NCBI GenBank assembly: GCA_938014335.1
Contig: CALLRP010000003.1
Span: 112,614-176,613, forward strand
Source: an uncultured bacterium
Lineage (GTDB): Bacteria > Hydrogenedentota > Hydrogenedentia > Hydrogenedentales > Hydrogenedentaceae
Length of the DNA stretch: 64,000 nucleotides
Reading direction: 5' to 3'
Below are positions 1 through 64,000 of this stretch, one piece after another. Position 1 is the stretch's first letter. Every line of letters begins with the position of its first letter. Under the pieces are notes generated by a model. It was not told where the DNA came from, made no database searches, and was given only the letters and a program-made list of their open reading frames with translations. The translations under genes and the position numbers were made by a program.

Positions 1-543
1 TCCCTTGTCTGAGGAATAGAATAAAATGCTACCGCAAGTATTATCCAGCCTACATACATAGCTAATAGACCCAATCCGAGGAATATAATAGAAACAGAAC
101 CCCAAAATACAATTGCTCCCGCCAAATTAAAAAGATTAATCCCCGTATACTGTCCCAAAAGGTCAAAACTTTGTCTGTATAAATATGCACTGATTACACA
201 TACCCCATAAAAAATAAAAATTGCAAAGATTATCCCTAATCCGAACATTGCCATTCGTGCATCTTCGCTCCCCTTAGATTCGGATATTAAAATTGCTGGA
301 ATAAGTGAACCCATCCCCATTATTAAAGCAACTATTATTCCAATAAAATTCAATATCCAACCAACAAGAAATTTATTAAATATGTATTTATTGTTATATA
401 ATTTAGAAAAATTATAGAGAGAGATAAGCAAGAGAAGAATGCCTGCTAAACGTAGCAGAAAACCAATATATGGAACAGGACTTAACAACATAAAAACGGT
501 TCCTAATAAACCGAAATTTCTTTCCTTATTTTCATTGTTCATA
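1..543 (-). CDS. Hypothetical polytopic membrane protein, partial (start codon at 541-543, 3' end beyond window start)
   Basis: Reverse-strand ATG at 543 with an open frame running to position 1 and no stop. Translation MNNENKERNFGLLGTVFMLLSPVPYIGFLLRLAGILLLLISLYNF... contains several hydrophobic TM-like segments. It is absent from the ORF track because no stop lies inside the window. Confidence 0.45.
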
Positions 544-691
544 AATTAAATCCTATTGTGAACTTTATTTTGTAAATTCTTGTATACATAGGGGAAAATA
601 CAATGTCAAGAAAAAAACTAAAATTTATATTGATTCCTTTTTTTCAATATAATATAGAAGCAAAAAAACAATTTGTATAAGGAGTTCTGTT

Positions 692-1306
692 TTGGAAGTT
701 AAAGTTTATGAAATCACACTGTTTTTAGTAAATACTTATATTTTGATTGATAATGGGGAAGCCATTGTCATTGACCCCGGAGAAGCGAATCCACGACTGA
801 TTAAAGATTTGGAAAAATTAAATGTAAAGGCGGTTATAAACACGCATTGTCATATTGACCATTGCGGAGGAAATGCCAGCGTTTGTAAAGCAACCTCCGC
901 ACCTTTACTTATGCATCCGGAAAGTGAGGTTGTTTTGCAAACACTGGGGCAACAAGCATTGTTATTTGGTGTTCCCTTCCAGGCATCCCCTCCCCCGAAT
1001 GATTATCTACAAGAAGGAGACGAGATTAAAGTGGGTAATTTAACATTAAAAGTATTATATACTCCGGGTCATGCACCGGGACATATCTCCCTCGCAGGCG
1101 ATGGTTTTGTTTTTGTAGGAGATGTTCTATTTCAAGGTTCTATTGGTCGTACTGATTTGCCGGGGGGTGATTTTCAAACATTACTATCCTCCATAAAAAA
1201 CAAATTATTTCTGTTACCTGATAATACTGTTGTCTATTCAGGGCATGGTCCCGCAACTACTATAGGAGAAGAACGGAAATACAATCCTTTCGTAGGAGAA
1301 TATTAA
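692..1306 (+). CDS. MBL-fold metallo-hydrolase (glyoxalase II / hydroxyacylglutathione hydrolase-like)
   Basis: Contains the HCHIDHCGG (HxHxDH) metallo-beta-lactamase motif plus downstream His/Asp ligands (TPGHAPGH, GDVLF, HGP). Size is 204 aa. Confidence 0.85.
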   Translation: MEVKVYEITLFLVNTYILIDNGEAIVIDPGEANPRLIKDLEKLNVKAVINTHCHIDHCGGNASVCKATSAPLLMHPESEVVLQTLGQQALLFGVPFQASPPPNDYLQEGDEIKVGNLTLKVLYTPGHAPGHISLAGDGFVFVGDVLFQGSIGRTDLPGGDFQTLLSSIKNKLFLLPDNTVVYSGHGPATTIGEERKYNPFVGEY

Positions 1307-1316
1307 GGAAAAGTTC

Positions 1317-4187
1317 ATGTTATATTTTGCCATGCTATGCTTCATATCTATTTCAAGTGCGATACCTTTCCATGTAAGCCTCGCTCCAGACCAATTAATA
1401 CCCCTCACATATACCAATGAGCCTCTTATTGTAAGTGTATCGGGTCCTCCAAACACCTCTTTTGATATCGTTATTACCATTACAAAGCCCGATGGGGAAA
1501 CCATTACACAATTACGGGCCGATAAACCCGCTACATATCTAAATGGGAAATATTGGATTACGGTACCCGACTTGCCTACTACACGCGGATTTTTCATTGC
1601 GAACATCTCTATCAAATATAGAAATGAAGTTCAGGAATGGGAAATTCCTTTCTGTAGAATGGATAGAAATACAGATAAAGCAGGTTGCCCTTCCTTTACC
1701 ATACACAACCCCGATGAAACAGGGCTGTATCTCACACAAATATTAGGCATCAAAGAGGTATCTTTCGATAGTAACTTGCCTAATCTAAATGCCCTCGTAA
1801 AAAAAGCTGTTTCTTTGGGTGTGCGTGTTACAATTGCTTTCAATGTGGATAACCACCCCTCCCCTTTGGACATTTTCGAAGATTTAAACAATAAACTGGG
1901 TGGCCTGGTCAGCACCTGGGAAATAGAAGGGAATTATACTCCTGAGCAATTACGAAATTTTTATGAGTGTATACGAAAAACAAAAGGTATTGCGATATTG
2001 CGGTCTTCATTTTCAAAAATTGAATTTTTACCTAAAATACTTCCCTCCGTTCCAGAAGAAACCATAAATGAAATCTCATGGTCGGGACCGAATGTAACCA
2101 TAGAAGATTTGAAACAATTAAAGGACACTCTTATTTTACATAGAGGTGAAGGAACGCCCTTTTCAGTTCATTTTAATAAGGAAAACTTTTCTCAAAATCC
2201 CATTGAACAAATACAACAAATTTGGATTGGAAAATACGCTGGAGCCCATGTACTCACATTACCCTACACTGCTTTGATACAGGATGGAAAAGTTTCGCAA
2301 CTGACTTCTTTTCTTTGTGGAACCACTCGTGTATGGACAGACGGAATAGAACCTTTGGGATGGTATCAGTATTCAGAAACATCAAAAGCATTTGTTTTCC
2401 AGTCATTGCCTCATTGGATTATGGTATTTTGGGGTACAGGACCTATCACACTTTCAGGAGAAGGTCTGGCAACAACACAATTCTTTGATTGTTACGGCAA
2501 CCCTTCTACACTCCCACAAGTCAATGACAATTCCTTTTTATTAGACGACAAACCTTATCCCCAGTATTTATTAGGAAATGCTTATGAAGTTCTTTACATA
2601 ACTGCTGTAAACGAGTTAAAGTCTATCTCGAAGGAATTAAGCCTCGATGAATTTTCTACATTCAAAAATCCTGTGATAACAGAAGCTATAAAATTTATTG
2701 CACAAGATCCGAAAAACAACCAGAACCGTGTTCATATATTAAATCTATTCCGTGAATTGCCCCGTCTGGAAGGACAAAAAGCAGAAACTTATGAGGCACA
2801 GGCACAAAAAAGACTTTTTATTGCCAAACTTTCTGATTTCCTACGACGGGTGTGCATTACAGAGCAATATCGGGGAGAACCTTTCCGTGAACCATTACTG
2901 GATATTATTGCCCGCAGTGAAGAACATCTTACCGAATATCTAACCGGTTCCTCATCTTCCTCAGAAAAAGATTCCCGAGCTAACTGGATATTAGAAGAGG
3001 TGCACCGTCTTATTGACCGCGCTGGGAAAGCGACCTCCAATGGGAAACGAATTGAAGCAGTAGGTTTGGCATATCTTGCAGAAAGTCGGGCTCAATCGTT
3101 GGATTCTCTCAAACAAAATCCATTAACCAAGCCCGATATGAATAAATCCACTCCCCCTGCAACAACTATAATTGCCAAAAAAGAAGAAAAAGGAACCGCT
3201 ACCTCTTCAATCTCAACGCCTTCACAGACAACGGTAAAACAAGAACTTCCAAAAGTCCCTTCGGAAAAGGGGCCCGAAACTAAAACTACAGGACCTGTGG
3301 AACATACCGTAAAACGAGGGGAAACAATTTCTTCTATTTGTAAACTTTACGGTATCACGGAAGAAGAATTTTGTGCATGGAATGGGGTGCGTAAAGGGGC
3401 AACATTAAAAACAGGGAAGGTATACAAAATTCAAACGGTAAGAAGCCACAAAACAACCGAAACAAAGCCCACAGAACCAGCTACCCCTACACCCAAATGG
3501 GAAGGCACAGAATATATTGTTCAGGCAGGCGATTATCCGGGATTAATTGCTCAAAAATTAGGTGTCTCCACAGCAGATTTACTCAAAGCAAATAATTTGA
3601 CAGAAAAATCGAAACTAAAGATAGGTCAAAAACTAAAATTTCCCGGTGCTAAACCCCGAGAAGAAAAACCTATTGAAGCCCCTTCTCCAGAGAAAGAAAA
3701 ACCTACTGAGAAAGTGTCGGAAACACCCCAAACAACTATTCCAACACCCATAACAGAAATGAGGGAAATACCTTCCGATGGAGACATTAAAATCTACAAA
3801 TTAAATCCAGGAGATACCCCCGCTATTGTTGCCAAAAAATGGGGTGTTTCTGTACAAACATTAATGGAATACAATGGTATTAAAGACCCAACAAAATTAC
3901 GAGCAGGACAGGAATTGAAAATACCAATATCTAAATCCGAAAAAAGTCTTCCGCAACCTGTGGAAGTCCCCACACAAAAAGAAGATAAACCCCAAGAAAC
4001 TACTGCGGAGAAGGAAAAAACTCCGGAACCCACAATACATATTGTTGCTAAAGGGGATAATCCTTATACTATCAGCAAAAAATATGGTGTTCCTTTAGAA
4101 TCTCTATTACAAGCCAATAACCTAACTCCAAACTCCACCCTCCACATTGGCCAGAAACTTATTATACCAAGCAAGAAAACCGAATGA
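1317..4187 (+). CDS. Secreted LysM-repeat protein (N-terminal ~620-aa unknown domain plus four C-terminal LysM peptidoglycan-binding repeats separated by P/T/E/K-rich linkers)
   Basis: N-terminal hydrophobic signal-like segment. Four LysM-type repeats: HTVKRGETISSICKLYGITEEEFCAWNG, YIVQAGDYPGLIAQKLGVSTADLLKANNL, YKLNPGDTPAIVAKKWGVSVQTLMEYNGI and HIVAKGDNPYTISKKYGVPLESLLQANNL. An RBS-like aaggaaaag lies 4 nt upstream of the ATG, immediately after the MBL gene stop. Confidence 0.8.
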   Translation: MLYFAMLCFISISSAIPFHVSLAPDQLIPLTYTNEPLIVSVSGPPNTSFDIVITITKPDGETITQLRADKPATYLNGKYWITVPDLPTTRGFFIANISIKYRNEVQEWEIPFCRMDRNTDKAGCPSFTIHNPDETGLYLTQILGIKEVSFDSNLPNLNALVKKAVSLGVRVTIAFNVDNHPSPLDIFEDLNNKLGGLVSTWEIEGNYTPEQLRNFYECIRKTKGIAILRSSFSKIEFLPKILPSVPEETINEISWSGPNVTIEDLKQLKDTLILHRGEGTPFSVHFNKENFSQNPIEQIQQIWIGKYAGAHVLTLPYTALIQDGKVSQLTSFLCGTTRVWTDGIEPLGWYQYSETSKAFVFQSLPHWIMVFWGTGPITLSGEGLATTQFFDCYGNPSTLPQVNDNSFLLDDKPYPQYLLGNAYEVLYITAVNELKSISKELSLDEFSTFKNPVITEAIKFIAQDPKNNQNRVHILNLFRELPRLEGQKAETYEAQAQKRLFIAKLSDFLRRVCITEQYRGEPFREPLLDIIARSEEHLTEYLTGSSSSSEKDSRANWILEEVHRLIDRAGKATSNGKRIEAVGLAYLAESRAQSLDSLKQNPLTKPDMNKSTPPATTIIAKKEEKGTATSSISTPSQTTVKQELPKVPSEKGPETKTTGPVEHTVKRGETISSICKLYGITEEEFCAWNGVRKGATLKTGKVYKIQTVRSHKTTETKPTEPATPTPKWEGTEYIVQAGDYPGLIAQKLGVSTADLLKANNLTEKSKLKIGQKLKFPGAKPREEKPIEAPSPEKEKPTEKVSETPQTTIPTPITEMREIPSDGDIKIYKLNPGDTPAIVAKKWGVSVQTLMEYNGIKDPTKLRAGQELKIPISKSEKSLPQPVEVPTQKEDKPQETTAEKEKTPEPTIHIVAKGDNPYTISKKYGVPLESLLQANNLTPNSTLHIGQKLIIPSKKTE

Positions 4188-4339
4188 TAAAATTTGTCAT
4201 AATAGTAAGCATATTCGGGGTAAAACTCATATAGGGCTAATACATAAAATATTGAATTTTATTTTTATTATTATTTATGATGGGGTATTATCTTTTAATA
4301 CTTTTTTAGAATACCCATTAAAAATCAGGCAGGAGAATT

Positions 4340-5164
4340 ATGAAAACTAATAATAAAATCATTTATAAAGATGGAATTAAAGGTGTTATCTGTGATTGGG
4401 CAGGGACGACAGTTGATTTTGGGTCGCTCTCACCCGTCTCTGCTTTCGAGGATGCTTTTAAAGATTTTGGATTTGAGGTTACTCGTGATGAAATACGGCG
4501 TTTTATGGGAATGTATAAGAGAGACCATACCCGAGAATTATTAAACTTTACAAAAGAGCGTTTTTATGAACAGTTCGGCTATTACCCTACCGAAGAAACT
4601 GTAGATGCTATATACAGTAAATTCGAGCCGTCTTTATTGAATTGCGTAAGAAAATATAGCAACCCTATCCGAGGAACAGTTGAATTTACTCAGGAGGTTC
4701 ATAAAAGAGGCTGGAAATTAGGTTCGACTACGGGTTATACAGAAGCAATGATGAAAATCGTTGTAGAAGAAGCACAAGCACATGGCTACAACCCTGATTA
4801 TTGGACCGTTCCGAAAAAAGATGTTCCCGGTAGACCTTTCCCTTTCATGATCTATGAAAATGCCACGAGATTAAACATGTATCCCATGTGTGCCATTGTA
4901 AAAATTGGTGATACCGTCAGTGATATTCAAGAAGCACACAATGCGGGTTGTTGGAGTGTCGGCGTAGTTATTAGTGGAAATGAATTGGGATTATCGGAAG
5001 AAGAGATTGAACTGATGGACCCTGTGATATTAAAAGAAAAAATGGAACATGCCTACAAAGTATTTCAAGATGCAGGTGCTCACTATGTAATTGATGGTAT
5101 TTGGGATGCCTTACCCATTCTTGAAGAAATTGACCAGAGAATACGAGTAGGCGAACAACCGTAA
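4340..5164 (+). CDS. phnX: Phosphonoacetaldehyde hydrolase (phosphonatase, HAD superfamily)
   Basis: N-terminal [13 protein letters not shown] motif I. Strong overall resemblance to PhnX ([16 protein letters not shown]). Confidence 0.85.
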
Positions 5165-5177
5165 AAGGGGATTAACA

Positions 5178-6317
5178 ATGGATATAAATTTAAGTAATAA
5201 ACCATTTGATTATTATTTCATTCCGGATAATCCCTATCTTTTACTTACACCAGGTCCTTTAAGCACAAGCAAGAGTGTGCGAACCGTATTACTTCGTGAC
5301 TGGTGCACCTGGGATGATGATTACAACTCCATTGTACAGGAGATTCGTGCAGAATTAGTGCGATTAGCAACATCAAAAAGCGGTTATACATCCGTGCTTA
5401 TGCAAGGAAGTGGAACCTTCTCCGTGGAGTCTACTATTGGCACCATGATGCCTAAAGAAAATGGAAAATTGTTGGTATTAACTAACGGTGCGTATGGTGA
5501 ACGAATAGGTCAAATAACAAAATATTTAAATATTCCCTGTGTTATTCATAATAGCGGGGAATTACATATTCCCGATTTGGAGCGTTTGGAACAAGAGTTA
5601 AAGCAGGACTCATCCATCACCCATGTCGCAGTTGTACACTGCGAAACCACCACAGGTATTCTTAATCCTGTGGCAGAAATTGGACGAATAGTAAAACAAT
5701 ACCCTAAAATCTTTTTCGTGGATGCGATGAGTAGTTTTGGGGGGATACCTTTTGATGTAGCTGAAATTCATGCGGATTTTTTAGTTTCCAGCGCCAATAA
5801 ATGTATTCAGGGGGTACCGGGATTCGGTTTCATCATCGCACGAACCGAAGAACTTCAAAAATGCGCCCATAATGCTCGTTCGTTAAGTTTAGATGCTTAT
5901 GCCCAGTGGATAGAAATGGAAAAAGGCAAGGGAAAATGGCGATTTACCTCTCCCACACATACAGTACGTGCTTTTAAGCAAGCACTCGTCGAACTTCAAG
6001 AAGAAGGGGGTATCCCAGCACGATATAAACGCTACTCCGAAAATCACAAAATATTAGTAGAAGGTATGGAACAATTAGGATTTGAGACCGTAATCAAAAA
6101 AGAATGGCAAAGTCCAATAATCACTTCATTCCATAGCCCTAAATCAGAAAAGTACCAATTTAAAAAATTTTATGAATTACTAAAATCAAAAGGGTTTGTT
6201 ATCTATCCCGGAAAACTCACAGGTTTAGATGCTTTCCGTATAGGAAACATAGGACATATATTCCCTGACGATATACGAAACCTGCTCGCGGCAATAAAAA
6301 CAGCAATATTCTGGTAG
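5178..6317 (+). CDS. phnW: 2-aminoethylphosphonate--pyruvate transaminase
   Basis: Class V aminotransferase with the [18 protein letters not shown]-lysine region typical of PhnW. Lies immediately downstream of phnX. Confidence 0.85.
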
Positions 6318-6351
6318 AAATGGGGAAACATTACCCTATAGCATAGTCTCT

Positions 6352-7149
6352 TTATCTCAATCCCAATACATTCATCATGTCATATAAGCCGGGTTCACGG
6401 TTATAGATGAATTTTCCCGCAAGGAGTGCACCCCGTGCGAAATTATCCCGATTGTGAGCAATGTGAGTAAGCTGTAACCGTTCTCCATGTCCGATGAAAT
6501 AGACCGTATGTTCCCCGACCACATCACCTCCTCGCACGGCTAATATGCCAATTTCATCTTTTTTTCGAGGTCCTATAACCCCTTCTCTTCCATAAACCGC
6601 ATGGGATTGTAAATTTAAGTGCAATCCGTCTGCTACTTCCTTTGCCAATCGCAAGGCGGTTCCACTGGGACTGTCTTTCTTCTGATTATGATGTATCTCT
6701 ACAATTTCTACATTGTAATCCAGTCCTAAACATTCTGCCACCTGTTTAACTAAACAGAATAAGAGATTCACTCCTACACTCATATTCGGAGCATAGACAA
6801 TAGGTATCTGTTTTGCACATTCTTGCAAGATTTTTTCCTGTTCCGCAGATAATCCCGTGGTACCTATTACGATTCCTTTTTTTAATTCACATGCAATTTG
6901 AACATGATGTATTGAAGAAGCCGGTTGTGTAAAATCTATTAATAGATCTGCTTTTTGTAACTCTGTCTGTGCATCGGCTCCTAATGTAATCCCTTTCGGT
7001 GTTGATCTTTCTCCACCATAAGAAACAAACCGTCCTGCAAATTCAGGCAAATCGAATGCACCACACACCTGAACATCTTCTTCCCAACCGGAGACTTCCA
7101 GTATTCTTCGGCCCATCTTGCCTAATGCACCTGCCACACAAATCCGCAT
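6352..7149 (-). CDS. dapB: 4-hydroxy-tetrahydrodipicolinate reductase
   Basis: MRICVAGALGKMGRR N-terminal NAD(P)-binding motif. Length and central EIHHNQKKDSPSGTA motif are typical of DapB. Confidence 0.9.
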   Translation of the reverse strand: MRICVAGALGKMGRRILEVSGWEEDVQVCGAFDLPEFAGRFVSYGGERSTPKGITLGADAQTELQKADLLIDFTQPASSIHHVQIACELKKGIVIGTTGLSAEQEKILQECAKQIPIVYAPNMSVGVNLLFCLVKQVAECLGLDYNVEIVEIHHNQKKDSPSGTALRLAKEVADGLHLNLQSHAVYGREGVIGPRKKDEIGILAVRGGDVVGEHTVYFIGHGERLQLTHIAHNRDNFARGALLAGKFIYNREPGLYDMMNVLGLR

Positions 7150-7187
7150 AAATATTCTCCTTTACTATTGATAAAAAAGTTATGAAA

Positions 7188-7847
7188 TCAATTAGCCCAA
7201 ATGGGAGTAGATGCTAAAAATACTTGCCCTATAAAATATAATGGACCCCCAATAAGAAAATTCCATCTATCTGCAGTTTTAAATCGGTCGCGGGCAACAA
7301 AAATATCCGACACATAAAATATAAATGCGCCGAGGGGTAAATTCCACAATCCTCCGTATGCCCATGCCCCTATAGCTAAGGACAACATACAGCTGATAAT
7401 AATCATATAAATATATACCGGTATTCGCATGGGTCCTAAATTAGGATTTAACCAGTATCCAATGGCTATGGCTGGAACAATACATATACCCATAGCCGAA
7501 ATGGTCAAATACCAATCTACTTTCGCAAAAATGAACGCAACAATGTAACATACATGAGCAAGTAAAAAAGAAACCAGTCCTAAAAGAAATATAACCGAAG
7601 TCCTGGATAGTAAAAACAAGTCACCCCACCAAGAACATACCAAACCAATAATAATCCATATCATTGTAAGGTGAAGTTCCAGAGGTACATCATAATACCA
7701 ATATGATGAAAAAGCAATGTACAAGAAACAATTGGATGCCATCATCTTTCCGATGGCTCTTATCAATGCCTTCTTTTTATATTCACCATATAAACACAGT
7801 GATAAAAAGAAAGTCATGGCAATGATGGAAACAATAAAATGTTGCAT
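7188..7847 (-). CDS. YhhN-family (lysoplasmalogenase-like) integral membrane protein
   Basis: 219 aa with 7-8 predicted TM helices. Composition and size match the YhhN/TMEM86 family. Same strand as dapB, 39 nt away. Confidence 0.55.
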   Translation of the reverse strand: MQHFIVSIIAMTFFLSLCLYGEYKKKALIRAIGKMMASNCFLYIAFSSYWYYDVPLELHLTMIWIIIGLVCSWWGDLFLLSRTSVIFLLGLVSFLLAHVCYIVAFIFAKVDWYLTISAMGICIVPAIAIGYWLNPNLGPMRIPVYIYMIIISCMLSLAIGAWAYGGLWNLPLGAFIFYVSDIFVARDRFKTADRWNFLIGGPLYFIGQVFLASTPIWAN

Positions 7848-7978
7848 TTATCTCTACTCCTTTAATTTACAGAGGGAATAATTTCTCTGATTGTAAAACA
7901 AAAACACAATATATAACAAAAAAAGTGGAATTATATCTAATTATAAAATACCGAACATCTCCATCTGCATGGAAAAAA

Positions 7979-8083
7979 TCAACCGCGTATTTTCATAATG
8001 ATGATAACCAATATCACCGGAATCAGAACTGCAATGGTCCACTTATTCTCGATGACAAATTGGATAATTGTACCAATATCCAT
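7979..8083 (-). CDS. Candidate 34-aa single-TM small membrane peptide (MDIGTIIQFVIENKWTIAVLIPVILVIIIMKIRG)
   Basis: ATG lies 11 nt after the stop of the upstream zinc-ribbon gene. An aagga RBS overlaps that stop codon. The peptide is a hydrophobic helix ending in KIRG. Below the ORF-track size cutoff. Confidence 0.25.
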   Translation of the reverse strand: MDIGTIIQFVIENKWTIAVLIPVILVIIIMKIRG

Positions 8084-8093
8084 AGAGAATTCC

Positions 8094-8888
8094 TTATCTT
8101 AAACCCAAAAAGATTCCTATTCCAATAGCAATAAGAGAAAAGAGTATCCCCGGAATGCACATAAACCGATTAAAGGTACTTTCCTCTCTCTGGAATAGTC
8201 CGTAACCATTCCAGAATATGGACCCGCCCGCTAATAGAATGACCACATATGAGAAAAATGAAGGGAAAAAAGGGGATTGACTGTTTTTCACTAACGGTAT
8301 CGAAAGGATAAAAGCAAGTAATGAACCGATTAAACCACTAATCCACATAGGTGTCGGTTTCGGCGAACTTGCTGTAAGTATACGAAATTCATTCGGGTCA
8401 TCACTCGGTTTTCGTTTCAAATGTTTATACCCAGTCTCAGGGGGCTCCTCTTTTGCTTGAGCTTCTGCACTTATTGCGAATGGGTTTGCAATAATATTTT
8501 TTTCTTCTGCATTTATTTCTATATCGAACGACCCTTTTTTCTCCCCTCTTTTTACCTCTGCCTCAGGCTCATCCGAAACTTTTATACGAACATCTCCCAA
8601 TTCTGATGTTAAATCCTCAAAACTTAATGATACTTTTTCCTCTCTCTTTTCTGGGATATTCGGAACAAAGGGCTTGGTTTTTTCAGGTGAAGGGGGAACC
8701 GCTATATTTGGCTTCGAAACCACACAAGAGCGACAAGCGATTTTGCCATCCGGTAATCGAACCAGATGTGACCTACATATTGGTTTCTGACAGGATGGAC
8801 ATAAAACCCCACAGGTTTTGCAAACTACATTACCACAAATAGAACATTTTGCCACGGCTTGATTTTTATTACAAACAGAACAATTCAT
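8094..8888 (-). CDS. Double zinc-ribbon (B-box-like) N-terminal domain protein with C-terminal 3-TM anchor
   Basis: N-terminal CxxC...CxxC...CxxC...CxxC array (CSVCN...CSICG...CKTCG...CPSCQ...CRSC), an acidic/K-rich linker, and C-terminal hydrophobic helices. Confidence 0.6.
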   Translation of the reverse strand: MNCSVCNKNQAVAKCSICGNVVCKTCGVLCPSCQKPICRSHLVRLPDGKIACRSCVVSKPNIAVPPSPEKTKPFVPNIPEKREEKVSLSFEDLTSELGDVRIKVSDEPEAEVKRGEKKGSFDIEINAEEKNIIANPFAISAEAQAKEEPPETGYKHLKRKPSDDPNEFRILTASSPKPTPMWISGLIGSLLAFILSIPLVKNSQSPFFPSFFSYVVILLAGGSIFWNGYGLFQREESTFNRFMCIPGILFSLIAIGIGIFLGLR

Positions 8889-9010
8889 AACTGTCCTTCT
8901 ATCCTCTTTTTACTACGAAGCATAAAAATAAATATAAAATATTGTAATATTATCTCCACATCATATTAAAATAATATGTAATAACATTAAAAATTCAAGG
9001 GGAATTTTGG

Positions 9011-10312
9011 ATGAATATTTTTATTAAGAAATCTTTCCTTTTCATTCTTGTATTCTTATGTTCAGCCTGCCCAAAAGTTATTACCGTCCCGAATGTCGTC
9101 AATTATCCCGAAAATATAGCCATGGATGAACTTCACTCTGCGGGACTATATGTCATATCGGTATTGTATATGTACTCAGATGATGTCCCTGAAAATCGTG
9201 TAATAAGCCAGGACCCTATTGGAGGTTCAAAGGTTAACAGCAACACCAATATTACACTTGTAATCTCCCGAGGTTCGGATAAAGTAAGTGTCCCCTATAT
9301 CATTGGAGTACAACAAAAAAATGGGATTGAGATGCTACATCAATATTCCCTGCAGGTAGGAACTATTTCACGACAGTTTTCGGATACTTATCTCTTCGGA
9401 TATATCATTTCACAAGAGCCAAAATACGGGACTAAAGTGGTTCGAGGCAGTAAGGTTAATATTACCCTATCTTTAGGGAAAGCACCCGACCCTTATGGAC
9501 TGCGTCCTATTACTCGAGAAAAAGCAACCCAGATAGCCCATTATGTAAGAAAAACAAAAATTCGTTCTGACGACGGGACTCTTGTTCCCATCGCATGGTC
9601 TATGATCAACCAATCCTGTCAGGACCGAAGCCTTTTGCTTCAATATCTAATTGCTTCAGCACCGGACCCTCTTCCCGAAACAGAAAGGATACTGGAGCCA
9701 AATGATTTAACAGAAAATGCTATCCGCCAGATTGTTTTCCAACCCTATATAGATGTAGCGTCATTAAACATTACAGGACCTCTTATTGTCTTTCAGAATC
9801 TTATATCAACCAAAGACATTTCATTTCCTGATGACCCTCTCCATTTTTACTGGCCGTATCATCATGCCGTTGTGGTAAATGTCGAAGGAAATATATGTGT
9901 TATAGACCTCTCTCTTCAAGATGCTCCCATTCCTATCGGAGAATGGACTGCGAAACTAACCCATGAAACTACCTGCCAGGAGGTCAGCGAAAAAGAATAT
10001 TGGACCATATGGTCTTACTGGTTATCACTGATGAGTAATTGGACTCCCCAAGAAAACCCCGAAACACTTTGTGGTTATACAATTACTCCTATGTTAACTT
10101 TTCGTTCAGACCAGAGCCCACAGATACAGGGAGTAATAGATGCCTTACCCACCCTTGTCGTTCAAACTTATGCATTCCAATCATTGGTAATGGATACTTA
10201 TGGTTTTGAGTTATCTTTTGAAAGCATTCCTTTCATAACATCATTTTATACACCCGGGACCCTCGATGATTTATGTTCCTGGGTATCTTTCCTCTTCTGT
10301 CAAGAGGAGTAA
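9011..10312 (+). CDS. Lipoprotein with two tandem PASTA domains and a ~270-aa uncharacterised C-terminal domain
   Basis: Signal peptide with Cys (FLCSAC). Two ~70-aa PASTA-like repeats: VPNVVNYPENIAMDELHSAGL...ITLVISRG and VPYIIGVQQKNGIEMLHQYSL...ITLSLGK. The remainder has no recognisable motif. Confidence 0.6.
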   Translation: MNIFIKKSFLFILVFLCSACPKVITVPNVVNYPENIAMDELHSAGLYVISVLYMYSDDVPENRVISQDPIGGSKVNSNTNITLVISRGSDKVSVPYIIGVQQKNGIEMLHQYSLQVGTISRQFSDTYLFGYIISQEPKYGTKVVRGSKVNITLSLGKAPDPYGLRPITREKATQIAHYVRKTKIRSDDGTLVPIAWSMINQSCQDRSLLLQYLIASAPDPLPETERILEPNDLTENAIRQIVFQPYIDVASLNITGPLIVFQNLISTKDISFPDDPLHFYWPYHHAVVVNVEGNICVIDLSLQDAPIPIGEWTAKLTHETTCQEVSEKEYWTIWSYWLSLMSNWTPQENPETLCGYTITPMLTFRSDQSPQIQGVIDALPTLVVQTYAFQSLVMDTYGFELSFESIPFITSFYTPGTLDDLCSWVSFLFCQEE

Positions 10313-10374
10313 AATAGTACTTTTTTATAGTTATTTGTGTCGTCATAATGAAAGAATAATAAAGGAGTATTTTT

Positions 10375-11142
10375 GTGAGTTATCGCTGGATAATAAGTGA
10401 TATTGATGGGTGTCTTTCCCCGGAAACCTCCGAAGCATGGAACTGGGAACATTTCAAACAGTTAGCGGAATTTTTCCACACAAGGAGAAAGCAGGGGGCT
10501 TATCCTGTTCCGTTAATCTTATGTACCGGCAGACCTCAGCCGTATGTTGAAGTCTGGGCTAAAATTTTTGATTTACACGCACCGCTTGTGTGTGAAAATG
10601 GAGCGGTTATTTATACTTTAGAAGACAACACCTCCCGTTTCGGCCCCGGGGTTACACCTGAGAAAATTCAAGGATTACGTAATCTGCGTCTTTATATTGA
10701 AAAAGAACTTCTACCGAAACAACCCGAAGTGGTTTATCAATTTGGGAAAGAAGCCCAACTCTCTTTGTTCAGCAAGAAACCGGAATTATTTAGTAAAATG
10801 GTAGACGCCATCCACCAATTTGTAAAACAGCAAGGTGGACCCGAACTCCTTATCCAACCCAGTCATTACTATTTGAATATCTCACTTGCGGGAGTTAACA
10901 AAGGCGAAGCCATAAAATGGATATTAAACACATTAGGCTCCCATCGTAACGAAGCAGTAGGTATTGGAGATACCTTAGGCGACCTTGCCATCCGCGAACA
11001 AGTACATTACTTTGCCTGCCCTGCCAATGCTCATAAAGAAATAAAAGAATACGCTGATTATGTTTCTCCCTATCCCGACATTTTAGGCGTTCTGGACATC
11101 CTCCACCAACCCTCATTTATGTCGGTGTGGGCAACGGATTAA
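10375..11142 (+). CDS. HAD-IIB (Cof/sugar-phosphatase-type) hydrolase
   Basis: ISDIDGCL motif I, cap-domain length, and C-terminal GIGDTLGDL motif IV. Confidence 0.7.
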   Translation: MSYRWIISDIDGCLSPETSEAWNWEHFKQLAEFFHTRRKQGAYPVPLILCTGRPQPYVEVWAKIFDLHAPLVCENGAVIYTLEDNTSRFGPGVTPEKIQGLRNLRLYIEKELLPKQPEVVYQFGKEAQLSLFSKKPELFSKMVDAIHQFVKQQGGPELLIQPSHYYLNISLAGVNKGEAIKWILNTLGSHRNEAVGIGDTLGDLAIREQVHYFACPANAHKEIKEYADYVSPYPDILGVLDILHQPSFMSVWATD

Positions 11143-11501
11143 TTAGCTAACATACCCCGGAACATGAAATATACCGCCCCGACCAGGCACATGGAAGCCC
11201 AGACAAAATCCATACGAATTTGCTCTTTCATATATACAACAGAGAAAATGGCAAATACTACCATCGTAATTACTTCTTGAAGTACCTTTAATTGACTTAA
11301 ACTTAAAAACTGAAATCCAATACGATTAGCAGGCACTTGAAGACAATATTCAAAGAACGCCACACACCAACTAAGTACAATTGCCATAAATATAGGCTTG
11401 CTCTTCATATCCTTCAAATGACCATACCATGCATAAGTCATAAATAAATTTGAAAAAATTAATAGAAAAATTGGAGCAAAACGATACCACATATAATACA
11501 C
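11139..11501 (-). CDS. Small DMT-superfamily membrane protein (DUF486-like, 4 TM)
   Basis: 120 aa, four hydrophobic helices, N-terminal MYYMWYRFAPIFLL pattern of DUF486/DMT proteins. Overlaps the HAD gene stop by 4 nt on the opposite strand. Confidence 0.55.
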   Translation of the reverse strand: MYYMWYRFAPIFLLIFSNLFMTYAWYGHLKDMKSKPIFMAIVLSWCVAFFEYCLQVPANRIGFQFLSLSQLKVLQEVITMVVFAIFSVVYMKEQIRMDFVWASMCLVGAVYFMFRGMLAN

Positions 11502-11587
11502 CTAAATTGAATATTTCAAAGGGAAGAGTAAAGATAAGAAGCAAAGAGTATTATACCACCCTCATTTCCCCGAGTAAAAATACGATA

Positions 11588-11620
11588 TGGGTGGACCGAC
11601 ACATCCACCTTTTTATTTTT
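11588..11620. terminator. Hairpin (ggtgga-N8-tccacc) followed by T-run, in the recG/DMT intergenic region
   Basis: Perfect 6-bp inverted repeat with ttttt immediately 3' on the + strand. The reverse orientation also has a U-rich tail, so the orientation is ambiguous. Confidence 0.35.
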
Positions 11621-11754
11621 ATTTTTGCCAGCAAGTCTGCAGGGGCTACTTTAGGTTAGTTCAGACCTCACGCTTGAACATAATATACAGGTGAAACGCT
11701 GACGCTGCTTATTCAGAGCCCGGAATGGGTGGGTTACTTTTCAGGATGTCGGCA

Positions 11755-13761
11755 TTACTTTTGGAATAGCATTTCGACATCTTTGCGGGCTTGCTGGATA
11801 AGTTCTAAATCATGAGTAAAACGGACAAATTTCAGGTCACTAACGCCGGACTGACGAAGTCCCCCCATTTCGCCATGTCCGCGAAGAATCAAGTCTTGTT
11901 CTGCTATCTCAAAGCCATTATTCGTTGCACAAAGTATTTTTAATCGTTCCATGCTAACTTCGTTATATGACGTCGGCAAAAGAAAGCAATACGAAGGATA
12001 AGGTCCTCGTCCCACTCTTCCCCGCAACTGATGTAATTGAGCCAATCCGAAACATTCTGCATTTTCAACGACAAGTGTTGTTGCTCGCGGAACATCTACA
12101 CCGACTTCAATAACAGTTGTCGAAAACAATACATCGATTAACCCTTGAGCAAGTCGGCTCATCACATCTGCTTTCTCATTGAATGAAAGCCGACCATGTA
12201 TCAGGTCGGTTCGTAATGATGAGAAAGGACCTGAACGAAGTGTTTCATAAACCTTTAATAGAGGTTTTAGATTCTCTTTGTGAGTTGATTCTTCAATACT
12301 GGGGCAAACCCAGTAAGTAGCAAAACCCTCTCTTGCTTGTTGGTTAATAAATTGAATTAATCCTTCTCTTTTTTCTTCGGTAATAATATACGTTTTTATA
12401 GGGTAGCGTCCCGGTGGCATTTCGTCTATAACACTGATGTCCATCCCCCCATAAACGGTCATTGCCAGAGAACGCGGTATGGGTGTCGCAGTCAGGTAAA
12501 GAACATCCGGTGCGGACCCTTTCATTCGAAGTTTTCTTCTCTGCATAACACCAAAGCGATGTTGTTCATCAATCACGATAAGCCCTAAATTATGAAATAA
12601 GGTGGTTTCTTGAATGAGCGCTTGCGTACCAATAACTACATGCACTTCCCCTTGGGCAATGTGTTCCCGTATCTCTTTTGCATTTCGTACAGAACTTGTG
12701 AGTAATTCGATACGAAGAGGTAAAGAAGATAGCCATTTTTGAAGGTTTAAATAATGTTGTTCAGCCAGAATTTCCGTAGGAGCCATCAGTGCCGATTGAT
12801 AACCGCTATCTGCGGATGCACAGATTGCATGGAGGGCAACGAATGTCTTGCCACAACCTACATCCCCTTGTACTAATCTCAGCATCTGCTTCGGTTCAGA
12901 CAAATCGTTTAATATTTCATCAATAACTCGTTTCTGAGCGAAAGTCAATGTAAAAGGTAATTGACTGCGAAAAGTAGAAAGAATTTTCCCATCTACTTGG
13001 TGACAACAAACTGTTTTGCCTTTGATATTTTCTTTTTTCCACATCCACCACTCTTTCTGAACTTGCAGGATTTCGTCATAAGCAAGTCGTTGACGAGCCT
13101 GTTCCACATCGGACATAGTCTCCGGGAAGTGTATTTTCTTTACCGCTTCAGGTAAGGGGAGCAAACCTCGAGCATTAAGAAATTCTTCTGATACATCATC
13201 TTTAATATGCACACTTAAAAGAGTTTCATATATCCATCGCCGAAAGGAACGAAGAGAGATGCCTTCGCACACAGTATATACAGGAACAATCCGTGAAGTA
13301 TGTATATTTGTTTCTTCATCTATATTCTCTTCATATTCAGGGTTATTCATAATAAGGTGTGAATTATTTTTTTCTGCGGAACCATAAATGAAGAATTTCT
13401 TGCCTGGCTGAAAGAGATGCTTTGTTAGATAGGGGCGCCCCCAGAAAATAGCCTCAACAGTTCCTGTATCATCTTTGAAAATCACCCTTGCTTGAGATAG
13501 TCCCTGCCGTAGATAGACCTGTCTTGCTCGTTCTACTGTAACAAATAATGTGTATTTTTTACCCTCTTCTATCGTGCTAATATAGCCTAAACACCGTCGG
13601 TCTTCATACCTACGAGGGGGATATAGTAGTAAATCCTGCACTGTTTTTATACCCATTTCATTCAATCTTTTTTCACGGCCGGGACCTACTTCAGGCAAGG
13701 AAGCAATCGAAACATTCCAACTTACTGGGTATCGTAATTCCCGTTTCTTTTTTACCACCAT
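11755..13761 (-). CDS. recG: ATP-dependent DNA helicase RecG
   Basis: Wedge/OB N-terminal region, Walker A GDVGCGKT, DEQHRFG (DEAH-like) box, and helicase C motifs. 668 aa. Confidence 0.92.
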   Translation of the reverse strand: MVVKKKRELRYPVSWNVSIASLPEVGPGREKRLNEMGIKTVQDLLLYPPRRYEDRRCLGYISTIEEGKKYTLFVTVERARQVYLRQGLSQARVIFKDDTGTVEAIFWGRPYLTKHLFQPGKKFFIYGSAEKNNSHLIMNNPEYEENIDEETNIHTSRIVPVYTVCEGISLRSFRRWIYETLLSVHIKDDVSEEFLNARGLLPLPEAVKKIHFPETMSDVEQARQRLAYDEILQVQKEWWMWKKENIKGKTVCCHQVDGKILSTFRSQLPFTLTFAQKRVIDEILNDLSEPKQMLRLVQGDVGCGKTFVALHAICASADSGYQSALMAPTEILAEQHYLNLQKWLSSLPLRIELLTSSVRNAKEIREHIAQGEVHVVIGTQALIQETTLFHNLGLIVIDEQHRFGVMQRRKLRMKGSAPDVLYLTATPIPRSLAMTVYGGMDISVIDEMPPGRYPIKTYIITEEKREGLIQFINQQAREGFATYWVCPSIEESTHKENLKPLLKVYETLRSGPFSSLRTDLIHGRLSFNEKADVMSRLAQGLIDVLFSTTVIEVGVDVPRATTLVVENAECFGLAQLHQLRGRVGRGPYPSYCFLLPTSYNEVSMERLKILCATNNGFEIAEQDLILRGHGEMGGLRQSGVSDLKFVRFTHDLELIQQARKDVEMLFQK

Positions 13762-13775
13762 AAAGATACTCCCAT

Positions 13776-16700
13776 TTAATTCTCATTTATCATTTGAACA
13801 ATCAGTCTGCCCTGATATGCGGTCTCTGCCCATACTTTGACTATTTCGGGAACATAGAGTTCCTTCCTTTCTTCCTGTTTATTTTCTATTATTGGGACAA
13901 TATCAAATGTAAAAGGTCCAAAGGCAGAACCTATTCCTTCCCATTCCGCAGTTATCAAGTACCATTCCTTTCTGATATGGGTTACCTTTACATTCCACTT
14001 ACTCTTCTCCATCCTAATTTCTGGAGGACCGCATTTCCTTATTCGCAGTAGGAAAAATAGTCTTTTCAAACTGTTCGCTCTCGCAGAAGGGACAACTTCT
14101 ATTCTTTTCAAATTCATGGGAAGGGTATCTACATTCTCTGGATAAGAAACATTGGAAATGTTCACTTTAACCTTATTTCTTGGTTTATAAAAAAAGGGCT
14201 TTCCAGGTTCTATTTTTGTTTTATTCTTTCCTTCTGCAATGTAAACAAAAACCTTACCTCCTTCATTCTGATAAAATTCAGGGACAACGACCAGTGCATA
14301 TTGGGGCGAAAGTATTCGGACAGAGGGAGAAAAACGCGTCCCGAAAATGAATTGAGTATCATTTGTAAAATTGCGTCCCTGAACAAAAACGACCGTTCCT
14401 CCTTCTGCATATGCTTCTGCAGGGTCAATCCTCGCAATAATCTGTTTCCCAAAGGTGGGCACAGGGGAAAGATCCGCCCCATCCCAGATTCCGTCACCGT
14501 CACTATCTTCACATAACGGGTCGGTTTCATTTTCATCCCATACCCCATTACGATTTTGGTCTTCATCTCCATCGGGAACCCCATCTTTATCACTATCTCT
14601 TATATAAGGATTTGTTTCTCCATCATCTACAACACCGTTCTGGTTACGGTCTTCTAAAATGTCGAACAGACCATCTCCATCTGTATCTGCAAATCTCGTT
14701 TCAGAGTAAACTAACCTTTGAAACAACCCTACTGCAAAGGCTTTGTTATTATCTTGCAGTTTACTTGAAGTTAAAGGAGTTCGTGAGGAAAGTACCGCTA
14801 TTTTTCCATAACCATAATTTTTCATAACACAGGCAACAGGTTTTGCATTGGGGATAGGAGTTCCAGCAGGCTGAGTTAATAGAGGATTCATATATGGATT
14901 TGAAATAGATTTAAGTGTCCCCCCACCGATAATATTCAGTTGCTTTCCTTTCCAATTCCAGATATCCATCATGTCTACAGGGAGTTCTCCATCAAATCTT
15001 TGATTAGGGTTATATAAAATACCTAAGGGTATTAACCAATAACCAAACAAATCCGCATTTCCCTCGGGCCAGTAATCACCTAAAATGAGGAGATTCCCAC
15101 CTTGAAAAACATAATCCAGCAAATCTTTGATACTAACTATGCCGTTGGCAATGGCTTTTGCTTCGATGACTACTATCCCGAAATCAGAAAGAATATTATC
15201 GTTTATCAGTTCTGATATTTCGTCACATGAAAAATAATAAGGGGCTCCAGACAATATATCTATTAATGTTTTCACCTCTCGCGGGTCTTTATCACTACGA
15301 AAAGGATCCGGTAAGGGCTGTGCCCAAACAAATAAAATTCGACGCGGGTCCATTTTATTTTTTATCACCTGAATCCTCACATATCGATTTGCGGGAACCG
15401 ATAATGTATTATTTGCAAGTTCTTGATTGATGATGGGTCTTACACGAAGCCACAGAGAAGGAATATAATTTCCCCATGAATAAGGTAACAATCCAAAATA
15501 TAAATAAGTATTATCAAAATAGAGGTTTTGATACCATAATAACCAATCTACGGGATTGCTCATATGGGTGATTTCCCAATCAAGAATAGCAGGATGTTGT
15601 TCTCCTAACCATATTGCTTGAATATCTTTTCCTGCACGCTCACTTCGAAATTGCACTTCGTCTACAACAAATCCATTTGATATCTCTTGAGGGGAATAAG
15701 TTGTTTTTTGAGAAGGGAGTTGAATGACTTTTGAAACGATACCTCTTTGTGTTCGGAATCCTTCTTTTACATTCCTTTCTTTCATATCGGCTTGAAACCA
15801 TTTACCTCCTATCCCAACAAGCAACACCGTATCGGAACACCAATCTATATAGGTAATGGCATCTTCAAACTTTTCTATCCATGATGTAGTGAAAGGTTTA
15901 CCCACTATCTCTAATCGGTTATTATAGGCAACTGCAACAATTGTTCCCGTGGGGTGAACAGCCACTTTCCATACATGTCCAATACCACTAAAAGAATACT
16001 CCGATTTTTTTTCTAAACCACGAACAGGGTCCCAAATTGCATAAGTTAAATAGCCGAAACCTTCTGAAAGGGATGTGGTTTTTATCCAGAAACCATCATG
16101 TGTGGGATATATATTTTTTTCTCTAACATCTCCTTCTCCATATAAGGGTATATATTCAGTGGGTTTCATACCATTTAAGGTATTCAACATAAATAGCTTA
16201 CTTTTCCCCTCCTGTGAAGGATTCTCATCCCAGTAATGGGTCAGCACAAGAAGAGAAGTATCCTCTACAGGAAATATCTCGGAAATAGAGCATTCTTCCT
16301 GAAACACATCCATCAAAAAAGGACGGCTCATTTTTAAGTAAGTATCTACAATACAAATTTGAGGGGGGCTAAATATTTCAGACTGTACTGCTATCCACAT
16401 GCCCTTTTCACTGTGAGGACAAATTATATCGGGAGCAAAAGGGATGGGTATTTCGATTGCAGGTGTTTGTAAAAAACCACCATTATTCATATCAAAAACC
16501 AATACCCTTCCCAATGAAAGGCTTCCCGACTTCTGTCTCTGAAACACGGCATATTGTCGCGAAACGCTTGTGGGTTCATTATGGGAAAAAATCCGAATAA
16601 TTTCCCAATGGGGTCCTGTTAAAAAAAATCGTAGGTCTTTTATTACTCCAAATTTATCCACAAGAGTGTAGTAGATACCCTCATCCTGCAAAGATTTTCC

Positions 16701-16979
16701 CATTTCCAAAGAAGCAGAAGAAAATAATTCAAAAAGAGTATCTTCATTGTTATCTGGCAATAATATATCTATAATTTTTTGTCCCGGGAAAATTTGGGGA
16801 GGAGAAATAGAATTGGGGTTTATCGCACCTGCGAAAAATGTTTCACCACATATACGTACGGTCTTATTCGTAACCGTTTTTGTTTCGCTCAACAAAAAAA
16901 TATCTTCACCAATGGATATTAGTGGTAAAAGAAATACTATTTTTATTAGAATTATTTGATGTATAATATTTATATTCAT
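13776..16979 (-). CDS. Large secreted protein with thrombospondin type-3-like Ca-binding repeats and an IPT/TIG domain
   Basis: Signal peptide. Run of D-x-D-x-D-G repeats (DTDGDGLFD...DSDKDGVPDGDEDQNRNGVWDENETDP...DSDGDGIWDG). IPT-like segment (GGTVVFVQGRNFTNDTQFIFG). 1067 aa. Confidence 0.65.
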   Translation of the reverse strand: MNINIIHQIILIKIVFLLPLISIGEDIFLLSETKTVTNKTVRICGETFFAGAINPNSISPPQIFPGQKIIDILLPDNNEDTLFELFSSASLEMGKSLQDEGIYYTLVDKFGVIKDLRFFLTGPHWEIIRIFSHNEPTSVSRQYAVFQRQKSGSLSLGRVLVFDMNNGGFLQTPAIEIPIPFAPDIICPHSEKGMWIAVQSEIFSPPQICIVDTYLKMSRPFLMDVFQEECSISEIFPVEDTSLLVLTHYWDENPSQEGKSKLFMLNTLNGMKPTEYIPLYGEGDVREKNIYPTHDGFWIKTTSLSEGFGYLTYAIWDPVRGLEKKSEYSFSGIGHVWKVAVHPTGTIVAVAYNNRLEIVGKPFTTSWIEKFEDAITYIDWCSDTVLLVGIGGKWFQADMKERNVKEGFRTQRGIVSKVIQLPSQKTTYSPQEISNGFVVDEVQFRSERAGKDIQAIWLGEQHPAILDWEITHMSNPVDWLLWYQNLYFDNTYLYFGLLPYSWGNYIPSLWLRVRPIINQELANNTLSVPANRYVRIQVIKNKMDPRRILFVWAQPLPDPFRSDKDPREVKTLIDILSGAPYYFSCDEISELINDNILSDFGIVVIEAKAIANGIVSIKDLLDYVFQGGNLLILGDYWPEGNADLFGYWLIPLGILYNPNQRFDGELPVDMMDIWNWKGKQLNIIGGGTLKSISNPYMNPLLTQPAGTPIPNAKPVACVMKNYGYGKIAVLSSRTPLTSSKLQDNNKAFAVGLFQRLVYSETRFADTDGDGLFDILEDRNQNGVVDDGETNPYIRDSDKDGVPDGDEDQNRNGVWDENETDPLCEDSDGDGIWDGADLSPVPTFGKQIIARIDPAEAYAEGGTVVFVQGRNFTNDTQFIFGTRFSPSVRILSPQYALVVVPEFYQNEGGKVFVYIAEGKNKTKIEPGKPFFYKPRNKVKVNISNVSYPENVDTLPMNLKRIEVVPSARANSLKRLFFLLRIRKCGPPEIRMEKSKWNVKVTHIRKEWYLITAEWEGIGSAFGPFTFDIVPIIENKQEERKELYVPEIVKVWAETAYQGRLIVQMINEN

Positions 16980-16980
16980 A

Positions 16981-17520
16981 TTGTTATATACAGTGTTTAT
17001 TCCAATAAATATAAACGCTTTATATGTAAAGAATAAAACGAAACCTATGGAAAATACACCTACTAATCCAGATTGGCAACAGTTGAAAGAATTATTGGAC
17101 GACTGCTCTTCATCAGATACGGGAAGAAAAACAAAATTTTTTGAAGAAACCCATCAAAGCCCATCAAAAGATACTTTTTCCCTACCTGATTATAATGGAT
17201 CTATGAACTCTTTTGACCCTACAATAAATCTCATTAATAAAATAAAGAAAATGGAAGGAATTATTGAGGAACAAAACAAAATAATACGCATTCGGAATGC
17301 ATATATAAATATTTTGGAACAAAAGTTGAAGAAGTTAAAAGAAAAATATGGGTCTATGGATGATACCACTTACATCCATATAAAAGAACCCTCATCTTTT
17401 GATGCCGAAACGATAATAGATACGAAAGAACCTAACCAGAAAATTGCAGATTTACATAAATCGTTAGAAAACCTCCATGAACAAATTCGACAACTGAAAA
17501 GTCGAAAAGAAAGCCAATAA
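16981..17520 (+). CDS. Hypothetical coiled-coil protein
   Basis: 179 aa. C-terminal heptad-rich K/E region (EEQNKIIRIRNAYINILEQKLKKLKEKYG...LHEQIRQLKSRKE). No catalytic motif. Confidence 0.4.
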   Translation: MLYTVFIPININALYVKNKTKPMENTPTNPDWQQLKELLDDCSSSDTGRKTKFFEETHQSPSKDTFSLPDYNGSMNSFDPTINLINKIKKMEGIIEEQNKIIRIRNAYINILEQKLKKLKEKYGSMDDTTYIHIKEPSSFDAETIIDTKEPNQKIADLHKSLENLHEQIRQLKSRKESQ

Positions 17521-17571
17521 AAGATTTTAAAAAAGGGGAGGATAAATTAAGTTTATTGTAACCAAGTTATT

Positions 17572-18600
17572 TTAAGTAAGCATAATCCTTCGAAGTTGAC
17601 CACATGCAGCATTGATATCCTGTCCGCGTTCTTTGCGTAAGGTAGCATTTAATCCATTTTGAGTTAAAAATTGTAAAAATGCTTCGCAAGCCTCAGGAGT
17701 AGGAGATTTGAAAGGAATATCTGCCACAGGATTCCATGGGATAAGATTAACAGTGCACTTGAATTGTTTTGCATAATCGAAAAGTTCCTGTGCTTGCTTC
17801 AACGAATCATTTGTTCCCCCTAATAACACATATTCAAAAGTTATCATTCGGTCTGTTTTCTGTTGATAATACTGAAGTGCCTCTGCGAGTTTGTCGAGAG
17901 AATATTTTCGGTTCAGGGGAACAAGACGGGAACGGAGTGTATCATTACCCGCATGGAGTGAAATGCTTAACCGCACCTGCCAATTTTCATCAGCAAATTT
18001 CTGTATACCCTTTACATCGCCAGCAGTAGACACCGTAATTTTCCGAGCACCAATATTAATGCCTAAAGGATGCATAATAAGTTTGATACTGCGAATGACC
18101 TCATCATAATTCCAGAAGGGTTCGCCCATACCCATATAAACGATGTTCGGTGTCCGATTGCCGAGGTCTATCAAGGAAAGAAGATGTAATGCCTGTTCAA
18201 CAATTTCACCCGCATTTAAGTTTCTTTTATACCCTGCCTTACCGGTAGCACAGAAAGCACACTTTAATGGGCAACCTACTTGTGTAGAGAGACAAAAAGT
18301 GACCCGTCGCCGATGCGGGATAATCACCGATTCGATGGTCTGATTATCTCTCAGACGAAATAGGACTTTTTTAGTCCCCGATACCGGACTTTCTTCTACA
18401 TGAAGAATTTCAGTCTGGCAGAATTCTGCTTTCGTTTCTAATTCATTTCGTAAGTCTTTCGATAAATCCGTCATTTTTTGTATATCGAACATATGTTTTT
18501 CGTGTATCCAGCGAAAAATTTGCCGACCCCGATAAGATTCTAATCCAAGTTGTTCCGATATTTCTTCCGGAAAGAGACATGAAACTATTATTTTATCCAT
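17572..18600 (-). CDS. rlmN: 23S rRNA/tRNA (adenine-C2)-methyltransferase, radical SAM RlmN/Cfr family
   Basis: CPLKCAFCATG radical-SAM cysteine triad and RlmN-like flanks. 342 aa. Confidence 0.85.
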   Translation of the reverse strand: MDKIIVSCLFPEEISEQLGLESYRGRQIFRWIHEKHMFDIQKMTDLSKDLRNELETKAEFCQTEILHVEESPVSGTKKVLFRLRDNQTIESVIIPHRRRVTFCLSTQVGCPLKCAFCATGKAGYKRNLNAGEIVEQALHLLSLIDLGNRTPNIVYMGMGEPFWNYDEVIRSIKLIMHPLGINIGARKITVSTAGDVKGIQKFADENWQVRLSISLHAGNDTLRSRLVPLNRKYSLDKLAEALQYYQQKTDRMITFEYVLLGGTNDSLKQAQELFDYAKQFKCTVNLIPWNPVADIPFKSPTPEACEAFLQFLTQNGLNATLRKERGQDINAACGQLRRIMLT

Positions 18601-18631
18601 TCTTTTTTAATCCTAATTTTTGTGCTTTATA

Positions 18632-19501
18632 CTATGGAGTTTCTATATCAACAGGGACATACCCCGAACGAAGTAGTTTTTCTTTCTGTTGAGATAAGAC
18701 TGTTTTTGGGGCCTCTATAGAGACATTTATAGAACAACGACTAAGTTTAATAGTCATAAACGCTTGTTCTTGAGGAAATTCACAGTGAATTGTCTCTGGA
18801 AAACGAATCCCTTCGGGTGTTACTTTATAATTTTTACGGACACTTCGAGCAATAAGATTCGTTTCTTTAGAATATCGTTCACTACTTATTAGAACCCATG
18901 GAATTCCCTGAACTTCTATACGACGGAGGAGTTTTTTGTGTTGTTTATCACCATAAATTTCAATAATTGCCTGTTGATGTTCTGAATCATAAGATTTCAG
19001 TACTACTCTGGAACGGGGAAGTTTATCCCATATTTCTGGGAAGAAAGTTTCACGGAAAATATCTAATGGAGTTACCCGCGTATCCGAGGATTCAAAGAAT
19101 TCTCCACCACGCTGATAATAAAATTGTCTTTCTGTGGGAAGTTCTATCAGGACTTCGTCTTTGAGACAGGTCATTCGCAATACAGTCGCAGCATATTTTC
19201 TCCCGATAACATAAAGATAATCCGGCATACGGAAGGATATATCGCTTTGATGAAGTTGATAAATCGTGTCTAATTGAGGAGTTTTTAGAGTAAATGTCCC
19301 TCTACCTTTCATAGTTTGGATAGATTGGTCATTTTTGCTTAAATCATTTAATATTTCGTCTAATTGTGGGTCATTTCCCTGTAAGGTTGTCCGTTCGAAA
19401 GCGGTCCCCCAACGGGCACAGGATAACCCCCCCAACGGTAAAAACGAAAGGAACAACGATATAAATAAATAGGTACAAAAATAGGGGACTTTGACTTTCA
19501 T
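18632..19501 (-). CDS. Hypothetical secreted/lipoprotein (possibly LolA-like fold)
   Basis: N-terminal signal peptide ending GGLSC. No catalytic motifs. Co-directional with rlmN. Confidence 0.4.
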   Translation of the reverse strand: MKVKVPYFCTYLFISLFLSFLPLGGLSCARWGTAFERTTLQGNDPQLDEILNDLSKNDQSIQTMKGRGTFTLKTPQLDTIYQLHQSDISFRMPDYLYVIGRKYAATVLRMTCLKDEVLIELPTERQFYYQRGGEFFESSDTRVTPLDIFRETFFPEIWDKLPRSRVVLKSYDSEHQQAIIEIYGDKQHKKLLRRIEVQGIPWVLISSERYSKETNLIARSVRKNYKVTPEGIRFPETIHCEFPQEQAFMTIKLSRCSINVSIEAPKTVLSQQKEKLLRSGYVPVDIETP

Positions 19502-19658
19502 TGGTAAAGAAATTCCATTATTTACTATTTTTAGGTAGGTAAGTTGCTTTTATCTTATAAAATTGATATAATATGAACCCTTGTTAATATTGTATTATAA
19601 CAACAAAAGCATACTCTTTTCGAATATAAATTAAAACAAAAAAATAAGGGATATTCCC

Positions 19659-19937
19659 ATGGCATTCGTATGTGAATACAGCGGAAAAAAACCGATTGTT
19701 GGAAATTCAATTATCCGTAGAGGTAAAGCGAAGAAAAAAGGTGGTATCGGACAAAATGTAACGGGTATCACAAAGCGTAGATGGAAACCGAACCTACAAA
19801 AAATCCGCATCATTGATGAGAAGGGTAGAGTTCGTCGTATCCGTGTATGTGCTCGCTATATCCGCGCCGGTAAATTTGTAAAAGCACCCCGTGGAATTCA
19901 AAAGTTATCCGCCGTTAAAAGCGAAACAAAACAGTAA
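19659..19937 (+). CDS. rpmB: 50S ribosomal protein L28
   Basis: MAFVCEYSGKKPIVGNSIIRRG...KRRWKPNLQKIRI matches the bL28 signature (VC.vTGK.p..GN..S.....T.R...PNL). A C-terminal extension brings it to 92 aa. Confidence 0.8.
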   Translation: MAFVCEYSGKKPIVGNSIIRRGKAKKKGGIGQNVTGITKRRWKPNLQKIRIIDEKGRVRRIRVCARYIRAGKFVKAPRGIQKLSAVKSETKQ

Positions 19938-19976
19938 CTAACACAGAAGATATCGTTCTGTTGGGTGTAGTTTTTC

Positions 19977-20014
19977 GGGCAACTCAAAATATTGAGTTGC
20001 CCATCTTTTATTTT
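19977..20014 (+). terminator. Rho-independent terminator of rpmB
   Basis: 11-bp perfect stem (gggcaactcaa / ttgagttgccc) with a 4-nt loop, followed by atcttttatttt. Confidence 0.65.
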
Positions 20015-20623
20015 AAATCATATAGTAATTTAATGAACTAATATTTGAGCAAAAAGCGGTAATCATGAATATTTCTCGAGTACACTATTATTTGCATGAA
20101 TTAATACTCCCGACCCTTCTGTTTATTGTTTTAGGAGAGATGACATAGGCCTTTCGCGGGTGTTCTGGTTTCGGAGGTTCAAACGGCTGTCCATTTGCAA
20201 GTATTCCATTAGCGACCGCATGGTGGTTTTTATCCTATGACCCTAAAGGTTCGTCAATTCGTCCTTATTCCAATGCTTTCGCATTAATGGCAATGACTTT
20301 AGGCATTGCTTTTGCAGAGCACGAGGCGGGATGCAATGGCTTCGTTTTTTTGAAGGGAAAATGTATACCCATTGCCCCGTAGAATTGGTTCCTATTCCAC
20401 GCTATTACGGATTTATATGGCAGTTTATTTCGGGCATCCCATGGGCAGGATTAGGAGCCTGTTTCCTTGCGTGGGCAAGTTGTGAAAGAAAGACAACACG
20501 GAGGGATCGGCTTATCCGAATTGCTTGGGCTATTGGTGGGGTTATCATCGCAAGAATATTACATCTGGCAGGATTATAACTTTAATTGGTAGCGTTGCTG
20601 GGAAACCTCCGACGGGATGAGCC

Positions 20624-21010
20624 TTGGTCTGGCTTATGGGAATTGCATATTACCTGACAAACCAACCTTTGTCCTCTCCGAATAATATGCAGAAAATTTC
20701 ACCCCAAACCGAACGCATAACTTTATTCCTTATTATATTCTTAGCTCTTGCTATATCTTTGCGGAATGGACTTAAAGGTTGGGCAAATATCTATTTAGGG
20801 AATGAAGAATATTGGAGTAATTTGTTATGGTTTATCTTTCTCCCGCTCATTATAATTGGAATTATTATAATTATAATTGTATCTTATATCCGTCAGAGAA
20901 CTAATAACCCACAACTTCCAACAAATCCCTTTCCTAAATATCCTTTTATAATATGGACTGTATTACTCATTCAAAACTTTATAGCCCAGCTCATTACGGG
21001 GCATGGTTGA
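20624..21010 (+). CDS. Hypothetical small membrane protein (2 TM)
   Basis: 128 aa with two hydrophobic helices (LFLIIFLALAISL; LLWFIFLPLIIIGIIIIIIV). No homology recognised. Lies in an otherwise ORF-poor region. Confidence 0.3.
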   Translation: MVWLMGIAYYLTNQPLSSPNNMQKISPQTERITLFLIIFLALAISLRNGLKGWANIYLGNEEYWSNLLWFIFLPLIIIGIIIIIIVSYIRQRTNNPQLPTNPFPKYPFIIWTVLLIQNFIAQLITGHG

Positions 21011-21264
21011 ACTGGGTAGAATTATCTTTCGCCATTTACTGCATTCTATTATTCTTCACATCCTCCGCTATTGTTTATCATTATCAATCCATCAAACTTT
21101 ATGACAAGCCCCATACTTGAACTTAAAAAAATTACCCTTTTCACGACTTGATAGTTAAAGTTAGTTTGAGTGATATAATACTTTTTCAAAGTGTTAAAGT
21201 ATCCCATCGAGAGGACTTGTTCCTCCTGTTATAGATTACACAACATAATAATAGGAAGAATTTC

Positions 21265-22806
21265 ATGCTTGCGAGGGTTCAGTCAGCGCATATTTTAGGT
21301 ATAGAAGCATTCCCTCTAACGGTCGAAGTGGACATAGGAGGGTATAGCGGTTCCGATAAAAAAACAGAAGTGGTAGGACTGGCAGATACTTCGGTAAAAG
21401 AAAGTCGTGAGCGGGTCGCTTCTGCGTTACGCAATTCGGGATTCCGTGTGCCCCGTGGACGTATCGTAGTAAATTTGGCACCTGCAGATATTCGCAAAGA
21501 AGGGAGTTATTTAGACCTGCCTATTGCTTTGGGTCTCATCTTGGCAGGAGAACAGGCAAAACCTTGTGTGGATTTAGAAAAAATATTAATAGTAGGAGAA
21601 TTGGCATTAGATGGGTCTTTACGACATGTTCCGGGGACGCTTGCAATGGCGATATTAGCCCGTAAGAACGGTTTTAAATCTATCCTCGTTCCCGAAATGA
21701 ATGAAGAAGAGGCAGGCTTAGTTCATGATATTGATGTTATACCTATCAAGAGTTTGCAAGACGCCATCCAATATTTACATGAACCCAACACATACACACC
21801 CTATCGAACAGATTATCAAAATCTATTCCAGAACAAAAAATACACAACATTAGATTTTGAAGATGTAAAGGGGCAAGCCCACGTTAAGCGTGCTTTGACC
21901 ATTGCTTCGGCAGGGGGACATAATGTATTAATGATAGGTCCCCCGGGGACAGGAAAAACCATGCTGGCTTCGCGTGTCCCGGGGATTCTTCCCGAAATGA
22001 GTTTTGAAGAGTCGCTTGAGACTACACAAATTTACAGTGTTGTTTCCCGAAAGGGACAAAATTCATCCTTGATAACAATACGCCCATTCCGTTCACCTCA
22101 TCATACCGTTTCTACTGTGGCTATGGTAGGAGGCGGTGCAAATTTCCAACCCGGAGAAGTCAGTTTAGCCCATAACGGGGTGCTGTTTCTTGACGAATTA
22201 CCCGAATTCAGTCGGGCAACATTAGAAGTGTTACGCCAACCATTAGAAGAAGGCTTTGTGCATATACGCCGAGCCCATTATGCGGTAACGCTCCCCAGTC
22301 GGTTTATACTTGTATCCGCCATGAACCCCTGTCCCTGCGGTTGCAAGACCGACCCCAAACGCACATGTCGCTGTTCCCTCGGCGAGATACAACGATATAT
22401 CAATCGAATCTCCGGTCCCCTATTAGACCGAATTGATATGCATATCGAAGTGCCTGCTCTATCCTACCATGAATTATCCCAAAACCAGCCATCAGGACCC
22501 AATAGTACCGATATGCGGAATCAGGTACTGGAAGCAAGAAATCGGCAACAGCACCGCTACGGAAAAACAACCCTACTCAATGCACATCTGGATACAAAAC
22601 AACTCCGTCGTCATTGCAAACTGTCCGACAGCACACAACAATTATTACTTCGTGCTATCGAACATCACGGATTAAGTGCCCGTGCTTACGATAAAATTCT
22701 TCGTATGGCAAGAACTATTGCCGACCTCGACAATTCCGAAAATATAAAAGAAACCCACATTGCGGAAGCCATCCAATACCGCTCCATCGACCTCAAAGCA
22801 ATTTAA
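21265..22806 (+). CDS. comM: YifB/ComM-family Mg-chelatase-like AAA+ ATPase
   Basis: N-terminal Lon-protease-like domain; Walker A GPPGTGKT; ComM-type AAA+ core; C-terminal Cys cluster CPCGC...C..C. 513 aa. Confidence 0.9.
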   Translation: MLARVQSAHILGIEAFPLTVEVDIGGYSGSDKKTEVVGLADTSVKESRERVASALRNSGFRVPRGRIVVNLAPADIRKEGSYLDLPIALGLILAGEQAKPCVDLEKILIVGELALDGSLRHVPGTLAMAILARKNGFKSILVPEMNEEEAGLVHDIDVIPIKSLQDAIQYLHEPNTYTPYRTDYQNLFQNKKYTTLDFEDVKGQAHVKRALTIASAGGHNVLMIGPPGTGKTMLASRVPGILPEMSFEESLETTQIYSVVSRKGQNSSLITIRPFRSPHHTVSTVAMVGGGANFQPGEVSLAHNGVLFLDELPEFSRATLEVLRQPLEEGFVHIRRAHYAVTLPSRFILVSAMNPCPCGCKTDPKRTCRCSLGEIQRYINRISGPLLDRIDMHIEVPALSYHELSQNQPSGPNSTDMRNQVLEARNRQQHRYGKTTLLNAHLDTKQLRRHCKLSDSTQQLLLRAIEHHGLSARAYDKILRMARTIADLDNSENIKETHIAEAIQYRSIDLKAI

Positions 22807-22871
22807 AAAGAGCACAGACATCCCTGCTTGTGAATATCAATTGCACGAAACCACAGACAGGAGTCTCTGTG

Positions 22872-23945
22872 TTACTTTAATTTTTGGAGAATGTTGGTGT
22901 AGGCACGGGAAAAAGGATATTTGGGAAGATCCTTGAAAGGGACCCATTGATATGGGGAAAAGATTTTTTTGGGGCAGGTTTTTATCTGGGTCTGATATAC
23001 ATAGAAATGGATGGTGCGGTGGGAATATTTTCGTATGGATTGAAATAAAAAGTTCCATTTTACATGATGGGGAAGATGTGTTGTTAATGCTAATTCAGAA
23101 AAAATATGTTTGGGGTCACTTCCAATCATTGTGGATATGTCAACTGTTGGCAAAGCATAGAGATTTTTCAAAAAATTTCGATGTTCTTCCCGAGTGATTA
23201 ATATTTTTCCCTGACATATTATTATTCCAACTGCCCAATGAAGGTTTGGAACAGGGCGAATACTTTTCTTCTGTGGAAAATGATTTTGCGTCTTATGTTG
23301 ATAGGCGAGACAGCAATTTATTAATGGACATTTTTCACATTTTGGGTTGATGGGGGTGCAGATAGTTGCCCCAATGTCCATCATCCCTTGATTGAAATTA
23401 CCCGGGGATTTTCTGGATATAATCTGTTCTGCTATGGGTTGGGTTGTCGAAGTAAAAGATTTCGAATTAGGCTCTCCTTGTATTTCAAATAATCGAGCCA
23501 GGACACGCCGAACATTCCCATCAACCGTCGGAACGGGGAGATGAAAACATATACTCCCTATTGCTGATGCGGTATAAGGACCTACCCCCGGCAGTTTTAA
23601 TAACTCCTCGTAAGTTTGAGGGAAAAAACCACCATATTGTTGATAAATAATTTTAGCTGTTTTTAAAAGGTTTCGTGCACGGGTGTAATATCCTAATCCT
23701 TCCCAAACTTTAAGCACTTGCATTTCGTCAGCAAGTGATAGATGTCGTAATGTAGGAAATGTTTTGAGAAATTGGAAGTAATATGAAATCCCTTGCTCGA
23801 TGCGTGTCTGCTGAAAAATAATTTCACACAGCCATATCTTGTAGGGGTCTTTCGTCTTTCGCCAGGGGAACGGTCTTGCATTCCGCGAATACCAACCCAG
23901 CACCCGTTTACGAATTTCCTTTATTAAATCAAAATCCAAATCCAT
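22872..23945 (-). CDS. mutY: A/G-specific adenine DNA glycosylase MutY (HhH-GPD + FeS + C-terminal NUDIX-like domain)
   Basis: HhH-GPD region (LLKLPGVGPYTASAI). 4Fe-4S cluster loop CTPINPKCEKCPLINCC. 357-aa length that includes a MutT-like C-terminal domain. Confidence 0.85.
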   Translation of the reverse strand: MDLDFDLIKEIRKRVLGWYSRNARPFPWRKTKDPYKIWLCEIIFQQTRIEQGISYYFQFLKTFPTLRHLSLADEMQVLKVWEGLGYYTRARNLLKTAKIIYQQYGGFFPQTYEELLKLPGVGPYTASAIGSICFHLPVPTVDGNVRRVLARLFEIQGEPNSKSFTSTTQPIAEQIISRKSPGNFNQGMMDIGATICTPINPKCEKCPLINCCLAYQHKTQNHFPQKKSIRPVPNLHWAVGIIICQGKILITREEHRNFLKNLYALPTVDISTMIGSDPKHIFSELALTTHLPHHVKWNFLFQSIRKYSHRTIHFYVYQTQIKTCPKKIFSPYQWVPFKDLPKYPFSRAYTNILQKLK

Positions 23946-24047
23946 GATACATAAAAAAGAAAAAACTATATTTAAAATACCGTTTGTTCATTTATTTTGA
24001 TTAAAATATAAGTCTCTAACGAACAATCTTACTTTATTGAAGGGGAT

Positions 24048-25172
24048 ATGATTATAACACGGATTGACCGATACATACTTCGACAGATTATTCCGCCGAT
24101 GTTCATTGCCTTTTCCGCAGTTGCGGTGCTAATGATAAGCGGTATACTTCAACAACAGGTCAAAGAATTACTGGATGAACTTCCTGTGGCTCCGTTACAG
24201 GTAACCGACTTCTTCTGGATGTCGTTATATGCTCTTCCGATGATGGTCGGCATGATAATCCCGATTACCTTCTTATTCGGTTTAATGTTGATGTTCGACC
24301 GAATGAGCCGTTATCGTGAGATTATTGCTATGACTGCTGGCGGTATATCCATGCGTCGGATTGCTATGCCTGCAGTGATGTTGTCTCTCCTTCTGAGTAT
24401 ATTCTGTTTCTTTGTCCAGGATATTGCCCAGCCGTGGGCTTTTCGTCAATTTATGAAATTAGCTCGCATGGACCTTCCTTTACGCATGTCTTTAGATTTA
24501 ATCCCCACAGGCAAGATGTATGAATACGGAAAATTGCGCGTTTACATTCGCAGACGCACAAGTAATGGAGAATTACAGGATATCGTTGTATTACAACCCG
24601 GCGAAGAGGGAAAAATGGTCGCTTTCTATGCAGAGAAGGCACGATGGCGAAAAGGGAAAAATGAAAATGTGCTGGAAATGCTCAACGGCTTCTGGATAGA
24701 GTCTCAGGAACAAAACAATCAGGTCGTTCGCGGTAGTTTCCAGCGATTGGAGAAGACAATTCCACCGCTCCAGCCGATGGAAACGATTCGACTTCGCACG
24801 GGCATGTCAATTCGTGAATTACTGGAAGAGCATCGTCGTATTTCTCAGGAATATGAACGGACGAAAGGATTACCTCTATTATCCGATGTCAAAAAATATC
24901 GTAGTGAAATAGCGGAACGTCTTTCCTTCCCGTTAATGTGCCTCGCATTAGGTTTAATTGCTTCGCCCATAGGTGTGCGTCTGCGAGGAGCAGGGACGAC
25001 TTATGCCTTCTCAACAGGATTTTTGATTGTAGGTCTGTATTTTCTTCTCTTCAAAGCGGTCGGAGGAGGAGGGCTTATGCCTTTGTACTTAAAATGTATC
25101 GTTCAGCAAGTTCCCAATATTCTGATGGGTGGGTTAGGGTTGTATCTTTTAATAAAGGCAGACCGACTATGA
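24048..25172 (+). CDS. lptF: LPS export ABC transporter permease, LptF/LptG (YjgP/YjgQ) family
   Basis: MIITRIDRYILRQIIPPMFIAFSAVAVLM N-terminus typical of the family. 6 TM with a periplasmic beta-jellyroll insert. Confidence 0.75.
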   Translation: MIITRIDRYILRQIIPPMFIAFSAVAVLMISGILQQQVKELLDELPVAPLQVTDFFWMSLYALPMMVGMIIPITFLFGLMLMFDRMSRYREIIAMTAGGISMRRIAMPAVMLSLLLSIFCFFVQDIAQPWAFRQFMKLARMDLPLRMSLDLIPTGKMYEYGKLRVYIRRRTSNGELQDIVVLQPGEEGKMVAFYAEKARWRKGKNENVLEMLNGFWIESQEQNNQVVRGSFQRLEKTIPPLQPMETIRLRTGMSIRELLEEHRRISQEYERTKGLPLLSDVKKYRSEIAERLSFPLMCLALGLIASPIGVRLRGAGTTYAFSTGFLIVGLYFLLFKAVGGGGLMPLYLKCIVQQVPNILMGGLGLYLLIKADRL

Positions 25173-26257
25173 AGACTATAGATAAATATTACCTTTCCTG
25201 GTGGCTCAAAACTTTTCTGCGGGTATTAATTACTCTTGCTTTTTTATATATCATTATTGATTTCTTTGTTACACGGCAAGAATCAGTACAAAAATATAAT
25301 GTCCCTTTCCTGATAATCCTCCAATACTACTTACTCTCCCTACCTAAAATCTTCTTTCAATTTCATTTCCTCTCTGCAGGTGTCATGTTTGCTACCTTTT
25401 TAGTTTGGGGAAAAAGCACACAAGAAGGTGAGATTTCAGCTTTGCTTTCCGGTGGGATACCTCTTTTAAGAATTGCCATGAGTATATTCGTAGTAGGGTT
25501 ATTTATTGCTGTTGGGAGTTTTTTCATGGAAGATACCATCGGTGTATGGTTTGCGAAACAGTTTCAGAATGTGGAAAAAATGTATTTTTCATATCATTTA
25601 GGAGACACGCGTTCCGGAGTGAGTTGGACCAATCTAAGTGGTGGTTGGACCTGTCACATCTTGCGATTCAATCGGGAAGCCATGACCGGCAGGGATGTTT
25701 TTATTCACCGTATTCAAGAAGAGCGTATAGATGAAATACGTGCACGATATATCTGGTGGGACAACATACAAAAGAAATGGTTCATCGAAGAGGGTCGACA
25801 TTTTATTCTCTCCCCGAAAAAAGATATGGAACAAGAAGTTATTCGTATTACACAAATACCTGCCCCATTTATCGAAGCTCCTGAGACCCTATTTGCCCTT
25901 GACCTCCCTCAGGAACTTAAAACATGGAAACAATTCCGTGAAGAAATTAAACGAGCCCATTTCTTTGGTATCCCTACCTATAAATACGAAGTGGATTGGT
26001 ATGCGCGAATAGCCCGTCCTGCCAGTATTTTTATCATGCTCTTACTTGCTTTACCCTTATCCGTATTATGGAAGAGAGGCGGATTTGTTTTAAGTTTCGG
26101 TATAACCGCTATTTCTGCCATTTGTTATATGTTATGTTTTCTCCTTTTCACAGGGTTGGGTTATCTTCAAACACTGCCCCCTATTATTTCCGCGTGGGGA
26201 GCCAATATTTTATTTTTGACTGTATCCCTTTTTATCTGGAAACGAACACCCACATGA
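25169..26257 (+). CDS. lptG: LPS export ABC transporter permease, LptG/LptF family (second paralogue)
   Basis: The ORF-track entry 24938-26257 is an over-extension. The real start is the ATG at 25169 (MKTIDKYYLSWWLKTFLRVLITLAFLYII), which overlaps the lptF stop as ATGA. Family-typical topology. Confidence 0.7.
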   Translation: MKTIDKYYLSWWLKTFLRVLITLAFLYIIIDFFVTRQESVQKYNVPFLIILQYYLLSLPKIFFQFHFLSAGVMFATFLVWGKSTQEGEISALLSGGIPLLRIAMSIFVVGLFIAVGSFFMEDTIGVWFAKQFQNVEKMYFSYHLGDTRSGVSWTNLSGGWTCHILRFNREAMTGRDVFIHRIQEERIDEIRARYIWWDNIQKKWFIEEGRHFILSPKKDMEQEVIRITQIPAPFIEAPETLFALDLPQELKTWKQFREEIKRAHFFGIPTYKYEVDWYARIARPASIFIMLLLALPLSVLWKRGGFVLSFGITAISAICYMLCFLLFTGLGYLQTLPPIISAWGANILFLTVSLFIWKRTPT

Positions 26258-26618
26258 GATATTGTCCGACACAAACAAAAGGTTACACAAATGGGAGAAA
26301 AGAAAAAAGTCCGCTTCGGCTGGAAAGAATTTTTTGCTCCTCTCTTTCTCCCTTTGCAATTCTAATTTATTTATCCTAATGGATGGGCATCCAACCCTGG
26401 AGGGCACAAACTTAGCGATAATAATATTACAGGAATGGCTCAAATAACAATACATACAATACAGTTCTAAATATTAAGTATTGGAAATTGTGGTTGGATA
26501 GTAGCATTTGAAGAATTTGCAAATAAAAATACAAAAAATCCATACTATTCAAATGTCTAAGGATTTCAATATTCCAAAACAAATAAAACCTAATTTCATT
26601 AAGATAAGGAGATTTCCG

Positions 26619-27863
26619 ATGGATGAAAAATTCAGATTGACACGGAGACAATTTAACACGGCAGCTGCACTTGCTACTTTTGCAGTCGTCTCCAAAAGTA
26701 TGGATGCAGTGGAAACAAACAGTGGAACACTGAAAATTGGTTTAATCGGCTGTGGTGGTAGAGGTTTTGGAGCAGTAAAAGATTGTATGGAAGGGAATGA
26801 AAACATAAAAATTATAGCGCTGGCGGATGTATTTGAAGACCGACTTAAAGATTGCCGGAAAAAGTTGGAATCCATGCAGGGTAGGCTCTATAAAGGGAAG
26901 GTAGCGATAGATGATGGTCATTGCTTTTTTGGTTTGGATGCCTATAAAAAGATTTTAGAAACGGATATTGATGTTGTTATTCATGCGACACCGCCATATG
27001 CACGCCCCAAACACATTGAAGCGGCAATTGACGCTGGTAAACATGTCTTTACAGAAAAGCCTTTAGCAGTTGACCCTGCCGGTATCCGCCGTTTCATCAA
27101 AACAGCCCAGAAAGCGAAAGAAAAAAACTTATGCCTGCATACAGGAACACAACGCCGTTCCAGTAATGCATATCGTGAAACAATAAAGAAAATTCAGGAG
27201 GGTGCTATAGGTGATATTATTGCAGCGCGTGTTTATTGGAATGGTGAATTGCCCTTCTCTCATGACCGCAAACCGGAATGGAGCGATTTAGAATATCGGC
27301 TTCGCAACTGGTATAACCAGATATGGACCTGCGGAGATAATATTGTAGAGCAACATATCCATAACATAGATATTATCAACTGGATTATGGGCACACATCC
27401 CATAAAAGTAGTTGCCTCAGGAGGCAGAGCATGGAAACCTCGCGAAGAAAAATATGGAGATCTATGGGACCACTTTGAATGTGATTTCGAATATCCGAAC
27501 GGAGTACACATGTTTAGTTTCTCCCGTCACTGGAAAAATTCCAAAAATGATGTGTTTGAACAAGTATTTGGAACAAAGGGAAAAAGTAGTTGCAACGATA
27601 TGGGCAAAGACACAATAAATCCGTATGTCCAGGAACATATTGACCTGATTAAAGCCGTTCGTGGCGAAGCCCCTTATTTGAATACAGGTATTGAATGTGC
27701 CGAAAGCACAATGACTGCTATCATGGGTCGTATGTCGGCATACACAGGGAAAGAATTGACATGGGATGAGGCATTAAACGCAGATTTGAGTATCGTTCCG
27801 GAAGATTTAGATTGGAATAAATCTTATCCAATAGGTCCTATTCCTGTTCCGGGCGAAGCATAG
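26619..27863 (+). CDS. Gfo/Idh/MocA-family NAD(P)-dependent oxidoreductase with Tat signal peptide
   Basis: Start re-assigned to the ATG at 26619, which has an aaggag RBS 8 nt upstream. Twin-arginine motif TRRQFNTAAALATFAV. Rossmann segment IGLIGCGGRG. EKP motif (FTEKPLA). Confidence 0.8.
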   Translation: MDEKFRLTRRQFNTAAALATFAVVSKSMDAVETNSGTLKIGLIGCGGRGFGAVKDCMEGNENIKIIALADVFEDRLKDCRKKLESMQGRLYKGKVAIDDGHCFFGLDAYKKILETDIDVVIHATPPYARPKHIEAAIDAGKHVFTEKPLAVDPAGIRRFIKTAQKAKEKNLCLHTGTQRRSSNAYRETIKKIQEGAIGDIIAARVYWNGELPFSHDRKPEWSDLEYRLRNWYNQIWTCGDNIVEQHIHNIDIINWIMGTHPIKVVASGGRAWKPREEKYGDLWDHFECDFEYPNGVHMFSFSRHWKNSKNDVFEQVFGTKGKSSCNDMGKDTINPYVQEHIDLIKAVRGEAPYLNTGIECAESTMTAIMGRMSAYTGKELTWDEALNADLSIVPEDLDWNKSYPIGPIPVPGEA

Positions 27864-27889
27864 TTGAGAAATTTATTATATTATCCATT

Positions 27890-27916
27890 CAGAGGGCAGG
27901 TTGCTTCTGCCCTCTG
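27890..27916 (+). terminator. Hairpin downstream of the oxidoreductase gene (cagagggcag-N-ctgccctctg)
   Basis: 10-bp GC-rich inverted repeat 27 nt after the stop codon. A weak U-tract follows. Confidence 0.4.
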
Positions 27917-28153
27917 TAAATGCTTTAAAAATATCGGAAACCTCTGAATAAATCCTTTTTATCCCACAAATCAATGTCTGATAAACCCATTCAACCAATT
28001 CGTAGTTGAATTTCTTTTTTTCAATGATTATCCCCAGTTTTCACCTGGGGCTATGATGTTAAACTCCATGTGTAGCCTTTTTTATAGACACTACTCCATA
28101 ATTTTCTTAACTGACAAGTCGATGTCAAATCAATATTTATTCAGAGATTTCAT

Positions 28154-29827
28154 TTATTTTCTTTGCTTTATCATCTCAAGAATTTTTTTTGCATTCACTA
28201 ATTCGGGGCTTATCTTCAAAGCCTTCTCCGCATATTCTTTAGACATATTATAGTTACCTATCATATAAAAAAGGTATGCTACATTGCTTAATATTTCAGG
28301 GTCATCACCGGATATTTGTAATGATTTATTATAAAGTTCAAGGGCTTCTTTGTATCTTCCCAAAGCCTGATATGAAAATGCCAGGTCATTATACGGTCCC
28401 GCTCTCAATGAATAGACTTCGATGGCTTTTTTTAATAGGGGTATAGACTCTGTGTAACGATTTTGTTTTATTAAGGCATAACCCACATTACAAAGTGCTA
28501 TATAGTTATCCGGTTCATATTTAAGCGTATTTCTAAACAATTTCTCATTGTATTCCCACAAAGGAATATACAACAACGAGATAATAGAAAAAAGGACAAT
28601 TATTACAGATAATATTGTGTTTAAGATAGTATAAAGTTTGTCCCTGCACCCTGAGATAGCAGTGCAAATAAATAAACTTAAACCGACATGTGGAACATAA
28701 GTGAAGCGGTCGGCTATCAAATGGTGCCCAAAAGGTATAAACCCGATAACAGGTGCTAAAGGTATAAGAAAGAAAGCCAGAGACACTATATTGCTTTTAT
28801 ACTGTTTCCGAAATAAAATCCATACAGAGCAAAATAAAAAGATAATAATTGAAGACACAACAAGAATGTCTGTTCTATCGTAAACAGAGACACTTTGTGT
28901 CCAGCCAAAGAATGGGAAATATTTAATTCCATAGGGAACATGCAAATCTATAGGGAAAAAAGTCAGAAGAAAATAAAGTGCCGTAGAAACAATTATTCTT
29001 GATATTTTCTCCCCCAAAGACAAAGTTACGGGAATAATAGCCTCCTGCTCTGCATGGAGTGTTATAAAAACAAGGAATACTGAAATAATAAAAAAAGGAA
29101 CATAAAAAAAGATTTTTCTCACATCGAGGATTTTTTCTTTTCTCAATAACACATCCAGCAAAGGCAAAAATAAAGGAAAAACAACGCTCACAGGTTTTGA
29201 CATGGCAGAGCATACAAAAAAACATAAAGTAAGGAGGTAATCTCCTTTTTTCCTTTCATTTTGCCAGTCCATATATTTCATGAGCATAAGCAAGATAAAG
29301 AATAAAGAAAGGAGATCTTTTCGGCTGGCTATCCACACTACAGGCTCTACCCGTAAGGGATGAACAGCAAATAAACATACAGCCAAAAACGGAATAAGAT
29401 TATCGCCTTTTGTTATTTTGCAAAGAAACCTCCACAAAATTAAGGTATTAATGATATGAAATAACAAATTCATAGCATGATGCCCCCCTGCCTTATTCCC
29501 GAATAGATGCGTATCAATCCGATGCGATATTTTAGTTATCGGAGCCCAGAAACCATCGTCCGTAGAGGTAAATGCCCACCGTAAAAAGGAGTATGTCCAA
29601 ACATTCCCTTTATCTATTTTGCCAACCGTGTAATTAAAATCATCATAAAAAATAAAATCATAATATACGACTTGACCGAATACAACCAATATAATTGCAA
29701 TAACAAAAGCATTCCATATGGGGCATTTAGAAGAGGGGTGGGTTAATATAAATTTAATATCGGATATCGGATTCTTATTTCTTTCCTGGGGAATACCGCA
29801 AGAATTTGGTCCGCAACCTGTATTCAT
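28154..29827 (-). CDS. Polytopic membrane protein with C-terminal TPR repeats (PMT/ArnT-like glycosyltransferase-fold candidate)
   Basis: About 11 TM helices over 400 aa, then three or more TPR repeats (YNDLAFSYQALGRYKEALELYNKSLQI...). Start overlaps the stop of the upstream EIIA gene by 4 nt. Confidence 0.5.
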   Translation of the reverse strand: MNTGCGPNSCGIPQERNKNPISDIKFILTHPSSKCPIWNAFVIAIILVVFGQVVYYDFIFYDDFNYTVGKIDKGNVWTYSFLRWAFTSTDDGFWAPITKISHRIDTHLFGNKAGGHHAMNLLFHIINTLILWRFLCKITKGDNLIPFLAVCLFAVHPLRVEPVVWIASRKDLLSLFFILLMLMKYMDWQNERKKGDYLLTLCFFVCSAMSKPVSVVFPLFLPLLDVLLRKEKILDVRKIFFYVPFFIISVFLVFITLHAEQEAIIPVTLSLGEKISRIIVSTALYFLLTFFPIDLHVPYGIKYFPFFGWTQSVSVYDRTDILVVSSIIIFLFCSVWILFRKQYKSNIVSLAFFLIPLAPVIGFIPFGHHLIADRFTYVPHVGLSLFICTAISGCRDKLYTILNTILSVIIVLFSIISLLYIPLWEYNEKLFRNTLKYEPDNYIALCNVGYALIKQNRYTESIPLLKKAIEVYSLRAGPYNDLAFSYQALGRYKEALELYNKSLQISGDDPEILSNVAYLFYMIGNYNMSKEYAEKALKISPELVNAKKILEMIKQRK

Positions 29828-30333
29828 GATTGTTTCTTGTTTTCTCCAATGTGTTTCTCCCAGAGTTTAAGAAAAGATTGATATAAAAATGCATCCTCTT
29901 TACATTCCGCTAATATTTCTACATAGTTCTCTTTGGATAGGAACGCACCTATTTCCGCCATTATATTTAGATAATCATTTTGACTTTCTTCAGGGGCTAT
30001 TACAAAAACAAACACACGACTTAATTTCCCATCAAGAGAACCATACACAACACCCTCAGGAAATACAAGTATCCCCATAATAAAATCAGAAATACAGGGA
30101 ACTCTACAATGCGGTAAAGCAAGCCCACGGGTTAACCCTGTAGAACCTAACATTTCCCGACTTTGTAAACTATCAAATATAATCTGTTTTAATCTTTGCG
30201 GGGAATCACTATCCAAAGATACAAGTCCCGCTATTTTTTCCAATACAAGAGATTTAGAGGGAGACCCTTCATAGACTCTCACTTTGGAAGGAGGAATATA
30301 TTTACTTAAATCTATATACATAATACCTGCCAA
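29824..30333 (-). CDS. ptsN: PTS EIIA type-2 (EIIA-Ntr/fructose family) regulatory protein
   Basis: 169 aa with the phospho-His region GLALPHCRV (compare GIAIPHG of EIIA-Ntr). No EIIB/C genes nearby, so a regulatory role is inferred. Confidence 0.65.
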   Translation of the reverse strand: MAGIMYIDLSKYIPPSKVRVYEGSPSKSLVLEKIAGLVSLDSDSPQRLKQIIFDSLQSREMLGSTGLTRGLALPHCRVPCISDFIMGILVFPEGVVYGSLDGKLSRVFVFVIAPEESQNDYLNIMAEIGAFLSKENYVEILAECKEDAFLYQSFLKLWEKHIGENKKQS

Positions 30334-30493
30334 AAACTGAGATACAAATCATTTATTATAAATTATACACAATTTTAATATAAAAAAGTTCCATGATAAA
30401 TAAAATGATTCTATATTAAATTATAAAAATACTGCTAAAGTTTATGTAATTTTTGTCGATATAATAGATGAAGGATAAAAAGAAAACTCAAGG

Positions 30494-30898
30494 ATGAGGC
30501 TTATGAATATAACGATGGAGAACATAATAACAGGGATTGTTAAGCCGTCTGTTGGATTAACGGGAAAAGGACAAAGGATAAACGAGCAAACGGTTCCTCA
30601 AAGTGAATCGAATTCGCCCGTTCAATATGAAGAAGGAAAAATTCCCATTGGATTAGGGGTAGTGCCTATAATTCCTACAGGCTCCATATTTATCCCGCGT
30701 GAATTAGTCGTACCTCAAGAAGAAAAGCCCTTGGAAATGGAGATAGTTGTTTCAGATAAACAATCCCTTATACCTCAAAAGATGGAAGAAGTCCCTACAT
30801 CGCAAGAAAAAAAAGATGTGGAAGAAAAAATAGAAACCCAAGATGTAATCCCGACAGCGGTGGTAAAAGAAAATCCAATAATTGATATTTTGGCATAG
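30494..30898 (+). CDS. Hypothetical P/E/V-rich protein
   Basis: 134 aa, low complexity. A strong terminator immediately downstream supports expression. Confidence 0.35.
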   Translation: MRLMNITMENIITGIVKPSVGLTGKGQRINEQTVPQSESNSPVQYEEGKIPIGLGVVPIIPTGSIFIPRELVVPQEEKPLEMEIVVSDKQSLIPQKMEEVPTSQEKKDVEEKIETQDVIPTAVVKENPIIDILA

Positions 30899-30902
30899 AC
30901 AA

Positions 30903-30947
30903 TCCCCCTGAAAATATAAAAAACAGAATGTAAGGGGGATTTTTTAA
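30903..30947. terminator. Bidirectional-looking terminator hairpin (aatccccct ... agggggatt) flanked by A-run and T-run
   Basis: 9-bp G/C-rich stem with a ~22-nt loop and tttttt on the + strand. The complementary A-run could serve the convergent MFS gene. Confidence 0.5.
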
Positions 30948-32365
30948 ATATCAGGACTGTCTGACTCGTCTAACCTGTCCGAGAAATCAATTCCATTATT
31001 TCTGGAAAATCCAAAACTAATAGAGAAACCTTCTAAGACAGCGGTAATTGCAGTTTTAGGATTTAAAAATTCTATGAGCGGCATTTGGGAATAATCTTTT
31101 TGTTCCTTAATGGTGACATAACACAGAACCGCTGATATAAAACACAGTATTCCACTGGCGATAAAGCATATTTGAAAGCCAGTCCACGCAAAACGGTAGA
31201 TTATTTGCCCCGCAAAGATAGGGGTTATTCCTAATGCTAATCCAGAAGTAACCGTCCACAGATTTGTATAAGGAATCCGCTGACTTTCTGGAACCATATT
31301 TAGCATCGCTCGATGGACAGATGTCCAGAATGCTGCTGAAAATATAGTAATCAAGACGATTAGAACGGGGACAAGATAATATACCCATGGGTAGCGAGGA
31401 ATAAACTCAACAAAAGGGATCACTAATAATGCATGACAGAGCAAAGCACGGAGTATGGCAGGAGAACTCCCAAATCTATCGGAGTAGCGTCCCCAGGCAG
31501 GTGCCGTCAACATGATGAATAAGCTTCCAAGTGAACTAATAGTAAGAATACTCTTTTCGGATAGTTTTAACACATCTCTCAAGTAAAGGACATAAATAGA
31601 ACTAAACCAGTTGGTAGCACTTAATGATAAGAATGCAGGGATTAGAAACAGGAGATAGGTTTTATCTTTTAATACAGGACCATAGGGACGATAAAAATCT
31701 GCCCATCGTATAGATGTCTGTCTCCCTTTTCCGCCGGGAACACGAGCCATCCAGAACAAACTTAATAATCCGCCTAATATACCCACAGCATAGATAATCA
31801 AGAATTGTCCCACTGTTGGGCTTTTCCCCAAAAAGAAACCCTGAGAAAGCAAAATAGCAACATTAACCAATTGGACGGTACCTGCTTCTGCACTGAAATA
31901 AAGGCCCCGTTGCTCATAAGGAACAACTTCATGAAGCCACGGTAGCCATCCTCCGGCACCCACCGCACGAGCCAGACAAAAACCTAATGTTAATGTAATA
32001 AGCAAAGCCCATCCTGCCTTTTCACCATACCGAGCCATGACAAAGGGCATTGCAAAAATAGGAATCATAATGAGATTTCGGATAAACCAAGTGTATAACA
32101 TAAGATTTTTAGGCCCTATGCGTGTAACAAAAGGCACCATAAAAACGGCGAGCAATGTTGTAAACGGTAGTAATGAAATAAGGATACCTACACGGTCTGC
32201 AGGCATACCAATCGTTCGGGCAAACAACACCATTGCCGGACCTACAATACACTGCCACGATATTACATTAAAGGAAGTGAACGCTAAATATTTTCGCGGT
32301 GCAGTGTTGAGTTCAATAACAGCACGGGTAATAGGAATTTTGCGGAAAAGTGACAAGAAAATCAT
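30944..32365 (-). CDS. MFS-superfamily transporter (12 TM)
   Basis: 473 aa, twelve hydrophobic segments. Co-directional and 4 nt from ltaE. Confidence 0.75.
   Translation of the reverse strand: MIFLSLFRKIPITRAVIELNTAPRKYLAFTSFNVISWQCIVGPAMVLFARTIGMPADRVGILISLLPFTTLLAVFMVPFVTRIGPKNLMLYTWFIRNLIMIPIFAMPFVMARYGEKAGWALLITLTLGFCLARAVGAGGWLPWLHEVVPYEQRGLYFSAEAGTVQLVNVAILLSQGFFLGKSPTVGQFLIIYAVGILGGLLSLFWMARVPGGKGRQTSIRWADFYRPYGPVLKDKTYLLFLIPAFLSLSATNWFSSIYVLYLRDVLKLSEKSILTISSLGSLFIMLTAPAWGRYSDRFGSSPAILRALLCHALLVIPFVEFIPRYPWVYYLVPVLIVLITIFSAAFWTSVHRAMLNMVPESQRIPYTNLWTVTSGLALGITPIFAGQIIYRFAWTGFQICFIASGILCFISAVLCYVTIKEQKDYSQMPLIEFLNPKTAITAVLEGFSISFGFSRNNGIDFSDRLDESDSPDI
30952..30988 (+). repeat. Copy C of the short conserved intergenic repeat (core GTCTAACCTGTCCGAGA)
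   Basis: Shares a 17/17 or 16/17 core with the copies at 33471-33508 (inverted) and 51101-51132. Overlaps the last codons of the MFS gene. Confidence 0.5.
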
Positions 32366-32368
32366 ATA

Positions 32369-33379
32369 TCAGTTTAACTTTGTAAAGGTCTCCAGTACAT
32401 ATTCAAATTGTGAATCTGTAATATCTCGATGAAAAACAACGCGAATGTATTTTTCATGAACCGAATTTATAAGGATATTTTTTTCGCGTAATGTTTGGGC
32501 AAACGAGTGAGCATTTTTAACATGGACAAACAAAATATTTGTTGGAGAAGGAAGTGGGAATATCCAACCTTTTTCTTCGAGAGTTCTACGGAAGAGTATA
32601 GCTCGCTCATGGTCTTTGTGTAGGTCATCTATGTGATGTTTCAGGGCATAGAGACCTGCCGCTGCAAGTACACCTGCTTGTCTCATCCCACCCCCTAATA
32701 ATTTTCGAAATTTTCGAGCCCGTTGAATAAGCTCTTTCGGCCCACAGAGGACCGATCCTGCGGGAGCACCCAGTCCTTTAGACAAACAGAAATTTATTAA
32801 ATCACAGGGTTCTGCAAGATATTTTGCCTCAATATTACAGGCAATAGCAGCATTAAAAATTCGTGCCCCATCACAATGCAATTTCATACCTAATTGACGG
32901 CAAACCCTTCCAATACGGGATACTTCTTCATAATCGTAACAGGCACCTCCACCGCGGTTTACAGTATTTTCAATAGATACTAATGTAGTGGGGGCACGAT
33001 GTATATCTGTTGCAGAATTATAGCGGACAAGAATATCCTCTTCCGAAATCTTGCCAAGTATTCCGGGGACAGTCAGGGGCAAAATATTAGCAATTCGTGT
33101 TATACCCCCTACTTCGTAGTGAATAGTATGAGCCTGTTCAGCAAGAATTACCGCATCGCCAGGATAAGTTAATGTTAGAAAAGCAACCAGGTTTGACATG
33201 GTTCCACTGGGATTAAACAGACCCGCCTCTTTTCCCATTAGTTCCGCCGCGTATTGTTCCAATTCAATAACCGTGGGGTCTTCACCATAGACATCATCTC
33301 CTACCTCCGCTCTTGCCATGGCTTCACGCATACCGGCAGAGGGCTTTGTTACTGTATCGCTACGCAAATCAACAAACAT
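32369..33379 (-). CDS. ltaE: Low-specificity L-threonine aldolase
   Basis: MFVDLRSDTVTKP N-terminus and the PLP-dependent threonine aldolase (beta-eliminating lyase) pattern throughout. Confidence 0.85.
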   Translation of the reverse strand: MFVDLRSDTVTKPSAGMREAMARAEVGDDVYGEDPTVIELEQYAAELMGKEAGLFNPSGTMSNLVAFLTLTYPGDAVILAEQAHTIHYEVGGITRIANILPLTVPGILGKISEEDILVRYNSATDIHRAPTTLVSIENTVNRGGGACYDYEEVSRIGRVCRQLGMKLHCDGARIFNAAIACNIEAKYLAEPCDLINFCLSKGLGAPAGSVLCGPKELIQRARKFRKLLGGGMRQAGVLAAAGLYALKHHIDDLHKDHERAILFRRTLEEKGWIFPLPSPTNILFVHVKNAHSFAQTLREKNILINSVHEKYIRVVFHRDITDSQFEYVLETFTKLN

Positions 33380-33470
33380 ATAAAATACTCCTGATAATTA
33401 TGGCCAGGGAAAGTTATTATCGGTTGGATATTATTATAATAAACTATAGAGGGAATATCCATCGTTATTA

Positions 33471-33508
33471 TCTCGGACAGGTTAGACAGGGCGGACAAGT
33501 CCGACAAG
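33471..33508 (-). repeat. Copy A (inverted orientation) of the conserved intergenic repeat
   Basis: Reverse complement reads cttgtcggacttgtccgccctgtctaacctgtccgaga. Lies between the GGDEF gene stop and the ltaE start. Confidence 0.5.
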
Positions 33509-33540
33509 AACATATCATTTCAGAGTAAAATTTTTGTGCC

Positions 33541-34485
33541 TTATTTTACAACGACCTGATTTCTGCCTTTATTCTTTGCCTCATAAGTTGCATCATCAAC
33601 TCGTTTAAGTACATCCGTGGGGGTTGGGTCTTCTGAGGAAATCTCTGTTACACCCGCACTGAGGGAAAGGTGGATAGAATAATTCTCATAACGAAAGGTG
33701 GTATTTTCAACTTTTGTGCGAAGTTTATCCGCTACAATTAATGCAGAATTAGAATCAATACCGGGAAGTATTAACGCAAATTCTTCACCCCCATACCGAG
33801 CAAGGAAATCGGAAACCCGTTTTTCATCATTAAGTAATGAAGCAATAGCACGAAGGATGCGGTCTCCTGCAATATGCCCATAAGTATCGTTGACTTCTTT
33901 GAAATGATCTAAATCAATCATGATAATGGAAAATTTTTGCCCATACCTTTTAAAACGCGTAAATTCTTCATTTAATCTCTTATCAAATGACGCACGATTA
34001 TTTACCTGTGTCAAGAAGTCCGTATTAACATCGCGTGATAATTTTTCTAAAATCTGCTCCTGTTCTTTTAATTTCTTTTGAGCTTCATTGAGTTGTTGTT
34101 GATAATTGTTTGTCGAGTCCTTCATTTTTTCTACTGCTTGAAGTAGCAACCTCTCTACTTGTTGAATGGTTGCTAATGTTTCCGCTTTTTTTAACTGACT
34201 TGCCTGTTCATCCAAATTATTCCCATACCTTACTGTATCGTCCAATAAATTTTGCACATGCGATTCCAGATTTTTCAACAATCCATGAACAACTAACTTC
34301 ATTTTTTCTATTTCACTTACTGCTTTTTGGTTCTCTTCGCTCTTTATTTCCGGTTGTTCAATAAATGTATTCTCCACAGAAGAGATACGGGTAGTGGCAA
34401 GTTTGCGCCATAACCATAACCATAGACCGATTACCAACGCCAGCCCCGCTACAAAAATAATAATTAAAAAAAGTTCAATATTCAT
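33541..34485 (-). CDS. Diguanylate cyclase (TM + coiled-coil + GGDEF domain)
   Basis: N-terminal TM helix, long coiled coil, and C-terminal GGDEF domain with an intact GGEEF active site (RYGGEEFALIL). Confidence 0.8.
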   Translation of the reverse strand: MNIELFLIIIFVAGLALVIGLWLWLWRKLATTRISSVENTFIEQPEIKSEENQKAVSEIEKMKLVVHGLLKNLESHVQNLLDDTVRYGNNLDEQASQLKKAETLATIQQVERLLLQAVEKMKDSTNNYQQQLNEAQKKLKEQEQILEKLSRDVNTDFLTQVNNRASFDKRLNEEFTRFKRYGQKFSIIMIDLDHFKEVNDTYGHIAGDRILRAIASLLNDEKRVSDFLARYGGEEFALILPGIDSNSALIVADKLRTKVENTTFRYENYSIHLSLSAGVTEISSEDPTPTDVLKRVDDATYEAKNKGRNQVVVK

Positions 34486-34601
34486 ATTAAATAAAATTTA
34501 ACAATACAGATTAATACATTAAAATAAATTAAATAATATATATAATTATGATAAAAGACCTCAGACTGTCCGCATATTATAAATTCAAGAATAACATGAA
34601 T

Positions 34602-36650
34602 TCAATATTCATAATTCCCACGCCAGGGAAGAAATGCAGACATACCCTCGTAGGTATGGATTTGATATAAATTCCCATCAAAGGAATATTGAATGGACAA
34701 TTCAGACATCTTATCCGATGGAATTTCAGATAAATAAGATGGGATTAAGTATTCCAGTGAAGGAGGATATGAGGCATTATCAAGAGCATACCACTCTATA
34801 GCCAGGAATAAGCGAGACATAAGCAAAGTCGCTTGTACATGTCTTTTGTGCTGTTCTTGTGCGGTGCTTGGGGGAAAAATTATTTTCCGCAAATCTTCCA
34901 GAGGGGAGGTATTTATTTCTGCAGGACTCTCTTCCGCGGGTAACTTCAAAAATTCGTTCCATCGAGATTGAATTTCATAATCAGCCACTTTGTTTAACCA
35001 TTCTTTTTCCTCTGTTTCTTGTAAGAAATTCTGTAACCCTTGCTTTAGAGCAGGAATTGTTGGAAATTCTGCTTGTGCCCAAACTGCAATTTGACGATAT
35101 TCGTTATATCTCAATGGGTATGTTTCTTTCGTCATTTTCTCCGCCCTATCAAGGATACCCATCCCTTCCCGAAACTGTTGCGGAGTTAATAAATGCAGAC
35201 GAGCCAATTCACGAAGAGCAATCCCCGCGGACTCAATAGCAAAGAAAAGAAGATGAATTAATTTCCCATATACTTGTTTTTGAATGGATTCAGCAAACTG
35301 CATAAGGCCATTAACATCTATAATTAAAGTTTCTGAAGGTTGCCTGCTGGTGAGCAGGATATTTAGGGTAAATAGTTCAAAAAAGTTCTGAAATGCTTCA
35401 ATAGAAAAAGGGGACTCTCCGGGTATCGCAGAGGAGGGAATTAATCCGCGTTCATAAGATACACCGGAACGCCAGGTCTGAAAACTTTCCTGGAAATTAG
35501 CAAAAGTAGCTATTACCTCATCAGGAATAGGATTGGCAGGACCCGCAAGTAATTGTTCCCATGTGGGCTGAAGCATCATTACATCCATAGAAGGAACCGT
35601 CTCTACCGCAAGCAAATAATAATAGAAAGCATCGGTGGGTAAAAAGTCGCGGGAAGTATAATACGGCACCTCCTTCAATTTTCGTAACTCGTCATATCGG
35701 CTATATAAAAGTTGAAAAAACTTTTTATTTAAGTCAATATTGAGGCCCTGCTTCTTATCAGGAGAGGGCGTCCCTTGTGTCTGTGTATTATCCACATGGG
35801 TAGATGGGGAAGTTTGTTGTAGGCGGTTTGTGCTTTCTTCTTTAGGGGGTAAAGGAGAAGGTGTTTCGTTTTGTATCGGTGTATTCACCAACAACGGTGT
35901 ATCATCTCGAATTTCGTCTTTTTTATTAAGAAATATTGTAAAAATAAACAGAATTGAAAGTGTAATCGTCGCCAGAAATAACGACATAAACACAGCAAGG
36001 AGTTTTTTATTCCTTTTTCTTTGAATTTTAGTTGAAGGTAATTGGGGCGATAATGTTTCCTGTAAAAAAGGAAGCACGGCATCATTTAATTGAGAGGGAC
36101 AGGGTTCATATGCATTGGTAATGAGCAATTGGTTGAGCTGAGGAACACCTATATTAATTCTTACCAGACTTAACCCTCTTCGTATATGCTCCATTCCTTT
36201 GGCAATACGCTCTTCAATCCTTTCGCGAGGCTGACGAAGATACGAGACAAGATTGGCAGGTTCTTGTCCTTCAAGAAAATGCAGAATAAGGGGATGTGAA
36301 AATTTTTCGGAAAGGTTAGCAATAAGAACATCGATCCTCTTTTTTATATCATTCCACGAAACAGGAGAGGGTATTTCCGCAGGGAACGGCAAATTTTTGA
36401 TAACTGCCATCGCTTCGCGAGTTGCCTCACGGTGCAGATATACTGCTACAGGGACAGGGGGTAGATTGTCTGATTGCATTAACTTTTTGAAACAGGATTT
36501 AGCAATTTCTAATGCATCCTGTGGGTCATTGGTCAAACGCAGAGCCACGCCATAAACCATTCCGCCATGTCGGGATACCAGTTCGGAGAAAGCCTCTATA
36601 TCCCGCTGTCGTATCCACTGGTCAAGACATTGGTCATCAGTTAATGGCAT
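34602..36650 (-). CDS. ECF-type sigma-70 domain fused through a TM helix to a ~440-aa extracytoplasmic domain (sigma/anti-sigma-like fusion)
   Basis: N-terminal sigma-70 region-2-like segment (FSELVSRHGGMVYGVALRLTNDPQDALE) and a region-4-like HTH (~130-160). Single TM (LLAVFMSLFLATITLSILFIFTIF). Long P/T-rich linker followed by a C-terminal domain with no known motif. Confidence 0.55.
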   Translation of the reverse strand: MPLTDDQCLDQWIRQRDIEAFSELVSRHGGMVYGVALRLTNDPQDALEIAKSCFKKLMQSDNLPPVPVAVYLHREATREAMAVIKNLPFPAEIPSPVSWNDIKKRIDVLIANLSEKFSHPLILHFLEGQEPANLVSYLRQPRERIEERIAKGMEHIRRGLSLVRINIGVPQLNQLLITNAYEPCPSQLNDAVLPFLQETLSPQLPSTKIQRKRNKKLLAVFMSLFLATITLSILFIFTIFLNKKDEIRDDTPLLVNTPIQNETPSPLPPKEESTNRLQQTSPSTHVDNTQTQGTPSPDKKQGLNIDLNKKFFQLLYSRYDELRKLKEVPYYTSRDFLPTDAFYYYLLAVETVPSMDVMMLQPTWEQLLAGPANPIPDEVIATFANFQESFQTWRSGVSYERGLIPSSAIPGESPFSIEAFQNFFELFTLNILLTSRQPSETLIIDVNGLMQFAESIQKQVYGKLIHLLFFAIESAGIALRELARLHLLTPQQFREGMGILDRAEKMTKETYPLRYNEYRQIAVWAQAEFPTIPALKQGLQNFLQETEEKEWLNKVADYEIQSRWNEFLKLPAEESPAEINTSPLEDLRKIIFPPSTAQEQHKRHVQATLLMSRLFLAIEWYALDNASYPPSLEYLIPSYLSEIPSDKMSELSIQYSFDGNLYQIHTYEGMSAFLPWRGNYEY

Positions 36651-36739
36651 TGTGCGTTTACACTTTCCTGCTTAATTCAAATTGCATACTTATTGTATCG
36701 CAAACTATAAAAAAACCCAAACAAGACTACATCCTTATT

Positions 36740-38740
36740 TTACAGCCCTAATTCAATTTGCATCTTTTGGAGATACAGCATTTTATCACGGTATACAACC
36801 GCTTCTTCAAAGTCCATTCGTTCCGCACAATCAAACATAAGTTGCCGTAGTCTCTCAATCTCACGGGGGATATTCTCCGGTAGGACATTGTATTCCGTAG
36901 TTCCCTCCGCTACTTTCAATTGTTTGCGTGAAGTTTTCGTCTTTGCTTGTGGGACAAAATCCGGTATCGGTTTTTGAACGGTACGGGGAATAATTTTATA
37001 CTTCCGATTATATGCGAGTTGCTTTTTTCGTCTTCGTTCCATCTCACGGATAGCCCTTTCCATAGAGGAAGTTCTCTGGTCGGCATACATAATAACTTTA
37101 CCATTGATATTTCGTGCGGTTCGGCCACAAGTCTGAATAAGGCTCGTCTCAGAGCGCAGATATCCCTCTTTGTCAGCATCGAGAATAGCCACCAATGAAA
37201 CTTCGGGGATATCCAATCCTTCCCGCAATAGATTAATGCCAATTAGCACATCAAATTCACCTCGTCGTAAATCGCGAATGAGTTCAATCCGCTCAAGCGT
37301 ATCTACATCCGAATGCATATATCGAACTCGTAGACCAATCCGACGATAATATTCTGTCAGTTCCTCTGCCATGCGTTTTGTGAGGGTAGTAACAAGAATG
37401 CGTTCCCCTTTTTCCACTCGTTTTTTTATTTCCTCCAATAAATCTTGTACTTGGTTCTTTGCTGGGCGAACTTCTACCTCCGGGTCTACCAATCCTGTTG
37501 GACGAACTACCTGTTCAACAATAACTCCCCCTGCTTCCTTTATTTCAAATTCGGAGGGTGTAGCACTCACATAAATAACCTGATTAATTCGTTCCATGAA
37601 TTCGTCAAAAGTCAAAGGACGATTGTCCCGAGCCGAAGGTAATCGAAAACCATACGCAACGAGTTGGTCTTTACGAGAACGGTCTCCGTGATACATAGCC
37701 CGCACCTGAGGAATAGAAATATGACTTTCATCTATTACCAACAGAAAATCTTCAGGGAAGTAATTTAGCAGAGTATACGGTGGTTCGCCCGGCATGCGGC
37801 CATCCAAATGGCGTGAATAATTTTCAATACCCGGGCAATATCCCAATTCTCGGAGCATTTCTAAATCGTATCGTGTTCGTTGTTCTAATCGTTGAGCATA
37901 CAACACTTGATTTTCCGCATATAGTTCTTTCAACCGTTCATTGAGTTCATGTTCTATACTATGTACCGCACGCTCTAATGCATCCTGTGTCGTCGCATAA
38001 TGACTCCCCGGATATATTTCGACATATCGCAACTTGCGATAGGTTATCCCACGAAGCGGGTCAAATTCGGATAGCCCATCAATTTCATCACCAAAATATT
38101 CAATACGGATAGCCCGTTCCGTTTCATACGCAGGGAAAACATCTACCGTATCACCCCGCACACGAAATGTTCCACGATAAAAATCAACATCATTCCGACT
38201 GTATTGCATGGCAACCAGCGAGGCTAATAATTGTTCGCGAGGCATCTCATCCCCAGGACGAAGCTCTACCCGCATCTGGCGATAGTTCTCAGGGGACCCG
38301 ATACCGTAGATACAGGATACCGATGCCACAATAATACAATCCCTTCGAGACAAAACGGCTCGCGTCGCAGAATGTCTCATCTTATCAATTTCATCATTAA
38401 TAGAGGCATCCTTCTCGATATAAGTATCTGTTGTCGGAATATATGCTTCGGGCTGATAATAATCATAATAACTGACAAAATATTCCACAGCATTATGCGG
38501 AAATAATTGTTTAAATTCGCCATATAATTGTGCCGCTAAAATCTTGTTCGGTGCCAAAACTAATGTCGGACGATTAACCTGTTCAATCACATTGGCTATA
38601 GTAAACGTCTTACCCGAACCCGTCACTCCTAATAAAACCTGACTTCGAATCCCTGTATTTAATCCCTCCACCAGCGATTGTATCGCCTCGGGCTGGTCAC
38701 CTGCAGGTCGGAAAGAACTAACTAATTGAAATTTATCCAT
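36740..38740 (-). CDS. uvrB: Excinuclease ABC subunit B
   Basis: Walker [11 protein letters not shown], UvrB beta-hairpin and helicase motifs, C-terminal UVR coiled-coil ([13 protein letters not shown]). 666 aa. Confidence 0.95.
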
Positions 38741-38871
38741 AATTAATCTTGAGTAACCTTAGCTTAATCATATAAATTATAAAACATATTATAGAAGGAA
38801 ACTATTTTCTAAACGACGAAGTCTTTAAAACCGTAAGCATACTTGGCATGTGAAACAGAAAGGAAGGGAAT

Positions 38872-40341
38872 ATGAAAAAAAGTATGTACGTGCGGAGTAA
38901 TACTCCAAATGGGTGGTTAGTCAGCCTCTTTTTGCTGGCTATTATCTCTCAAACTGTAGGACTACTGGCTGATGAAACAGCCTCGCAACAATCATCGGAT
39001 TGGTTTGTCCCAAAGATTATTGAAAATCCCGAAGTTAAGGAACTGGATAAGGAAGGGGCAGGCATATTATATCAGGTAGGAGATTTAAGATTGTGCGTTC
39101 TGAAAGGCTCTTACTATGATATGGGTCTTCAACACGGGCGGATGTTAGCACAGAATATCCATCATGTATTCAAAACCGGATACATTAAAAAAGCACTGTG
39201 GGAACGGGGTTATACACCAGAGTACGCGTATGCCCAATCTGCACGAATGGTTAAGCATATCCCGGAAAGGTTTCTTGAAGAAGCAAGGGGAGTAATAGAT
39301 GGATTGAAAAAAGCAGGAATAACCGATATTTCATTGGAAGAACTCCTTTTAGGAACAACGGTTGCTGAAATTCTTCATTTCCCACCCGATAGCCCACCCG
39401 AAAGTGGGAAAGGCTTTTCCCCTGATTCTCCCGAGGTGCACGCGGTAAGCAAGACAGATCTGAGTTCTGTTCCCCAATGCACGAACTTTGCTTTCTGGGG
39501 CAAATGGACAGAAGATGGCAGAATATTACACGCTCGTAATCTCGATTGGAGTTGCAAACGTGATGCTCAGGACGATGCTGTTATCTTTGTATATCATCCC
39601 ACAGATGGAGTTAAGCCCTACATGTTAATGGGATGGGCAGGGGGATTAGGTAGTTTAACAGGAATGAATGCACATCATATATCCGTAGGTCAAGCAACTC
39701 TCCCTAATTCCAATAGCACCTTTGATGGTCGTCCCTGTTTTATCACAGTCCGCTTGATATTAGAACAGGATACCCTCGAAAAAGCAGTAGATATTGTCCT
39801 ACAAGGACCCGAAGCCACCGGCTGGAACTATACTATTGCCGATGCAAAAATAAATTCGGCAAGGAGTATTGAGTCGGACCCTATTATAAAAAATGTTTAT
39901 GGTCCCAACGACCCAAAAGAGAATGACGAAACCAAACATTACGGGCTACCTGACATGATACGGCGAACAAACCACCCCGTAAGCAAGGAGGGATTAGTCG
40001 CTTTAGCAAAACGTGTTGGCCCTTTGATTAAACCCCCCATCCATGTGCAAACATGGGAACAGTTCCAATTAGTGTTATTCCTTTTTACCCATCACAATAC
40101 ATATGATCGGTATGATTGGTTAGGAAAACAATTTCAATCTCAAGAAGGAAAAGGTCCTATAACCGTTCAGACCGCTTTGGAATGGCTTGCAAACGGACCG
40201 GTTCATAACCCGGAGACTCTTCATTCCTGTGTATTCGACCCTAAAAATTTAATCGTTTATGCTTCTGTTGCAGGCAATAATCCCGTAGTAACGGCGTCCC
40301 ACTGTCCTTATACAAAAATTGATATGAAACAATGGTTTTAA
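38872..40341 (+). CDS. Secreted Ntn-hydrolase-like protein (C45 peptidase / acyl-CoA:6-APA acyltransferase family candidate)
   Basis: Signal peptide. Internal Cys nucleophile context CTNFAFWGKWTEDGRILHARNLDW, typical of the C45/choloylglycine-hydrolase fold. Confidence 0.45.
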   Translation: MKKSMYVRSNTPNGWLVSLFLLAIISQTVGLLADETASQQSSDWFVPKIIENPEVKELDKEGAGILYQVGDLRLCVLKGSYYDMGLQHGRMLAQNIHHVFKTGYIKKALWERGYTPEYAYAQSARMVKHIPERFLEEARGVIDGLKKAGITDISLEELLLGTTVAEILHFPPDSPPESGKGFSPDSPEVHAVSKTDLSSVPQCTNFAFWGKWTEDGRILHARNLDWSCKRDAQDDAVIFVYHPTDGVKPYMLMGWAGGLGSLTGMNAHHISVGQATLPNSNSTFDGRPCFITVRLILEQDTLEKAVDIVLQGPEATGWNYTIADAKINSARSIESDPIIKNVYGPNDPKENDETKHYGLPDMIRRTNHPVSKEGLVALAKRVGPLIKPPIHVQTWEQFQLVLFLFTHHNTYDRYDWLGKQFQSQEGKGPITVQTALEWLANGPVHNPETLHSCVFDPKNLIVYASVAGNNPVVTASHCPYTKIDMKQWF

Positions 40342-40401
40342 ATTACATTAGGGACAAGGGTTCATACCTTGTCCCTATATATTATTTTATAATATCCTCA
40401 A

Positions 40402-41370
40402 TTAATGCTGGTGGTTTGCTGCGTGGGACGCTTCATGAATAACTATTCCCGCACTATTTACAGGGAACAAATTACCTTTATTAATATCGCCTTCAGAATG
40501 GGGAACAAATTTTAAAAATTCCACATGTCCATCCATGTATAAGACATTGCATCCCCCTGGAACATGATTGAAATGAGACACATCATCACCTGATATTTCA
40601 TCCCACATTACAGGCAGAATAGACTGTGCCATATTGGCACTGGCAGGATTATTGATATCAGTAATCAAAAATCGTTCAATTCCTTCACGTAAACGGTATG
40701 CCTGACGAGTACTTGCAAGTAAGGAAGGAATAGGTACAATAGGAAAGTTCCAATCTTCATCTGCATATCGCTTGCATTGCTGGGTCGTATTGGCAGGATT
40801 GGTTATACGCTCCACTAATTCTTCCACAGCAAGTTCAAAGAATTGAAAATCCTCATCCGCCTGGAATAAAGTTGGATTAATAGCCCAGCCAAAATATACA
40901 TACGGATGTTCGTAGACCTCACAAGGCTCCACAACTCCATTTCTATGTATAGGAACACCATTAATAAACATGTGTCCTTCCTCAACGGCTTCTTCATAAG
41001 TAGTTGACGGATTTTTCCCTTCATCCCATAACTGCAATGCAGGACCTGCCCATGGAGAACTGGGACAAACCAAAACCTGGAAATCATTCAGATACTCCGG
41101 ATACATCGTTTCCATGTCTATCATCGTCGCAAGACCGATAGTGGGTGTCCCATTACAGTTGGTAGATTTAATTGGCGGGAAGCGTTCCCCTTTTGTTTCG
41201 TTCGCATACATCTTTAAGGCAAGACCTAATTGCTTCAGATTGTTCGCACAGGATGAACGCCTTGCTGATTCCCTTGCCCGTGCTAATGCTGGCAATAATA
41301 TCGCTGCAAGAATGCCTATAATGGCTATTACGACGAGTAACTCAATAAGAGTAAAACCATATTTTTTCAT
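40402..41370 (-). CDS. Prepilin-type N-terminal cleavage/methylation domain protein of the DUF1559 family
   Basis: [52 protein letters not shown] is the canonical type IV pilin-like leader plus DUF1559 N-terminus. C-terminal [12 protein letters not shown] motif. Confidence 0.85.
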
Positions 41371-41465
41371 ATAAAACCTCCTTAAAAAATATAAATTAAA
41401 ATAAAACCGATTGAAAAAGAAAAGATTGAAAATGTAGGAAAAAATAGATTTTTATTGTGAGTGGA

Positions 41466-41804
41466 TTAGACAATTAAAGGAGGAGCACGGGAAAGATCTA
41501 ACAGTATGGACGAAAAATGAAAAGGATTTTTTTGGATTTGGTCCACAATTTTGATGATGAACACAAAAGCAAATGTGATAAGCAGAAGAGCAAAGCTGTT
41601 CCATTGTAGAACAAACCAACAAATAGGACAGAATTCTTCAGAATGCCCCAATTCAGGTTCATAGCAAAGGGAATGAATATGATGATGATGTAAAAATAGA
41701 GGGAAAGAAATAGATAGAAGCAAAGATAAACCGAGAAAAGCATATAAAACGCGGAGAATATATGTTTTATTTTTCATTTCAAATGCATCTCTATAGTAAT
41801 ACAA
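41466..41804 (-). CDS. Small membrane protein with His-rich/Cys motif (LHHHHIHSLCYEPE...CPICW)
   Basis: 112 aa, two hydrophobic helices flanking an H5/Cys-containing loop. Lies upstream of the DUF1559 gene on the same strand. Confidence 0.35.
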   Translation of the reverse strand: MYYYRDAFEMKNKTYILRVLYAFLGLSLLLSISFPLFLHHHHIHSLCYEPELGHSEEFCPICWFVLQWNSFALLLITFAFVFIIKIVDQIQKNPFHFSSILLDLSRAPPLIV

Positions 41805-41939
41805 TGTAATACTAAATTATAACACTATTCTTATTCTGTTTCAAATCCTCTCTCTGGAATATACAATCCCTTGAAAAAAATTTCAAGGTACTAAATTACT
41901 TGTGCTAATATACAAAAACAATTAAAGAAAGGAAACAAC

Positions 41940-44900
41940 ATGAAATATACTGAAAAATATTTGTATTGCCTTGCATTCAGTCTTTTCGTATGTTGTAGCA
42001 CCGTATCTATAGGGGATGAGATTGAAAAGCAAAAAGAATTGTGGTCCCAAAAATTTCAATTTGAACAAGTAGTTTCAGGTGAAATACCACCTAAATACAA
42101 AAGCAGTGATGAAGAATTTAAATTTACTATAAAGGTTGAAAAACCATCCCGCCAGTTTATCCGTGTATCTATTCCTTTCCCTTATGGCAAGATGAAAGAA
42201 ACAAAGAAAGTGGTTTTACAATCGCATGGGACAGAAATTCTTGCAGATTGTCGTGTCGTGACCACTCACGGAGGGGGCGAGGGTTTTGTCCGCAGGGCTA
42301 TACTTTCATTTGTAGATGACTTTAATGAAAAATCAAAACAATACACGGTGCTTCATAGCATCAATGACGATGAGGAGAAACATAACGATAGTCCATTGCA
42401 AATAGGAGGAAATACCTTTGCGTTCGATGGTAAACAGTTGCTTATTTCCCAGCAGAATGAACAACCACTGAAAATATCACTTATTTGCCCCGATGAGGAA
42501 AACTCAATCAATGAAATGAACCGGGAAATAATCGAGCAGGGCAACCACTATTTATGGGTGCGCTGGCTTCAATGGGATACTTCTTATCCAAAAATAGTTG
42601 AATTACGTGCCAACTCAGTGGGACAATTTGCGGTGCGGGTTTCATTACAGCGATGGGCAAAAGAAGATGGATATGCTCCCGAGTTTGGACTAAATATCGA
42701 AGGAGATGGGAAACTATCAAAAATAATTGAAAATAGCATTACACAATTACATGAGCCATATAATCATGAATGGATAGACGGCAAAGATATTTCTTTTAAG
42801 ACAGAAACAGGTAAAAATGTTTGTTTTCCCGATGCAGGAGCATGGCGAAAAGGAGCCTTACATGCGGAAACCACTCCTAACGGCTGGAAAATAACTTATC
42901 TTCGGAGCAGAGATGAGGATAAAGTCCCCCATCAACCTATGGCATGGCGAACAGCCTCTTTATATATCGGTCCATCTGATATGCCGGTATGGAATGAACT
43001 GTTAGAACCTCCGATTGCATTTTCTGTTACCATGTCTTTGTGGAAGTCAACATACCGTTGCGAGGAAATCCCGTACCCGGAAAATGAAATATTACAAAAA
43101 ATAGTCGATTGGCATCGCAATGCTATGGCAGGAGCACGGCTCTATGGCGACGACTTCGGGAATGTTTCGACCATGCCTGTCAATTCTGTTTTCGGAATGA
43201 ACCGCCTGAACCATAATACAGAAATTTTTTACGAATCCTTACGAACAGCCAATCCCGAAATACGGAAAACATTTCTTCTATGGTGCCAGAACTATACACA
43301 ATTATCTATTTGGTGGGGCGATTTAGATAAACCAACATTTGGTGGGACGCGGTATAACAACATTAGGGGACGAGACCCCAAAATACATGGAGAGGACAAC
43401 TCTTTTATGTGGCGTTCCAACGATTCGGTTACTTTTTGCACGAAAGGCATTGAAAATTTACTATTTGCATACGAAGAAACAGGGGACCCATTCTACGCAT
43501 GTGGATTGAGAGCACAGATTGAATATGCAAAAGAAAATGTCCATGCGAATACCGGAGAATGCCGTAATATAGGCTGTGCAAAAGATTTTATGGTTCTATA
43601 TCATGCTTTGGGTAAGCAGGAATATGCCCAACATGCCTTGCGTCTGTTTCAAGAATTACGGGAGAAATTATGTGATAACAATTTATTTTCACAAGGGGGA
43701 CAACCTTTGAAAGAGCAAGTCCCTTTCATACAGAACGACCTGACGGGTTATAACAATCCTTTCCCGAAGCCGTATATTTTAGGTTATGCTTTACAGGGAT
43801 TACCCTCTTTATACAAAGAAGTTCCCGATGAACCTCGACTATATGAAACCATAGAAGCCGTAGCCAAATTTATTGCAGAGAGTGGAGACCCCGTCGGTGG
43901 CTGGCGTTACCCACATCCGCGTTCCCCCCTCATATTCATTGGGCAAGGCATAGAGCATGCTTATCAATTAGCGCTTGCCGGTTCAATACTTGAGGGCAAA
44001 TCCCCTTATTTCGATTCACTTCTGGACAGAATAGAGACCGTTTTACAGGCTCGCATTGCAGGATTACTCAGGTCAAATTGTGTCCTGGACAGAATCGGTC
44101 CCTGGGAATATGCCACCGGAAAATTTGCCCCTGATAAAAATTTGGAAGAAGTCTATAAAACCTTCGATGAGCGTGATTATTCACGCGATTATACAGAAGG
44201 GAACATATCCTGCACGGATGTTTTACCACCGGAGGGAGTCGTCTTTTTTGCTTCTGTTTTAAATTATTACCTGAAACATAGAAAAGCGGAACAGATATTA
44301 AATATCTCTAACCCCGAACTACGTACTGTAATCATGCGAATTCCCATTTCCAAAAGCGAAACAAACATCGAAACAGGTAAAAACTGTTCCATCGAAAAAA
44401 CCTTACCTAAATTTACAGCAAACTGGTTGAAAAACTATACACCTGTTCTTCGTTATGAAAAAAGCAAGTTCTCCAATTTTGATGAATGGAAAAAGGAAGG
44501 GCGTAAAAAAGTTTTTGAATGTATGGGCTATCCTCCACCTTTTACCTTTTTTAATCCTGAATGGATTACCGAAGAAGACAGAGGTAGTTATACCGCCAGA
44601 AAATTAGTACTAAATATCTCCGAATGGGAGCGTATACCGGCATACTTATTAGTTCCCAAAGGGACACCCCCGTTCCCGGCGATTGTATGTCTCCATGACC
44701 ACGGAGCACATTTTAGTATCGGTAAAGAAAAAGTTATTCGTCCCATAGCCGAAAGTAACGAAGTATTAAAAGATGCGGAAGATTGGGTAAAACTGTATTA
44801 CGGGGGTAGGTTTATCGGTGACGAACTTGCAAAGCAGGGCTATGTAGTTCTTTCAATCGATGCGCTCTTCTGGGGAGCTCGACAGGAATGTGGAGGCAGT

Positions 44901-45467
44901 CGCTACGAAAACCAACAGAGTATAGGCTCCAATATTTTCCATCTGGGGACTACCTGGCTGGGGATTATTACATGGGACGATATTCGCTCTGTGGAGTTTT
45001 TAAAGAGTTTGCCAGAGGTGGATGGCGAACGCATCGGTGCTATTGGCCTTTCTATGGGAGCCCACCGCACTTGGATGTTGAGTGCCCTTTCAGATGATGT
45101 AAAAGCAAGTTGCGCCATATGCTGGATGGCGACTACACCCTCATTAATGGTCCCAGATAACAACCAGACCCGTGGTCAATCCGCCTATCCCCAGCTCGCT
45201 CCAAACTTATACCAATACCTCGACATCCCCGATGTTGCCAGTTTAGCCTGTCCCAAACCTATGTTATTCTTTAATGGGACAAAAGATAACCTCTTCCCCC
45301 TCGAGGGAGTAAAAGACTCATACAAAATTATGGAAAAAGTCTGGCAATCTCAGGGTAAAGCAGATAACTTATACACAAAAATTTGGGATATTCCTCATGA
45401 GTTTAACCTCGACATGCAAAAAGAAGTTTTTATCTGGCTCGATAAGTTTTTGAAGGAAAAGCATTAA
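41940..45467 (+). CDS. Large secreted protein with C-terminal alpha/beta-hydrolase (dienelactone hydrolase/acetyl-xylan-esterase-like) domain
   Basis: Signal peptide. C-terminal ~300 aa carry a GxSxG nucleophile elbow (GLSMGAHRTW), a downstream Asp and a terminal His (DIPHEF). The N-terminal ~850 aa are unassigned. Confidence 0.6.
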   Translation: MKYTEKYLYCLAFSLFVCCSTVSIGDEIEKQKELWSQKFQFEQVVSGEIPPKYKSSDEEFKFTIKVEKPSRQFIRVSIPFPYGKMKETKKVVLQSHGTEILADCRVVTTHGGGEGFVRRAILSFVDDFNEKSKQYTVLHSINDDEEKHNDSPLQIGGNTFAFDGKQLLISQQNEQPLKISLICPDEENSINEMNREIIEQGNHYLWVRWLQWDTSYPKIVELRANSVGQFAVRVSLQRWAKEDGYAPEFGLNIEGDGKLSKIIENSITQLHEPYNHEWIDGKDISFKTETGKNVCFPDAGAWRKGALHAETTPNGWKITYLRSRDEDKVPHQPMAWRTASLYIGPSDMPVWNELLEPPIAFSVTMSLWKSTYRCEEIPYPENEILQKIVDWHRNAMAGARLYGDDFGNVSTMPVNSVFGMNRLNHNTEIFYESLRTANPEIRKTFLLWCQNYTQLSIWWGDLDKPTFGGTRYNNIRGRDPKIHGEDNSFMWRSNDSVTFCTKGIENLLFAYEETGDPFYACGLRAQIEYAKENVHANTGECRNIGCAKDFMVLYHALGKQEYAQHALRLFQELREKLCDNNLFSQGGQPLKEQVPFIQNDLTGYNNPFPKPYILGYALQGLPSLYKEVPDEPRLYETIEAVAKFIAESGDPVGGWRYPHPRSPLIFIGQGIEHAYQLALAGSILEGKSPYFDSLLDRIETVLQARIAGLLRSNCVLDRIGPWEYATGKFAPDKNLEEVYKTFDERDYSRDYTEGNISCTDVLPPEGVVFFASVLNYYLKHRKAEQILNISNPELRTVIMRIPISKSETNIETGKNCSIEKTLPKFTANWLKNYTPVLRYEKSKFSNFDEWKKEGRKKVFECMGYPPPFTFFNPEWITEEDRGSYTARKLVLNISEWERIPAYLLVPKGTPPFPAIVCLHDHGAHFSIGKEKVIRPIAESNEVLKDAEDWVKLYYGGRFIGDELAKQGYVVLSIDALFWGARQECGGSRYENQQSIGSNIFHLGTTWLGIITWDDIRSVEFLKSLPEVDGERIGAIGLSMGAHRTWMLSALSDDVKASCAICWMATTPSLMVPDNNQTRGQSAYPQLAPNLYQYLDIPDVASLACPKPMLFFNGTKDNLFPLEGVKDSYKIMEKVWQSQGKADNLYTKIWDIPHEFNLDMQKEVFIWLDKFLKEKH

Positions 45468-45554
45468 TATGCTCTAAAAAATAAAGCGATACCCCCTAAA
45501 GAAAAAATGGAATTATACGGATTGCCTACTTTTACTATTACTTTATTTACTTTA

Positions 45555-46043
45555 TTATTTGTTAAGTAGTCGTTCGCGGAGTTTCTGCTCAATTCGGGAT
45601 GAAACATAATGGGACACACTGCCACCGAAACGAACAATTTCTTTTACCTGTCGTGAACTTAAAAACAAGTAGGGTTCGCTGGGCATAAGACAAACCGTAT
45701 CAATACTGGGGTCTAATTTTTGGTTGTTTATAGCCAAACTTAATTCAAATTCGAAATCAGAAACGACCCGTAATCCACGGATAAGAGCCTGTGCCCCACA
45801 TTTTTTAGCAAATTCTACAGACAATCCAATAAAACTTGTAACCTCAATATCTGGAGTGCTATTTAATTCCTCTTCTAACATTTGAATTCTTTCTTCCACA
45901 GTAAACAAAGCGGCCTTTGCTTCGTTAATAGCCACTGCCACAATAACACGGTCAAAAATACGACGGGCACGATAAATTAAATCGATATGTCCTAAGGTGG
46001 GAGGGTCAAAACTACCAGGGTATAATGCAATCCGTTCCGACAT
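45555..46043 (-). CDS. coaD: Phosphopantetheine adenylyltransferase
   Basis: ALYPGSFDPPTLGHIDLI (H/T-x-G-H nucleotidyltransferase motif). 162 aa. Confidence 0.92.
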   Translation of the reverse strand: MSERIALYPGSFDPPTLGHIDLIYRARRIFDRVIVAVAINEAKAALFTVEERIQMLEEELNSTPDIEVTSFIGLSVEFAKKCGAQALIRGLRVVSDFEFELSLAINNQKLDPSIDTVCLMPSEPYLFLSSRQVKEIVRFGGSVSHYVSSRIEQKLRERLLNK

Positions 46044-46267
46044 AATAAAAATCCCTAATCATTTATTTTTTGAGATAACTTTTTGATTTGACTAACATTA
46101 TGCCAAAAGAGTTTTCAAGAAAAAAAATTGTTAAGTTTCCCTACCTGGAAAGATAAATATAACCCTGGAACAGATTATACAAACATACCTATAAAAATAG
46201 TTGAAAGAACTACCCTATTTATAATATAATCCTTTTCCATTATTTTTTCAAGGAGTTCCCCCTTAAA

Positions 46268-46726
46268 ATGGCTATTGAGCGGACTTTTGTTATGATAAAA
46301 CCGGATGGTGTCGCTCGTCGGCTTGTCGGCGAGTGCATCCGTCGTTTAGAAAAACGCGGTTTGAAATTGATAGCAATAAAAATGCAAATTTTGACCCGTG
46401 AAAAGGCAGAAGAACATTATCAAGAGCATAAGGGAAAAGACTTCTTTGAAAGTTTAGTCGGTTTTATCTGCTCAGGACCCACAGTTCAGATGGTCTGGGA
46501 AGGTGAAGACGCTATTCAGCAGGTTCGTAGTATGATTGGCACTACAAATCCATTAAAATCCCCTCCCGGAACTATCCGTGGAGACTTTGCACTCATAACA
46601 CAGATGAATATTGTCCATGCATCCGATAAGCCCGAATCCGCAGAGCGGGAAATATCGCTTTATTTCACGCCACAGGATATATTAGAATATAAAGCAGACG
46701 ATGAAAAATGGTTAACAAGTAAGTAA
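46268..46726 (+). CDS. ndk: Nucleoside diphosphate kinase
   Basis: [12 protein letters not shown]; active-site NIVHASD region. 152 aa. Confidence 0.92.
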
Positions 46727-46776
46727 AAGGGACATAACCTTTAATCAAATAAAAACTTAACAAAAGGAGTATTTTC

Positions 46777-46869
46777 GTGGCAGGTGGAAGAAAAGTTCGT
46801 AAACGCAAGATTAATAAGCATAAGCGTAAGAAGAAGAGACGCTTGAATCGTCATAAGAATAAAAAATAA
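46777..46869 (+). CDS. Unannotated 30-codon, extremely basic peptide (VAGGRKVRKRKINKHKRKKKRRLNRHKNKK), candidate bS22-like ribosomal protein
   Basis: GTG start 6 nt after an aaaaggag RBS. 24 of 30 residues are K/R/H. A strong hairpin terminator lies immediately downstream. Composition and length resemble ribosomal protein bS22 of Actinobacteria and Bacteroidetes ([20 protein letters not shown] type). Confidence 0.45.
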   Translation: MAGGRKVRKRKINKHKRKKKRRLNRHKNKK

Positions 46870-46883
46870 GATGACCATAGCCA

Positions 46884-46928
46884 CCCTATCCGGGAAAGGT
46901 CTGTTCCTTTCCCGGTATAGGGATATTT
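46884..46928 (+). terminator. Rho-independent terminator after the ndk/small-basic-ORF unit
   Basis: Long imperfect stem ccctatccgggaaagg / cctttcccggtataggg with a 6-nt loop, followed by an atattt U-rich tail. Confidence 0.55.
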
Positions 46929-46965
46929 AAATGGTTATTAAAACACTTTATAAGGGAGAACGGAT

Positions 46966-47403
46966 GTGAGTGACGAAGAAAAGAAAATCATTATTGACGA
47001 AGACTGGAAATCAAAAGTTCAGAAAGAGAAAGAGGAACTTCAAAAGAAGTTAGAAGAAGAAAAAGCCAAAAAGCCCGAAGGTGAAGAAACTTCTCCAGAA
47101 GAGCCGATTACTCCCTCATTTGAAACTATCGTAGGCATTCTAACAACAGATGCTATGCTGGCATTAGGTGTAATTGCCCCACCGGAAAGCCAACAAGTCA
47201 TTATTGATTTAGAACAGGCACAGTTTTTTATTGATTTGTTAACCATACTACGCGATAAGACCAAAGGCAATCTCTCTCCACAAGAAGAAGGTGTCCTTAC
47301 TAATTCTATTGCACAATTGCAAGAAATTTATGTAGTACGCCATCAACAATATCAAGAAGCACAACTACGACAAGCAGGAATAAAACCCACACCGGGACAA
47401 TAG
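46966..47403 (+). CDS. DUF1844-family acidic protein
   Basis: Acidic/K-rich N-terminus, conserved hydrophobic core (SFETIVGILTTDAMLALGVI), and C-terminal LLTILRDKTKGNLSPQEEGVL motif characteristic of DUF1844. Confidence 0.55.
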   Translation: MSDEEKKIIIDEDWKSKVQKEKEELQKKLEEEKAKKPEGEETSPEEPITPSFETIVGILTTDAMLALGVIAPPESQQVIIDLEQAQFFIDLLTILRDKTKGNLSPQEEGVLTNSIAQLQEIYVVRHQQYQEAQLRQAGIKPTPGQ

Positions 47404-47683
47404 CCCCTAAAGTTTTTATTCGGTTTCTTACCTATATCAGGAGTTTCATAGTAACAGAGATTTCTTTTGGATAAAATTTTCGTCATTCAACTAAAAATAA
47501 CCTTTCACCTCCCTATCATAAAAAAACCTATTTTCGAAGCATGAACTTGTAGTATTGAACATGGATACTCAATTATGATAATTTAAATTAAACAAATATT
47601 TTCCTTTTTGATATATCCGGAAAACAGGGTGTAGAAGTATGGGATATTTTTTTAATTTAATAAACGACATTCAGGGTTAAACA

Positions 47684-48472
47684 ATGACACAAGGAGGTAA
47701 TATCTCAGAAACAACACATAAATCGGTATTAGTAGTTATCCCTGCCCGTTATGGTTCAACCCGTTTCCCCGGAAAGATGCTTGTCAACTTATGTGGTTAT
47801 CCATTAGTGTATCATGTATACCTCCAGGCAAAGAAAGCAAGATGTGTTGGAGAAGTATTAGTAGCAACAGATGATGTGCGGATTCAGTCTGCGTTGGAAC
47901 CATTAGGAGTGCCCGTGGTAATGACACGGGCAGACCATGCGAGTGGAACCGACCGCATCGCAGAAGTAGCAGAAAAAAGGTCTGAAGAAATTATTGTTAA
48001 TGTTCAAGGCGATGAACCCTTACTCCCACCGGAATGCATTGATGCTACAGTAAAACCCTTATTAGAAGATACGCAAATTCAAATGTCAACTGCATGTCGT
48101 AATATCACAGACCCTTCCTGGATAGAAAATCCAAATGTGGTCAAGGTAATTACAAATCAGAAAGGACATGCTCTATATTTTTCTCGTTCCCCTATTCCCT
48201 ATATACGCGATGCAGAACAACGACAAAATATTGTGGGAATATACTGGCAACATATTGGTCTTTATGTCTATCGTCGCGCATTTTTACTTCATATTTCGAA
48301 ATTACCACAAACGCCTTTGGAAAAATTAGAAAAATTAGAACAACTCCGAGTGCTTGAAAACGGTTATTCTATTGCAGTGGTCCCAACTAATTATGAAGCG
48401 TTGGGAGTAGATACACCAGAAGATTTAATCCACGTAGAAAAAATTCTTAAATCAAGAGCAAAGGAAGTATAG
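47684..48472 (+). CDS. kdsB: 3-deoxy-manno-octulosonate cytidylyltransferase (CMP-Kdo synthetase)
   Basis: VVIPARYGSTRFPGKML and GTDRIAEV motifs. 262 aa. Adjacent to pyrG. Confidence 0.85.
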   Translation: MTQGGNISETTHKSVLVVIPARYGSTRFPGKMLVNLCGYPLVYHVYLQAKKARCVGEVLVATDDVRIQSALEPLGVPVVMTRADHASGTDRIAEVAEKRSEEIIVNVQGDEPLLPPECIDATVKPLLEDTQIQMSTACRNITDPSWIENPNVVKVITNQKGHALYFSRSPIPYIRDAEQRQNIVGIYWQHIGLYVYRRAFLLHISKLPQTPLEKLEKLEQLRVLENGYSIAVVPTNYEALGVDTPEDLIHVEKILKSRAKEV

Positions 48473-50137
48473 ATGGCTAATACAAAACCACCCTTGAAAT
48501 ATATCTTTACCACAGGCGGTGTTGTTTCTTCTATTGGGAAAGGAATTGCCTGTGCCAGTTTAGGATTGCTTTTAGAATCTCGAGGTTATAAAATTGCCAT
48601 TATGAAAATGGACCCCTACATTAATGTGGACCCAGGCACAATGAATCCCTTTGAGCATGGAGAAGTATTTGTCACCGATGATGGTGCGGAAACAGACCTT
48701 GACTTAGGCCATTATCAACGGTTTACTCATGCTAAATTGTCACGTAGAAGCAACACAACGACAGGGGCTATCTATAACACCGTAATTCAAAAGGAGCGTG
48801 ACGGTGCCTATTTAGGGAAAACCGTTCAAGTGATACCGCATATTACCGATGAGATAAAAAATCGTATTCGCGCATTGACCGTAGATGAAGATGATGTGGA
48901 CATTGCCATAATCGAAATTGGTGGGACTGTCGGTGATATTGAAAGCCTTCCTTTCCTTGAAGCATTGCGACAGTTTCGATTAGAGGTAGGTCCCGAAAAT
49001 TGCTGTTTTATTCATGTTACCTTAGTCCCCTACATCGAAGCGGCAAATGAATTGAAAACGAAGCCTACACAACATAGTGTCCGTGCTTTGCGTGATATTG
49101 GTATCCAACCCAATATTATCATCTGTCGAACAGGTGTAAGCAAACTTGAAAAAGAACAAAGACAAAAAGTAGCGTTATTCTGCGACGTGGCAGAAGAAGC
49201 CATTATTAATGCGCAGGATATTTCCCCCATTTATGCCATTCCTCTTAATTTCAAAGAGCAAAATCTGGATGTTACTGTATTAAAAATATTGGGTCTGGAA
49301 GTGCGAGAAGGGAACCTATCCGAATGGATTAATATAGTGAACCGACTGGTTTCTGCCACCGAAGAAGTATGTATTGCGGCAGTGGGGAAATACACCGGAC
49401 ATGGGGATGCATATAAAAGTATTAATGAAGCATTTGTTCATGCGGGTATCGCCAATAATTGCAAAGTAAAATATGAATGGATTGACTCAGAACGATTTGA
49501 TCCAGGGAAAGAAAAGCCAGAAGATGTTCTGAAAGGATACCATGGAATTTTGATAGGACCCGGTTTTGGGACTCGTGGGATTGAAGGGAAAATCAATGTA
49601 GCGCGATTCGCTCGAGAAAATGGCATACCCTATTTCGGTATATGTTTAGGCATGCAGGTAGCCGTCATTGAGATGGCTCGGAATTGCTTAGGGCTAAAGG
49701 AGGCTCATACCACAGAGGTAAATCCACAAACTCCACATCCTGTAATTTCACTCCTCACAGAACAAAAAGGAATTTCCTCGAAAGGGGGTACGATGCGTTT
49801 AGGAGCCTATCCCTGTGAATTACAGCCCAATACACTCGCTTATCAAGCATATGCACAAACGCTGATTTATGAACGACATCGACACCGCTATGAGTTTAAT
49901 AATGCTTACCGTGAAGATTTCGAGAAAAAGGCCGGTATGATTATAAGCGGGATACATCGGCGGAAATTCATGGACATGGAAGAAGAACTTACGGAAGTGA
50001 TAGAGCTCAAAACAGATCGCCATCCGTGGTTCTGTGCTTGTCAGTTCCACCCTGAATTTAAGAGTACACCTCTAAAACCACAACCGCTTTTCTGTGCCTT
50101 TATAAAGTCTGCTCTTAAATACAAAAAAGTGAAATGA
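48473..50137 (+). CDS. pyrG: CTP synthase
   Basis: N-terminal synthetase domain (KYIFTTGGVVSSIGKG) and C-terminal class-I glutamine amidotransferase triad (GICLGMQ ... HPEF). 554 aa. Confidence 0.95.
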   Translation: MANTKPPLKYIFTTGGVVSSIGKGIACASLGLLLESRGYKIAIMKMDPYINVDPGTMNPFEHGEVFVTDDGAETDLDLGHYQRFTHAKLSRRSNTTTGAIYNTVIQKERDGAYLGKTVQVIPHITDEIKNRIRALTVDEDDVDIAIIEIGGTVGDIESLPFLEALRQFRLEVGPENCCFIHVTLVPYIEAANELKTKPTQHSVRALRDIGIQPNIIICRTGVSKLEKEQRQKVALFCDVAEEAIINAQDISPIYAIPLNFKEQNLDVTVLKILGLEVREGNLSEWINIVNRLVSATEEVCIAAVGKYTGHGDAYKSINEAFVHAGIANNCKVKYEWIDSERFDPGKEKPEDVLKGYHGILIGPGFGTRGIEGKINVARFARENGIPYFGICLGMQVAVIEMARNCLGLKEAHTTEVNPQTPHPVISLLTEQKGISSKGGTMRLGAYPCELQPNTLAYQAYAQTLIYERHRHRYEFNNAYREDFEKKAGMIISGIHRRKFMDMEEELTEVIELKTDRHPWFCACQFHPEFKSTPLKPQPLFCAFIKSALKYKKVK

Positions 50138-51090
50138 ACGAAATCGAACCTACACAAGAAACTCTTATATGGATTTGTAAAAACGCTGAACAAGCATGGC
50201 AAGAGGGGGATCCCAAAAAACTCCAATTCTGGGAAAACCAAAAAAAAGAATTTCAACAAAAATGCTACCAACGAATGGAAAGCCTTGTTAAACAAAAGGC
50301 TCTATTACAACAACAACAAGAGATTTTACTACAAAAAGTTCAAAACGGGGAATATACAGCGGAATATGCAAATCAAATTAATCGACAAATTTATGAACAT
50401 AGTGAAGAATTAAATCGGCAAATACACTGTTACAGGAAACTTCTTGAATATCCAACAGCTGAAATCAATTCTGTCGAACCCAATACGGATAATATTACAA
50501 ACAACTCCCCAACCCCTGAAATCCCTTTTCAAAATGTCATCCCTATTGAACAATATTTCTACGGATTATTCATGTCTGCCATACGGGCTATATTTTTAAG
50601 CAATATCGGACAGATAACAATATGTTTCATTATACTTGTTATTGCCGTTTATCTTACATGGACCTGGAATACACGGAATCAACAACCTCAATTCGAATAT
50701 ATTTCCGTTCCTGCAGAAAACAAACATATAATTCGTATTCATAATCGAGGCATGCTGACTACAAAAATCTACCTCTCCCAACAAAACCGATGGGAGTTGG
50801 CACCTTATCTTTATTTGCTTGAATGCTCTGCGGAAACAGTTTCCCCACAGCAAAAGAAAAGGGCGCAAATTCCATTGAACTGTTTCTTTCTGGAAAATGA
50901 GATTCATTCCCCTATTAATTCGACCTATCTCGAGATACCCCCCGGCTCGAAAAAAGGTTTTGGAGTAGATACTCAATGTATTCAACAAAATCTCAACGAT
51001 ATTACAAAAATAACTATTACAATCCGCAAACTCATTTTCCATACAAAAACTTTAGAATTCAATATTGATATTCCCAAAAGTCCGACATAA
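50134..51090 (+). CDS. Hypothetical protein with N-terminal coiled-coil and one TM helix, translationally coupled to pyrG
   Basis: Start ATG overlaps the pyrG stop (ATGA). Q/E-rich coiled coil, then TM (ITICFIILVIAVYLTW), then a ~150-aa C-terminal domain. No known motif. Confidence 0.45.
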   Translation: MNEIEPTQETLIWICKNAEQAWQEGDPKKLQFWENQKKEFQQKCYQRMESLVKQKALLQQQQEILLQKVQNGEYTAEYANQINRQIYEHSEELNRQIHCYRKLLEYPTAEINSVEPNTDNITNNSPTPEIPFQNVIPIEQYFYGLFMSAIRAIFLSNIGQITICFIILVIAVYLTWTWNTRNQQPQFEYISVPAENKHIIRIHNRGMLTTKIYLSQQNRWELAPYLYLLECSAETVSPQQKKRAQIPLNCFFLENEIHSPINSTYLEIPPGSKKGFGVDTQCIQQNLNDITKITITIRKLIFHTKTLEFNIDIPKSPT

Positions 51091-51100
51091 AAGATGATAT

Positions 51101-51132
51101 AGATTCTGACATGTCTAACCTGTCTGACAATT
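51101..51132 (+). repeat. Copy B of the conserved intergenic repeat (core GTCTAACCTGTCTGACA)
   Basis: agattctgacatgtctaacctgtctgacaat between convergent genes. Contains the palindromes gacatgtc and tgtctgaca. Confidence 0.5.
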
Positions 51133-51157
51133 TTCAACTCACATATTACGCCACAAC

Positions 51158-52885
51158 CTATTTGTCCGTTTGAGAAGTATAACGAAAAGGAATAATCGTA
51201 AAAGCCATATCCGATTGGGGAAGGAGTTCACCAAAAAATACACCATGTGATTCTTTAATTTGTAATCGCCGTCCACATACAGGACACATATACTCAGAGC
51301 CAGGCACTATCTCTTCCGCAATACGAATATGTGTACTACAAAAAGGACAAGCAAGACTGCGACTATCTCGTTTATGATAATCCTGCAAGAGAGAGTGTAT
51401 TTTCCCTGCGTTATATGCCTCAATTAAGGCATCTACCATCTCCGGGTCTAACTGTGTCCCTTTCGCAGAAATAAGCCTCTCGATAGCAATTTCGGGGTCT
51501 AACCCTTTTCGATAGGGTCGGTTGCTTGTCATAGCATCTAATGTATCCGCAACCGCTATCAATCGTCCCTCAGGGGGAATTTCCTTCCCTTTGAGTCCAT
51601 AGGGATAGCCTTTTCCATCATATCGCTCATGATGATACAAACAATATGGGATAATGGGTTGAAATAGGGCAATATCCCGTAATAGGTCGGCTCCTCGAAC
51701 CGGGTGTATTTTCATTTTTTCGAATTCTTCGTCAGTGAGCTGTCCGGGTTTTCGGAGGATAGCATCATCCACAGCAATTTTACCTACATCATGCAACACG
51801 CCCCCCATATAGACCTCTTCTATTTTCTCTTCAGACCATCCCAGAACTTTGGCAATCTCGATAGCAAAGTTGGTCACTCGCCAGGTGTGGCCTATCGTAT
51901 AATGGTCTCGTAATTCCACTGCATTAGCAATCGTTGTTAAGGTATCTTTATAACTTTGTTTTATCATTTCAATATATTGTGCATTTCTCAACGCAATTGC
52001 CGCGGGACCTGCAATAGCGACTAACATTTCCAGGTCTTCCTGACTAAACGCCCGTGAGGTGCCCCGTGTATCTACATATATCACACCCAAACAATTGTTT
52101 TGATAGACAAGCGGAACGCACATAGCAGAGGCTATCCGATGGCGAATGATACTTCCTGAAACATTCTTAAATCGGCTATCTTCTTCCGCATTCTGGGTAA
52201 TTAAAGCTTCCTTCTTCTCAAAGGCACGATTAACAATAGTCGCACTAATCGAAAACTCTTCTAACGCCATCTTTGTATGAATATATTCAGGAACTAATCG
52301 CTTTCTCCGCTTATCCCATAATAAGATGGCTCCGTTATGAGCCGGTAAAAGTGAAAAGATTTGTTCTATTATTTTTGAAAATAGGTTCTTTAAATTATTC
52401 TCACTAACAATAATTTGATTAGCATTATAAATAGCTCTTAAACGCTTCTGAATAGCATCCGATTGTTCGTGAGCAACCTTTCCCTTCGGTACCTGAAAAA
52501 GTGTTTCACTAATAACACTCATGTCTGCACTCTCCGTATCCTCATCAATAGTCGCATCAAAACGAACCGATGCATTATCTTCTTCGACATTTGTCTCTAC
52601 TGCTTCATAACGAATTAATTGTGTCCCCACTCGAAACACATCCCCCGGCTTAAGTAAATACTCTGTAATCTTTTGATTTCCAACATAAGTTCCATTACCA
52701 CTATTCAAGTCTTTCAATAAAGGACCCTCTTCTGTCGGTTCTATAACCGCATGTTTCCTCGAAACCTTGGGGTCTTCAAGGGAAATAACATTATCCTGCC
52801 CTCTTCCAATGGTTAACACTTGATGAGCAGGGAAAGAAACTCCTTTTTTCAATCCTGTGAGAACTACTATATTGCCATCCATCAT
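51158..52885 (-). CDS. FHA-GAF-HD-GYP c-di-GMP phosphodiesterase with C-terminal zinc ribbon
   Basis: N-terminal FHA (LTIGRGQDNVISLEDPKVSRKHAVIE). Central GAF. HD domain (HTWRV...LHDVGK) with GYP signature (HHERYDGKGYP). C-terminal CPFC...CPVC. Confidence 0.8.
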   Translation of the reverse strand: MMDGNIVVLTGLKKGVSFPAHQVLTIGRGQDNVISLEDPKVSRKHAVIEPTEEGPLLKDLNSGNGTYVGNQKITEYLLKPGDVFRVGTQLIRYEAVETNVEEDNASVRFDATIDEDTESADMSVISETLFQVPKGKVAHEQSDAIQKRLRAIYNANQIIVSENNLKNLFSKIIEQIFSLLPAHNGAILLWDKRRKRLVPEYIHTKMALEEFSISATIVNRAFEKKEALITQNAEEDSRFKNVSGSIIRHRIASAMCVPLVYQNNCLGVIYVDTRGTSRAFSQEDLEMLVAIAGPAAIALRNAQYIEMIKQSYKDTLTTIANAVELRDHYTIGHTWRVTNFAIEIAKVLGWSEEKIEEVYMGGVLHDVGKIAVDDAILRKPGQLTDEEFEKMKIHPVRGADLLRDIALFQPIIPYCLYHHERYDGKGYPYGLKGKEIPPEGRLIAVADTLDAMTSNRPYRKGLDPEIAIERLISAKGTQLDPEMVDALIEAYNAGKIHSLLQDYHKRDSRSLACPFCSTHIRIAEEIVPGSEYMCPVCGRRLQIKESHGVFFGELLPQSDMAFTIIPFRYTSQTDK

Positions 52886-53024
52886 AATAATCTTGCCTCA
52901 ATATAAACATTTTACCTTATAGAGATGGAAAAAGGAAAGATTTTCACTTTATATAAAACAATCGTTTGAATAAAATAATTCATATTTACAGGAATTTTAA
53001 TAAGAAAAGTAATTACTAATAAGA

Positions 53025-53101
53025 TGGCGCGCCCGGCGGGATTTGAACCCACGGCCCCTTGCTCCGGAGGCAAGTGCTCTATCCAACTGAGCTACAGGCG
53101 C
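53025..53101 (-). tRNA. tRNA-Arg (anticodon CCG)
   Basis: Reverse complement folds as a 77-nt cloverleaf: acceptor GCGCCTG/CGGGCGC, D-arm GCTC-AGTTGGATA-GAGC, anticodon arm CTTGC-CTCCGGA-GCAAG, T-arm GTGGG-TTCAAAT-CCCGC, encoded CCA. It matches E. coli tRNA-Arg(CCG) closely in the acceptor, anticodon and T arms. Confidence 0.9.
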
Positions 53102-53176
53102 GCAAAATAAAATCGAACTCCATTTAAAGAATATCATAATCAAAGAATGTAATTCTAAATAAATAGAAATGGGGAG

Positions 53177-54403
53177 TTACTCTTTCTTACCAAATTCATA
53201 TTTGACACCTGCGGATAAACGGTGTTCCCACGGCTCAATATCTCTCTTTTGATGTTCGCTATCATACTCATTGGAAACCGTTAGTTCAACACTCACATTT
53301 CTTGAAACAGGGGTTGATAAGTTCGTAAGTGAATTAATTCTGTAATAATCAAATCGCTCTAAACTGGGTTCAAATGTAAGATTATGGGAAAGATCTGAAT
53401 GTAAAATCTTCCTCGTATATTTACTCCCTAATTTCAAACTTGTAAAATCATTGGTAGTTTTTTCGGCATTTCCTAAAGGATTAAAAACCTTTACCGTTCC
53501 TCCAAGAATACCCCCCAAACTTGCAACATCTGTCGGATCTTGAATTAATCGTTGTGATGAGTTGACAACTTGATTTAATCCTTCTTGTATTTTTTCCTGT
53601 TTCACTTTTTCTTTTTGAAACGGGACATAAGGGAGCCATTCTTCATGTGTTAACATAAGTGCTCCTTCTATAGACCATGTCTGGCGAGGTTGGGAAAGTA
53701 TTTCATATCCTGTTCCTCCGCCAACTTGCCCACGCAACCCTAATTTTCTACCTTCATCCCGTTCCGCCCCTGCATCTGTGTAAATATACCATTTCTTTTC
53801 AGGATAATACTGATAACGAAAACTACCATTATATCTGCGTGTATTAATTTCACTCTCAACCTCACCGTATGCCCCTGATAATTCAATATTTATAAAATCT
53901 TTCATCCTTTTCCCCAAAACTGTTACACCACTTTCAAAATTCGTAGTATCGGTAGTCCCTTTCTGAAGTGAAGCAAGAACTTTACCGCTCCCCGACCATT
54001 TCCTTTTATCTTCTTTTTCAATTTTATCCTGCGGAGTTGATTCAGATATAGGAATAATTTTTTGAACCTCTTCCCAAGAAACAGATTGTTTGTTCTCATT
54101 TTCAATAACAATCAAATTGCCATTTGTAATAGCTATCTTTCCTTGAACGGTTTCTCCATTCATAAAAGATACCTCAAATGGCTCCTCCCTTTCTATCTTC
54201 TTAACATCGCTTCTTCTTATAGAAATAGTTCCAATAATATCCGAACAAAAGGATAATTGATCATTTGTTATCTCTATAATCTTTCCTGTAAGTCTATCTC
54301 CATTATTAAGTTCGAGACTATCTGCGTAAAGGTTTGAAACTTTTAGTATTAGAAAAAGCATAATAATATTAAATAAAAAGAAAATAAATTTTTCTGTTTT
54401 CAT
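53177..54403 (-). CDS. Putative outer-membrane beta-barrel protein (DUF481/YdiY-like C-terminal half)
   Basis: Signal peptide. C-terminal alternating amphipathic beta-strand pattern ending in an aromatic residue (…VKYEFGKKE). N-terminal ~150-aa soluble domain. Confidence 0.4.
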   Translation of the reverse strand: MKTEKFIFFLFNIIMLFLILKVSNLYADSLELNNGDRLTGKIIEITNDQLSFCSDIIGTISIRRSDVKKIEREEPFEVSFMNGETVQGKIAITNGNLIVIENENKQSVSWEEVQKIIPISESTPQDKIEKEDKRKWSGSGKVLASLQKGTTDTTNFESGVTVLGKRMKDFINIELSGAYGEVESEINTRRYNGSFRYQYYPEKKWYIYTDAGAERDEGRKLGLRGQVGGGTGYEILSQPRQTWSIEGALMLTHEEWLPYVPFQKEKVKQEKIQEGLNQVVNSSQRLIQDPTDVASLGGILGGTVKVFNPLGNAEKTTNDFTSLKLGSKYTRKILHSDLSHNLTFEPSLERFDYYRINSLTNLSTPVSRNVSVELTVSNEYDSEHQKRDIEPWEHRLSAGVKYEFGKKE

Positions 54404-54585
54404 ATTCAGTCCTCTAAAAAGTATAATAGTATTGTTAACATTAGACGAAGAAAAGGGATATATATATTCACTTTACATGTACAAACAATACATCCAATGG
54501 AATATTGTAACAAAAGGAATAGAAAATAATTATATTGATATGGTATAAAATTATGTATACATATACCTTAGTTTAAGGATTTAAT

Positions 54586-55701
54586 ATGTTGTTATTATAT
54601 GATACATGGTTTCTGTGGGTTGTTACTTTTGTATTTCTTTCATTATTAATAGTTTCATTTATCATTGGGATTTACAAGAAAAAAAAAGAAGAAAAAGAAC
54701 GCATTTTAAGAGATTGGGAACGGGTTCGTTTTATCCTTAAAGAAAAGGAATTAAATGAGAAGGAAATCAAATTTGTAGAGGAACTAATCCACAAACATGA
54801 ACCCTCCAATCCTTTAGGTGTGATAACTTTTCGTCAACATTTTATCCGTTGTTTACAAAAGTATATTTTAGAAGCAAGAAAAAACTTAAGTTTTGAGGAA
54901 TTGGAAGAAAAGGGGGAAATAATACGGGAAATTAGCATTCGTTTAGGGCATGACTATATCCCCTATGGACAGCGTATATATTCTACGATGGAACTTTACC
55001 AAAACCAACCGCTATGGATGTCTCCCCAGGGTGAATCCCCAGCCCTATGGAGAAAAGCCCATGTAGTAGATATTAACGGTACTTTTTTTCGTGTGGCTCC
55101 ATTCACACTGCAAGATAGACTCCCCATAAATTTAGGGCAATATGTATCATTCAAAATGTGGAGAGAAGAAGATGCACGATACCAATTTTTCACTGTATTG
55201 CGACGGATAGAATTAGACCCTGAGGTATATGTGTTTGACCATACATTCTCATTAGAACGATTCCAATCTCGTGCTCATTTTCGGGTACGCCTGGACAAAC
55301 CCATAGAGGTAGATGTGGTTAGAATAGATAAAAAATATGACTTGAACCAGATTAGCGCAGAGGATATTCCTTGCCATATTCTTTTCTCTATCCGCGCACG
55401 AATTGTAAACTTAAGTGCTGGAGGGTCCGCAATACTTATTGATAGAGACATTGATGAAGATAATTATATTAGAATATTTCTTGACACCGAAGACGAAAAG
55501 GAGCCTAAATACATAACACTATATATGCGCATCATAAGTAAAGTAAATGTGGCATTGGGTAGATACATGTATCGTGGAGCTTTTTTAGGTTTAACTGATG
55601 AGAACCGAGATCGTCTTGCAAAATATGTATTTCGTCAACAACCTCCTGTATCAACAGCACTGCGGGAACAACATAAAAAAGAAGATGAGAAAAAGCTATA
55701 A
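54586..55701 (+). CDS. PilZ-domain c-di-GMP receptor with N-terminal TM helix
   Basis: N-terminal TM. C-terminal PilZ signatures RxxxR (RAHFRVR) and D/NxSxGG (RIVNLSAGGSAILID). Confidence 0.6.
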   Translation: MLLLYDTWFLWVVTFVFLSLLIVSFIIGIYKKKKEEKERILRDWERVRFILKEKELNEKEIKFVEELIHKHEPSNPLGVITFRQHFIRCLQKYILEARKNLSFEELEEKGEIIREISIRLGHDYIPYGQRIYSTMELYQNQPLWMSPQGESPALWRKAHVVDINGTFFRVAPFTLQDRLPINLGQYVSFKMWREEDARYQFFTVLRRIELDPEVYVFDHTFSLERFQSRAHFRVRLDKPIEVDVVRIDKKYDLNQISAEDIPCHILFSIRARIVNLSAGGSAILIDRDIDEDNYIRIFLDTEDEKEPKYITLYMRIISKVNVALGRYMYRGAFLGLTDENRDRLAKYVFRQQPPVSTALREQHKKEDEKKL

Positions 55702-55728
55702 AGCGATACATGGGAAAGCTACATAATA

Positions 55729-56478
55729 ATGCAATGGGAACGAGCAAAAATAAATCAAAATAAAATATTCCCTTTAGCAGGCATTTATATTTTTATTCAT
55801 ACCGCCACAATTTTTCTATACGAATTACTATCCCTAAATCTCGAACTTTCATCAGGAAATCTTCCTACTCATGTACTGTTATCTCTCATAGATATTTTAA
55901 GAGAACTGGCTCTTTGTTCAATATTGGGAGCTTTACAATCTATTATTTTTGCCCGACTAGGTGTTATCCTTGAATTTCCTATCTGGCGTTGTAGAGATGA
56001 CAAAGAAGCACTTCGCCGATTCTTTCTTCTCTGGTTTGGTATCAATGTAGGATTAATTACTATAAATCGAGTCGCTAACATTATGGCAGAAAGGGGAATT
56101 TCGGATATTGCTTATCTCTTAGGAGCAGTGGGGCTCATTGCTAATATTGTTTATCTACCCCTGGCTATCTGTTGGATGTATTCAGGGGAAAAACTCGCTG
56201 AGGATGATTCTTTTTTCCGCGTATTTCGTCCTATAACAAGACAATGGGGAGAAACACTGGGAATGTGGGTTATCCTTGTGGTCTCTCTCTTGCTGGCTTT
56301 GTTTCTTTTAGGACTTCCGGTATTTCAGGAAAATTCTATTTTTACGGTACTCATAAAAACGCTTATAATTATCCCTTTAGCAGGTGTTGATATCCTTGTA
56401 TTTTGCTGGACCTGGCTCTTGTGTATTCAGTGTAGAATACAGGGATTAGACGAAGATATTTCACTTGATGATTTTTAA
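55729..56478 (+). CDS. Hypothetical 6-TM membrane protein
   Basis: 249 aa, six hydrophobic helices. Immediately downstream of the PilZ gene. Confidence 0.4.
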   Translation: MQWERAKINQNKIFPLAGIYIFIHTATIFLYELLSLNLELSSGNLPTHVLLSLIDILRELALCSILGALQSIIFARLGVILEFPIWRCRDDKEALRRFFLLWFGINVGLITINRVANIMAERGISDIAYLLGAVGLIANIVYLPLAICWMYSGEKLAEDDSFFRVFRPITRQWGETLGMWVILVVSLLLALFLLGLPVFQENSIFTVLIKTLIIIPLAGVDILVFCWTWLLCIQCRIQGLDEDISLDDF

Positions 56479-56507
56479 TAAAACTAAATAAGGAGTTTAT
56501 TCCATTC

Positions 56508-57713
56508 ATGCGGGCAATTATCCTTTGCGCGGGCAAAAGCACACGAACCTATCCCCTTACATTAACTCGCCCGAAACCGCTTCTCCCCATCTTAAATCAT
56601 CCTATCATTGAATGGCAATTGGATGCACTTTATTCTTTTGTTGAGGAATTCATCTTGGTGGTGGGTTATCGCCAGGAAATGATTCGCCAGCGTTTGGGCA
56701 CCGATTGGAAAGGTAAAAAAATAACTTATGTGGTCCAGGAGGAACAACGCGGGACAGGGCATGCAATATTGATGTGCGAGAAAGAGGTAAGAGGAAATTT
56801 TATGGCAATGAATGGAGATGACCTCTTTGACCCTGATGATTTAAAGAATCTTGCCCAGCAACAGCGCCCCTCTGCACTGGTAAAAGAAGTAGCCAATCCA
56901 AAAGATTACGGAATATATGAGATTGACGATGATAATAAAGTAAAAAGACTTGTAGAAAAACCGAAGATTATATTTTCCAATATGGCTAACATCGGTGCAT
57001 ATTTGTTCACACCGGATATTTTCCCCATTCTCCATGCAACACCTCTATCCGAACGCGGTGAAATTGAGGTTACTTCAGCAATTCAAAGCATGGCAGAAAA
57101 ACATGGTTTCTGGGTACTTCCCTCTGCTGGCTACTGGCTACCGATAGGGTACCCATGGGATTTGCTCCGAGCAAATGCCTTTTTATTAGACCAAATGGAG
57201 GAGCCCAAAATTTTAGGAACGGTGATGACGGGCGCATGGGTTGAAGGGAAAGTATTTATAGATGAGGGGACCATTGTGCGTCCGGGAAGCGTGATTGAAG
57301 GACCGGCATATATCGGAAAAAACTGTACCATAGGACCTAATTGCTGGATACGCCCTTATACCACAATCGGGAACCATTGCCGTGTGGGTCAAGCATCAGA
57401 AATAAAAAATTCTATCCTGTTTGACCATGCCTTTGCTCCCCACCAAAACTATGTGGGTGATAGTATATTAGGAGAAGGTGTCAATTTAGGGTGTGGAACG
57501 GTAACTGCCAATGTTCGACACGATGGACAGCCAGCAAAGTCTGTAGTAAACGGTATTCTCATAGAGACCGGACTGAAAAAATTAGGTGCGGTGCTCGGTG
57601 ATAAGGTCCATACGGGAATACTCACCGCCATCTACCCCGGTCGTAAAATGTGGCCTAATACTTTCACACGCCCCAGCGAAGTAGTTGACCGAGATATAAT
57701 TGGTGAGGAATGA
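56508..57713 (+). CDS. Sugar-1-phosphate nucleotidyltransferase with C-terminal left-handed beta-helix (hexapeptide repeat) domain
   Basis: MRAIILCAGKSTRTYPLT...PKPLLPI (G-x-G-T-R NTP-transferase motif), then hexapeptide repeats in the C-terminal 150 aa. Confidence 0.75.
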   Translation: MRAIILCAGKSTRTYPLTLTRPKPLLPILNHPIIEWQLDALYSFVEEFILVVGYRQEMIRQRLGTDWKGKKITYVVQEEQRGTGHAILMCEKEVRGNFMAMNGDDLFDPDDLKNLAQQQRPSALVKEVANPKDYGIYEIDDDNKVKRLVEKPKIIFSNMANIGAYLFTPDIFPILHATPLSERGEIEVTSAIQSMAEKHGFWVLPSAGYWLPIGYPWDLLRANAFLLDQMEEPKILGTVMTGAWVEGKVFIDEGTIVRPGSVIEGPAYIGKNCTIGPNCWIRPYTTIGNHCRVGQASEIKNSILFDHAFAPHQNYVGDSILGEGVNLGCGTVTANVRHDGQPAKSVVNGILIETGLKKLGAVLGDKVHTGILTAIYPGRKMWPNTFTRPSEVVDRDIIGEE

Positions 57714-58819
57714 CAATGACAAATAAAAAGCTAAAGATTGTCTTTTTCGGCAATGCTACAGAGAAAATCGCCGGTATACGATATCGAGTTAAGAAGTTTG
57801 CTCAGATGCTTGAAAGTGAAGGACATCAGTGTATAATTTGTTTACATTCTTCTGTAGAATTTTATTTGAAGTTTTATGAAAATCAACCCAAATACAAAAA
57901 GGCAATTTATTGGTTTTGTGTCTGGTTAAATCGTTGGTGGCAGTTACGCCATACCTTAAATGCAGATATCGTGTTTTTGAGAGGACCCATTTTCAAATAT
58001 GGACCCCCTATTTTTGAATACATTATTCATCTATTTAATAAGAATATTGTATTTGACATTGATGATGCAGTCTGGGAAAAACCCGCTTTTGTAAAAAGTC
58101 TCTTTCTTCGCTTTATTGACTTTGATTGGACAAAAAAGATGTGTCAGATTTGTGCCGGGGCGGTGGTCGGAAATCGATACCTTGAAGAGCATGTAAAACA
58201 GTGGGGAGTTAAAAAAGTTGTAATAGTACCAACATGTATTGATATGGACAGACATGAACAGAAAAAGGATTACCCTGAACATAATAACCCCGTTATTATT
58301 GGATGGACGGGTGTTTACAACAATTTAGGCTACTTAGATATAATTAAAGAACCGATAAAAGAATTATCAAAAAAATATCCTGTTCAATTATTTATTGCCT
58401 CCAATAGTTCAGAATATAAAATGGATGGAGTAAATGTCGTGTTTGAACCCTGGAAAGTGGAAAAAGAGATTGAATATTTGCAAAAGCCCGACATTGGATT
58501 GATGCCCCTTGTCGATACACCTCGGGCAAGAGGGAAATGTGCTTTTAAGGCTTTACAATATATGGGTGTGGGAACGCCCGTAGTCATTTCTCCTGTGGGT
58601 ATGAATGCAGAAGTGATAGAGGATGGCGTTCATGGTTTTCTGGCAAGAACCCCTGAAGAATGGTATGACCGACTGGAAAAATTAATCCAAAATCCTGACA
58701 TGCGTGAACAGATGGGAAGATTAGCACGGGAACGAGTAAAACAACTTTATTCATTTGAAGCCAATTATCCCAAATTAAAAGAGTTTCTGCTGGATATTGC
58801 AAAAGGACGGATACAATGA
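57710..58819 (+). CDS. Glycosyltransferase, GT-B fold (GT4 / group 1 family)
   Basis: C-terminal donor-binding motif region (GVGTPVVISPVGMNAEVIEDGVHGFL). ATG overlaps the upstream stop (ATGA). Confidence 0.7.
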   Translation: MTMTNKKLKIVFFGNATEKIAGIRYRVKKFAQMLESEGHQCIICLHSSVEFYLKFYENQPKYKKAIYWFCVWLNRWWQLRHTLNADIVFLRGPIFKYGPPIFEYIIHLFNKNIVFDIDDAVWEKPAFVKSLFLRFIDFDWTKKMCQICAGAVVGNRYLEEHVKQWGVKKVVIVPTCIDMDRHEQKKDYPEHNNPVIIGWTGVYNNLGYLDIIKEPIKELSKKYPVQLFIASNSSEYKMDGVNVVFEPWKVEKEIEYLQKPDIGLMPLVDTPRARGKCAFKALQYMGVGTPVVISPVGMNAEVIEDGVHGFLARTPEEWYDRLEKLIQNPDMREQMGRLARERVKQLYSFEANYPKLKEFLLDIAKGRIQ

Positions 58820-60132
58820 GAGAAACGAATAACCCGGATGTGGCATTGGCATGGGAGTGGATAGAGGAGTTAGACACATGGGTAGAAGACAATGGGCTAT
58901 TGGGTTATGACCGCTTTGATGTGAAAGACCACCCCATTTTCCGTTCGTTACAAACTATTCCATTACTTAGAAAACTTAGTTCAGGATACTCCGAATTATT
59001 CCCCACATTTACAAGATATTTACTATGCATAAAAAAGACCGAAAATCCTAAATCTCATGCATTAATGGCGTTAGGTTATTTGCGATTACATTCTATTGAG
59101 GCCGAACAGGAGCACTTTGAAAAGGCAGAAAAACATCTTTTATGGTTACGCTCGCAAAAAGTACCTAATATTAATGGTTGGGCATGGGGTTATCCCTTTG
59201 CTTACACAGGAAAAGGAGTGCATGTCCCTGCTAATACCCCTGTTAGCGTAGTCACTGCGATTGCTGGCCAGGCTTTTCTAACTGCTTATAAAATGACCCA
59301 GGGAGAACAATACCTCTCCGCAATTCATGAAATTGCAGAATTCTTTACAGAAGAACTCCCTCGCTGGACGGTAAACAATGGAGATATGTGTTTCGGTTAC
59401 GCGTTAAAAGGCGACCCGCGAAAAGTTCACAACGCTAATTTACTTGTAACGGAATTTCTATATCATGTTTCATATATCACGGGAGAAAAGAAGTATAAAG
59501 AAATTGCAGAACCGGCGTTAAGATTTTCGCTTCGGGCGCAAAACGAAAATGGTTCATGGTATTATGGCTACTGGGAAGAGGGAGACCCTTCTGAAAAGGA
59601 ATTACACAAAATTATAGATAATCACCACACAGGTTTTGTATTGAGGTCGTTATACGAAATCTACAAATTAGAGCCCAATACAGAACTCAAAGAAAGAATA
59701 TTGAAAGGTTACCAATATTACACCACTCTATTTACTGAATTTGGACAACCTTACTTTGCAGAAAACAAGAAATGGCCCGTTGACATCCATGCTTGTGCGG
59801 AAGGCATTTTATGTTCTTCTATTTTATCCGAGGTAATTCCGGCAGCACATGTGCTTGCGGTATTCGTCCTTCGTTGGAGTTGGTTTTATATGCGTAATTT
59901 AAAGACAGGGGAACTTCATTATCGCCGGTATCCATTCTTTGTATCTAAAATTACTTTCCCGCGCTGGGGGGTTGCCTGGATGTTCCGCGCAATTGCGGAA
60001 TACCTTTTTCGATTTCATGAAGTAAAAGAACGCGTGGAACGGTTAAAGATGCAAACCATCCGTTGGATGGAACCCGTGAATGCAAACATTACCACTCCCC
60101 CGAAAAAAGAAACAATCTCGGAAATCCAATAA
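58816..60132 (+). CDS. Hypothetical protein, possible (alpha/alpha)6-barrel glycan-modifying enzyme (AGE / C5-epimerase-like)
   Basis: 438 aa. W/Y-rich helical repeats (NGSWYYGYWEEGD..., DNHHTGFVLRSL). ATGA overlap with the upstream GT gene. Assignment is tentative. Confidence 0.35.
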   Translation: MRETNNPDVALAWEWIEELDTWVEDNGLLGYDRFDVKDHPIFRSLQTIPLLRKLSSGYSELFPTFTRYLLCIKKTENPKSHALMALGYLRLHSIEAEQEHFEKAEKHLLWLRSQKVPNINGWAWGYPFAYTGKGVHVPANTPVSVVTAIAGQAFLTAYKMTQGEQYLSAIHEIAEFFTEELPRWTVNNGDMCFGYALKGDPRKVHNANLLVTEFLYHVSYITGEKKYKEIAEPALRFSLRAQNENGSWYYGYWEEGDPSEKELHKIIDNHHTGFVLRSLYEIYKLEPNTELKERILKGYQYYTTLFTEFGQPYFAENKKWPVDIHACAEGILCSSILSEVIPAAHVLAVFVLRWSWFYMRNLKTGELHYRRYPFFVSKITFPRWGVAWMFRAIAEYLFRFHEVKERVERLKMQTIRWMEPVNANITTPPKKETISEIQ

Positions 60133-60469
60133 TCTTAAATCTTAATTTGGAGATAAAAAAGATGTATTCAAAAGGGTAAAACTTTAACAATAAATGAAAT
60201 ACGGACCCGAATTAGTCAGAAAGGACGCCTGGAAGAATTGATTGCTCTCTATGATTCGATTACAGGTAAAAATTCTAACTGGCCTATTCCCCTTACCGAA
60301 CTTATCCAAACTACAGAGGCTACCTTCTTAATAAAATAACGGGAAATAACGAAACTTATTTGTTGAATAATAAAAGTATCCTTCGCTCTTATGTAAAAAA
60401 ATTACAACGGATGTTGGGCTATATCTTTTGAAAAGATAGGTATGATTAAGAAAATTTTTATAGTATTTG

Positions 60470-62032
60470 TTATTCTGGGAAAACACTTATAGGTAATGCT
60501 AAAGATTGATTAATAATCGCCTGTATATCGGATGCACCCAGTCCGTTTCCATCAATATCTATATCCACTTCAATGGGGGTAATACCTAAAATAACTCGAA
60601 CGGCAAGGTCGACATCCTCTTCGTCTACTCTGTTATCTATATTAATGTCCCCATCACTGAGAGGAATATCATAACGCACTGCATCTCCATTTATGACCTC
60701 AACTCCATTCACCCGATATGGGATGTATCCCGGTGCCGTAAACGCAAGGTTGTATGTTCCCGGTAACAAGAGCCGATGATAATTCCCTACTCGCGGATGA
60801 GTAAAAACAGGCTGTGAATTGCTCTGTACCCATACCTTTGCCCAAACGGGACCTCCTGTTTTACGGTCATACACAATGCCACGGACACCACGCAAAACAC
60901 ATTCCAAATAGGAAAGCATGGATTCCCGATTATTATTCCACAGAGTAGGTATCCACGAGCCCGCAGGAAACTTGGTATTGAACAGTTCTATCGTCATCTC
61001 GATACATCCCGTAAAACGATAATTCCAGTCTTGCATCCCACCGGTAATTACATACCATTTAGCACCATTGGTTATTCCCCCCGGAAACTGCGTGTTATTG
61101 TACATCGGTGTGTTATGAATGGCGTATTGTGTGGCTAACCATCTTATGAGAGCATCGTCAGGTGTCGGTGCCTCCACACCACTGGGTCCACCGTCATTAT
61201 CATATGGATAATTTACGACAAGTGCTCCCGAATGAAAATTTGCAGACAAGCTGAAATTATGTTCCAATGACCACCGCATAATATGCTGGATTTCAGGTTC
61301 ACGTCCCTCTATTGAAATATTCCCCCCGTCATAATAAAATGTAGCATAATCCGATGGATAATCAGGGAAAGAACGATTTAAATCAACCCCATTGACATTT
61401 CTCCGTGTTATCAGTTCTCGCCCATCCGGATTCATCATCGGGACAAGCCATATTGAAACTTCATCCACCACTTTCTTTATCCGGTCATTGGTAGAATAGT
61501 TTTGCAACAGGTATTCCGCAAATAGTAAGCAGAGTTCTGTCCCAATAGGTTCATCCCCATGAATTGTAGCCACATACTTAAACTCCGGTTCGTCCTCTTC
61601 CACAGCGGGATTATCCGTGATACGCAATGCCCACAATTCCCTACCTTGAACCGATTGCCCCAGAGAAATGAGTTTCGTAAGATGGGGATATTGATTCACA
61701 AGGTTTTGTAGAAATTGTGTCATTTCCGCATAATTGTGGTAGCCTGATGGAGTTTTTTCTAAGTACAGTGAGGGGTCTGTACCCACTATCTGGTATGAAA
61801 AACCTTTGCTCTGGAGAATTCGCAAGCCTTCCTCAGGTAAATATATTCGAGCATATGTACCATCAAAAGAATCGACTGAGTACCCTTGTTCTTCTAAATA
61901 ATCTAATTCCTCCATATGATTAATTTTAACCTGTACAATATACCACAAAGGAAGTTTTGCTTCTTGTGCAAAGACTCCATCCAATAACAAAGTGCCTACA
62001 CAAAAAATTATGAGCCAAAGACTTTTCTTCAC
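60470..62032 (-). CDS. Secreted M14-family zinc carboxypeptidase with C-terminal dockerin-like Ca-binding repeats
   Basis: Signal peptide. Zn-binding motif HGDEPIGTE (HxxE) and downstream His. C-terminal paired DxDxDGxxxxxD-like repeats (DINIDNRVDEEDVDLAVRVILGI; DIDIDGNGLGASDIQAIINQSL). Confidence 0.75.
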   Translation of the reverse strand: MKKSLWLIIFCVGTLLLDGVFAQEAKLPLWYIVQVKINHMEELDYLEEQGYSVDSFDGTYARIYLPEEGLRILQSKGFSYQIVGTDPSLYLEKTPSGYHNYAEMTQFLQNLVNQYPHLTKLISLGQSVQGRELWALRITDNPAVEEDEPEFKYVATIHGDEPIGTELCLLFAEYLLQNYSTNDRIKKVVDEVSIWLVPMMNPDGRELITRRNVNGVDLNRSFPDYPSDYATFYYDGGNISIEGREPEIQHIMRWSLEHNFSLSANFHSGALVVNYPYDNDGGPSGVEAPTPDDALIRWLATQYAIHNTPMYNNTQFPGGITNGAKWYVITGGMQDWNYRFTGCIEMTIELFNTKFPAGSWIPTLWNNNRESMLSYLECVLRGVRGIVYDRKTGGPVWAKVWVQSNSQPVFTHPRVGNYHRLLLPGTYNLAFTAPGYIPYRVNGVEVINGDAVRYDIPLSDGDINIDNRVDEEDVDLAVRVILGITPIEVDIDIDGNGLGASDIQAIINQSLALPISVFPE

Positions 62033-62061
62033 ATTAGTTAACCTTCTTGAACTGTCTTATT

Positions 62062-64000
62062 TTATTTTACCACTAATGTATATGTCTTTGCCTGAACTTG
62101 TTTATCAGCTCCTTGCATCTGTAATTCAACTGTGTATTCTCCGGATGCAGGAAAAGTATATGAAAAAGTCGTCGACTTGAATTTATCTTTCCCTTGTATT
62201 ATCCATTCACATTTCTTCATCATCGTCTCCACTGGAAAACTTAAACTAGCTCCTTCGGGAAATTTCTCTCCCAAAGATATAGGTAACCTTCCCGGCGGCA
62301 TGGCAACGAATTCTTTTAATGAAAATGTATAGGGTTGATGAGGTTTTAAAACCATGTCATGCATGATAGAACGAAAACGGAAAGCAGGGAACCCCACCAG
62401 CGTTTCCGCTACTGCCTTTATGGCTATCTGGTATGCGGGGGGGTCTGCATAAGCGATAAGAATGGCATCTGCTTTTTGGGCACAGGTAAGAGCTTTCGGA
62501 TGTCCTAAAACGATTGCCACTACTTTTGTCCCTTTTTCCTTGAGCCGATTAATAAGTTCTTCCTGTTCTGCTAACCGTAACGAAGAAACCACCACACACA
62601 ATACTACCGGGGCTTTACCAATGTTCTTTTCGGCACGCTCCATCTCAAATGTTTGTAAGTATCCCAATCGTAGCGAAGACGGCATGGGTTGTAATCCAAT
62701 ATTCTTATGATACTTTCGCAATGCTTCATCTAATTCCTTCACCCCTATGGGTCCTGTGATGCCAATCCCCGAAACCGAACCTTTTGTTAATGGCAAAATA
62801 TTATTATCATTCTTTACCAGCGTAATTGAATTTTTCAGGATATAATATGAATCATCAAAAATATCTCCTTTAGATTTCGTTAACTCTGTCGGTTTTATCT
62901 CTTTCCTGGTCTTTTTCTTTATATCACTCTCCGAAAATTGGACATCTTTAATTGCTTTAATCCTGCCATATGCTTCCTCAATAAGAGATATCGATATTTC
63001 CTGATTCTGAACAGCATGATGAACACGGTCTATTGCCCGAGCTGCTGTGTTAGATGGCCCTTGGTAATACAAAACATCCGCACCACTTTTCAACGCCTCC
63101 AAAGCAGATTCCGAGGGATCCATAAACTGCAATACCTCGGGAGAATCCAGCGGTCCTGCAATAATTACCCCTTTGAAATTCAATTTTCTCCGAAGCCATC
63201 CATCTATAACATTTTTAGAGATACACGCAGGTTTACCCTGTGGGTCTAAGGTAGGCACCAGTGTCGTTCCCACATGAATAATAGGACATCCTTTATCGAT
63301 TAAACTTTTATACGGGAGTACATCATTTTCACCTAAAAATTGTTCCGGAGTAAGCAAAACAGCAGGTTGAACCCCTTCACGATTTGTTTGCCCCCCGGGA
63401 AAATCCATCGGCACCATGAGTGTTGAGGGCAAATCCCATAGTTCATACATCTGAACAGCCACTTCAGACGCCGTTTGGGCATTTGACCCCAAACACTGTA
63501 AATGACTTCGTGCTTTGGGTAATAACGAAGCTAAACTTAAATGCGGACCCAGCATCATATTAAGTCTTAATCCCTCGATATAACTCTTCCATAAACGAAC
63601 CATCCTCTCAATATTGTCTGTGCTCGGATGAGCAGAGAGAGCCAATAATGGGGGTAAGTTAATATAGGGAGACGGTGCCCCTCGTTCACGTTCAATTACA
63701 TCATATATATCTCCCGCTAACCATAGAGGGAAACCCTTATCAGAAACCGAAAACCTCAACCCAGCAATATAATCTCCTACCCGCTTTGGCTCAATAATGC
63801 GAGGGATTACCACCCCAGCAGGCGTGTATTGAGCTAAAAAATTACGGTCACCTAAAAGTGTCCCATACGTCCCCTGTAATGTAATCAAGAATAACTGGCT
63901 AATTTTTAAACGCAATTCATCCTCCTTTTTACTCTCCTGAGATACACTTTCTTTCTCTTTTTCTGTCTTTACCTCCTCTCTAATTTGAACCTCATCACTC
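62062..64000 (-). CDS. Glycoside hydrolase family 3 (NagZ/beta-hexosaminidase-like) plus C-terminal PKD-like domain, partial (N-terminus beyond window end)
   Basis: GH3 N-domain-like motifs (GFPLWLAGDIYDV..., KGVIIAGPLDSPEV). C-terminal Ig/PKD-like segment (FSYTFPASGEYTVELQ). The reading frame stays open upstream of the TTG at 63915, through a K/E-rich stretch, to the window edge. Confidence 0.65.
   Translation of the reverse strand, partial: SDEVQIREEVKTEKEKESVSQESKKEDELRLKISQLFLITLQGTYGTLLGDRNFLAQYTPAGVVIPRIIEPKRVGDYIAGLRFSVSDKGFPLWLAGDIYDVIERERGAPSPYINLPPLLALSAHPSTDNIERMVRLWKSYIEGLRLNMMLGPHLSLASLLPKARSHLQCLGSNAQTASEVAVQMYELWDLPSTLMVPMDFPGGQTNREGVQPAVLLTPEQFLGENDVLPYKSLIDKGCPIIHVGTTLVPTLDPQGKPACISKNVIDGWLRRKLNFKGVIIAGPLDSPEVLQFMDPSESALEALKSGADVLYYQGPSNTAARAIDRVHHAVQNQEISISLIEEAYGRIKAIKDVQFSESDIKKKTRKEIKPTELTKSKGDIFDDSYYILKNSITLVKNDNNILPLTKGSVSGIGITGPIGVKELDEALRKYHKNIGLQPMPSSLRLGYLQTFEMERAEKNIGKAPVVLCVVVSSLRLAEQEELINRLKEKGTKVVAIVLGHPKALTCAQKADAILIAYADPPAYQIAIKAVAETLVGFPAFRFRSIMHDMVLKPHQPYTFSLKEFVAMPPGRLPISLGEKFPEGASLSFPVETMMKKCEWIIQGKDKFKSTTFSYTFPASGEYTVELQMQGADKQVQAKTYTLVVK

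What the first reader, a model, noticed from the sequence alone, without database searches (positions are those of the whole stretch)
30952..51132. Three-copy conserved ~35-bp intergenic element (core GTCTAACCTGTC[C/T]GA[G/C]A)
Reading the intergenic regions, the same 17-nt core appears in three places. Copies are at 30968-30984 (+), 33471-33489 (inverted) and 51113-51129 (+). Each copy has flanking near-palindromic words of the CTGTCTGAC / GTCCGACA / CGGACAAGTCCG type. A 17-mer is not expected to recur by chance in 64 kb. All copies lie just outside stop or start codons, next to terminator hairpins. Copies A and C bracket the ltaE-MFS operon. Copy B lies between convergent genes (ORF 50134 and the HD-GYP gene). 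This looks like a REP/MITE-like small repeat, or the operator of a TGTC-N-GACA-binding regulator, specific to this genome.
Basis: seen in the sequence. Interest (0 to 1): 0.55.

Follow-up and report, generated by a model that had tools for sequence, protein, structure and literature searches.

The report
Dispersed arrays of 9-bp GTCNGAC repeats
The three "copies" are real. Each is a short run of 9-bp repeats built on the mini-palindrome GTCNGAC, and they belong to a fast-changing repeat family at gene ends in this Hydrogenedentes bacterium and its close relatives; its role is unproven.

Summary
The 17-nt core is present exactly where reported, at 30968-84 (+), 33471-87 (-) and 51113-29 (+). 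None of 100 shuffles gave three matches. Each copy is really 3-4 head-to-tail 9-bp units: a 7-bp interrupted palindrome GTCNGAC plus a 2-nt spacer.

A and B, not A and C, bracket ltaE-MFS as inverted 27-nt arms. C lies between the convergent 318-aa and HD-GYP genes. A sits inside the last 13 codons of the MFS gene.

The organism is a Candidatus Hydrogenedentes MAG. Sister species carry arrays at the same B and C sites but not at A, which is a ~35-40-bp gain that rewrote the MFS C-terminus. Between orthologous arrays the GTC/GAC skeleton is kept (31/36 positions) while N and spacer positions change (7/18 kept; p=0.001). Non-orthologous copies resemble each other more than orthologous ones do, which points to copying or concerted evolution.

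None of the copies folds better than shuffled sequence. There is no TIR, no Rfam hit and no linked transposase.

Best reading (0.42): a dynamic REP-like dispersed tandem-repeat family, possibly read by a heptad-binding protein. It is not genome-specific, not a hairpin REP or MITE, and not shown to be an operator.

The parts
30950..30985 (+). Array A. A degenerate unit ATCAGGACT, then GTCTGAC-TC-GTCTAAC-CT-GTCCGAG-AA. It lies inside the 3' end of the MFS ORF on the opposite strand.
   Evidence: It is absent from the same site in relatives L216 and L348.
33471..33507 (-). Array B, four units read on the - strand: GTCGGAC-TT-GTCCGCC-CT-GTCTAAC-CT-GTCCGAG-AT. It starts 36 nt after the GGDEF stop codon and ends 10 nt upstream of a promoter-like -35.
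   Evidence: An orthologous array is present in L216, L217 and L218.
51080..51130 (+). Array C. A first unit GTCCGAC overlaps the last codons of the 318-aa ORF. After a 17-nt gap come TTCTGAC-AT-GTCTAAC-CT-GTCTGAC-AA.
   Evidence: An orthologous array is present in L222.
30944..32365 (-). MFS transporter gene. Its last 13 codons (...FSDRLDESDSPDI*) are supplied by array A, read in the x-Ser-Asp frame.
   Evidence: Pfam MFS_1. Frame analysis. The C-terminal alignment with homologues shows the tail is lineage-specific.
32369..33379 (-). Threonine-aldolase-type gene (ltaE, Beta_elim_lyase). It is the first gene of the pair bracketed by arrays B and A.
   Evidence: The ltaE-MFS pair is conserved in relatives.
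33433..33461 (-). Sigma-70-like promoter candidate TGGATA-17-TATAAT upstream of ltaE. The TTTATTATAATAA block is conserved in relatives with or without the array.
   Evidence: 10 of 12 matches. Alignments.
30902..30945 (+). Hairpin plus T-run: ATCCCCC, a 25-nt loop, GGGGGAT, then TTTTT. It lies after the 134-aa ORF and is conserved in relative L216. It is separate from array A.
   Evidence: Read directly from the sequence. Conserved in the alignment.
33541..34485 (-). GGDEF diguanylate cyclase gene, whose stop codon precedes array B.
50134..51090 (+). 318-aa ORF with no Pfam family, whose last codons overlap the first unit of array C.
   Evidence: Homologues are found only in Candidatus Hydrogenedens-type MAGs.
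51158..52885 (-). FHA-GAF-HD-GYP gene, convergent on array C. Its stop codon lies 28 nt beyond the array.

Best explanation
The three copies belong to a lineage-restricted family of short dispersed tandem repeats, here called 'heptad arrays'. Each array has 2-5 contiguous 9-bp units. Each unit is the interrupted palindrome GTCNGAC plus a 2-nt spacer.

The arrays lie in the short spacers at gene ends in one subclade of Candidatus Hydrogenedens. They occasionally overprint the last codons of a gene.

Shown:
- Arrays are gained and lost between close relatives.
- Copies at unrelated loci share more sequence than orthologous copies do.
- Change is concentrated in the N and spacer positions, while the GTC/GAC skeleton and the 9-bp register persist.
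- The arrays do not form significant hairpins.

Inferred mechanism:
- Every unit is both a direct repeat of its neighbours and, apart from N, its own reverse complement. Any unit can therefore pair with any other unit, in either orientation, within an array or between arrays.
- This favours slippage, template switching and short-patch conversion. Those processes would add, remove and overwrite units, and occasionally seed a new array. Copy A looks like such a case: a ~35-40-bp insertion flanked by TGAT.
- On this view the family is REP-like in where it sits and how it turns over, but it has no hairpin and no dedicated transposase in evidence.
- The persistence of the skeleton would come from this homogenisation, from recognition of each heptad by a dimeric sequence-specific protein, or from both. 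If such a protein exists, the arrays would act as cooperative multi-site binding arrays. B and one array in a sister genome lie at about -45 to -80 of sigma-70-like promoters.
For: Anatomy and non-randomness.

Gain and loss:
- A is absent from L216 and L348, and the MFS C-terminus differs accordingly.
- B is present in L216/217/218 but absent from L348.
- C is present in L222 but not recognisable in L349, L350 or L225.
- L223 has a 2-unit array where the window and L222 have ~60 nt of unrelated sequence.
- A fourth array of the same genome lies just outside the window between convergent genes (L351:1651-1693).

Skeleton against free positions in orthologous arrays: 31/36 against 7/18 identical, Fisher p=0.001.

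Copying or concerted evolution: winA, winB, winC and L025 (a GTDB MAG from the ERZ1744544 assembly that also yielded sister-species contig L217, non-orthologous locus) are 19-22 of 25 identical. The orthologous pairs are only 16-18 of 25 identical.

Hypervariability: 3 of the 11 differences between L216 and L218 over 11.9 kb fall in one array unit.

No hairpin. No known RNA family. No terminator-like site at the arrays. No mobile-element genes found among the window genes that were scanned or named in syntenic loci.

Analogous GTCNGAC arrays in other lineages: 15 of the 28 hits in GTDB genomes lie in arrays. Some sit at the centre of MITE-like or other lineage-specific dispersed repeats next to housekeeping genes.
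Against: - No copying mechanism was observed directly. The TGAT flanks of A may be chance.
- Only about 68 kb of this genome could be read, so copy number and genome-wide distribution are unknown.
- The excess conservation of the skeleton is also what plain purifying selection on a functional binding site would give. The orthologous persistence of B and C across species (85-88% identity of the neighbouring proteins) is unusual for junk.
- The sample is small: two orthologous pairs and seven independent loci.
- Similar arrays in other phyla may be convergent or unrelated. The generic 9-bp pattern also picks up coding repeats, and a control pattern gave 65 viral hits against more than 120.
Confidence: 0.42

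Rival explanations
1. Operator or architectural binding array. Each GTCNGAC heptad is the site of a dimeric DNA-binding protein, for example a GntR/FadR-like winged helix or a ribbon-helix-helix protein. Contiguous heptads would be bound cooperatively to regulate ltaE-MFS and other genes or to organise DNA. B and A might loop out the operon.
For: - The skeleton is conserved and the free positions vary in orthologous arrays.
- B keeps its position between GGDEF and ltaE in two species, ending 10-15 nt upstream of a conserved promoter-like -35/-10.
- L223:6059 lies similarly upstream of the NDK promoter-like TTGAAA-N18-TATAAT.
- GTCnGAC is the core of the FadR and LldR operators: aaCTGGTCnGACC(T/A)Gtt and AAnTGGTCnGACCAnTT (PMC9329746, PMC10272880).
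- Contiguous short repeats bound cooperatively are known, such as the omega/ParB heptads of pSM19035 (PMC9499535).
Against: - A and C (window) and L351 in this genome, and L025 in a related MAG, lie at the junction of convergent genes, away from any recognisable promoter.
- The arrays are dispensable in close relatives whose promoters are intact.
- No DNA-binding regulator gene was found among the window genes that were scanned or named in syntenic loci; about ten ORFs in the window were not scanned.
- Sharing of free positions between non-orthologous copies is not expected for independent binding sites.
- A 17-bp FadR-type footprint cannot fit on every unit at 9-bp spacing.
Confidence: 0.22
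2. Neutral slippage-prone microsatellite-like DNA, or relics of coding x-Ser-Asp repeats. In this view 9-bp units (NNG-TCN-GAC) arise in or next to coding ends and expand by slippage. They would have no trans-acting partner and no function.
For: - Arrays that lie inside long ORFs are read as x-S-D. This holds for all 5 GTDB/window cases with more than 230 upstream codons and for 25 of 41 internal or C-terminal metagenome cases.
- A is itself translated as ...FSDRLDESDSPDI.
- Many viral hits to the generic pattern are coding repeats, and a control 9-bp pattern is also common.
Against: - B and C are open in no long frame, and the short ORFs are not conserved in the orthologues.
- Adjacent units differ at N and spacer positions, unlike fresh slippage products.
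- The same 15-19-nt string occurs at three unlinked loci, plus one in a sister species, so it cannot arise independently.
- Position 1 (G), which would be a third codon position, is conserved.
Confidence: 0.15
3. RNA-level element: a terminator, a 3'-UTR stabiliser as proposed for REPs, or the target of a multimeric RNA-binding protein that reads GUC/GAC triplets (TRAP-like).
For: - The position is right after stop codons.
- Within the Hydrogenedentes arrays the spacers are mostly pyrimidines (CT, TT, TC) on the strand of the upstream gene.
- Long arrays in other phyla fold strongly: L020 z=-5.9 and L014 z=-4.3.
- A two-unit array in L223 is a textbook terminator hairpin.
Against: - The window and sister arrays fold no better than shuffles. 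The pairing partners are not kept between orthologues.
- No T-run or terminator-like call is present at the arrays.
- A is antisense to its host transcript while B is sense.
- In other lineages the polarity relative to flanking genes is mixed: about 3 co-oriented cases against 3 antisense, by inspection.
- There is no Rfam match.
Confidence: 0.08
4. Classical non-autonomous transposable element: a REP mobilised by a RAYT, or a MITE.
For: - Intergenic location and insertion polymorphism.
- A relative (L350) encodes a Y1_Tnp/RAYT-like gene.
- In other organisms GTCNGAC arrays sit at the centre of ~140-bp palindromic MITE-like elements.
Against: - There is no stem-loop, no GTAG tag and no TIR inside a copy.
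- The RAYT-like gene of L350 is flanked by a different, classical REP (GTAGGGGCGACCGGCCGGTCGCCCC), which is absent from the window.
- Transposases are not enriched next to non-coding arrays.
Confidence: 0.08

Closest known systems
REP / BIME elements (repetitive extragenic palindromes, mobilised by RAYT Y1 transposases)
   Same: Both are ~35-bp dispersed repeats in intergenic DNA, often between convergent genes. Both can persist at orthologous sites yet look more like other copies in the same genome. Occasional intragenic copies are known for REPs (PMC3733652).
   Different: REPs are single imperfect palindromes that fold into a stem-loop and carry a GTAG or CGTC tag (PMC3733652, PMC3333891). 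These arrays are tandem nonamers without a significant hairpin and without a tag. The classical REP/RAYT pair seen in relative L350 is a different sequence.
MITEs and modular repeats with a variable central module (for example pneumococcal BOX elements; recalled from my own knowledge)
   Same: Both are small, non-coding and dispersed, and the number of internal units varies. In other metagenomic lineages GTCNGAC arrays do form the variable centre of ~140-bp palindromic MITE-like elements.
   Different: The window copies have no terminal inverted repeats, no conserved flanking modules and no consistent target-site duplication.
Contiguous short-repeat protein-binding arrays: omega/ParB heptads of pSM19035; MetJ met-boxes (own knowledge); StbA stbDRs of R388
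   Same: All are runs of 2-10 very short repeats, each a dimer binding site, in direct or inverted order, where the number of contiguous units matters (PMC9499535, PMC3098194). The pattern here of a conserved skeleton with free positions fits that logic.
   Different: Those arrays have a known cognate protein and lie at promoters or centromeres of one replicon. Their periods are 7 bp (omega), 8 bp (MetJ) and 11 bp (StbA: a 9-bp repeat plus 2 nt). Here the period is 9 bp, the sites are scattered on a chromosome mostly away from promoters, and no binding protein is known.
FadR / LldR (GntR-family) operators
   Same: They share the core GTCnGAC. With a CT spacer the 3' half (GACCTG) matches the FadR consensus aaCTGGTCnGACC(T/A)Gtt (PMC9329746, PMC10272880).
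   Different: Those operators are single 17-bp palindromes overlapping promoters. Here the 5' flank is CTGTC rather than CTGGTC, the units overlap at 9-bp spacing, and no GntR gene was found among the window genes that were scanned or named in syntenic loci.
Tandem repeats that straddle gene ends and create disordered protein tails (described for Borg elements of Methanoperedens; own knowledge). Also Rickettsia palindromic elements inserted in frame (mentioned in PMC3733652).
   Same: The repeat length is a multiple of three, the repeats occur both between genes and inside gene termini, and the translated copies give Ser/Asp-rich tails.
   Different: Borg repeats are locus-specific perfect repeats. 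Here the same unit skeleton, and even the same 15-19-mer, recurs at unlinked loci and in a sister species.

Membership tests
REP (repetitive extragenic palindrome) | Each copy is a 20-40-bp imperfect palindrome that folds into a stable stem-loop | tested here: not met
   The RNA folds of A, B and C on both strands give z = +0.57 to -1.78. None is better than all shuffles. The sister-species arrays behave likewise.
REP (repetitive extragenic palindrome) | An unpaired GTAG (or CGTC) tag at one end | tested here: not met
   No copy contains GTAG. CGTC occurs only by accident of the spacer in A (TCGTCTAAC). Feature definition taken from PMC3733652.
REP (repetitive extragenic palindrome) | Association with a RAYT (Y1 transposase) gene flanked by the same repeats | tested here: inconclusive
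   No Y1_Tnp was found among the window genes that were scanned or named in syntenic loci. Relative L350 has a faint Y1_Tnp gene, but it is flanked by a different classical REP that is absent from the window. The rest of the genome could not be read.
MITE | Terminal inverted repeats and target-site duplication around a 50-500-bp unit | tested here: not met
   There is no TIR within a copy. Flanks are unrelated beyond ~35 nt. Only A has a possible 4-bp direct repeat (TGAT), seen by comparing filled and empty sites.
Intrinsic terminator | A G+C-rich hairpin followed by a T-run | tested here: not met
   The scan finds no terminator-like site at A, B or C. The hairpin at 30902-30945 next to A is a separate feature that is conserved where the array is absent.
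Tandem operator array (omega / MetJ type) | Contiguous short repeats, each with dyad symmetry, with conserved contact positions and free positions between them | tested here: met
   There are 3-4 contiguous units of GTC-N-GAC in a strict 9-bp register. The skeleton is kept at 31/36 positions against 7/18 free positions in orthologues.
Tandem operator array (omega / MetJ type) | A cognate DNA-binding protein, and a location at the regulated promoter | not testable with these tools
   No binding data are available. Only B lies near a promoter-like site, and upstream of it. A and C lie at the junction of convergent genes.
FadR/LldR-type GntR operator | A 17-bp palindrome aaCTGGTCnGACC(T/A)Gtt overlapping a promoter | tested here: not met
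   Only the 7-bp core and, with CT spacers, the 3' half match. The 5' half reads CTGTC. Consensus taken from PMC9329746 and PMC10272880.
Coding tandem repeat (x-Ser-Asp) | The array lies in an open frame of a real gene | tested here: inconclusive
   Met for A, which forms the MFS tail FSDRLDESDSPDI*. Not met for B and C, where the longest open frame through the array is 86 codons in B and 81 codons in C (VRQ-type frames); the x-S-D frames are open for only about 35-55 codons, and none is conserved.
Known RNA family (Rfam 15) | A covariance-model match | tested here: not met
   At gathering thresholds only a tRNA is found in the window. Nothing credible appears in 30500-34000 at E<=10.
Segmental duplication | Similarity extends into the flanks | tested here: not met
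   In the alignment of the three copies with ~50-70 nt flanks on each side, only the ~27-35-nt core is conserved.

The most novel reading that the evidence does not exclude
GTCNGAC heptads in a 9-bp register may be a previously undescribed class of non-coding element found in many bacterial phyla. On this reading they are arrays whose skeleton is kept while the free positions turn over rapidly. They would be read by an as yet unknown, widely distributed heptad-binding protein, or copied by a hairpin-independent and transposase-independent mechanism. They would be repeatedly co-opted as the core of lineage-specific dispersed repeats and as Ser/Asp-rich protein tails.
Probability: 0.15. Interest if true: 0.7.

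Novelty: new variant of a known kind. Interest (0 to 1): 0.42.

Why it matters
If the reading holds, small dispersed repeats in bacteria need not be hairpins (REPs) or TIR-bounded (MITEs). A run of self-complementary nonamers would be able to persist, move and be homogenised on its own, and to rewrite gene termini. Here it did so for the C-terminus of an MFS transporter.

If instead the conserved skeleton reflects protein binding, the arrays mark a regulon or an architectural system in Hydrogenedentes, an uncultured phylum for which I know of no described regulatory sites.

For annotation, such arrays explain lineage-specific C-terminal tails and hypervariable intergenic spots in MAGs.

Tried and rejected
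1. Segmental duplication: rejected, because the flanks are unrelated.
2. Conserved hairpin or terminator: rejected for the window copies and the sister arrays.
3. Known RNA family: none found. The sub-threshold miRNA-precursor 'hits' in other loci only reflect long hairpins.
4. BLAST of a long array against annotated phages and plasmids: no match, probably because of the low-complexity filter.
5. Literature string searches for 12-mers of the array returned only primers. 'GTCNGAC' returned only FadR/LldR operator papers.
6. The generic pattern GTCNGACNN x3 in viral contigs gave more than 120 loci. Most are coding repeats (Gly-Pro-Thr collagen-like or x-Ser-Asp), and a control pattern GACNGTCNN x3 gave 65. 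The generic pattern is therefore not evidence of one family. The window-type 20-mer has no viral hit.
7. Small ORFs starting in the arrays (for example MSNLSDNFQ... at C) are not conserved in the orthologue. Read-through of the upstream stop is excluded by further stops or by frame.
8. Integron attC: GTCTAAC does fit RYYYAAC, but there is no partner core site at attC distance.
9. Footprints of a transposon with 9-bp target duplications: considered, but adjacent units are not identical and no transposase is nearby.
10. Consistent polarity relative to transcription: not upheld outside Hydrogenedentes, and contradicted by A.
11. Enrichment of a particular neighbouring gene family next to non-coding arrays: none found.
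12. Penultimate position of GTCTAAC in arrays of other phyla: only a weak excess (8 of 13 against ~4.8 expected, counted by hand), so dropped.
13. Extending the window's own contig: only 4.3 kb was gained on one side, and the other look-up failed.

Full report
**1. The observation**

The 17-nt core GTCTAACCTGTCYGASA is present at 30968-30984 (+), 33471-33487 (-) and 51113-51129 (+). The chance expectation is 0.26 matches even allowing three mismatches, and none of 100 dinucleotide-preserving shuffles reached three.

Each copy is a run of head-to-tail 9-bp units. Each unit is a 7-bp interrupted palindrome GTCNGAC plus two spacer bases.
- A: (ATCAGGACT) GTCTGAC-TC-GTCTAAC-CT-GTCCGAG-AA.
- B, on the minus strand: GTCGGAC-TT-GTCCGCC-CT-GTCTAAC-CT-GTCCGAG-AT.
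- C: GTCCGAC, 17 nt, then TTCTGAC-AT-GTCTAAC-CT-GTCTGAC-AA.

A scan for three units in register scoring at least 15 of 18 finds only these three loci, against a mean of 0.01 in shuffles. Single heptads are not enriched: 17 observed against 15.8 expected. What is special is therefore the array, not the word. Beyond about 35 nt the flanks are unrelated, which excludes a segmental duplication.

**2.

- A and B, not A and C, bracket the ltaE (32369-33379) and MFS (30944-32365) genes. They form inverted 27-nt arms with 85% match.
- C lies between the convergent 318-aa ORF and the FHA-GAF-HD-GYP gene.
- A is not outside a stop codon. It occupies the last 13 codons of the MFS ORF, which therefore ends ...FSDRLDESDSPDI*.
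- Only A is next to a hairpin plus T-run (30902-30945). No terminator-like site is called at any array.
- B ends 10 nt upstream of the best promoter-like site in the region, TGGATA-17-TATAAT in front of ltaE.

**3. Organism and surroundings**

Homologues of the MFS and 318-aa proteins are named Candidatus Hydrogenedens or Hydrogenedentes by their sources. The window is ordinary chromosomal DNA. It encodes UvrB, RecG, CTP synthase, NDK, DapB, LptF/G, ribosomal protein L28 and others. No transposase, integrase or obvious regulator was found among the genes that were scanned or named in syntenic loci; about ten ORFs were not scanned.

**4. Comparison with relatives**

This is the most informative evidence.

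- A syntenic sister species (L216/L217/L218; MFS 88% identical) has an array at the B position, 6 nt after the GGDEF stop: GTCAGAC-GC-GTCGGAT-CT-GTCGGAC-CT. It has no array at the A position. There the MFS gene ends ...NGINKN*, and the neighbouring hairpin is conserved.
- Another relative (L222; 318-aa protein 85% identical, same convergent HD-GYP gene) has an array at the C position: TTCAGAC-TT-GTCCGAC-TT-GTCAGAT.
- Other relatives lack recognisable arrays at these sites. These are L348 (86%), L349 (84%, perhaps a decayed remnant), L219, L225, L347 and L350.
- L223, on the same contig as L216, has a two-unit array upstream of the NDK promoter-like site where the window and L222 have about 60 nt of unrelated sequence. 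It also has a two-unit hairpin terminator after another gene.
- A fourth array of the window's own genome lies about 3 kb beyond the left end of the window, again between convergent genes. It lacks the 17-mer (L351:1651-1693).

Arrays therefore occur about once per 15-20 kb in one subclade, and none was seen in about 80 kb from four other Hydrogenedens lineages.

**5. How the arrays evolve**

- Between orthologous arrays the six skeleton positions per unit are identical at 31 of 36 sites. The three free positions (N plus two spacer bases) are identical at only 7 of 18 (Fisher p=0.001).
- Within one species (L216 against L218), 3 of the 11 differences in 11.9 kb fall inside or immediately before the first array unit (one flanking base, the central N, one spacer base); none touches the skeleton.
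- The non-orthologous copies A, B and C, and L025 (a GTDB MAG from assembly ERZ1744544, which also yielded sister-species contig L217), are 19-22 of 25 identical to each other, including at free positions. B and C are only 16 and 18 of 25 identical to their own orthologues.

This combination is not what independently decaying insertions would show, nor what independently evolving binding sites would show. It indicates copying between loci, either as new insertion (A) or by overwriting of existing arrays (B, C), on top of rapid unit turnover.

**6. What it is not**

- None of the Hydrogenedentes arrays folds better than shuffled sequence on either strand, and the potential pairing partners are not kept between orthologues. 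The hairpin that defines REPs, and the terminator idea, both fail.
- There are no terminal inverted repeats inside a copy.
- There is no Rfam family.
- The classical RAYT-like gene with GTAG-tagged REPs found in relative L350 involves a different sequence, which is absent from the window.
- B and C are not coding. The frames through them are short and the small ORFs are not conserved.

**7. Beyond this lineage**

A scan of one genome per GTDB species for GMCNNGTCTAACCTGTCYGA gave 28 hits. Fifteen of them lie in arrays of 3-12 GTCNGAC units in very different phyla. Many are in the short spacer right after a stop codon or between convergent genes.

Caution is needed with these wider results.
- The generic three-unit pattern is dominated in viral contigs by coding repeats: GGT-CCG-ACN (Gly-Pro-Thr) and NNG-TCN-GAC (x-Ser-Asp).
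- A control pattern of the same composition is also frequent, with 65 loci against more than 120.
- Arrays inside real ORFs are read as x-Ser-Asp far more often than one in three.

Clearly non-coding arrays do exist in low-GC metagenome contigs. There they form the variable centre of lineage-specific dispersed repeats. One is a ~140-bp palindromic MITE-like element. Two other families have conserved flanks and lie next to housekeeping genes, with no enrichment of transposases. Whether these are related to the Hydrogenedentes family or are convergent cannot be decided here.

**8. Mechanism**

*Shown:* the anatomy, the gain and loss, the copying signal, the contrast between skeleton and free positions, and the lack of structure.

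*Inferred:* each unit is both a direct repeat of its neighbours and, apart from N, its own reverse complement. Any unit can therefore pair with any other in either orientation. That favours slippage, template switching and short-patch conversion within and between arrays. It would explain four features: unit-number variation, clustered changes, inverted copies such as A against B, and maintenance of the skeleton by homogenisation.

I take this 'dynamic dispersed tandem repeat' reading as most likely (0.42). It is REP-like in where the arrays sit and how they turn over, but it has no hairpin and no dedicated enzyme in evidence.

The main rival (0.22) is that the heptads are binding sites of a dimeric protein and the arrays act as cooperative operator or architectural sites. 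The conserved skeleton, the conserved placement of B at about -45 to -80 of the ltaE promoter-like site, and the identity of GTCnGAC with the core of FadR/LldR operators (PMC9329746, PMC10272880) speak for it. The convergent-gene locations, the dispensability in close relatives and the sharing of free positions between unlinked copies speak against it as the whole story. The two readings are not exclusive, since REPs also bind host proteins.

The pure slippage or coding-relic reading, the RNA-level reading and the classical REP/MITE reading are less likely, for the reasons given under the rival explanations.

**9. Comparison with known systems and novelty**

In location and turnover the family resembles REP/BIME elements. 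It fails two of the three defining features that could be tested, the stem-loop and the tag (the RAYT link was inconclusive). In architecture it resembles contiguous short-repeat binding arrays, such as the omega heptads (PMC9499535), MetJ boxes (own knowledge) and, less closely, StbA repeats (PMC3098194). It lacks a known protein and a promoter or centromere context.

I therefore file it as a new variant of a known kind (small dispersed intergenic repeats), not as a member of REP, MITE or any operator family.

**10. Verdict**

Interest is 0.42. The finding would be more interesting if a genome-wide scan and binding assays showed a conserved heptad-reading protein or a new copying mechanism.

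Noticed in passing
L350:700-1880 (relative of the window organism): A 177-aa gene with a faint Y1_Tnp (IS200/RAYT-like) hit is flanked on both sides by classical GTAG-tagged REPs (TGTAGGGGCGACCGGCCGGTCGCCCC). This looks like a typical REP/RAYT unit in a Hydrogenedens MAG. That REP is absent from the window.
   Followed up: partly
L258:4680-4830 and 10250-10410; also L278, L291, L317, L337, L339, L344, L235, L244, L334: A ~140-bp palindromic MITE-like element in low-GC (0.34-0.41) metagenome contigs. Its arms read AGGAATGCTCGAAAAATAACTTCCCCATT...AATGGGGAAATTATTTTCAGAGCATTCCT. Its centre is a GTCNGAC array of 4-8 units, with purine spacers on the left half and pyrimidine spacers on the right.
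   Followed up: partly
L238, L249, L251, L335 (two copies): An intergenic repeat family with a conserved left flank (GGAGTTAAGCCAAATG...GTTAGGCTAATAGGATAA), a variable GTCNGAC-TT array ending in GTCCGAAAG, and a right flank of CTAGAA repeats. It lies next to AcrB/HlyD, GH20, sialidase and RNR genes.
   Followed up: partly
L092:8210-8345 and the related phage contigs L098, L107, L115, L121, L129, L139: Two inverted triplets of TTGTCCGAC face each other across a ~67-bp A+T-rich spacer, and single TTGTCCAAC words lie nearby. This looks like an origin or operator region of a phage group.
   Followed up: no
L223:15373-15400: AAAAGTCGGAATCGTCCGACTTTTT is a two-unit array that is also a textbook bidirectional terminator hairpin (z=-3.1). 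It shows how two adjacent heptads with complementary central bases make a 6-bp stem with a 4-nt loop.
   Followed up: partly
L219-L221 and L347 compared with window 30944-33379: The ltaE-MFS gene pair is conserved as a unit but sits in different neighbourhoods in more distant Hydrogenedens relatives. In one it lies next to a Type ISP restriction enzyme and an NYN/YacP gene; in another it lies between ferredoxin and radical-SAM genes.
   Followed up: no
window 34602-36650 (-): A 682-aa protein has only a weak Sigma70_r2 match at its N-terminus (E=9e-4, below the cut-off). It is conserved upstream of the GGDEF gene in relatives and is otherwise unannotated.
   Followed up: no
window 53028-53101 (-): A tRNA gene, the only Rfam match in the window at gathering thresholds.
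   Followed up: no
L349 (GCA_964387125.1): The CTP synthase and HD-GYP genes are split into several ORFs, which suggests a frameshift-rich assembly. Its apparently 'decayed' array at the C position should be read with that in mind.
   Followed up: no
Viral contigs L031-L150: Many hits to GTCNGACNN x3 are collagen-like Gly-Pro-Thr repeats (GGT CCG ACN) or x-Ser-Asp repeats inside long phage ORFs. Some phage proteins end in PSDPSDPSDKSEV-type tails.
   Followed up: partly

Follow-up and report, generated by a model that had tools for sequence, protein, structure and literature searches.

We found that a 30-codon open reading frame, lying between ndk and a DUF1844 gene in DNA of an uncultured member of the Hydrogenedentota, is in all likelihood (a probability of roughly 0.87) a real gene whose product is a hyper-basic, helical ribosomal protein of 30 residues, a member of the bS22 family in the short form known from Borrelia and Bacteroidota. 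By sequence comparison, its product is homologous to bS22 proteins that have been placed in ribosome structures. The stretch analyzed, hereafter the window, is 64 kb long (64,000 nucleotides; 39% GC). The features of the window on which the argument draws are as follows.

46201..46230, + strand: promoter-like site TTGAAA-18-TATAAT upstream of ndk, with 11/12 consensus matches
46268..46726, + strand: ndk, nucleoside-diphosphate kinase (NCBIfam NF001908, E 1.8e-60; Pfam NDK, E 1.9e-56)
46764-46769, + strand: Shine-Dalgarno sequence AAGGAG, 7 nt spacer to the GTG
46777..46869, + strand: very probable bS22-type ribosomal protein gene (the micro-ORF), GTG start, 30 codons and TAA, recognized by conservation and by homology to structurally placed bS22
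46884..46922, + strand: GC-rich hairpin, 15 nt past the micro-ORF stop, with a 16-bp stem, one bulge and a 6-nt loop
46966..47403, + strand: DUF1844 gene, GTG start (PF08899, E 2.7e-17)

The protein bS22 was first seen in mycobacterial ribosomes and later reported from C. acnes (PMC10085706) and B. burgdorferi (PMC10618245). The F. johnsoniae protein is Fjoh_1533, a 30-aa 'hypothetical protein' (PMC7797042), and a 30-aa protein of P. gingivalis has been modeled as bS22 (PMC12123416). It binds in a pocket formed by 16S h2, h27, h44 and h45, and it contacts 23S H67-H70, which results in an extra inter-subunit bridge (PMC10618245, PMC7797042, PMC10085706). Mitochondrial mS38 and eL41 have been reported in the same small-subunit pocket (PMC10618245, PMC10085706), and whether the three proteins are homologous or convergent is debated (PMC12123416). 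By homology, the micro-ORF peptide would likewise insert into the 30S rRNA pocket of 16S h2, h27, h44 and h45, and its C-terminal part would contact 23S H67-H70, giving an additional bridge between the subunits close to the decoding center.

The sequence-only reading of this DNA had described an unannotated, hyper-basic, GTG-started ORF of 30 codons at 46777-46869, and its coordinates, its + strand and its two neighbors (the latter by profile matches) proved exact. The ORF begins 50 nt past the ndk stop and ends 96 nt before the DUF1844 gene, and its product is a 30-aa peptide, MAGGRKVRKRKINKHKRKKKRRLNRHKNKK. K+R make up 18 of its 30 residues (60%) and K/R/H 20 of 30 (67%); both size and basicity fall within the range of bS22 (a stand-alone peptide of ~28-33 aa with 55-65% K+R, the basicity being as quoted in PMC10085706). 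It is the only hyper-basic one among the small ORFs of the 64-kb window, and the runner-up, with 48% K/R/H, lies out of frame within the DUF1844 gene as a shadow of it. Since an in-frame TAA at 46750-46752 is followed by no ATG, GTG or TTG until the micro-ORF GTG, this GTG is the first canonical start, and it aligns exactly with the ATG of 11 orthologs. The ribosome binding site noted by the sequence-only reading is present, but its spacer is 7 nt rather than the 6 nt claimed. The exact peptide was not found among ~15 billion predicted proteins, in which the proteins of both neighbors are present, and therefore the micro-ORF was never called, as its description as unannotated implied. AlphaFold2, run on the single sequence, predicted one helix over residues 5-27 (pLDDT 92.7), which is in keeping with bS22 but not diagnostic, most K/R-rich peptides being predicted as helical; the bend characteristic of bS22 was not predicted for the isolated peptide without rRNA.

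We scanned 82 loci with neighboring genes for small basic ORFs and repeated the scan by profile on six-frame stop-to-stop segments. In 15/15 Hydrogenedentota-type loci that have upstream sequence (the window, L003-L012, L014, L015, L017 and L031), ndk and DUF1844 flank the same peptide of 29-30 aa; conservation downstream of ndk in relatives was a check that the sequence-only reading had proposed. Two further contigs, L001 and L002, which are near-identical, carry it as well. All 15 loci preserve the order ndk, micro-ORF, DUF1844, with gaps of 23-95 nt from ndk to the micro-ORF and 63-295 nt from there to DUF1844. Compared over codons 2-29, the 28 that follow the start, the ortholog peptides match that of the window at 23-29 of 29 residues (79-100%), and 21 of the 29 aligned columns are invariant among the eight distinct variants; identity to the window across the same loci is 55-90% for ndk and 39-85% for DUF1844. 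The peptide stays constant across loci that differ in GC from 39% to 68%. Within 3 kb of their DUF1844 genes, the distance to which this result applies, the Planctomycetota loci do not hold the micro-ORF.

Several observations on the neighborhood accompany this distribution. The closest relatives of the window's DUF1844 protein are in Candidatus Hydrogenedentota MAGs, that of L004 (Candidatus Hydrogenedens sp.) being 85% identical, and Planctomycetota hold more distant ones. In both phyla DUF1844 is found beside kdsB and pyrG: the window (46966-50137), L003 and L004 have DUF1844-kdsB-pyrG, and most Planctomycetota loci among L018-L082 have (kdsB-)pyrG-DUF1844. Elsewhere in the Hydrogenedentota, the 3 kb around DUF1844 contain neither kdsB nor pyrG, yet the ndk-bS22-DUF1844 order persists. 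The apparent GTG start of the window's DUF1844 gene is preceded by AAGGGAGA, and an ATG two bases upstream, at 46964, is out of frame and runs into a TGA. Five loci with the triad (L003, L005, L009, L010 and L031) are labeled Nitrospirales/Nitrospiraceae, Rhodopirellula sp. or Bathyarchaeia archaeon; these labels likely reflect mis-binned contigs or wrong taxonomy. The bin of L005 also holds a Planctomycetota-type DUF1844 locus (L044).

To compare the peptide with proteins of known structure, we searched 177,635 distinct PDB sequences (E<=10), with phmmer for the single peptide and with a profile of the eight Hydrogenedentota variants. The single peptide matched three chains only: 8fmw_V, the B. 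burgdorferi bS22 (E 0.002, 17/26 identical), 7jil_5, the F. johnsoniae bS22 (E 0.026), and 9i5v_10 from P. gingivalis, deposited as an AURKAIP1/COX24 domain protein (E 2.5). All three alignments are ungapped and run from residue 1 or 2 to within one residue of the chain end. With the profile, the same chains gave E 3.5e-6 (30.4 bits), 3.9e-4 and 0.77, respectively, and the mitochondrial mS38 chain 8a22_BC, which the single peptide did not match, appeared at E 0.35 (RKLKIKKHKLRKRRKANR). The best and essentially sole PDB matches are thus bS22 chains from ribosome structures and mitochondrial mS38. Mycobacterial bS22 and eL41 were matched by neither query at E<=10. As short and strongly biased sequences yield modest E-values, with HMMER bias terms of 10-27 bits that approach or exceed the scores, we also used composition-preserving shuffles of the peptide. 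None of 200,000 scored as high as the peptide itself in ungapped BLOSUM62 comparison with the Borrelia or the Flavobacterium bS22, and 13 of 200,000 did so against the P. gingivalis protein. Residues other than K and R that are common to the micro-ORF peptide and the structurally placed bS22 are G4, I12, H15, N24 and H26.

The reciprocal search used a profile built from the three structurally placed bS22 alone against 16,764 six-frame segments, the window contributing 2,558. The 17 micro-ORF copies took the top 17 places (E 4e-8 to 6e-3), followed by a segment at E 0.94; within the window, the micro-ORF came first (E 0.0039) and the next segment had E 7.4. By profile, shuffles and reciprocal profile, the similarity to density-placed bS22 extends beyond composition. 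The sequence-only reading had called the peptide bS22-like and had quoted a mycobacterial fragment, which is correct (residues 6-25 of mycobacterial bS22 chains). These searches bear out the likeness and the assignment to a ribosomal family, but place the resemblance with the Borrelia/Bacteroidota type rather than with the mycobacterial one. On the sequence comparison, the detectable similarity is to the 28-30 aa type (…HKRKKxRRxNRHK…), and the tie to mycobacterial bS22 comes from published structural superpositions, not from sequence.

The AURKAIP1/COX24 profile, which the sequence-only reading had proposed as a check, did not recognize the peptide. Pfam PF08213 COX24_C gave 8.8 bits (E 2.1), below the gathering threshold of 23 bits, and seven of eight orthologs gave sub-threshold matches over profile positions 6-30, the best at E 0.048. 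In a calibration, however, the same profile gave no match to the structurally placed Borrelia or Flavobacterium bS22, and the P. gingivalis bS22 reached 11.8 bits. Because structurally placed short bS22 miss the threshold too, this failure is uninformative on bS22 membership; the Pfam family reflects the mitochondrial and actinobacterial type, and the short type lies outside its coverage. No NCBIfam family matched the micro-ORF peptide at E<=10.

The closest counterpart is the B. burgdorferi bS22 (bb0822, 8FMW chain V). Its gene, like the micro-ORF, has 93 nt and a GUG/GTG start and was missed by annotation (PMC10618245). Both proteins have ~60% K+R and the core HKRKKKRRxNRHK, and the 17/26 identities, ungapped, include the five shared non-K/R residues. 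They differ in phylum and N-terminus (Spirochaetota and MPCGRK for Borrelia, Hydrogenedentota and MAGGRK for the micro-ORF), and the Borrelia protein has been placed in cryo-EM density whereas the micro-ORF protein is known from sequence alone. Mass spectrometry in the Borrelia study failed to pick up bS22 (PMC10618245). The Bacteroidota bS22 (7JIL chain 5, 9I5V chain 10) share the length of 30 aa, the ungapped end-to-end alignment and the pattern xxGxK…HKRKKxxxxNRHKxK, at an identity of 14-15/29; the F. johnsoniae and P. gingivalis genes were also annotated as hypothetical before the structures. Bacteroidota largely lack Shine-Dalgarno sequences, in contrast to the micro-ORF and all its orthologs, which have a clear site. 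Actinobacterial bS22 (M. smegmatis, M. tuberculosis, C. acnes; 5O5J, 5O61, 8CRX) is a tiny hyper-basic helical peptide as well, tied to the same pocket via the Flavobacterium and Borrelia structures. At 33 aa it is three residues longer than the micro-ORF peptide, its motif order differs from the NKHKRKKKRRLNRHK of the latter, neither the single peptide nor the profile matched it at E<=10, and it is the type that NCBI names 'AURKAIP1/COX24 domain-containing protein'. Mitochondrial mS38 (AURKAIP1/Cox24) is much longer, and only its C-terminal helix corresponds to the micro-ORF peptide. For eL41, of the cytosolic and archaeal ribosome, there is no sequence match at E<=10.

As association with the ribosome in Hydrogenedentota is drawn from homology, we considered whether the peptide might be free in the cell, sharing ancestry or composition with bS22 and having its main role elsewhere, as an antimicrobial, a cell-penetrating peptide, or a binder of nucleic acid or polyphosphate. 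We regard this as improbable. The peptide has no signal peptide, no export or immunity gene adjoins it, and its neighbors are the housekeeping genes ndk, coaD, kdsB and pyrG. Near-invariance across the phylum would seem to fit a ligand of an rRNA pocket better than an antimicrobial peptide. Moreover, the antimicrobial activity of C. acnes bS22 is a side property of a true ribosomal protein (PMC10085706); by analogy, an antimicrobial or nucleic-acid-binding role would here be a secondary activity at most.

Several very small basic ribosomal proteins exist, and the micro-ORF could encode one other than bS22 (bTHX, or a bL38-like, bL37-like or eL41-like protein). The naming of the F. johnsoniae chain lends this some color: the 30-aa sequence u123360 (7jil_5 and four other entries) is deposited inconsistently, both as '30S ribosomal protein S22' and as '50S ribosomal protein L38'. 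That same sequence is nevertheless described as bS22 (Fjoh_1533, PMC7797042), as is the modeled P. gingivalis 30-aa protein (PMC12123416), and the PDB searches at E<=10, with peptide or profile, returned bS22, AURKAIP1/COX24 and mS38 chains and no bTHX, bL37 or eL41. A different tiny ribosomal protein is therefore very unlikely, and we retain the assignment to bS22.

The micro-ORF would, from the anatomy of the locus, be translated from its own Shine-Dalgarno site and GTG, on a transcript probably shared with ndk and starting from 46201-46230. The site there is the probable predicted promoter of an ndk-bS22 transcript. The next promoter-like sites on the + strand are one inside ndk (46391-46420) and then none until 47555, and in the 50 nt that separate ndk from the micro-ORF a consensus scan found neither promoter-like nor terminator-like sites. 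Downstream, the transcript would end at the hairpin or be stabilized by it. The sequence-only reading had spoken of a strong terminator belonging to the ORF. The hairpin is indeed strong (-36.4 kcal/mol for the whole fold of the region, z -6.6, with 0/200 shuffles as stable), but the tail on its 3' side, ATATTTAAATGG, makes a poor U-tract, and on the + strand no terminator was called here by the consensus scan. In the minimum-energy fold, an outer 9-bp stem pairs 46870-46878 with 46931-46939 and encloses the inner hairpin; outer pairing of a similar kind is seen in L004 (aaccag…ggtt). Two close relatives, L003 and L004, retain the hairpin, L003 with a single compensatory change from C-G to U-A, and other loci carry a different, unrelated strong hairpin in the same gap, in several cases followed by T-runs. 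Strong hairpins in GC-rich DNA are weak evidence on their own, and the element at 46884..46922 is probably a terminator or a 3' stabilizing stem.

A strong hairpin between the ORF and DUF1844 in the window and in every orthologous locus, together with an ORF-DUF1844 linkage conserved across the phylum, is also what a leader peptide (uORF) would leave, in which translation and hairpin control read-through into DUF1844-kdsB-pyrG and the peptide itself is irrelevant. Such peptides conserve few regulatory codons, not 21 of 29 aligned columns, and they would not show essentially end-to-end homology to proteins seen inside ribosomes. In addition, the hairpin starts 15 nt past the stop with no alternative pairing that overlaps the ORF, Planctomycetota DUF1844 genes have no such ORF within 3 kb, and no known RNA regulatory family matches: an Rfam scan found none at or near the micro-ORF locus. 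The single tRNA gene at 53028-53101 (- strand) is the only Rfam match at the gathering threshold in the 64-kb window. Because what is conserved is the amino-acid sequence and not just its translation, and because that sequence has a ribosomal protein as its homolog, we give the leader-peptide explanation little credence and favor a gene for bS22.

The substitution pattern of the micro-ORF is that of a protein; the sequence-only reading had named a pattern unlike that of a protein as refuting it. In the ORF frame, pN/pS is 0.14 (pS 0.67, pN 0.094), compared to 2.6 and 1.5 in the other two same-strand frames, and variable columns are distributed 8/8/26 over the three codon positions. An AGGAG, GGAGG or GGAAGG motif stands at equal distance from the start in all 15 loci, and start and stop are kept at homologous positions, despite flanks that are otherwise unalignable. 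Of these loci, 11 start with ATG; the window, L003, L004 and L017 use GTG. The micro-ORF is a protein-coding gene under strong purifying selection, conserved across Hydrogenedentota: this selection is lineage-wide, with the peptide in 15/15 loci, pN/pS of 0.14 and 21/29 columns invariant.

Two antisense ORFs of 47 aa, at 46665..46808 and 46741..46884 (- strand), were rejected as coding. The exact antisense frame is open in all orthologs for compositional reasons, since the ORF contains no TTA, CTA or TCA codons, and has pN/pS of 1.9; the antisense frame that shares wobble positions has pN/pS of 0.28, and stops interrupt it both in the window and in 6/14 orthologous loci.

The chance of an untranslated spacer, A-rich in a genome of 39% GC and reading as Lys/Arg codons, is negligible: although the ORF is short, GTG-started and uncalled, AT-rich DNA makes many AAA/AAG codons and the antisense -1 frame is open in all orthologs too, the open frame is accounted for by the missing codons, no other ORF of such a kind exists in the window, and the conserved positions of Shine-Dalgarno site, start and stop and the protein-like substitutions, with synonymous change saturated in 15 loci of 39-68% GC, exclude it.

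Public annotation has largely passed over this gene. In a library of 1.84 billion representative proteins, three match the peptide at E<=1e-3, all of the Hydrogenedentota type; with one query of 30 aa, other phyla are out of reach in a library of this size, and the result says nothing on wider distribution. Two of the three are over-extended calls (P0013, 60 aa; P0012, 124 aa), which run 31-95 residues upstream into non-coding DNA and take the GTG start for an internal Val ('…EDSRVAGGRKARKAKINKHKRKKKRR…', '…RVAGGRK…'). Over-extension is a systematic gene-caller error on GTG-started micro-genes. The commonest ATG-started ortholog, P0014, is found on 241 contigs under no name other than 'hypothetical protein'. 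A full-text literature search found no paper linking Hydrogenedentes to bS22. The Borrelia authors predicted bS22 in other bacteria and noted that short length and non-canonical starts defeat annotation tools (PMC10618245). Our result is what they predicted and is not very surprising, but it is useful for annotation, where it exposes a blind spot: the GTG copy is uncalled, two relatives are over-extended, the ATG-started orthologs are 'hypothetical', and Pfam misses proven short bS22.

Most likely, then, the micro-ORF adds the phylum Hydrogenedentota to the known bS22 family, without being anything new in kind. Three phyla, Spirochaetota, Bacteroidota and Hydrogenedentota, are now known to have the short 'NRHK-type' bS22, in each case as a micro-gene that was uncalled or labeled 'hypothetical'. 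We put forward only as a tentative and rather doubtful extension that short bS22 is, on this account, ancient and widespread in bacteria rather than lineage-specific, which would back a universal S22 (bS22/mS38/eL41) lost in model organisms, and that the phylum-wide ndk-bS22-DUF1844 linkage marks DUF1844 as a ribosome- or translation-associated factor. The Hydrogenedentota protein is one more data point for widespread bS22, and the extent of that spread matters for the proposed renaming of bS22, mS38 and eL41 as a single universal protein. bS22 adjoins the aminoglycoside site on h44, a proximity that carries little practical weight for an uncultured environmental lineage. In conclusion, the window gains a missing gene, and a candidate phylum without a solved ribosome structure among the PDB matches gains a probable component of its 30S subunit.
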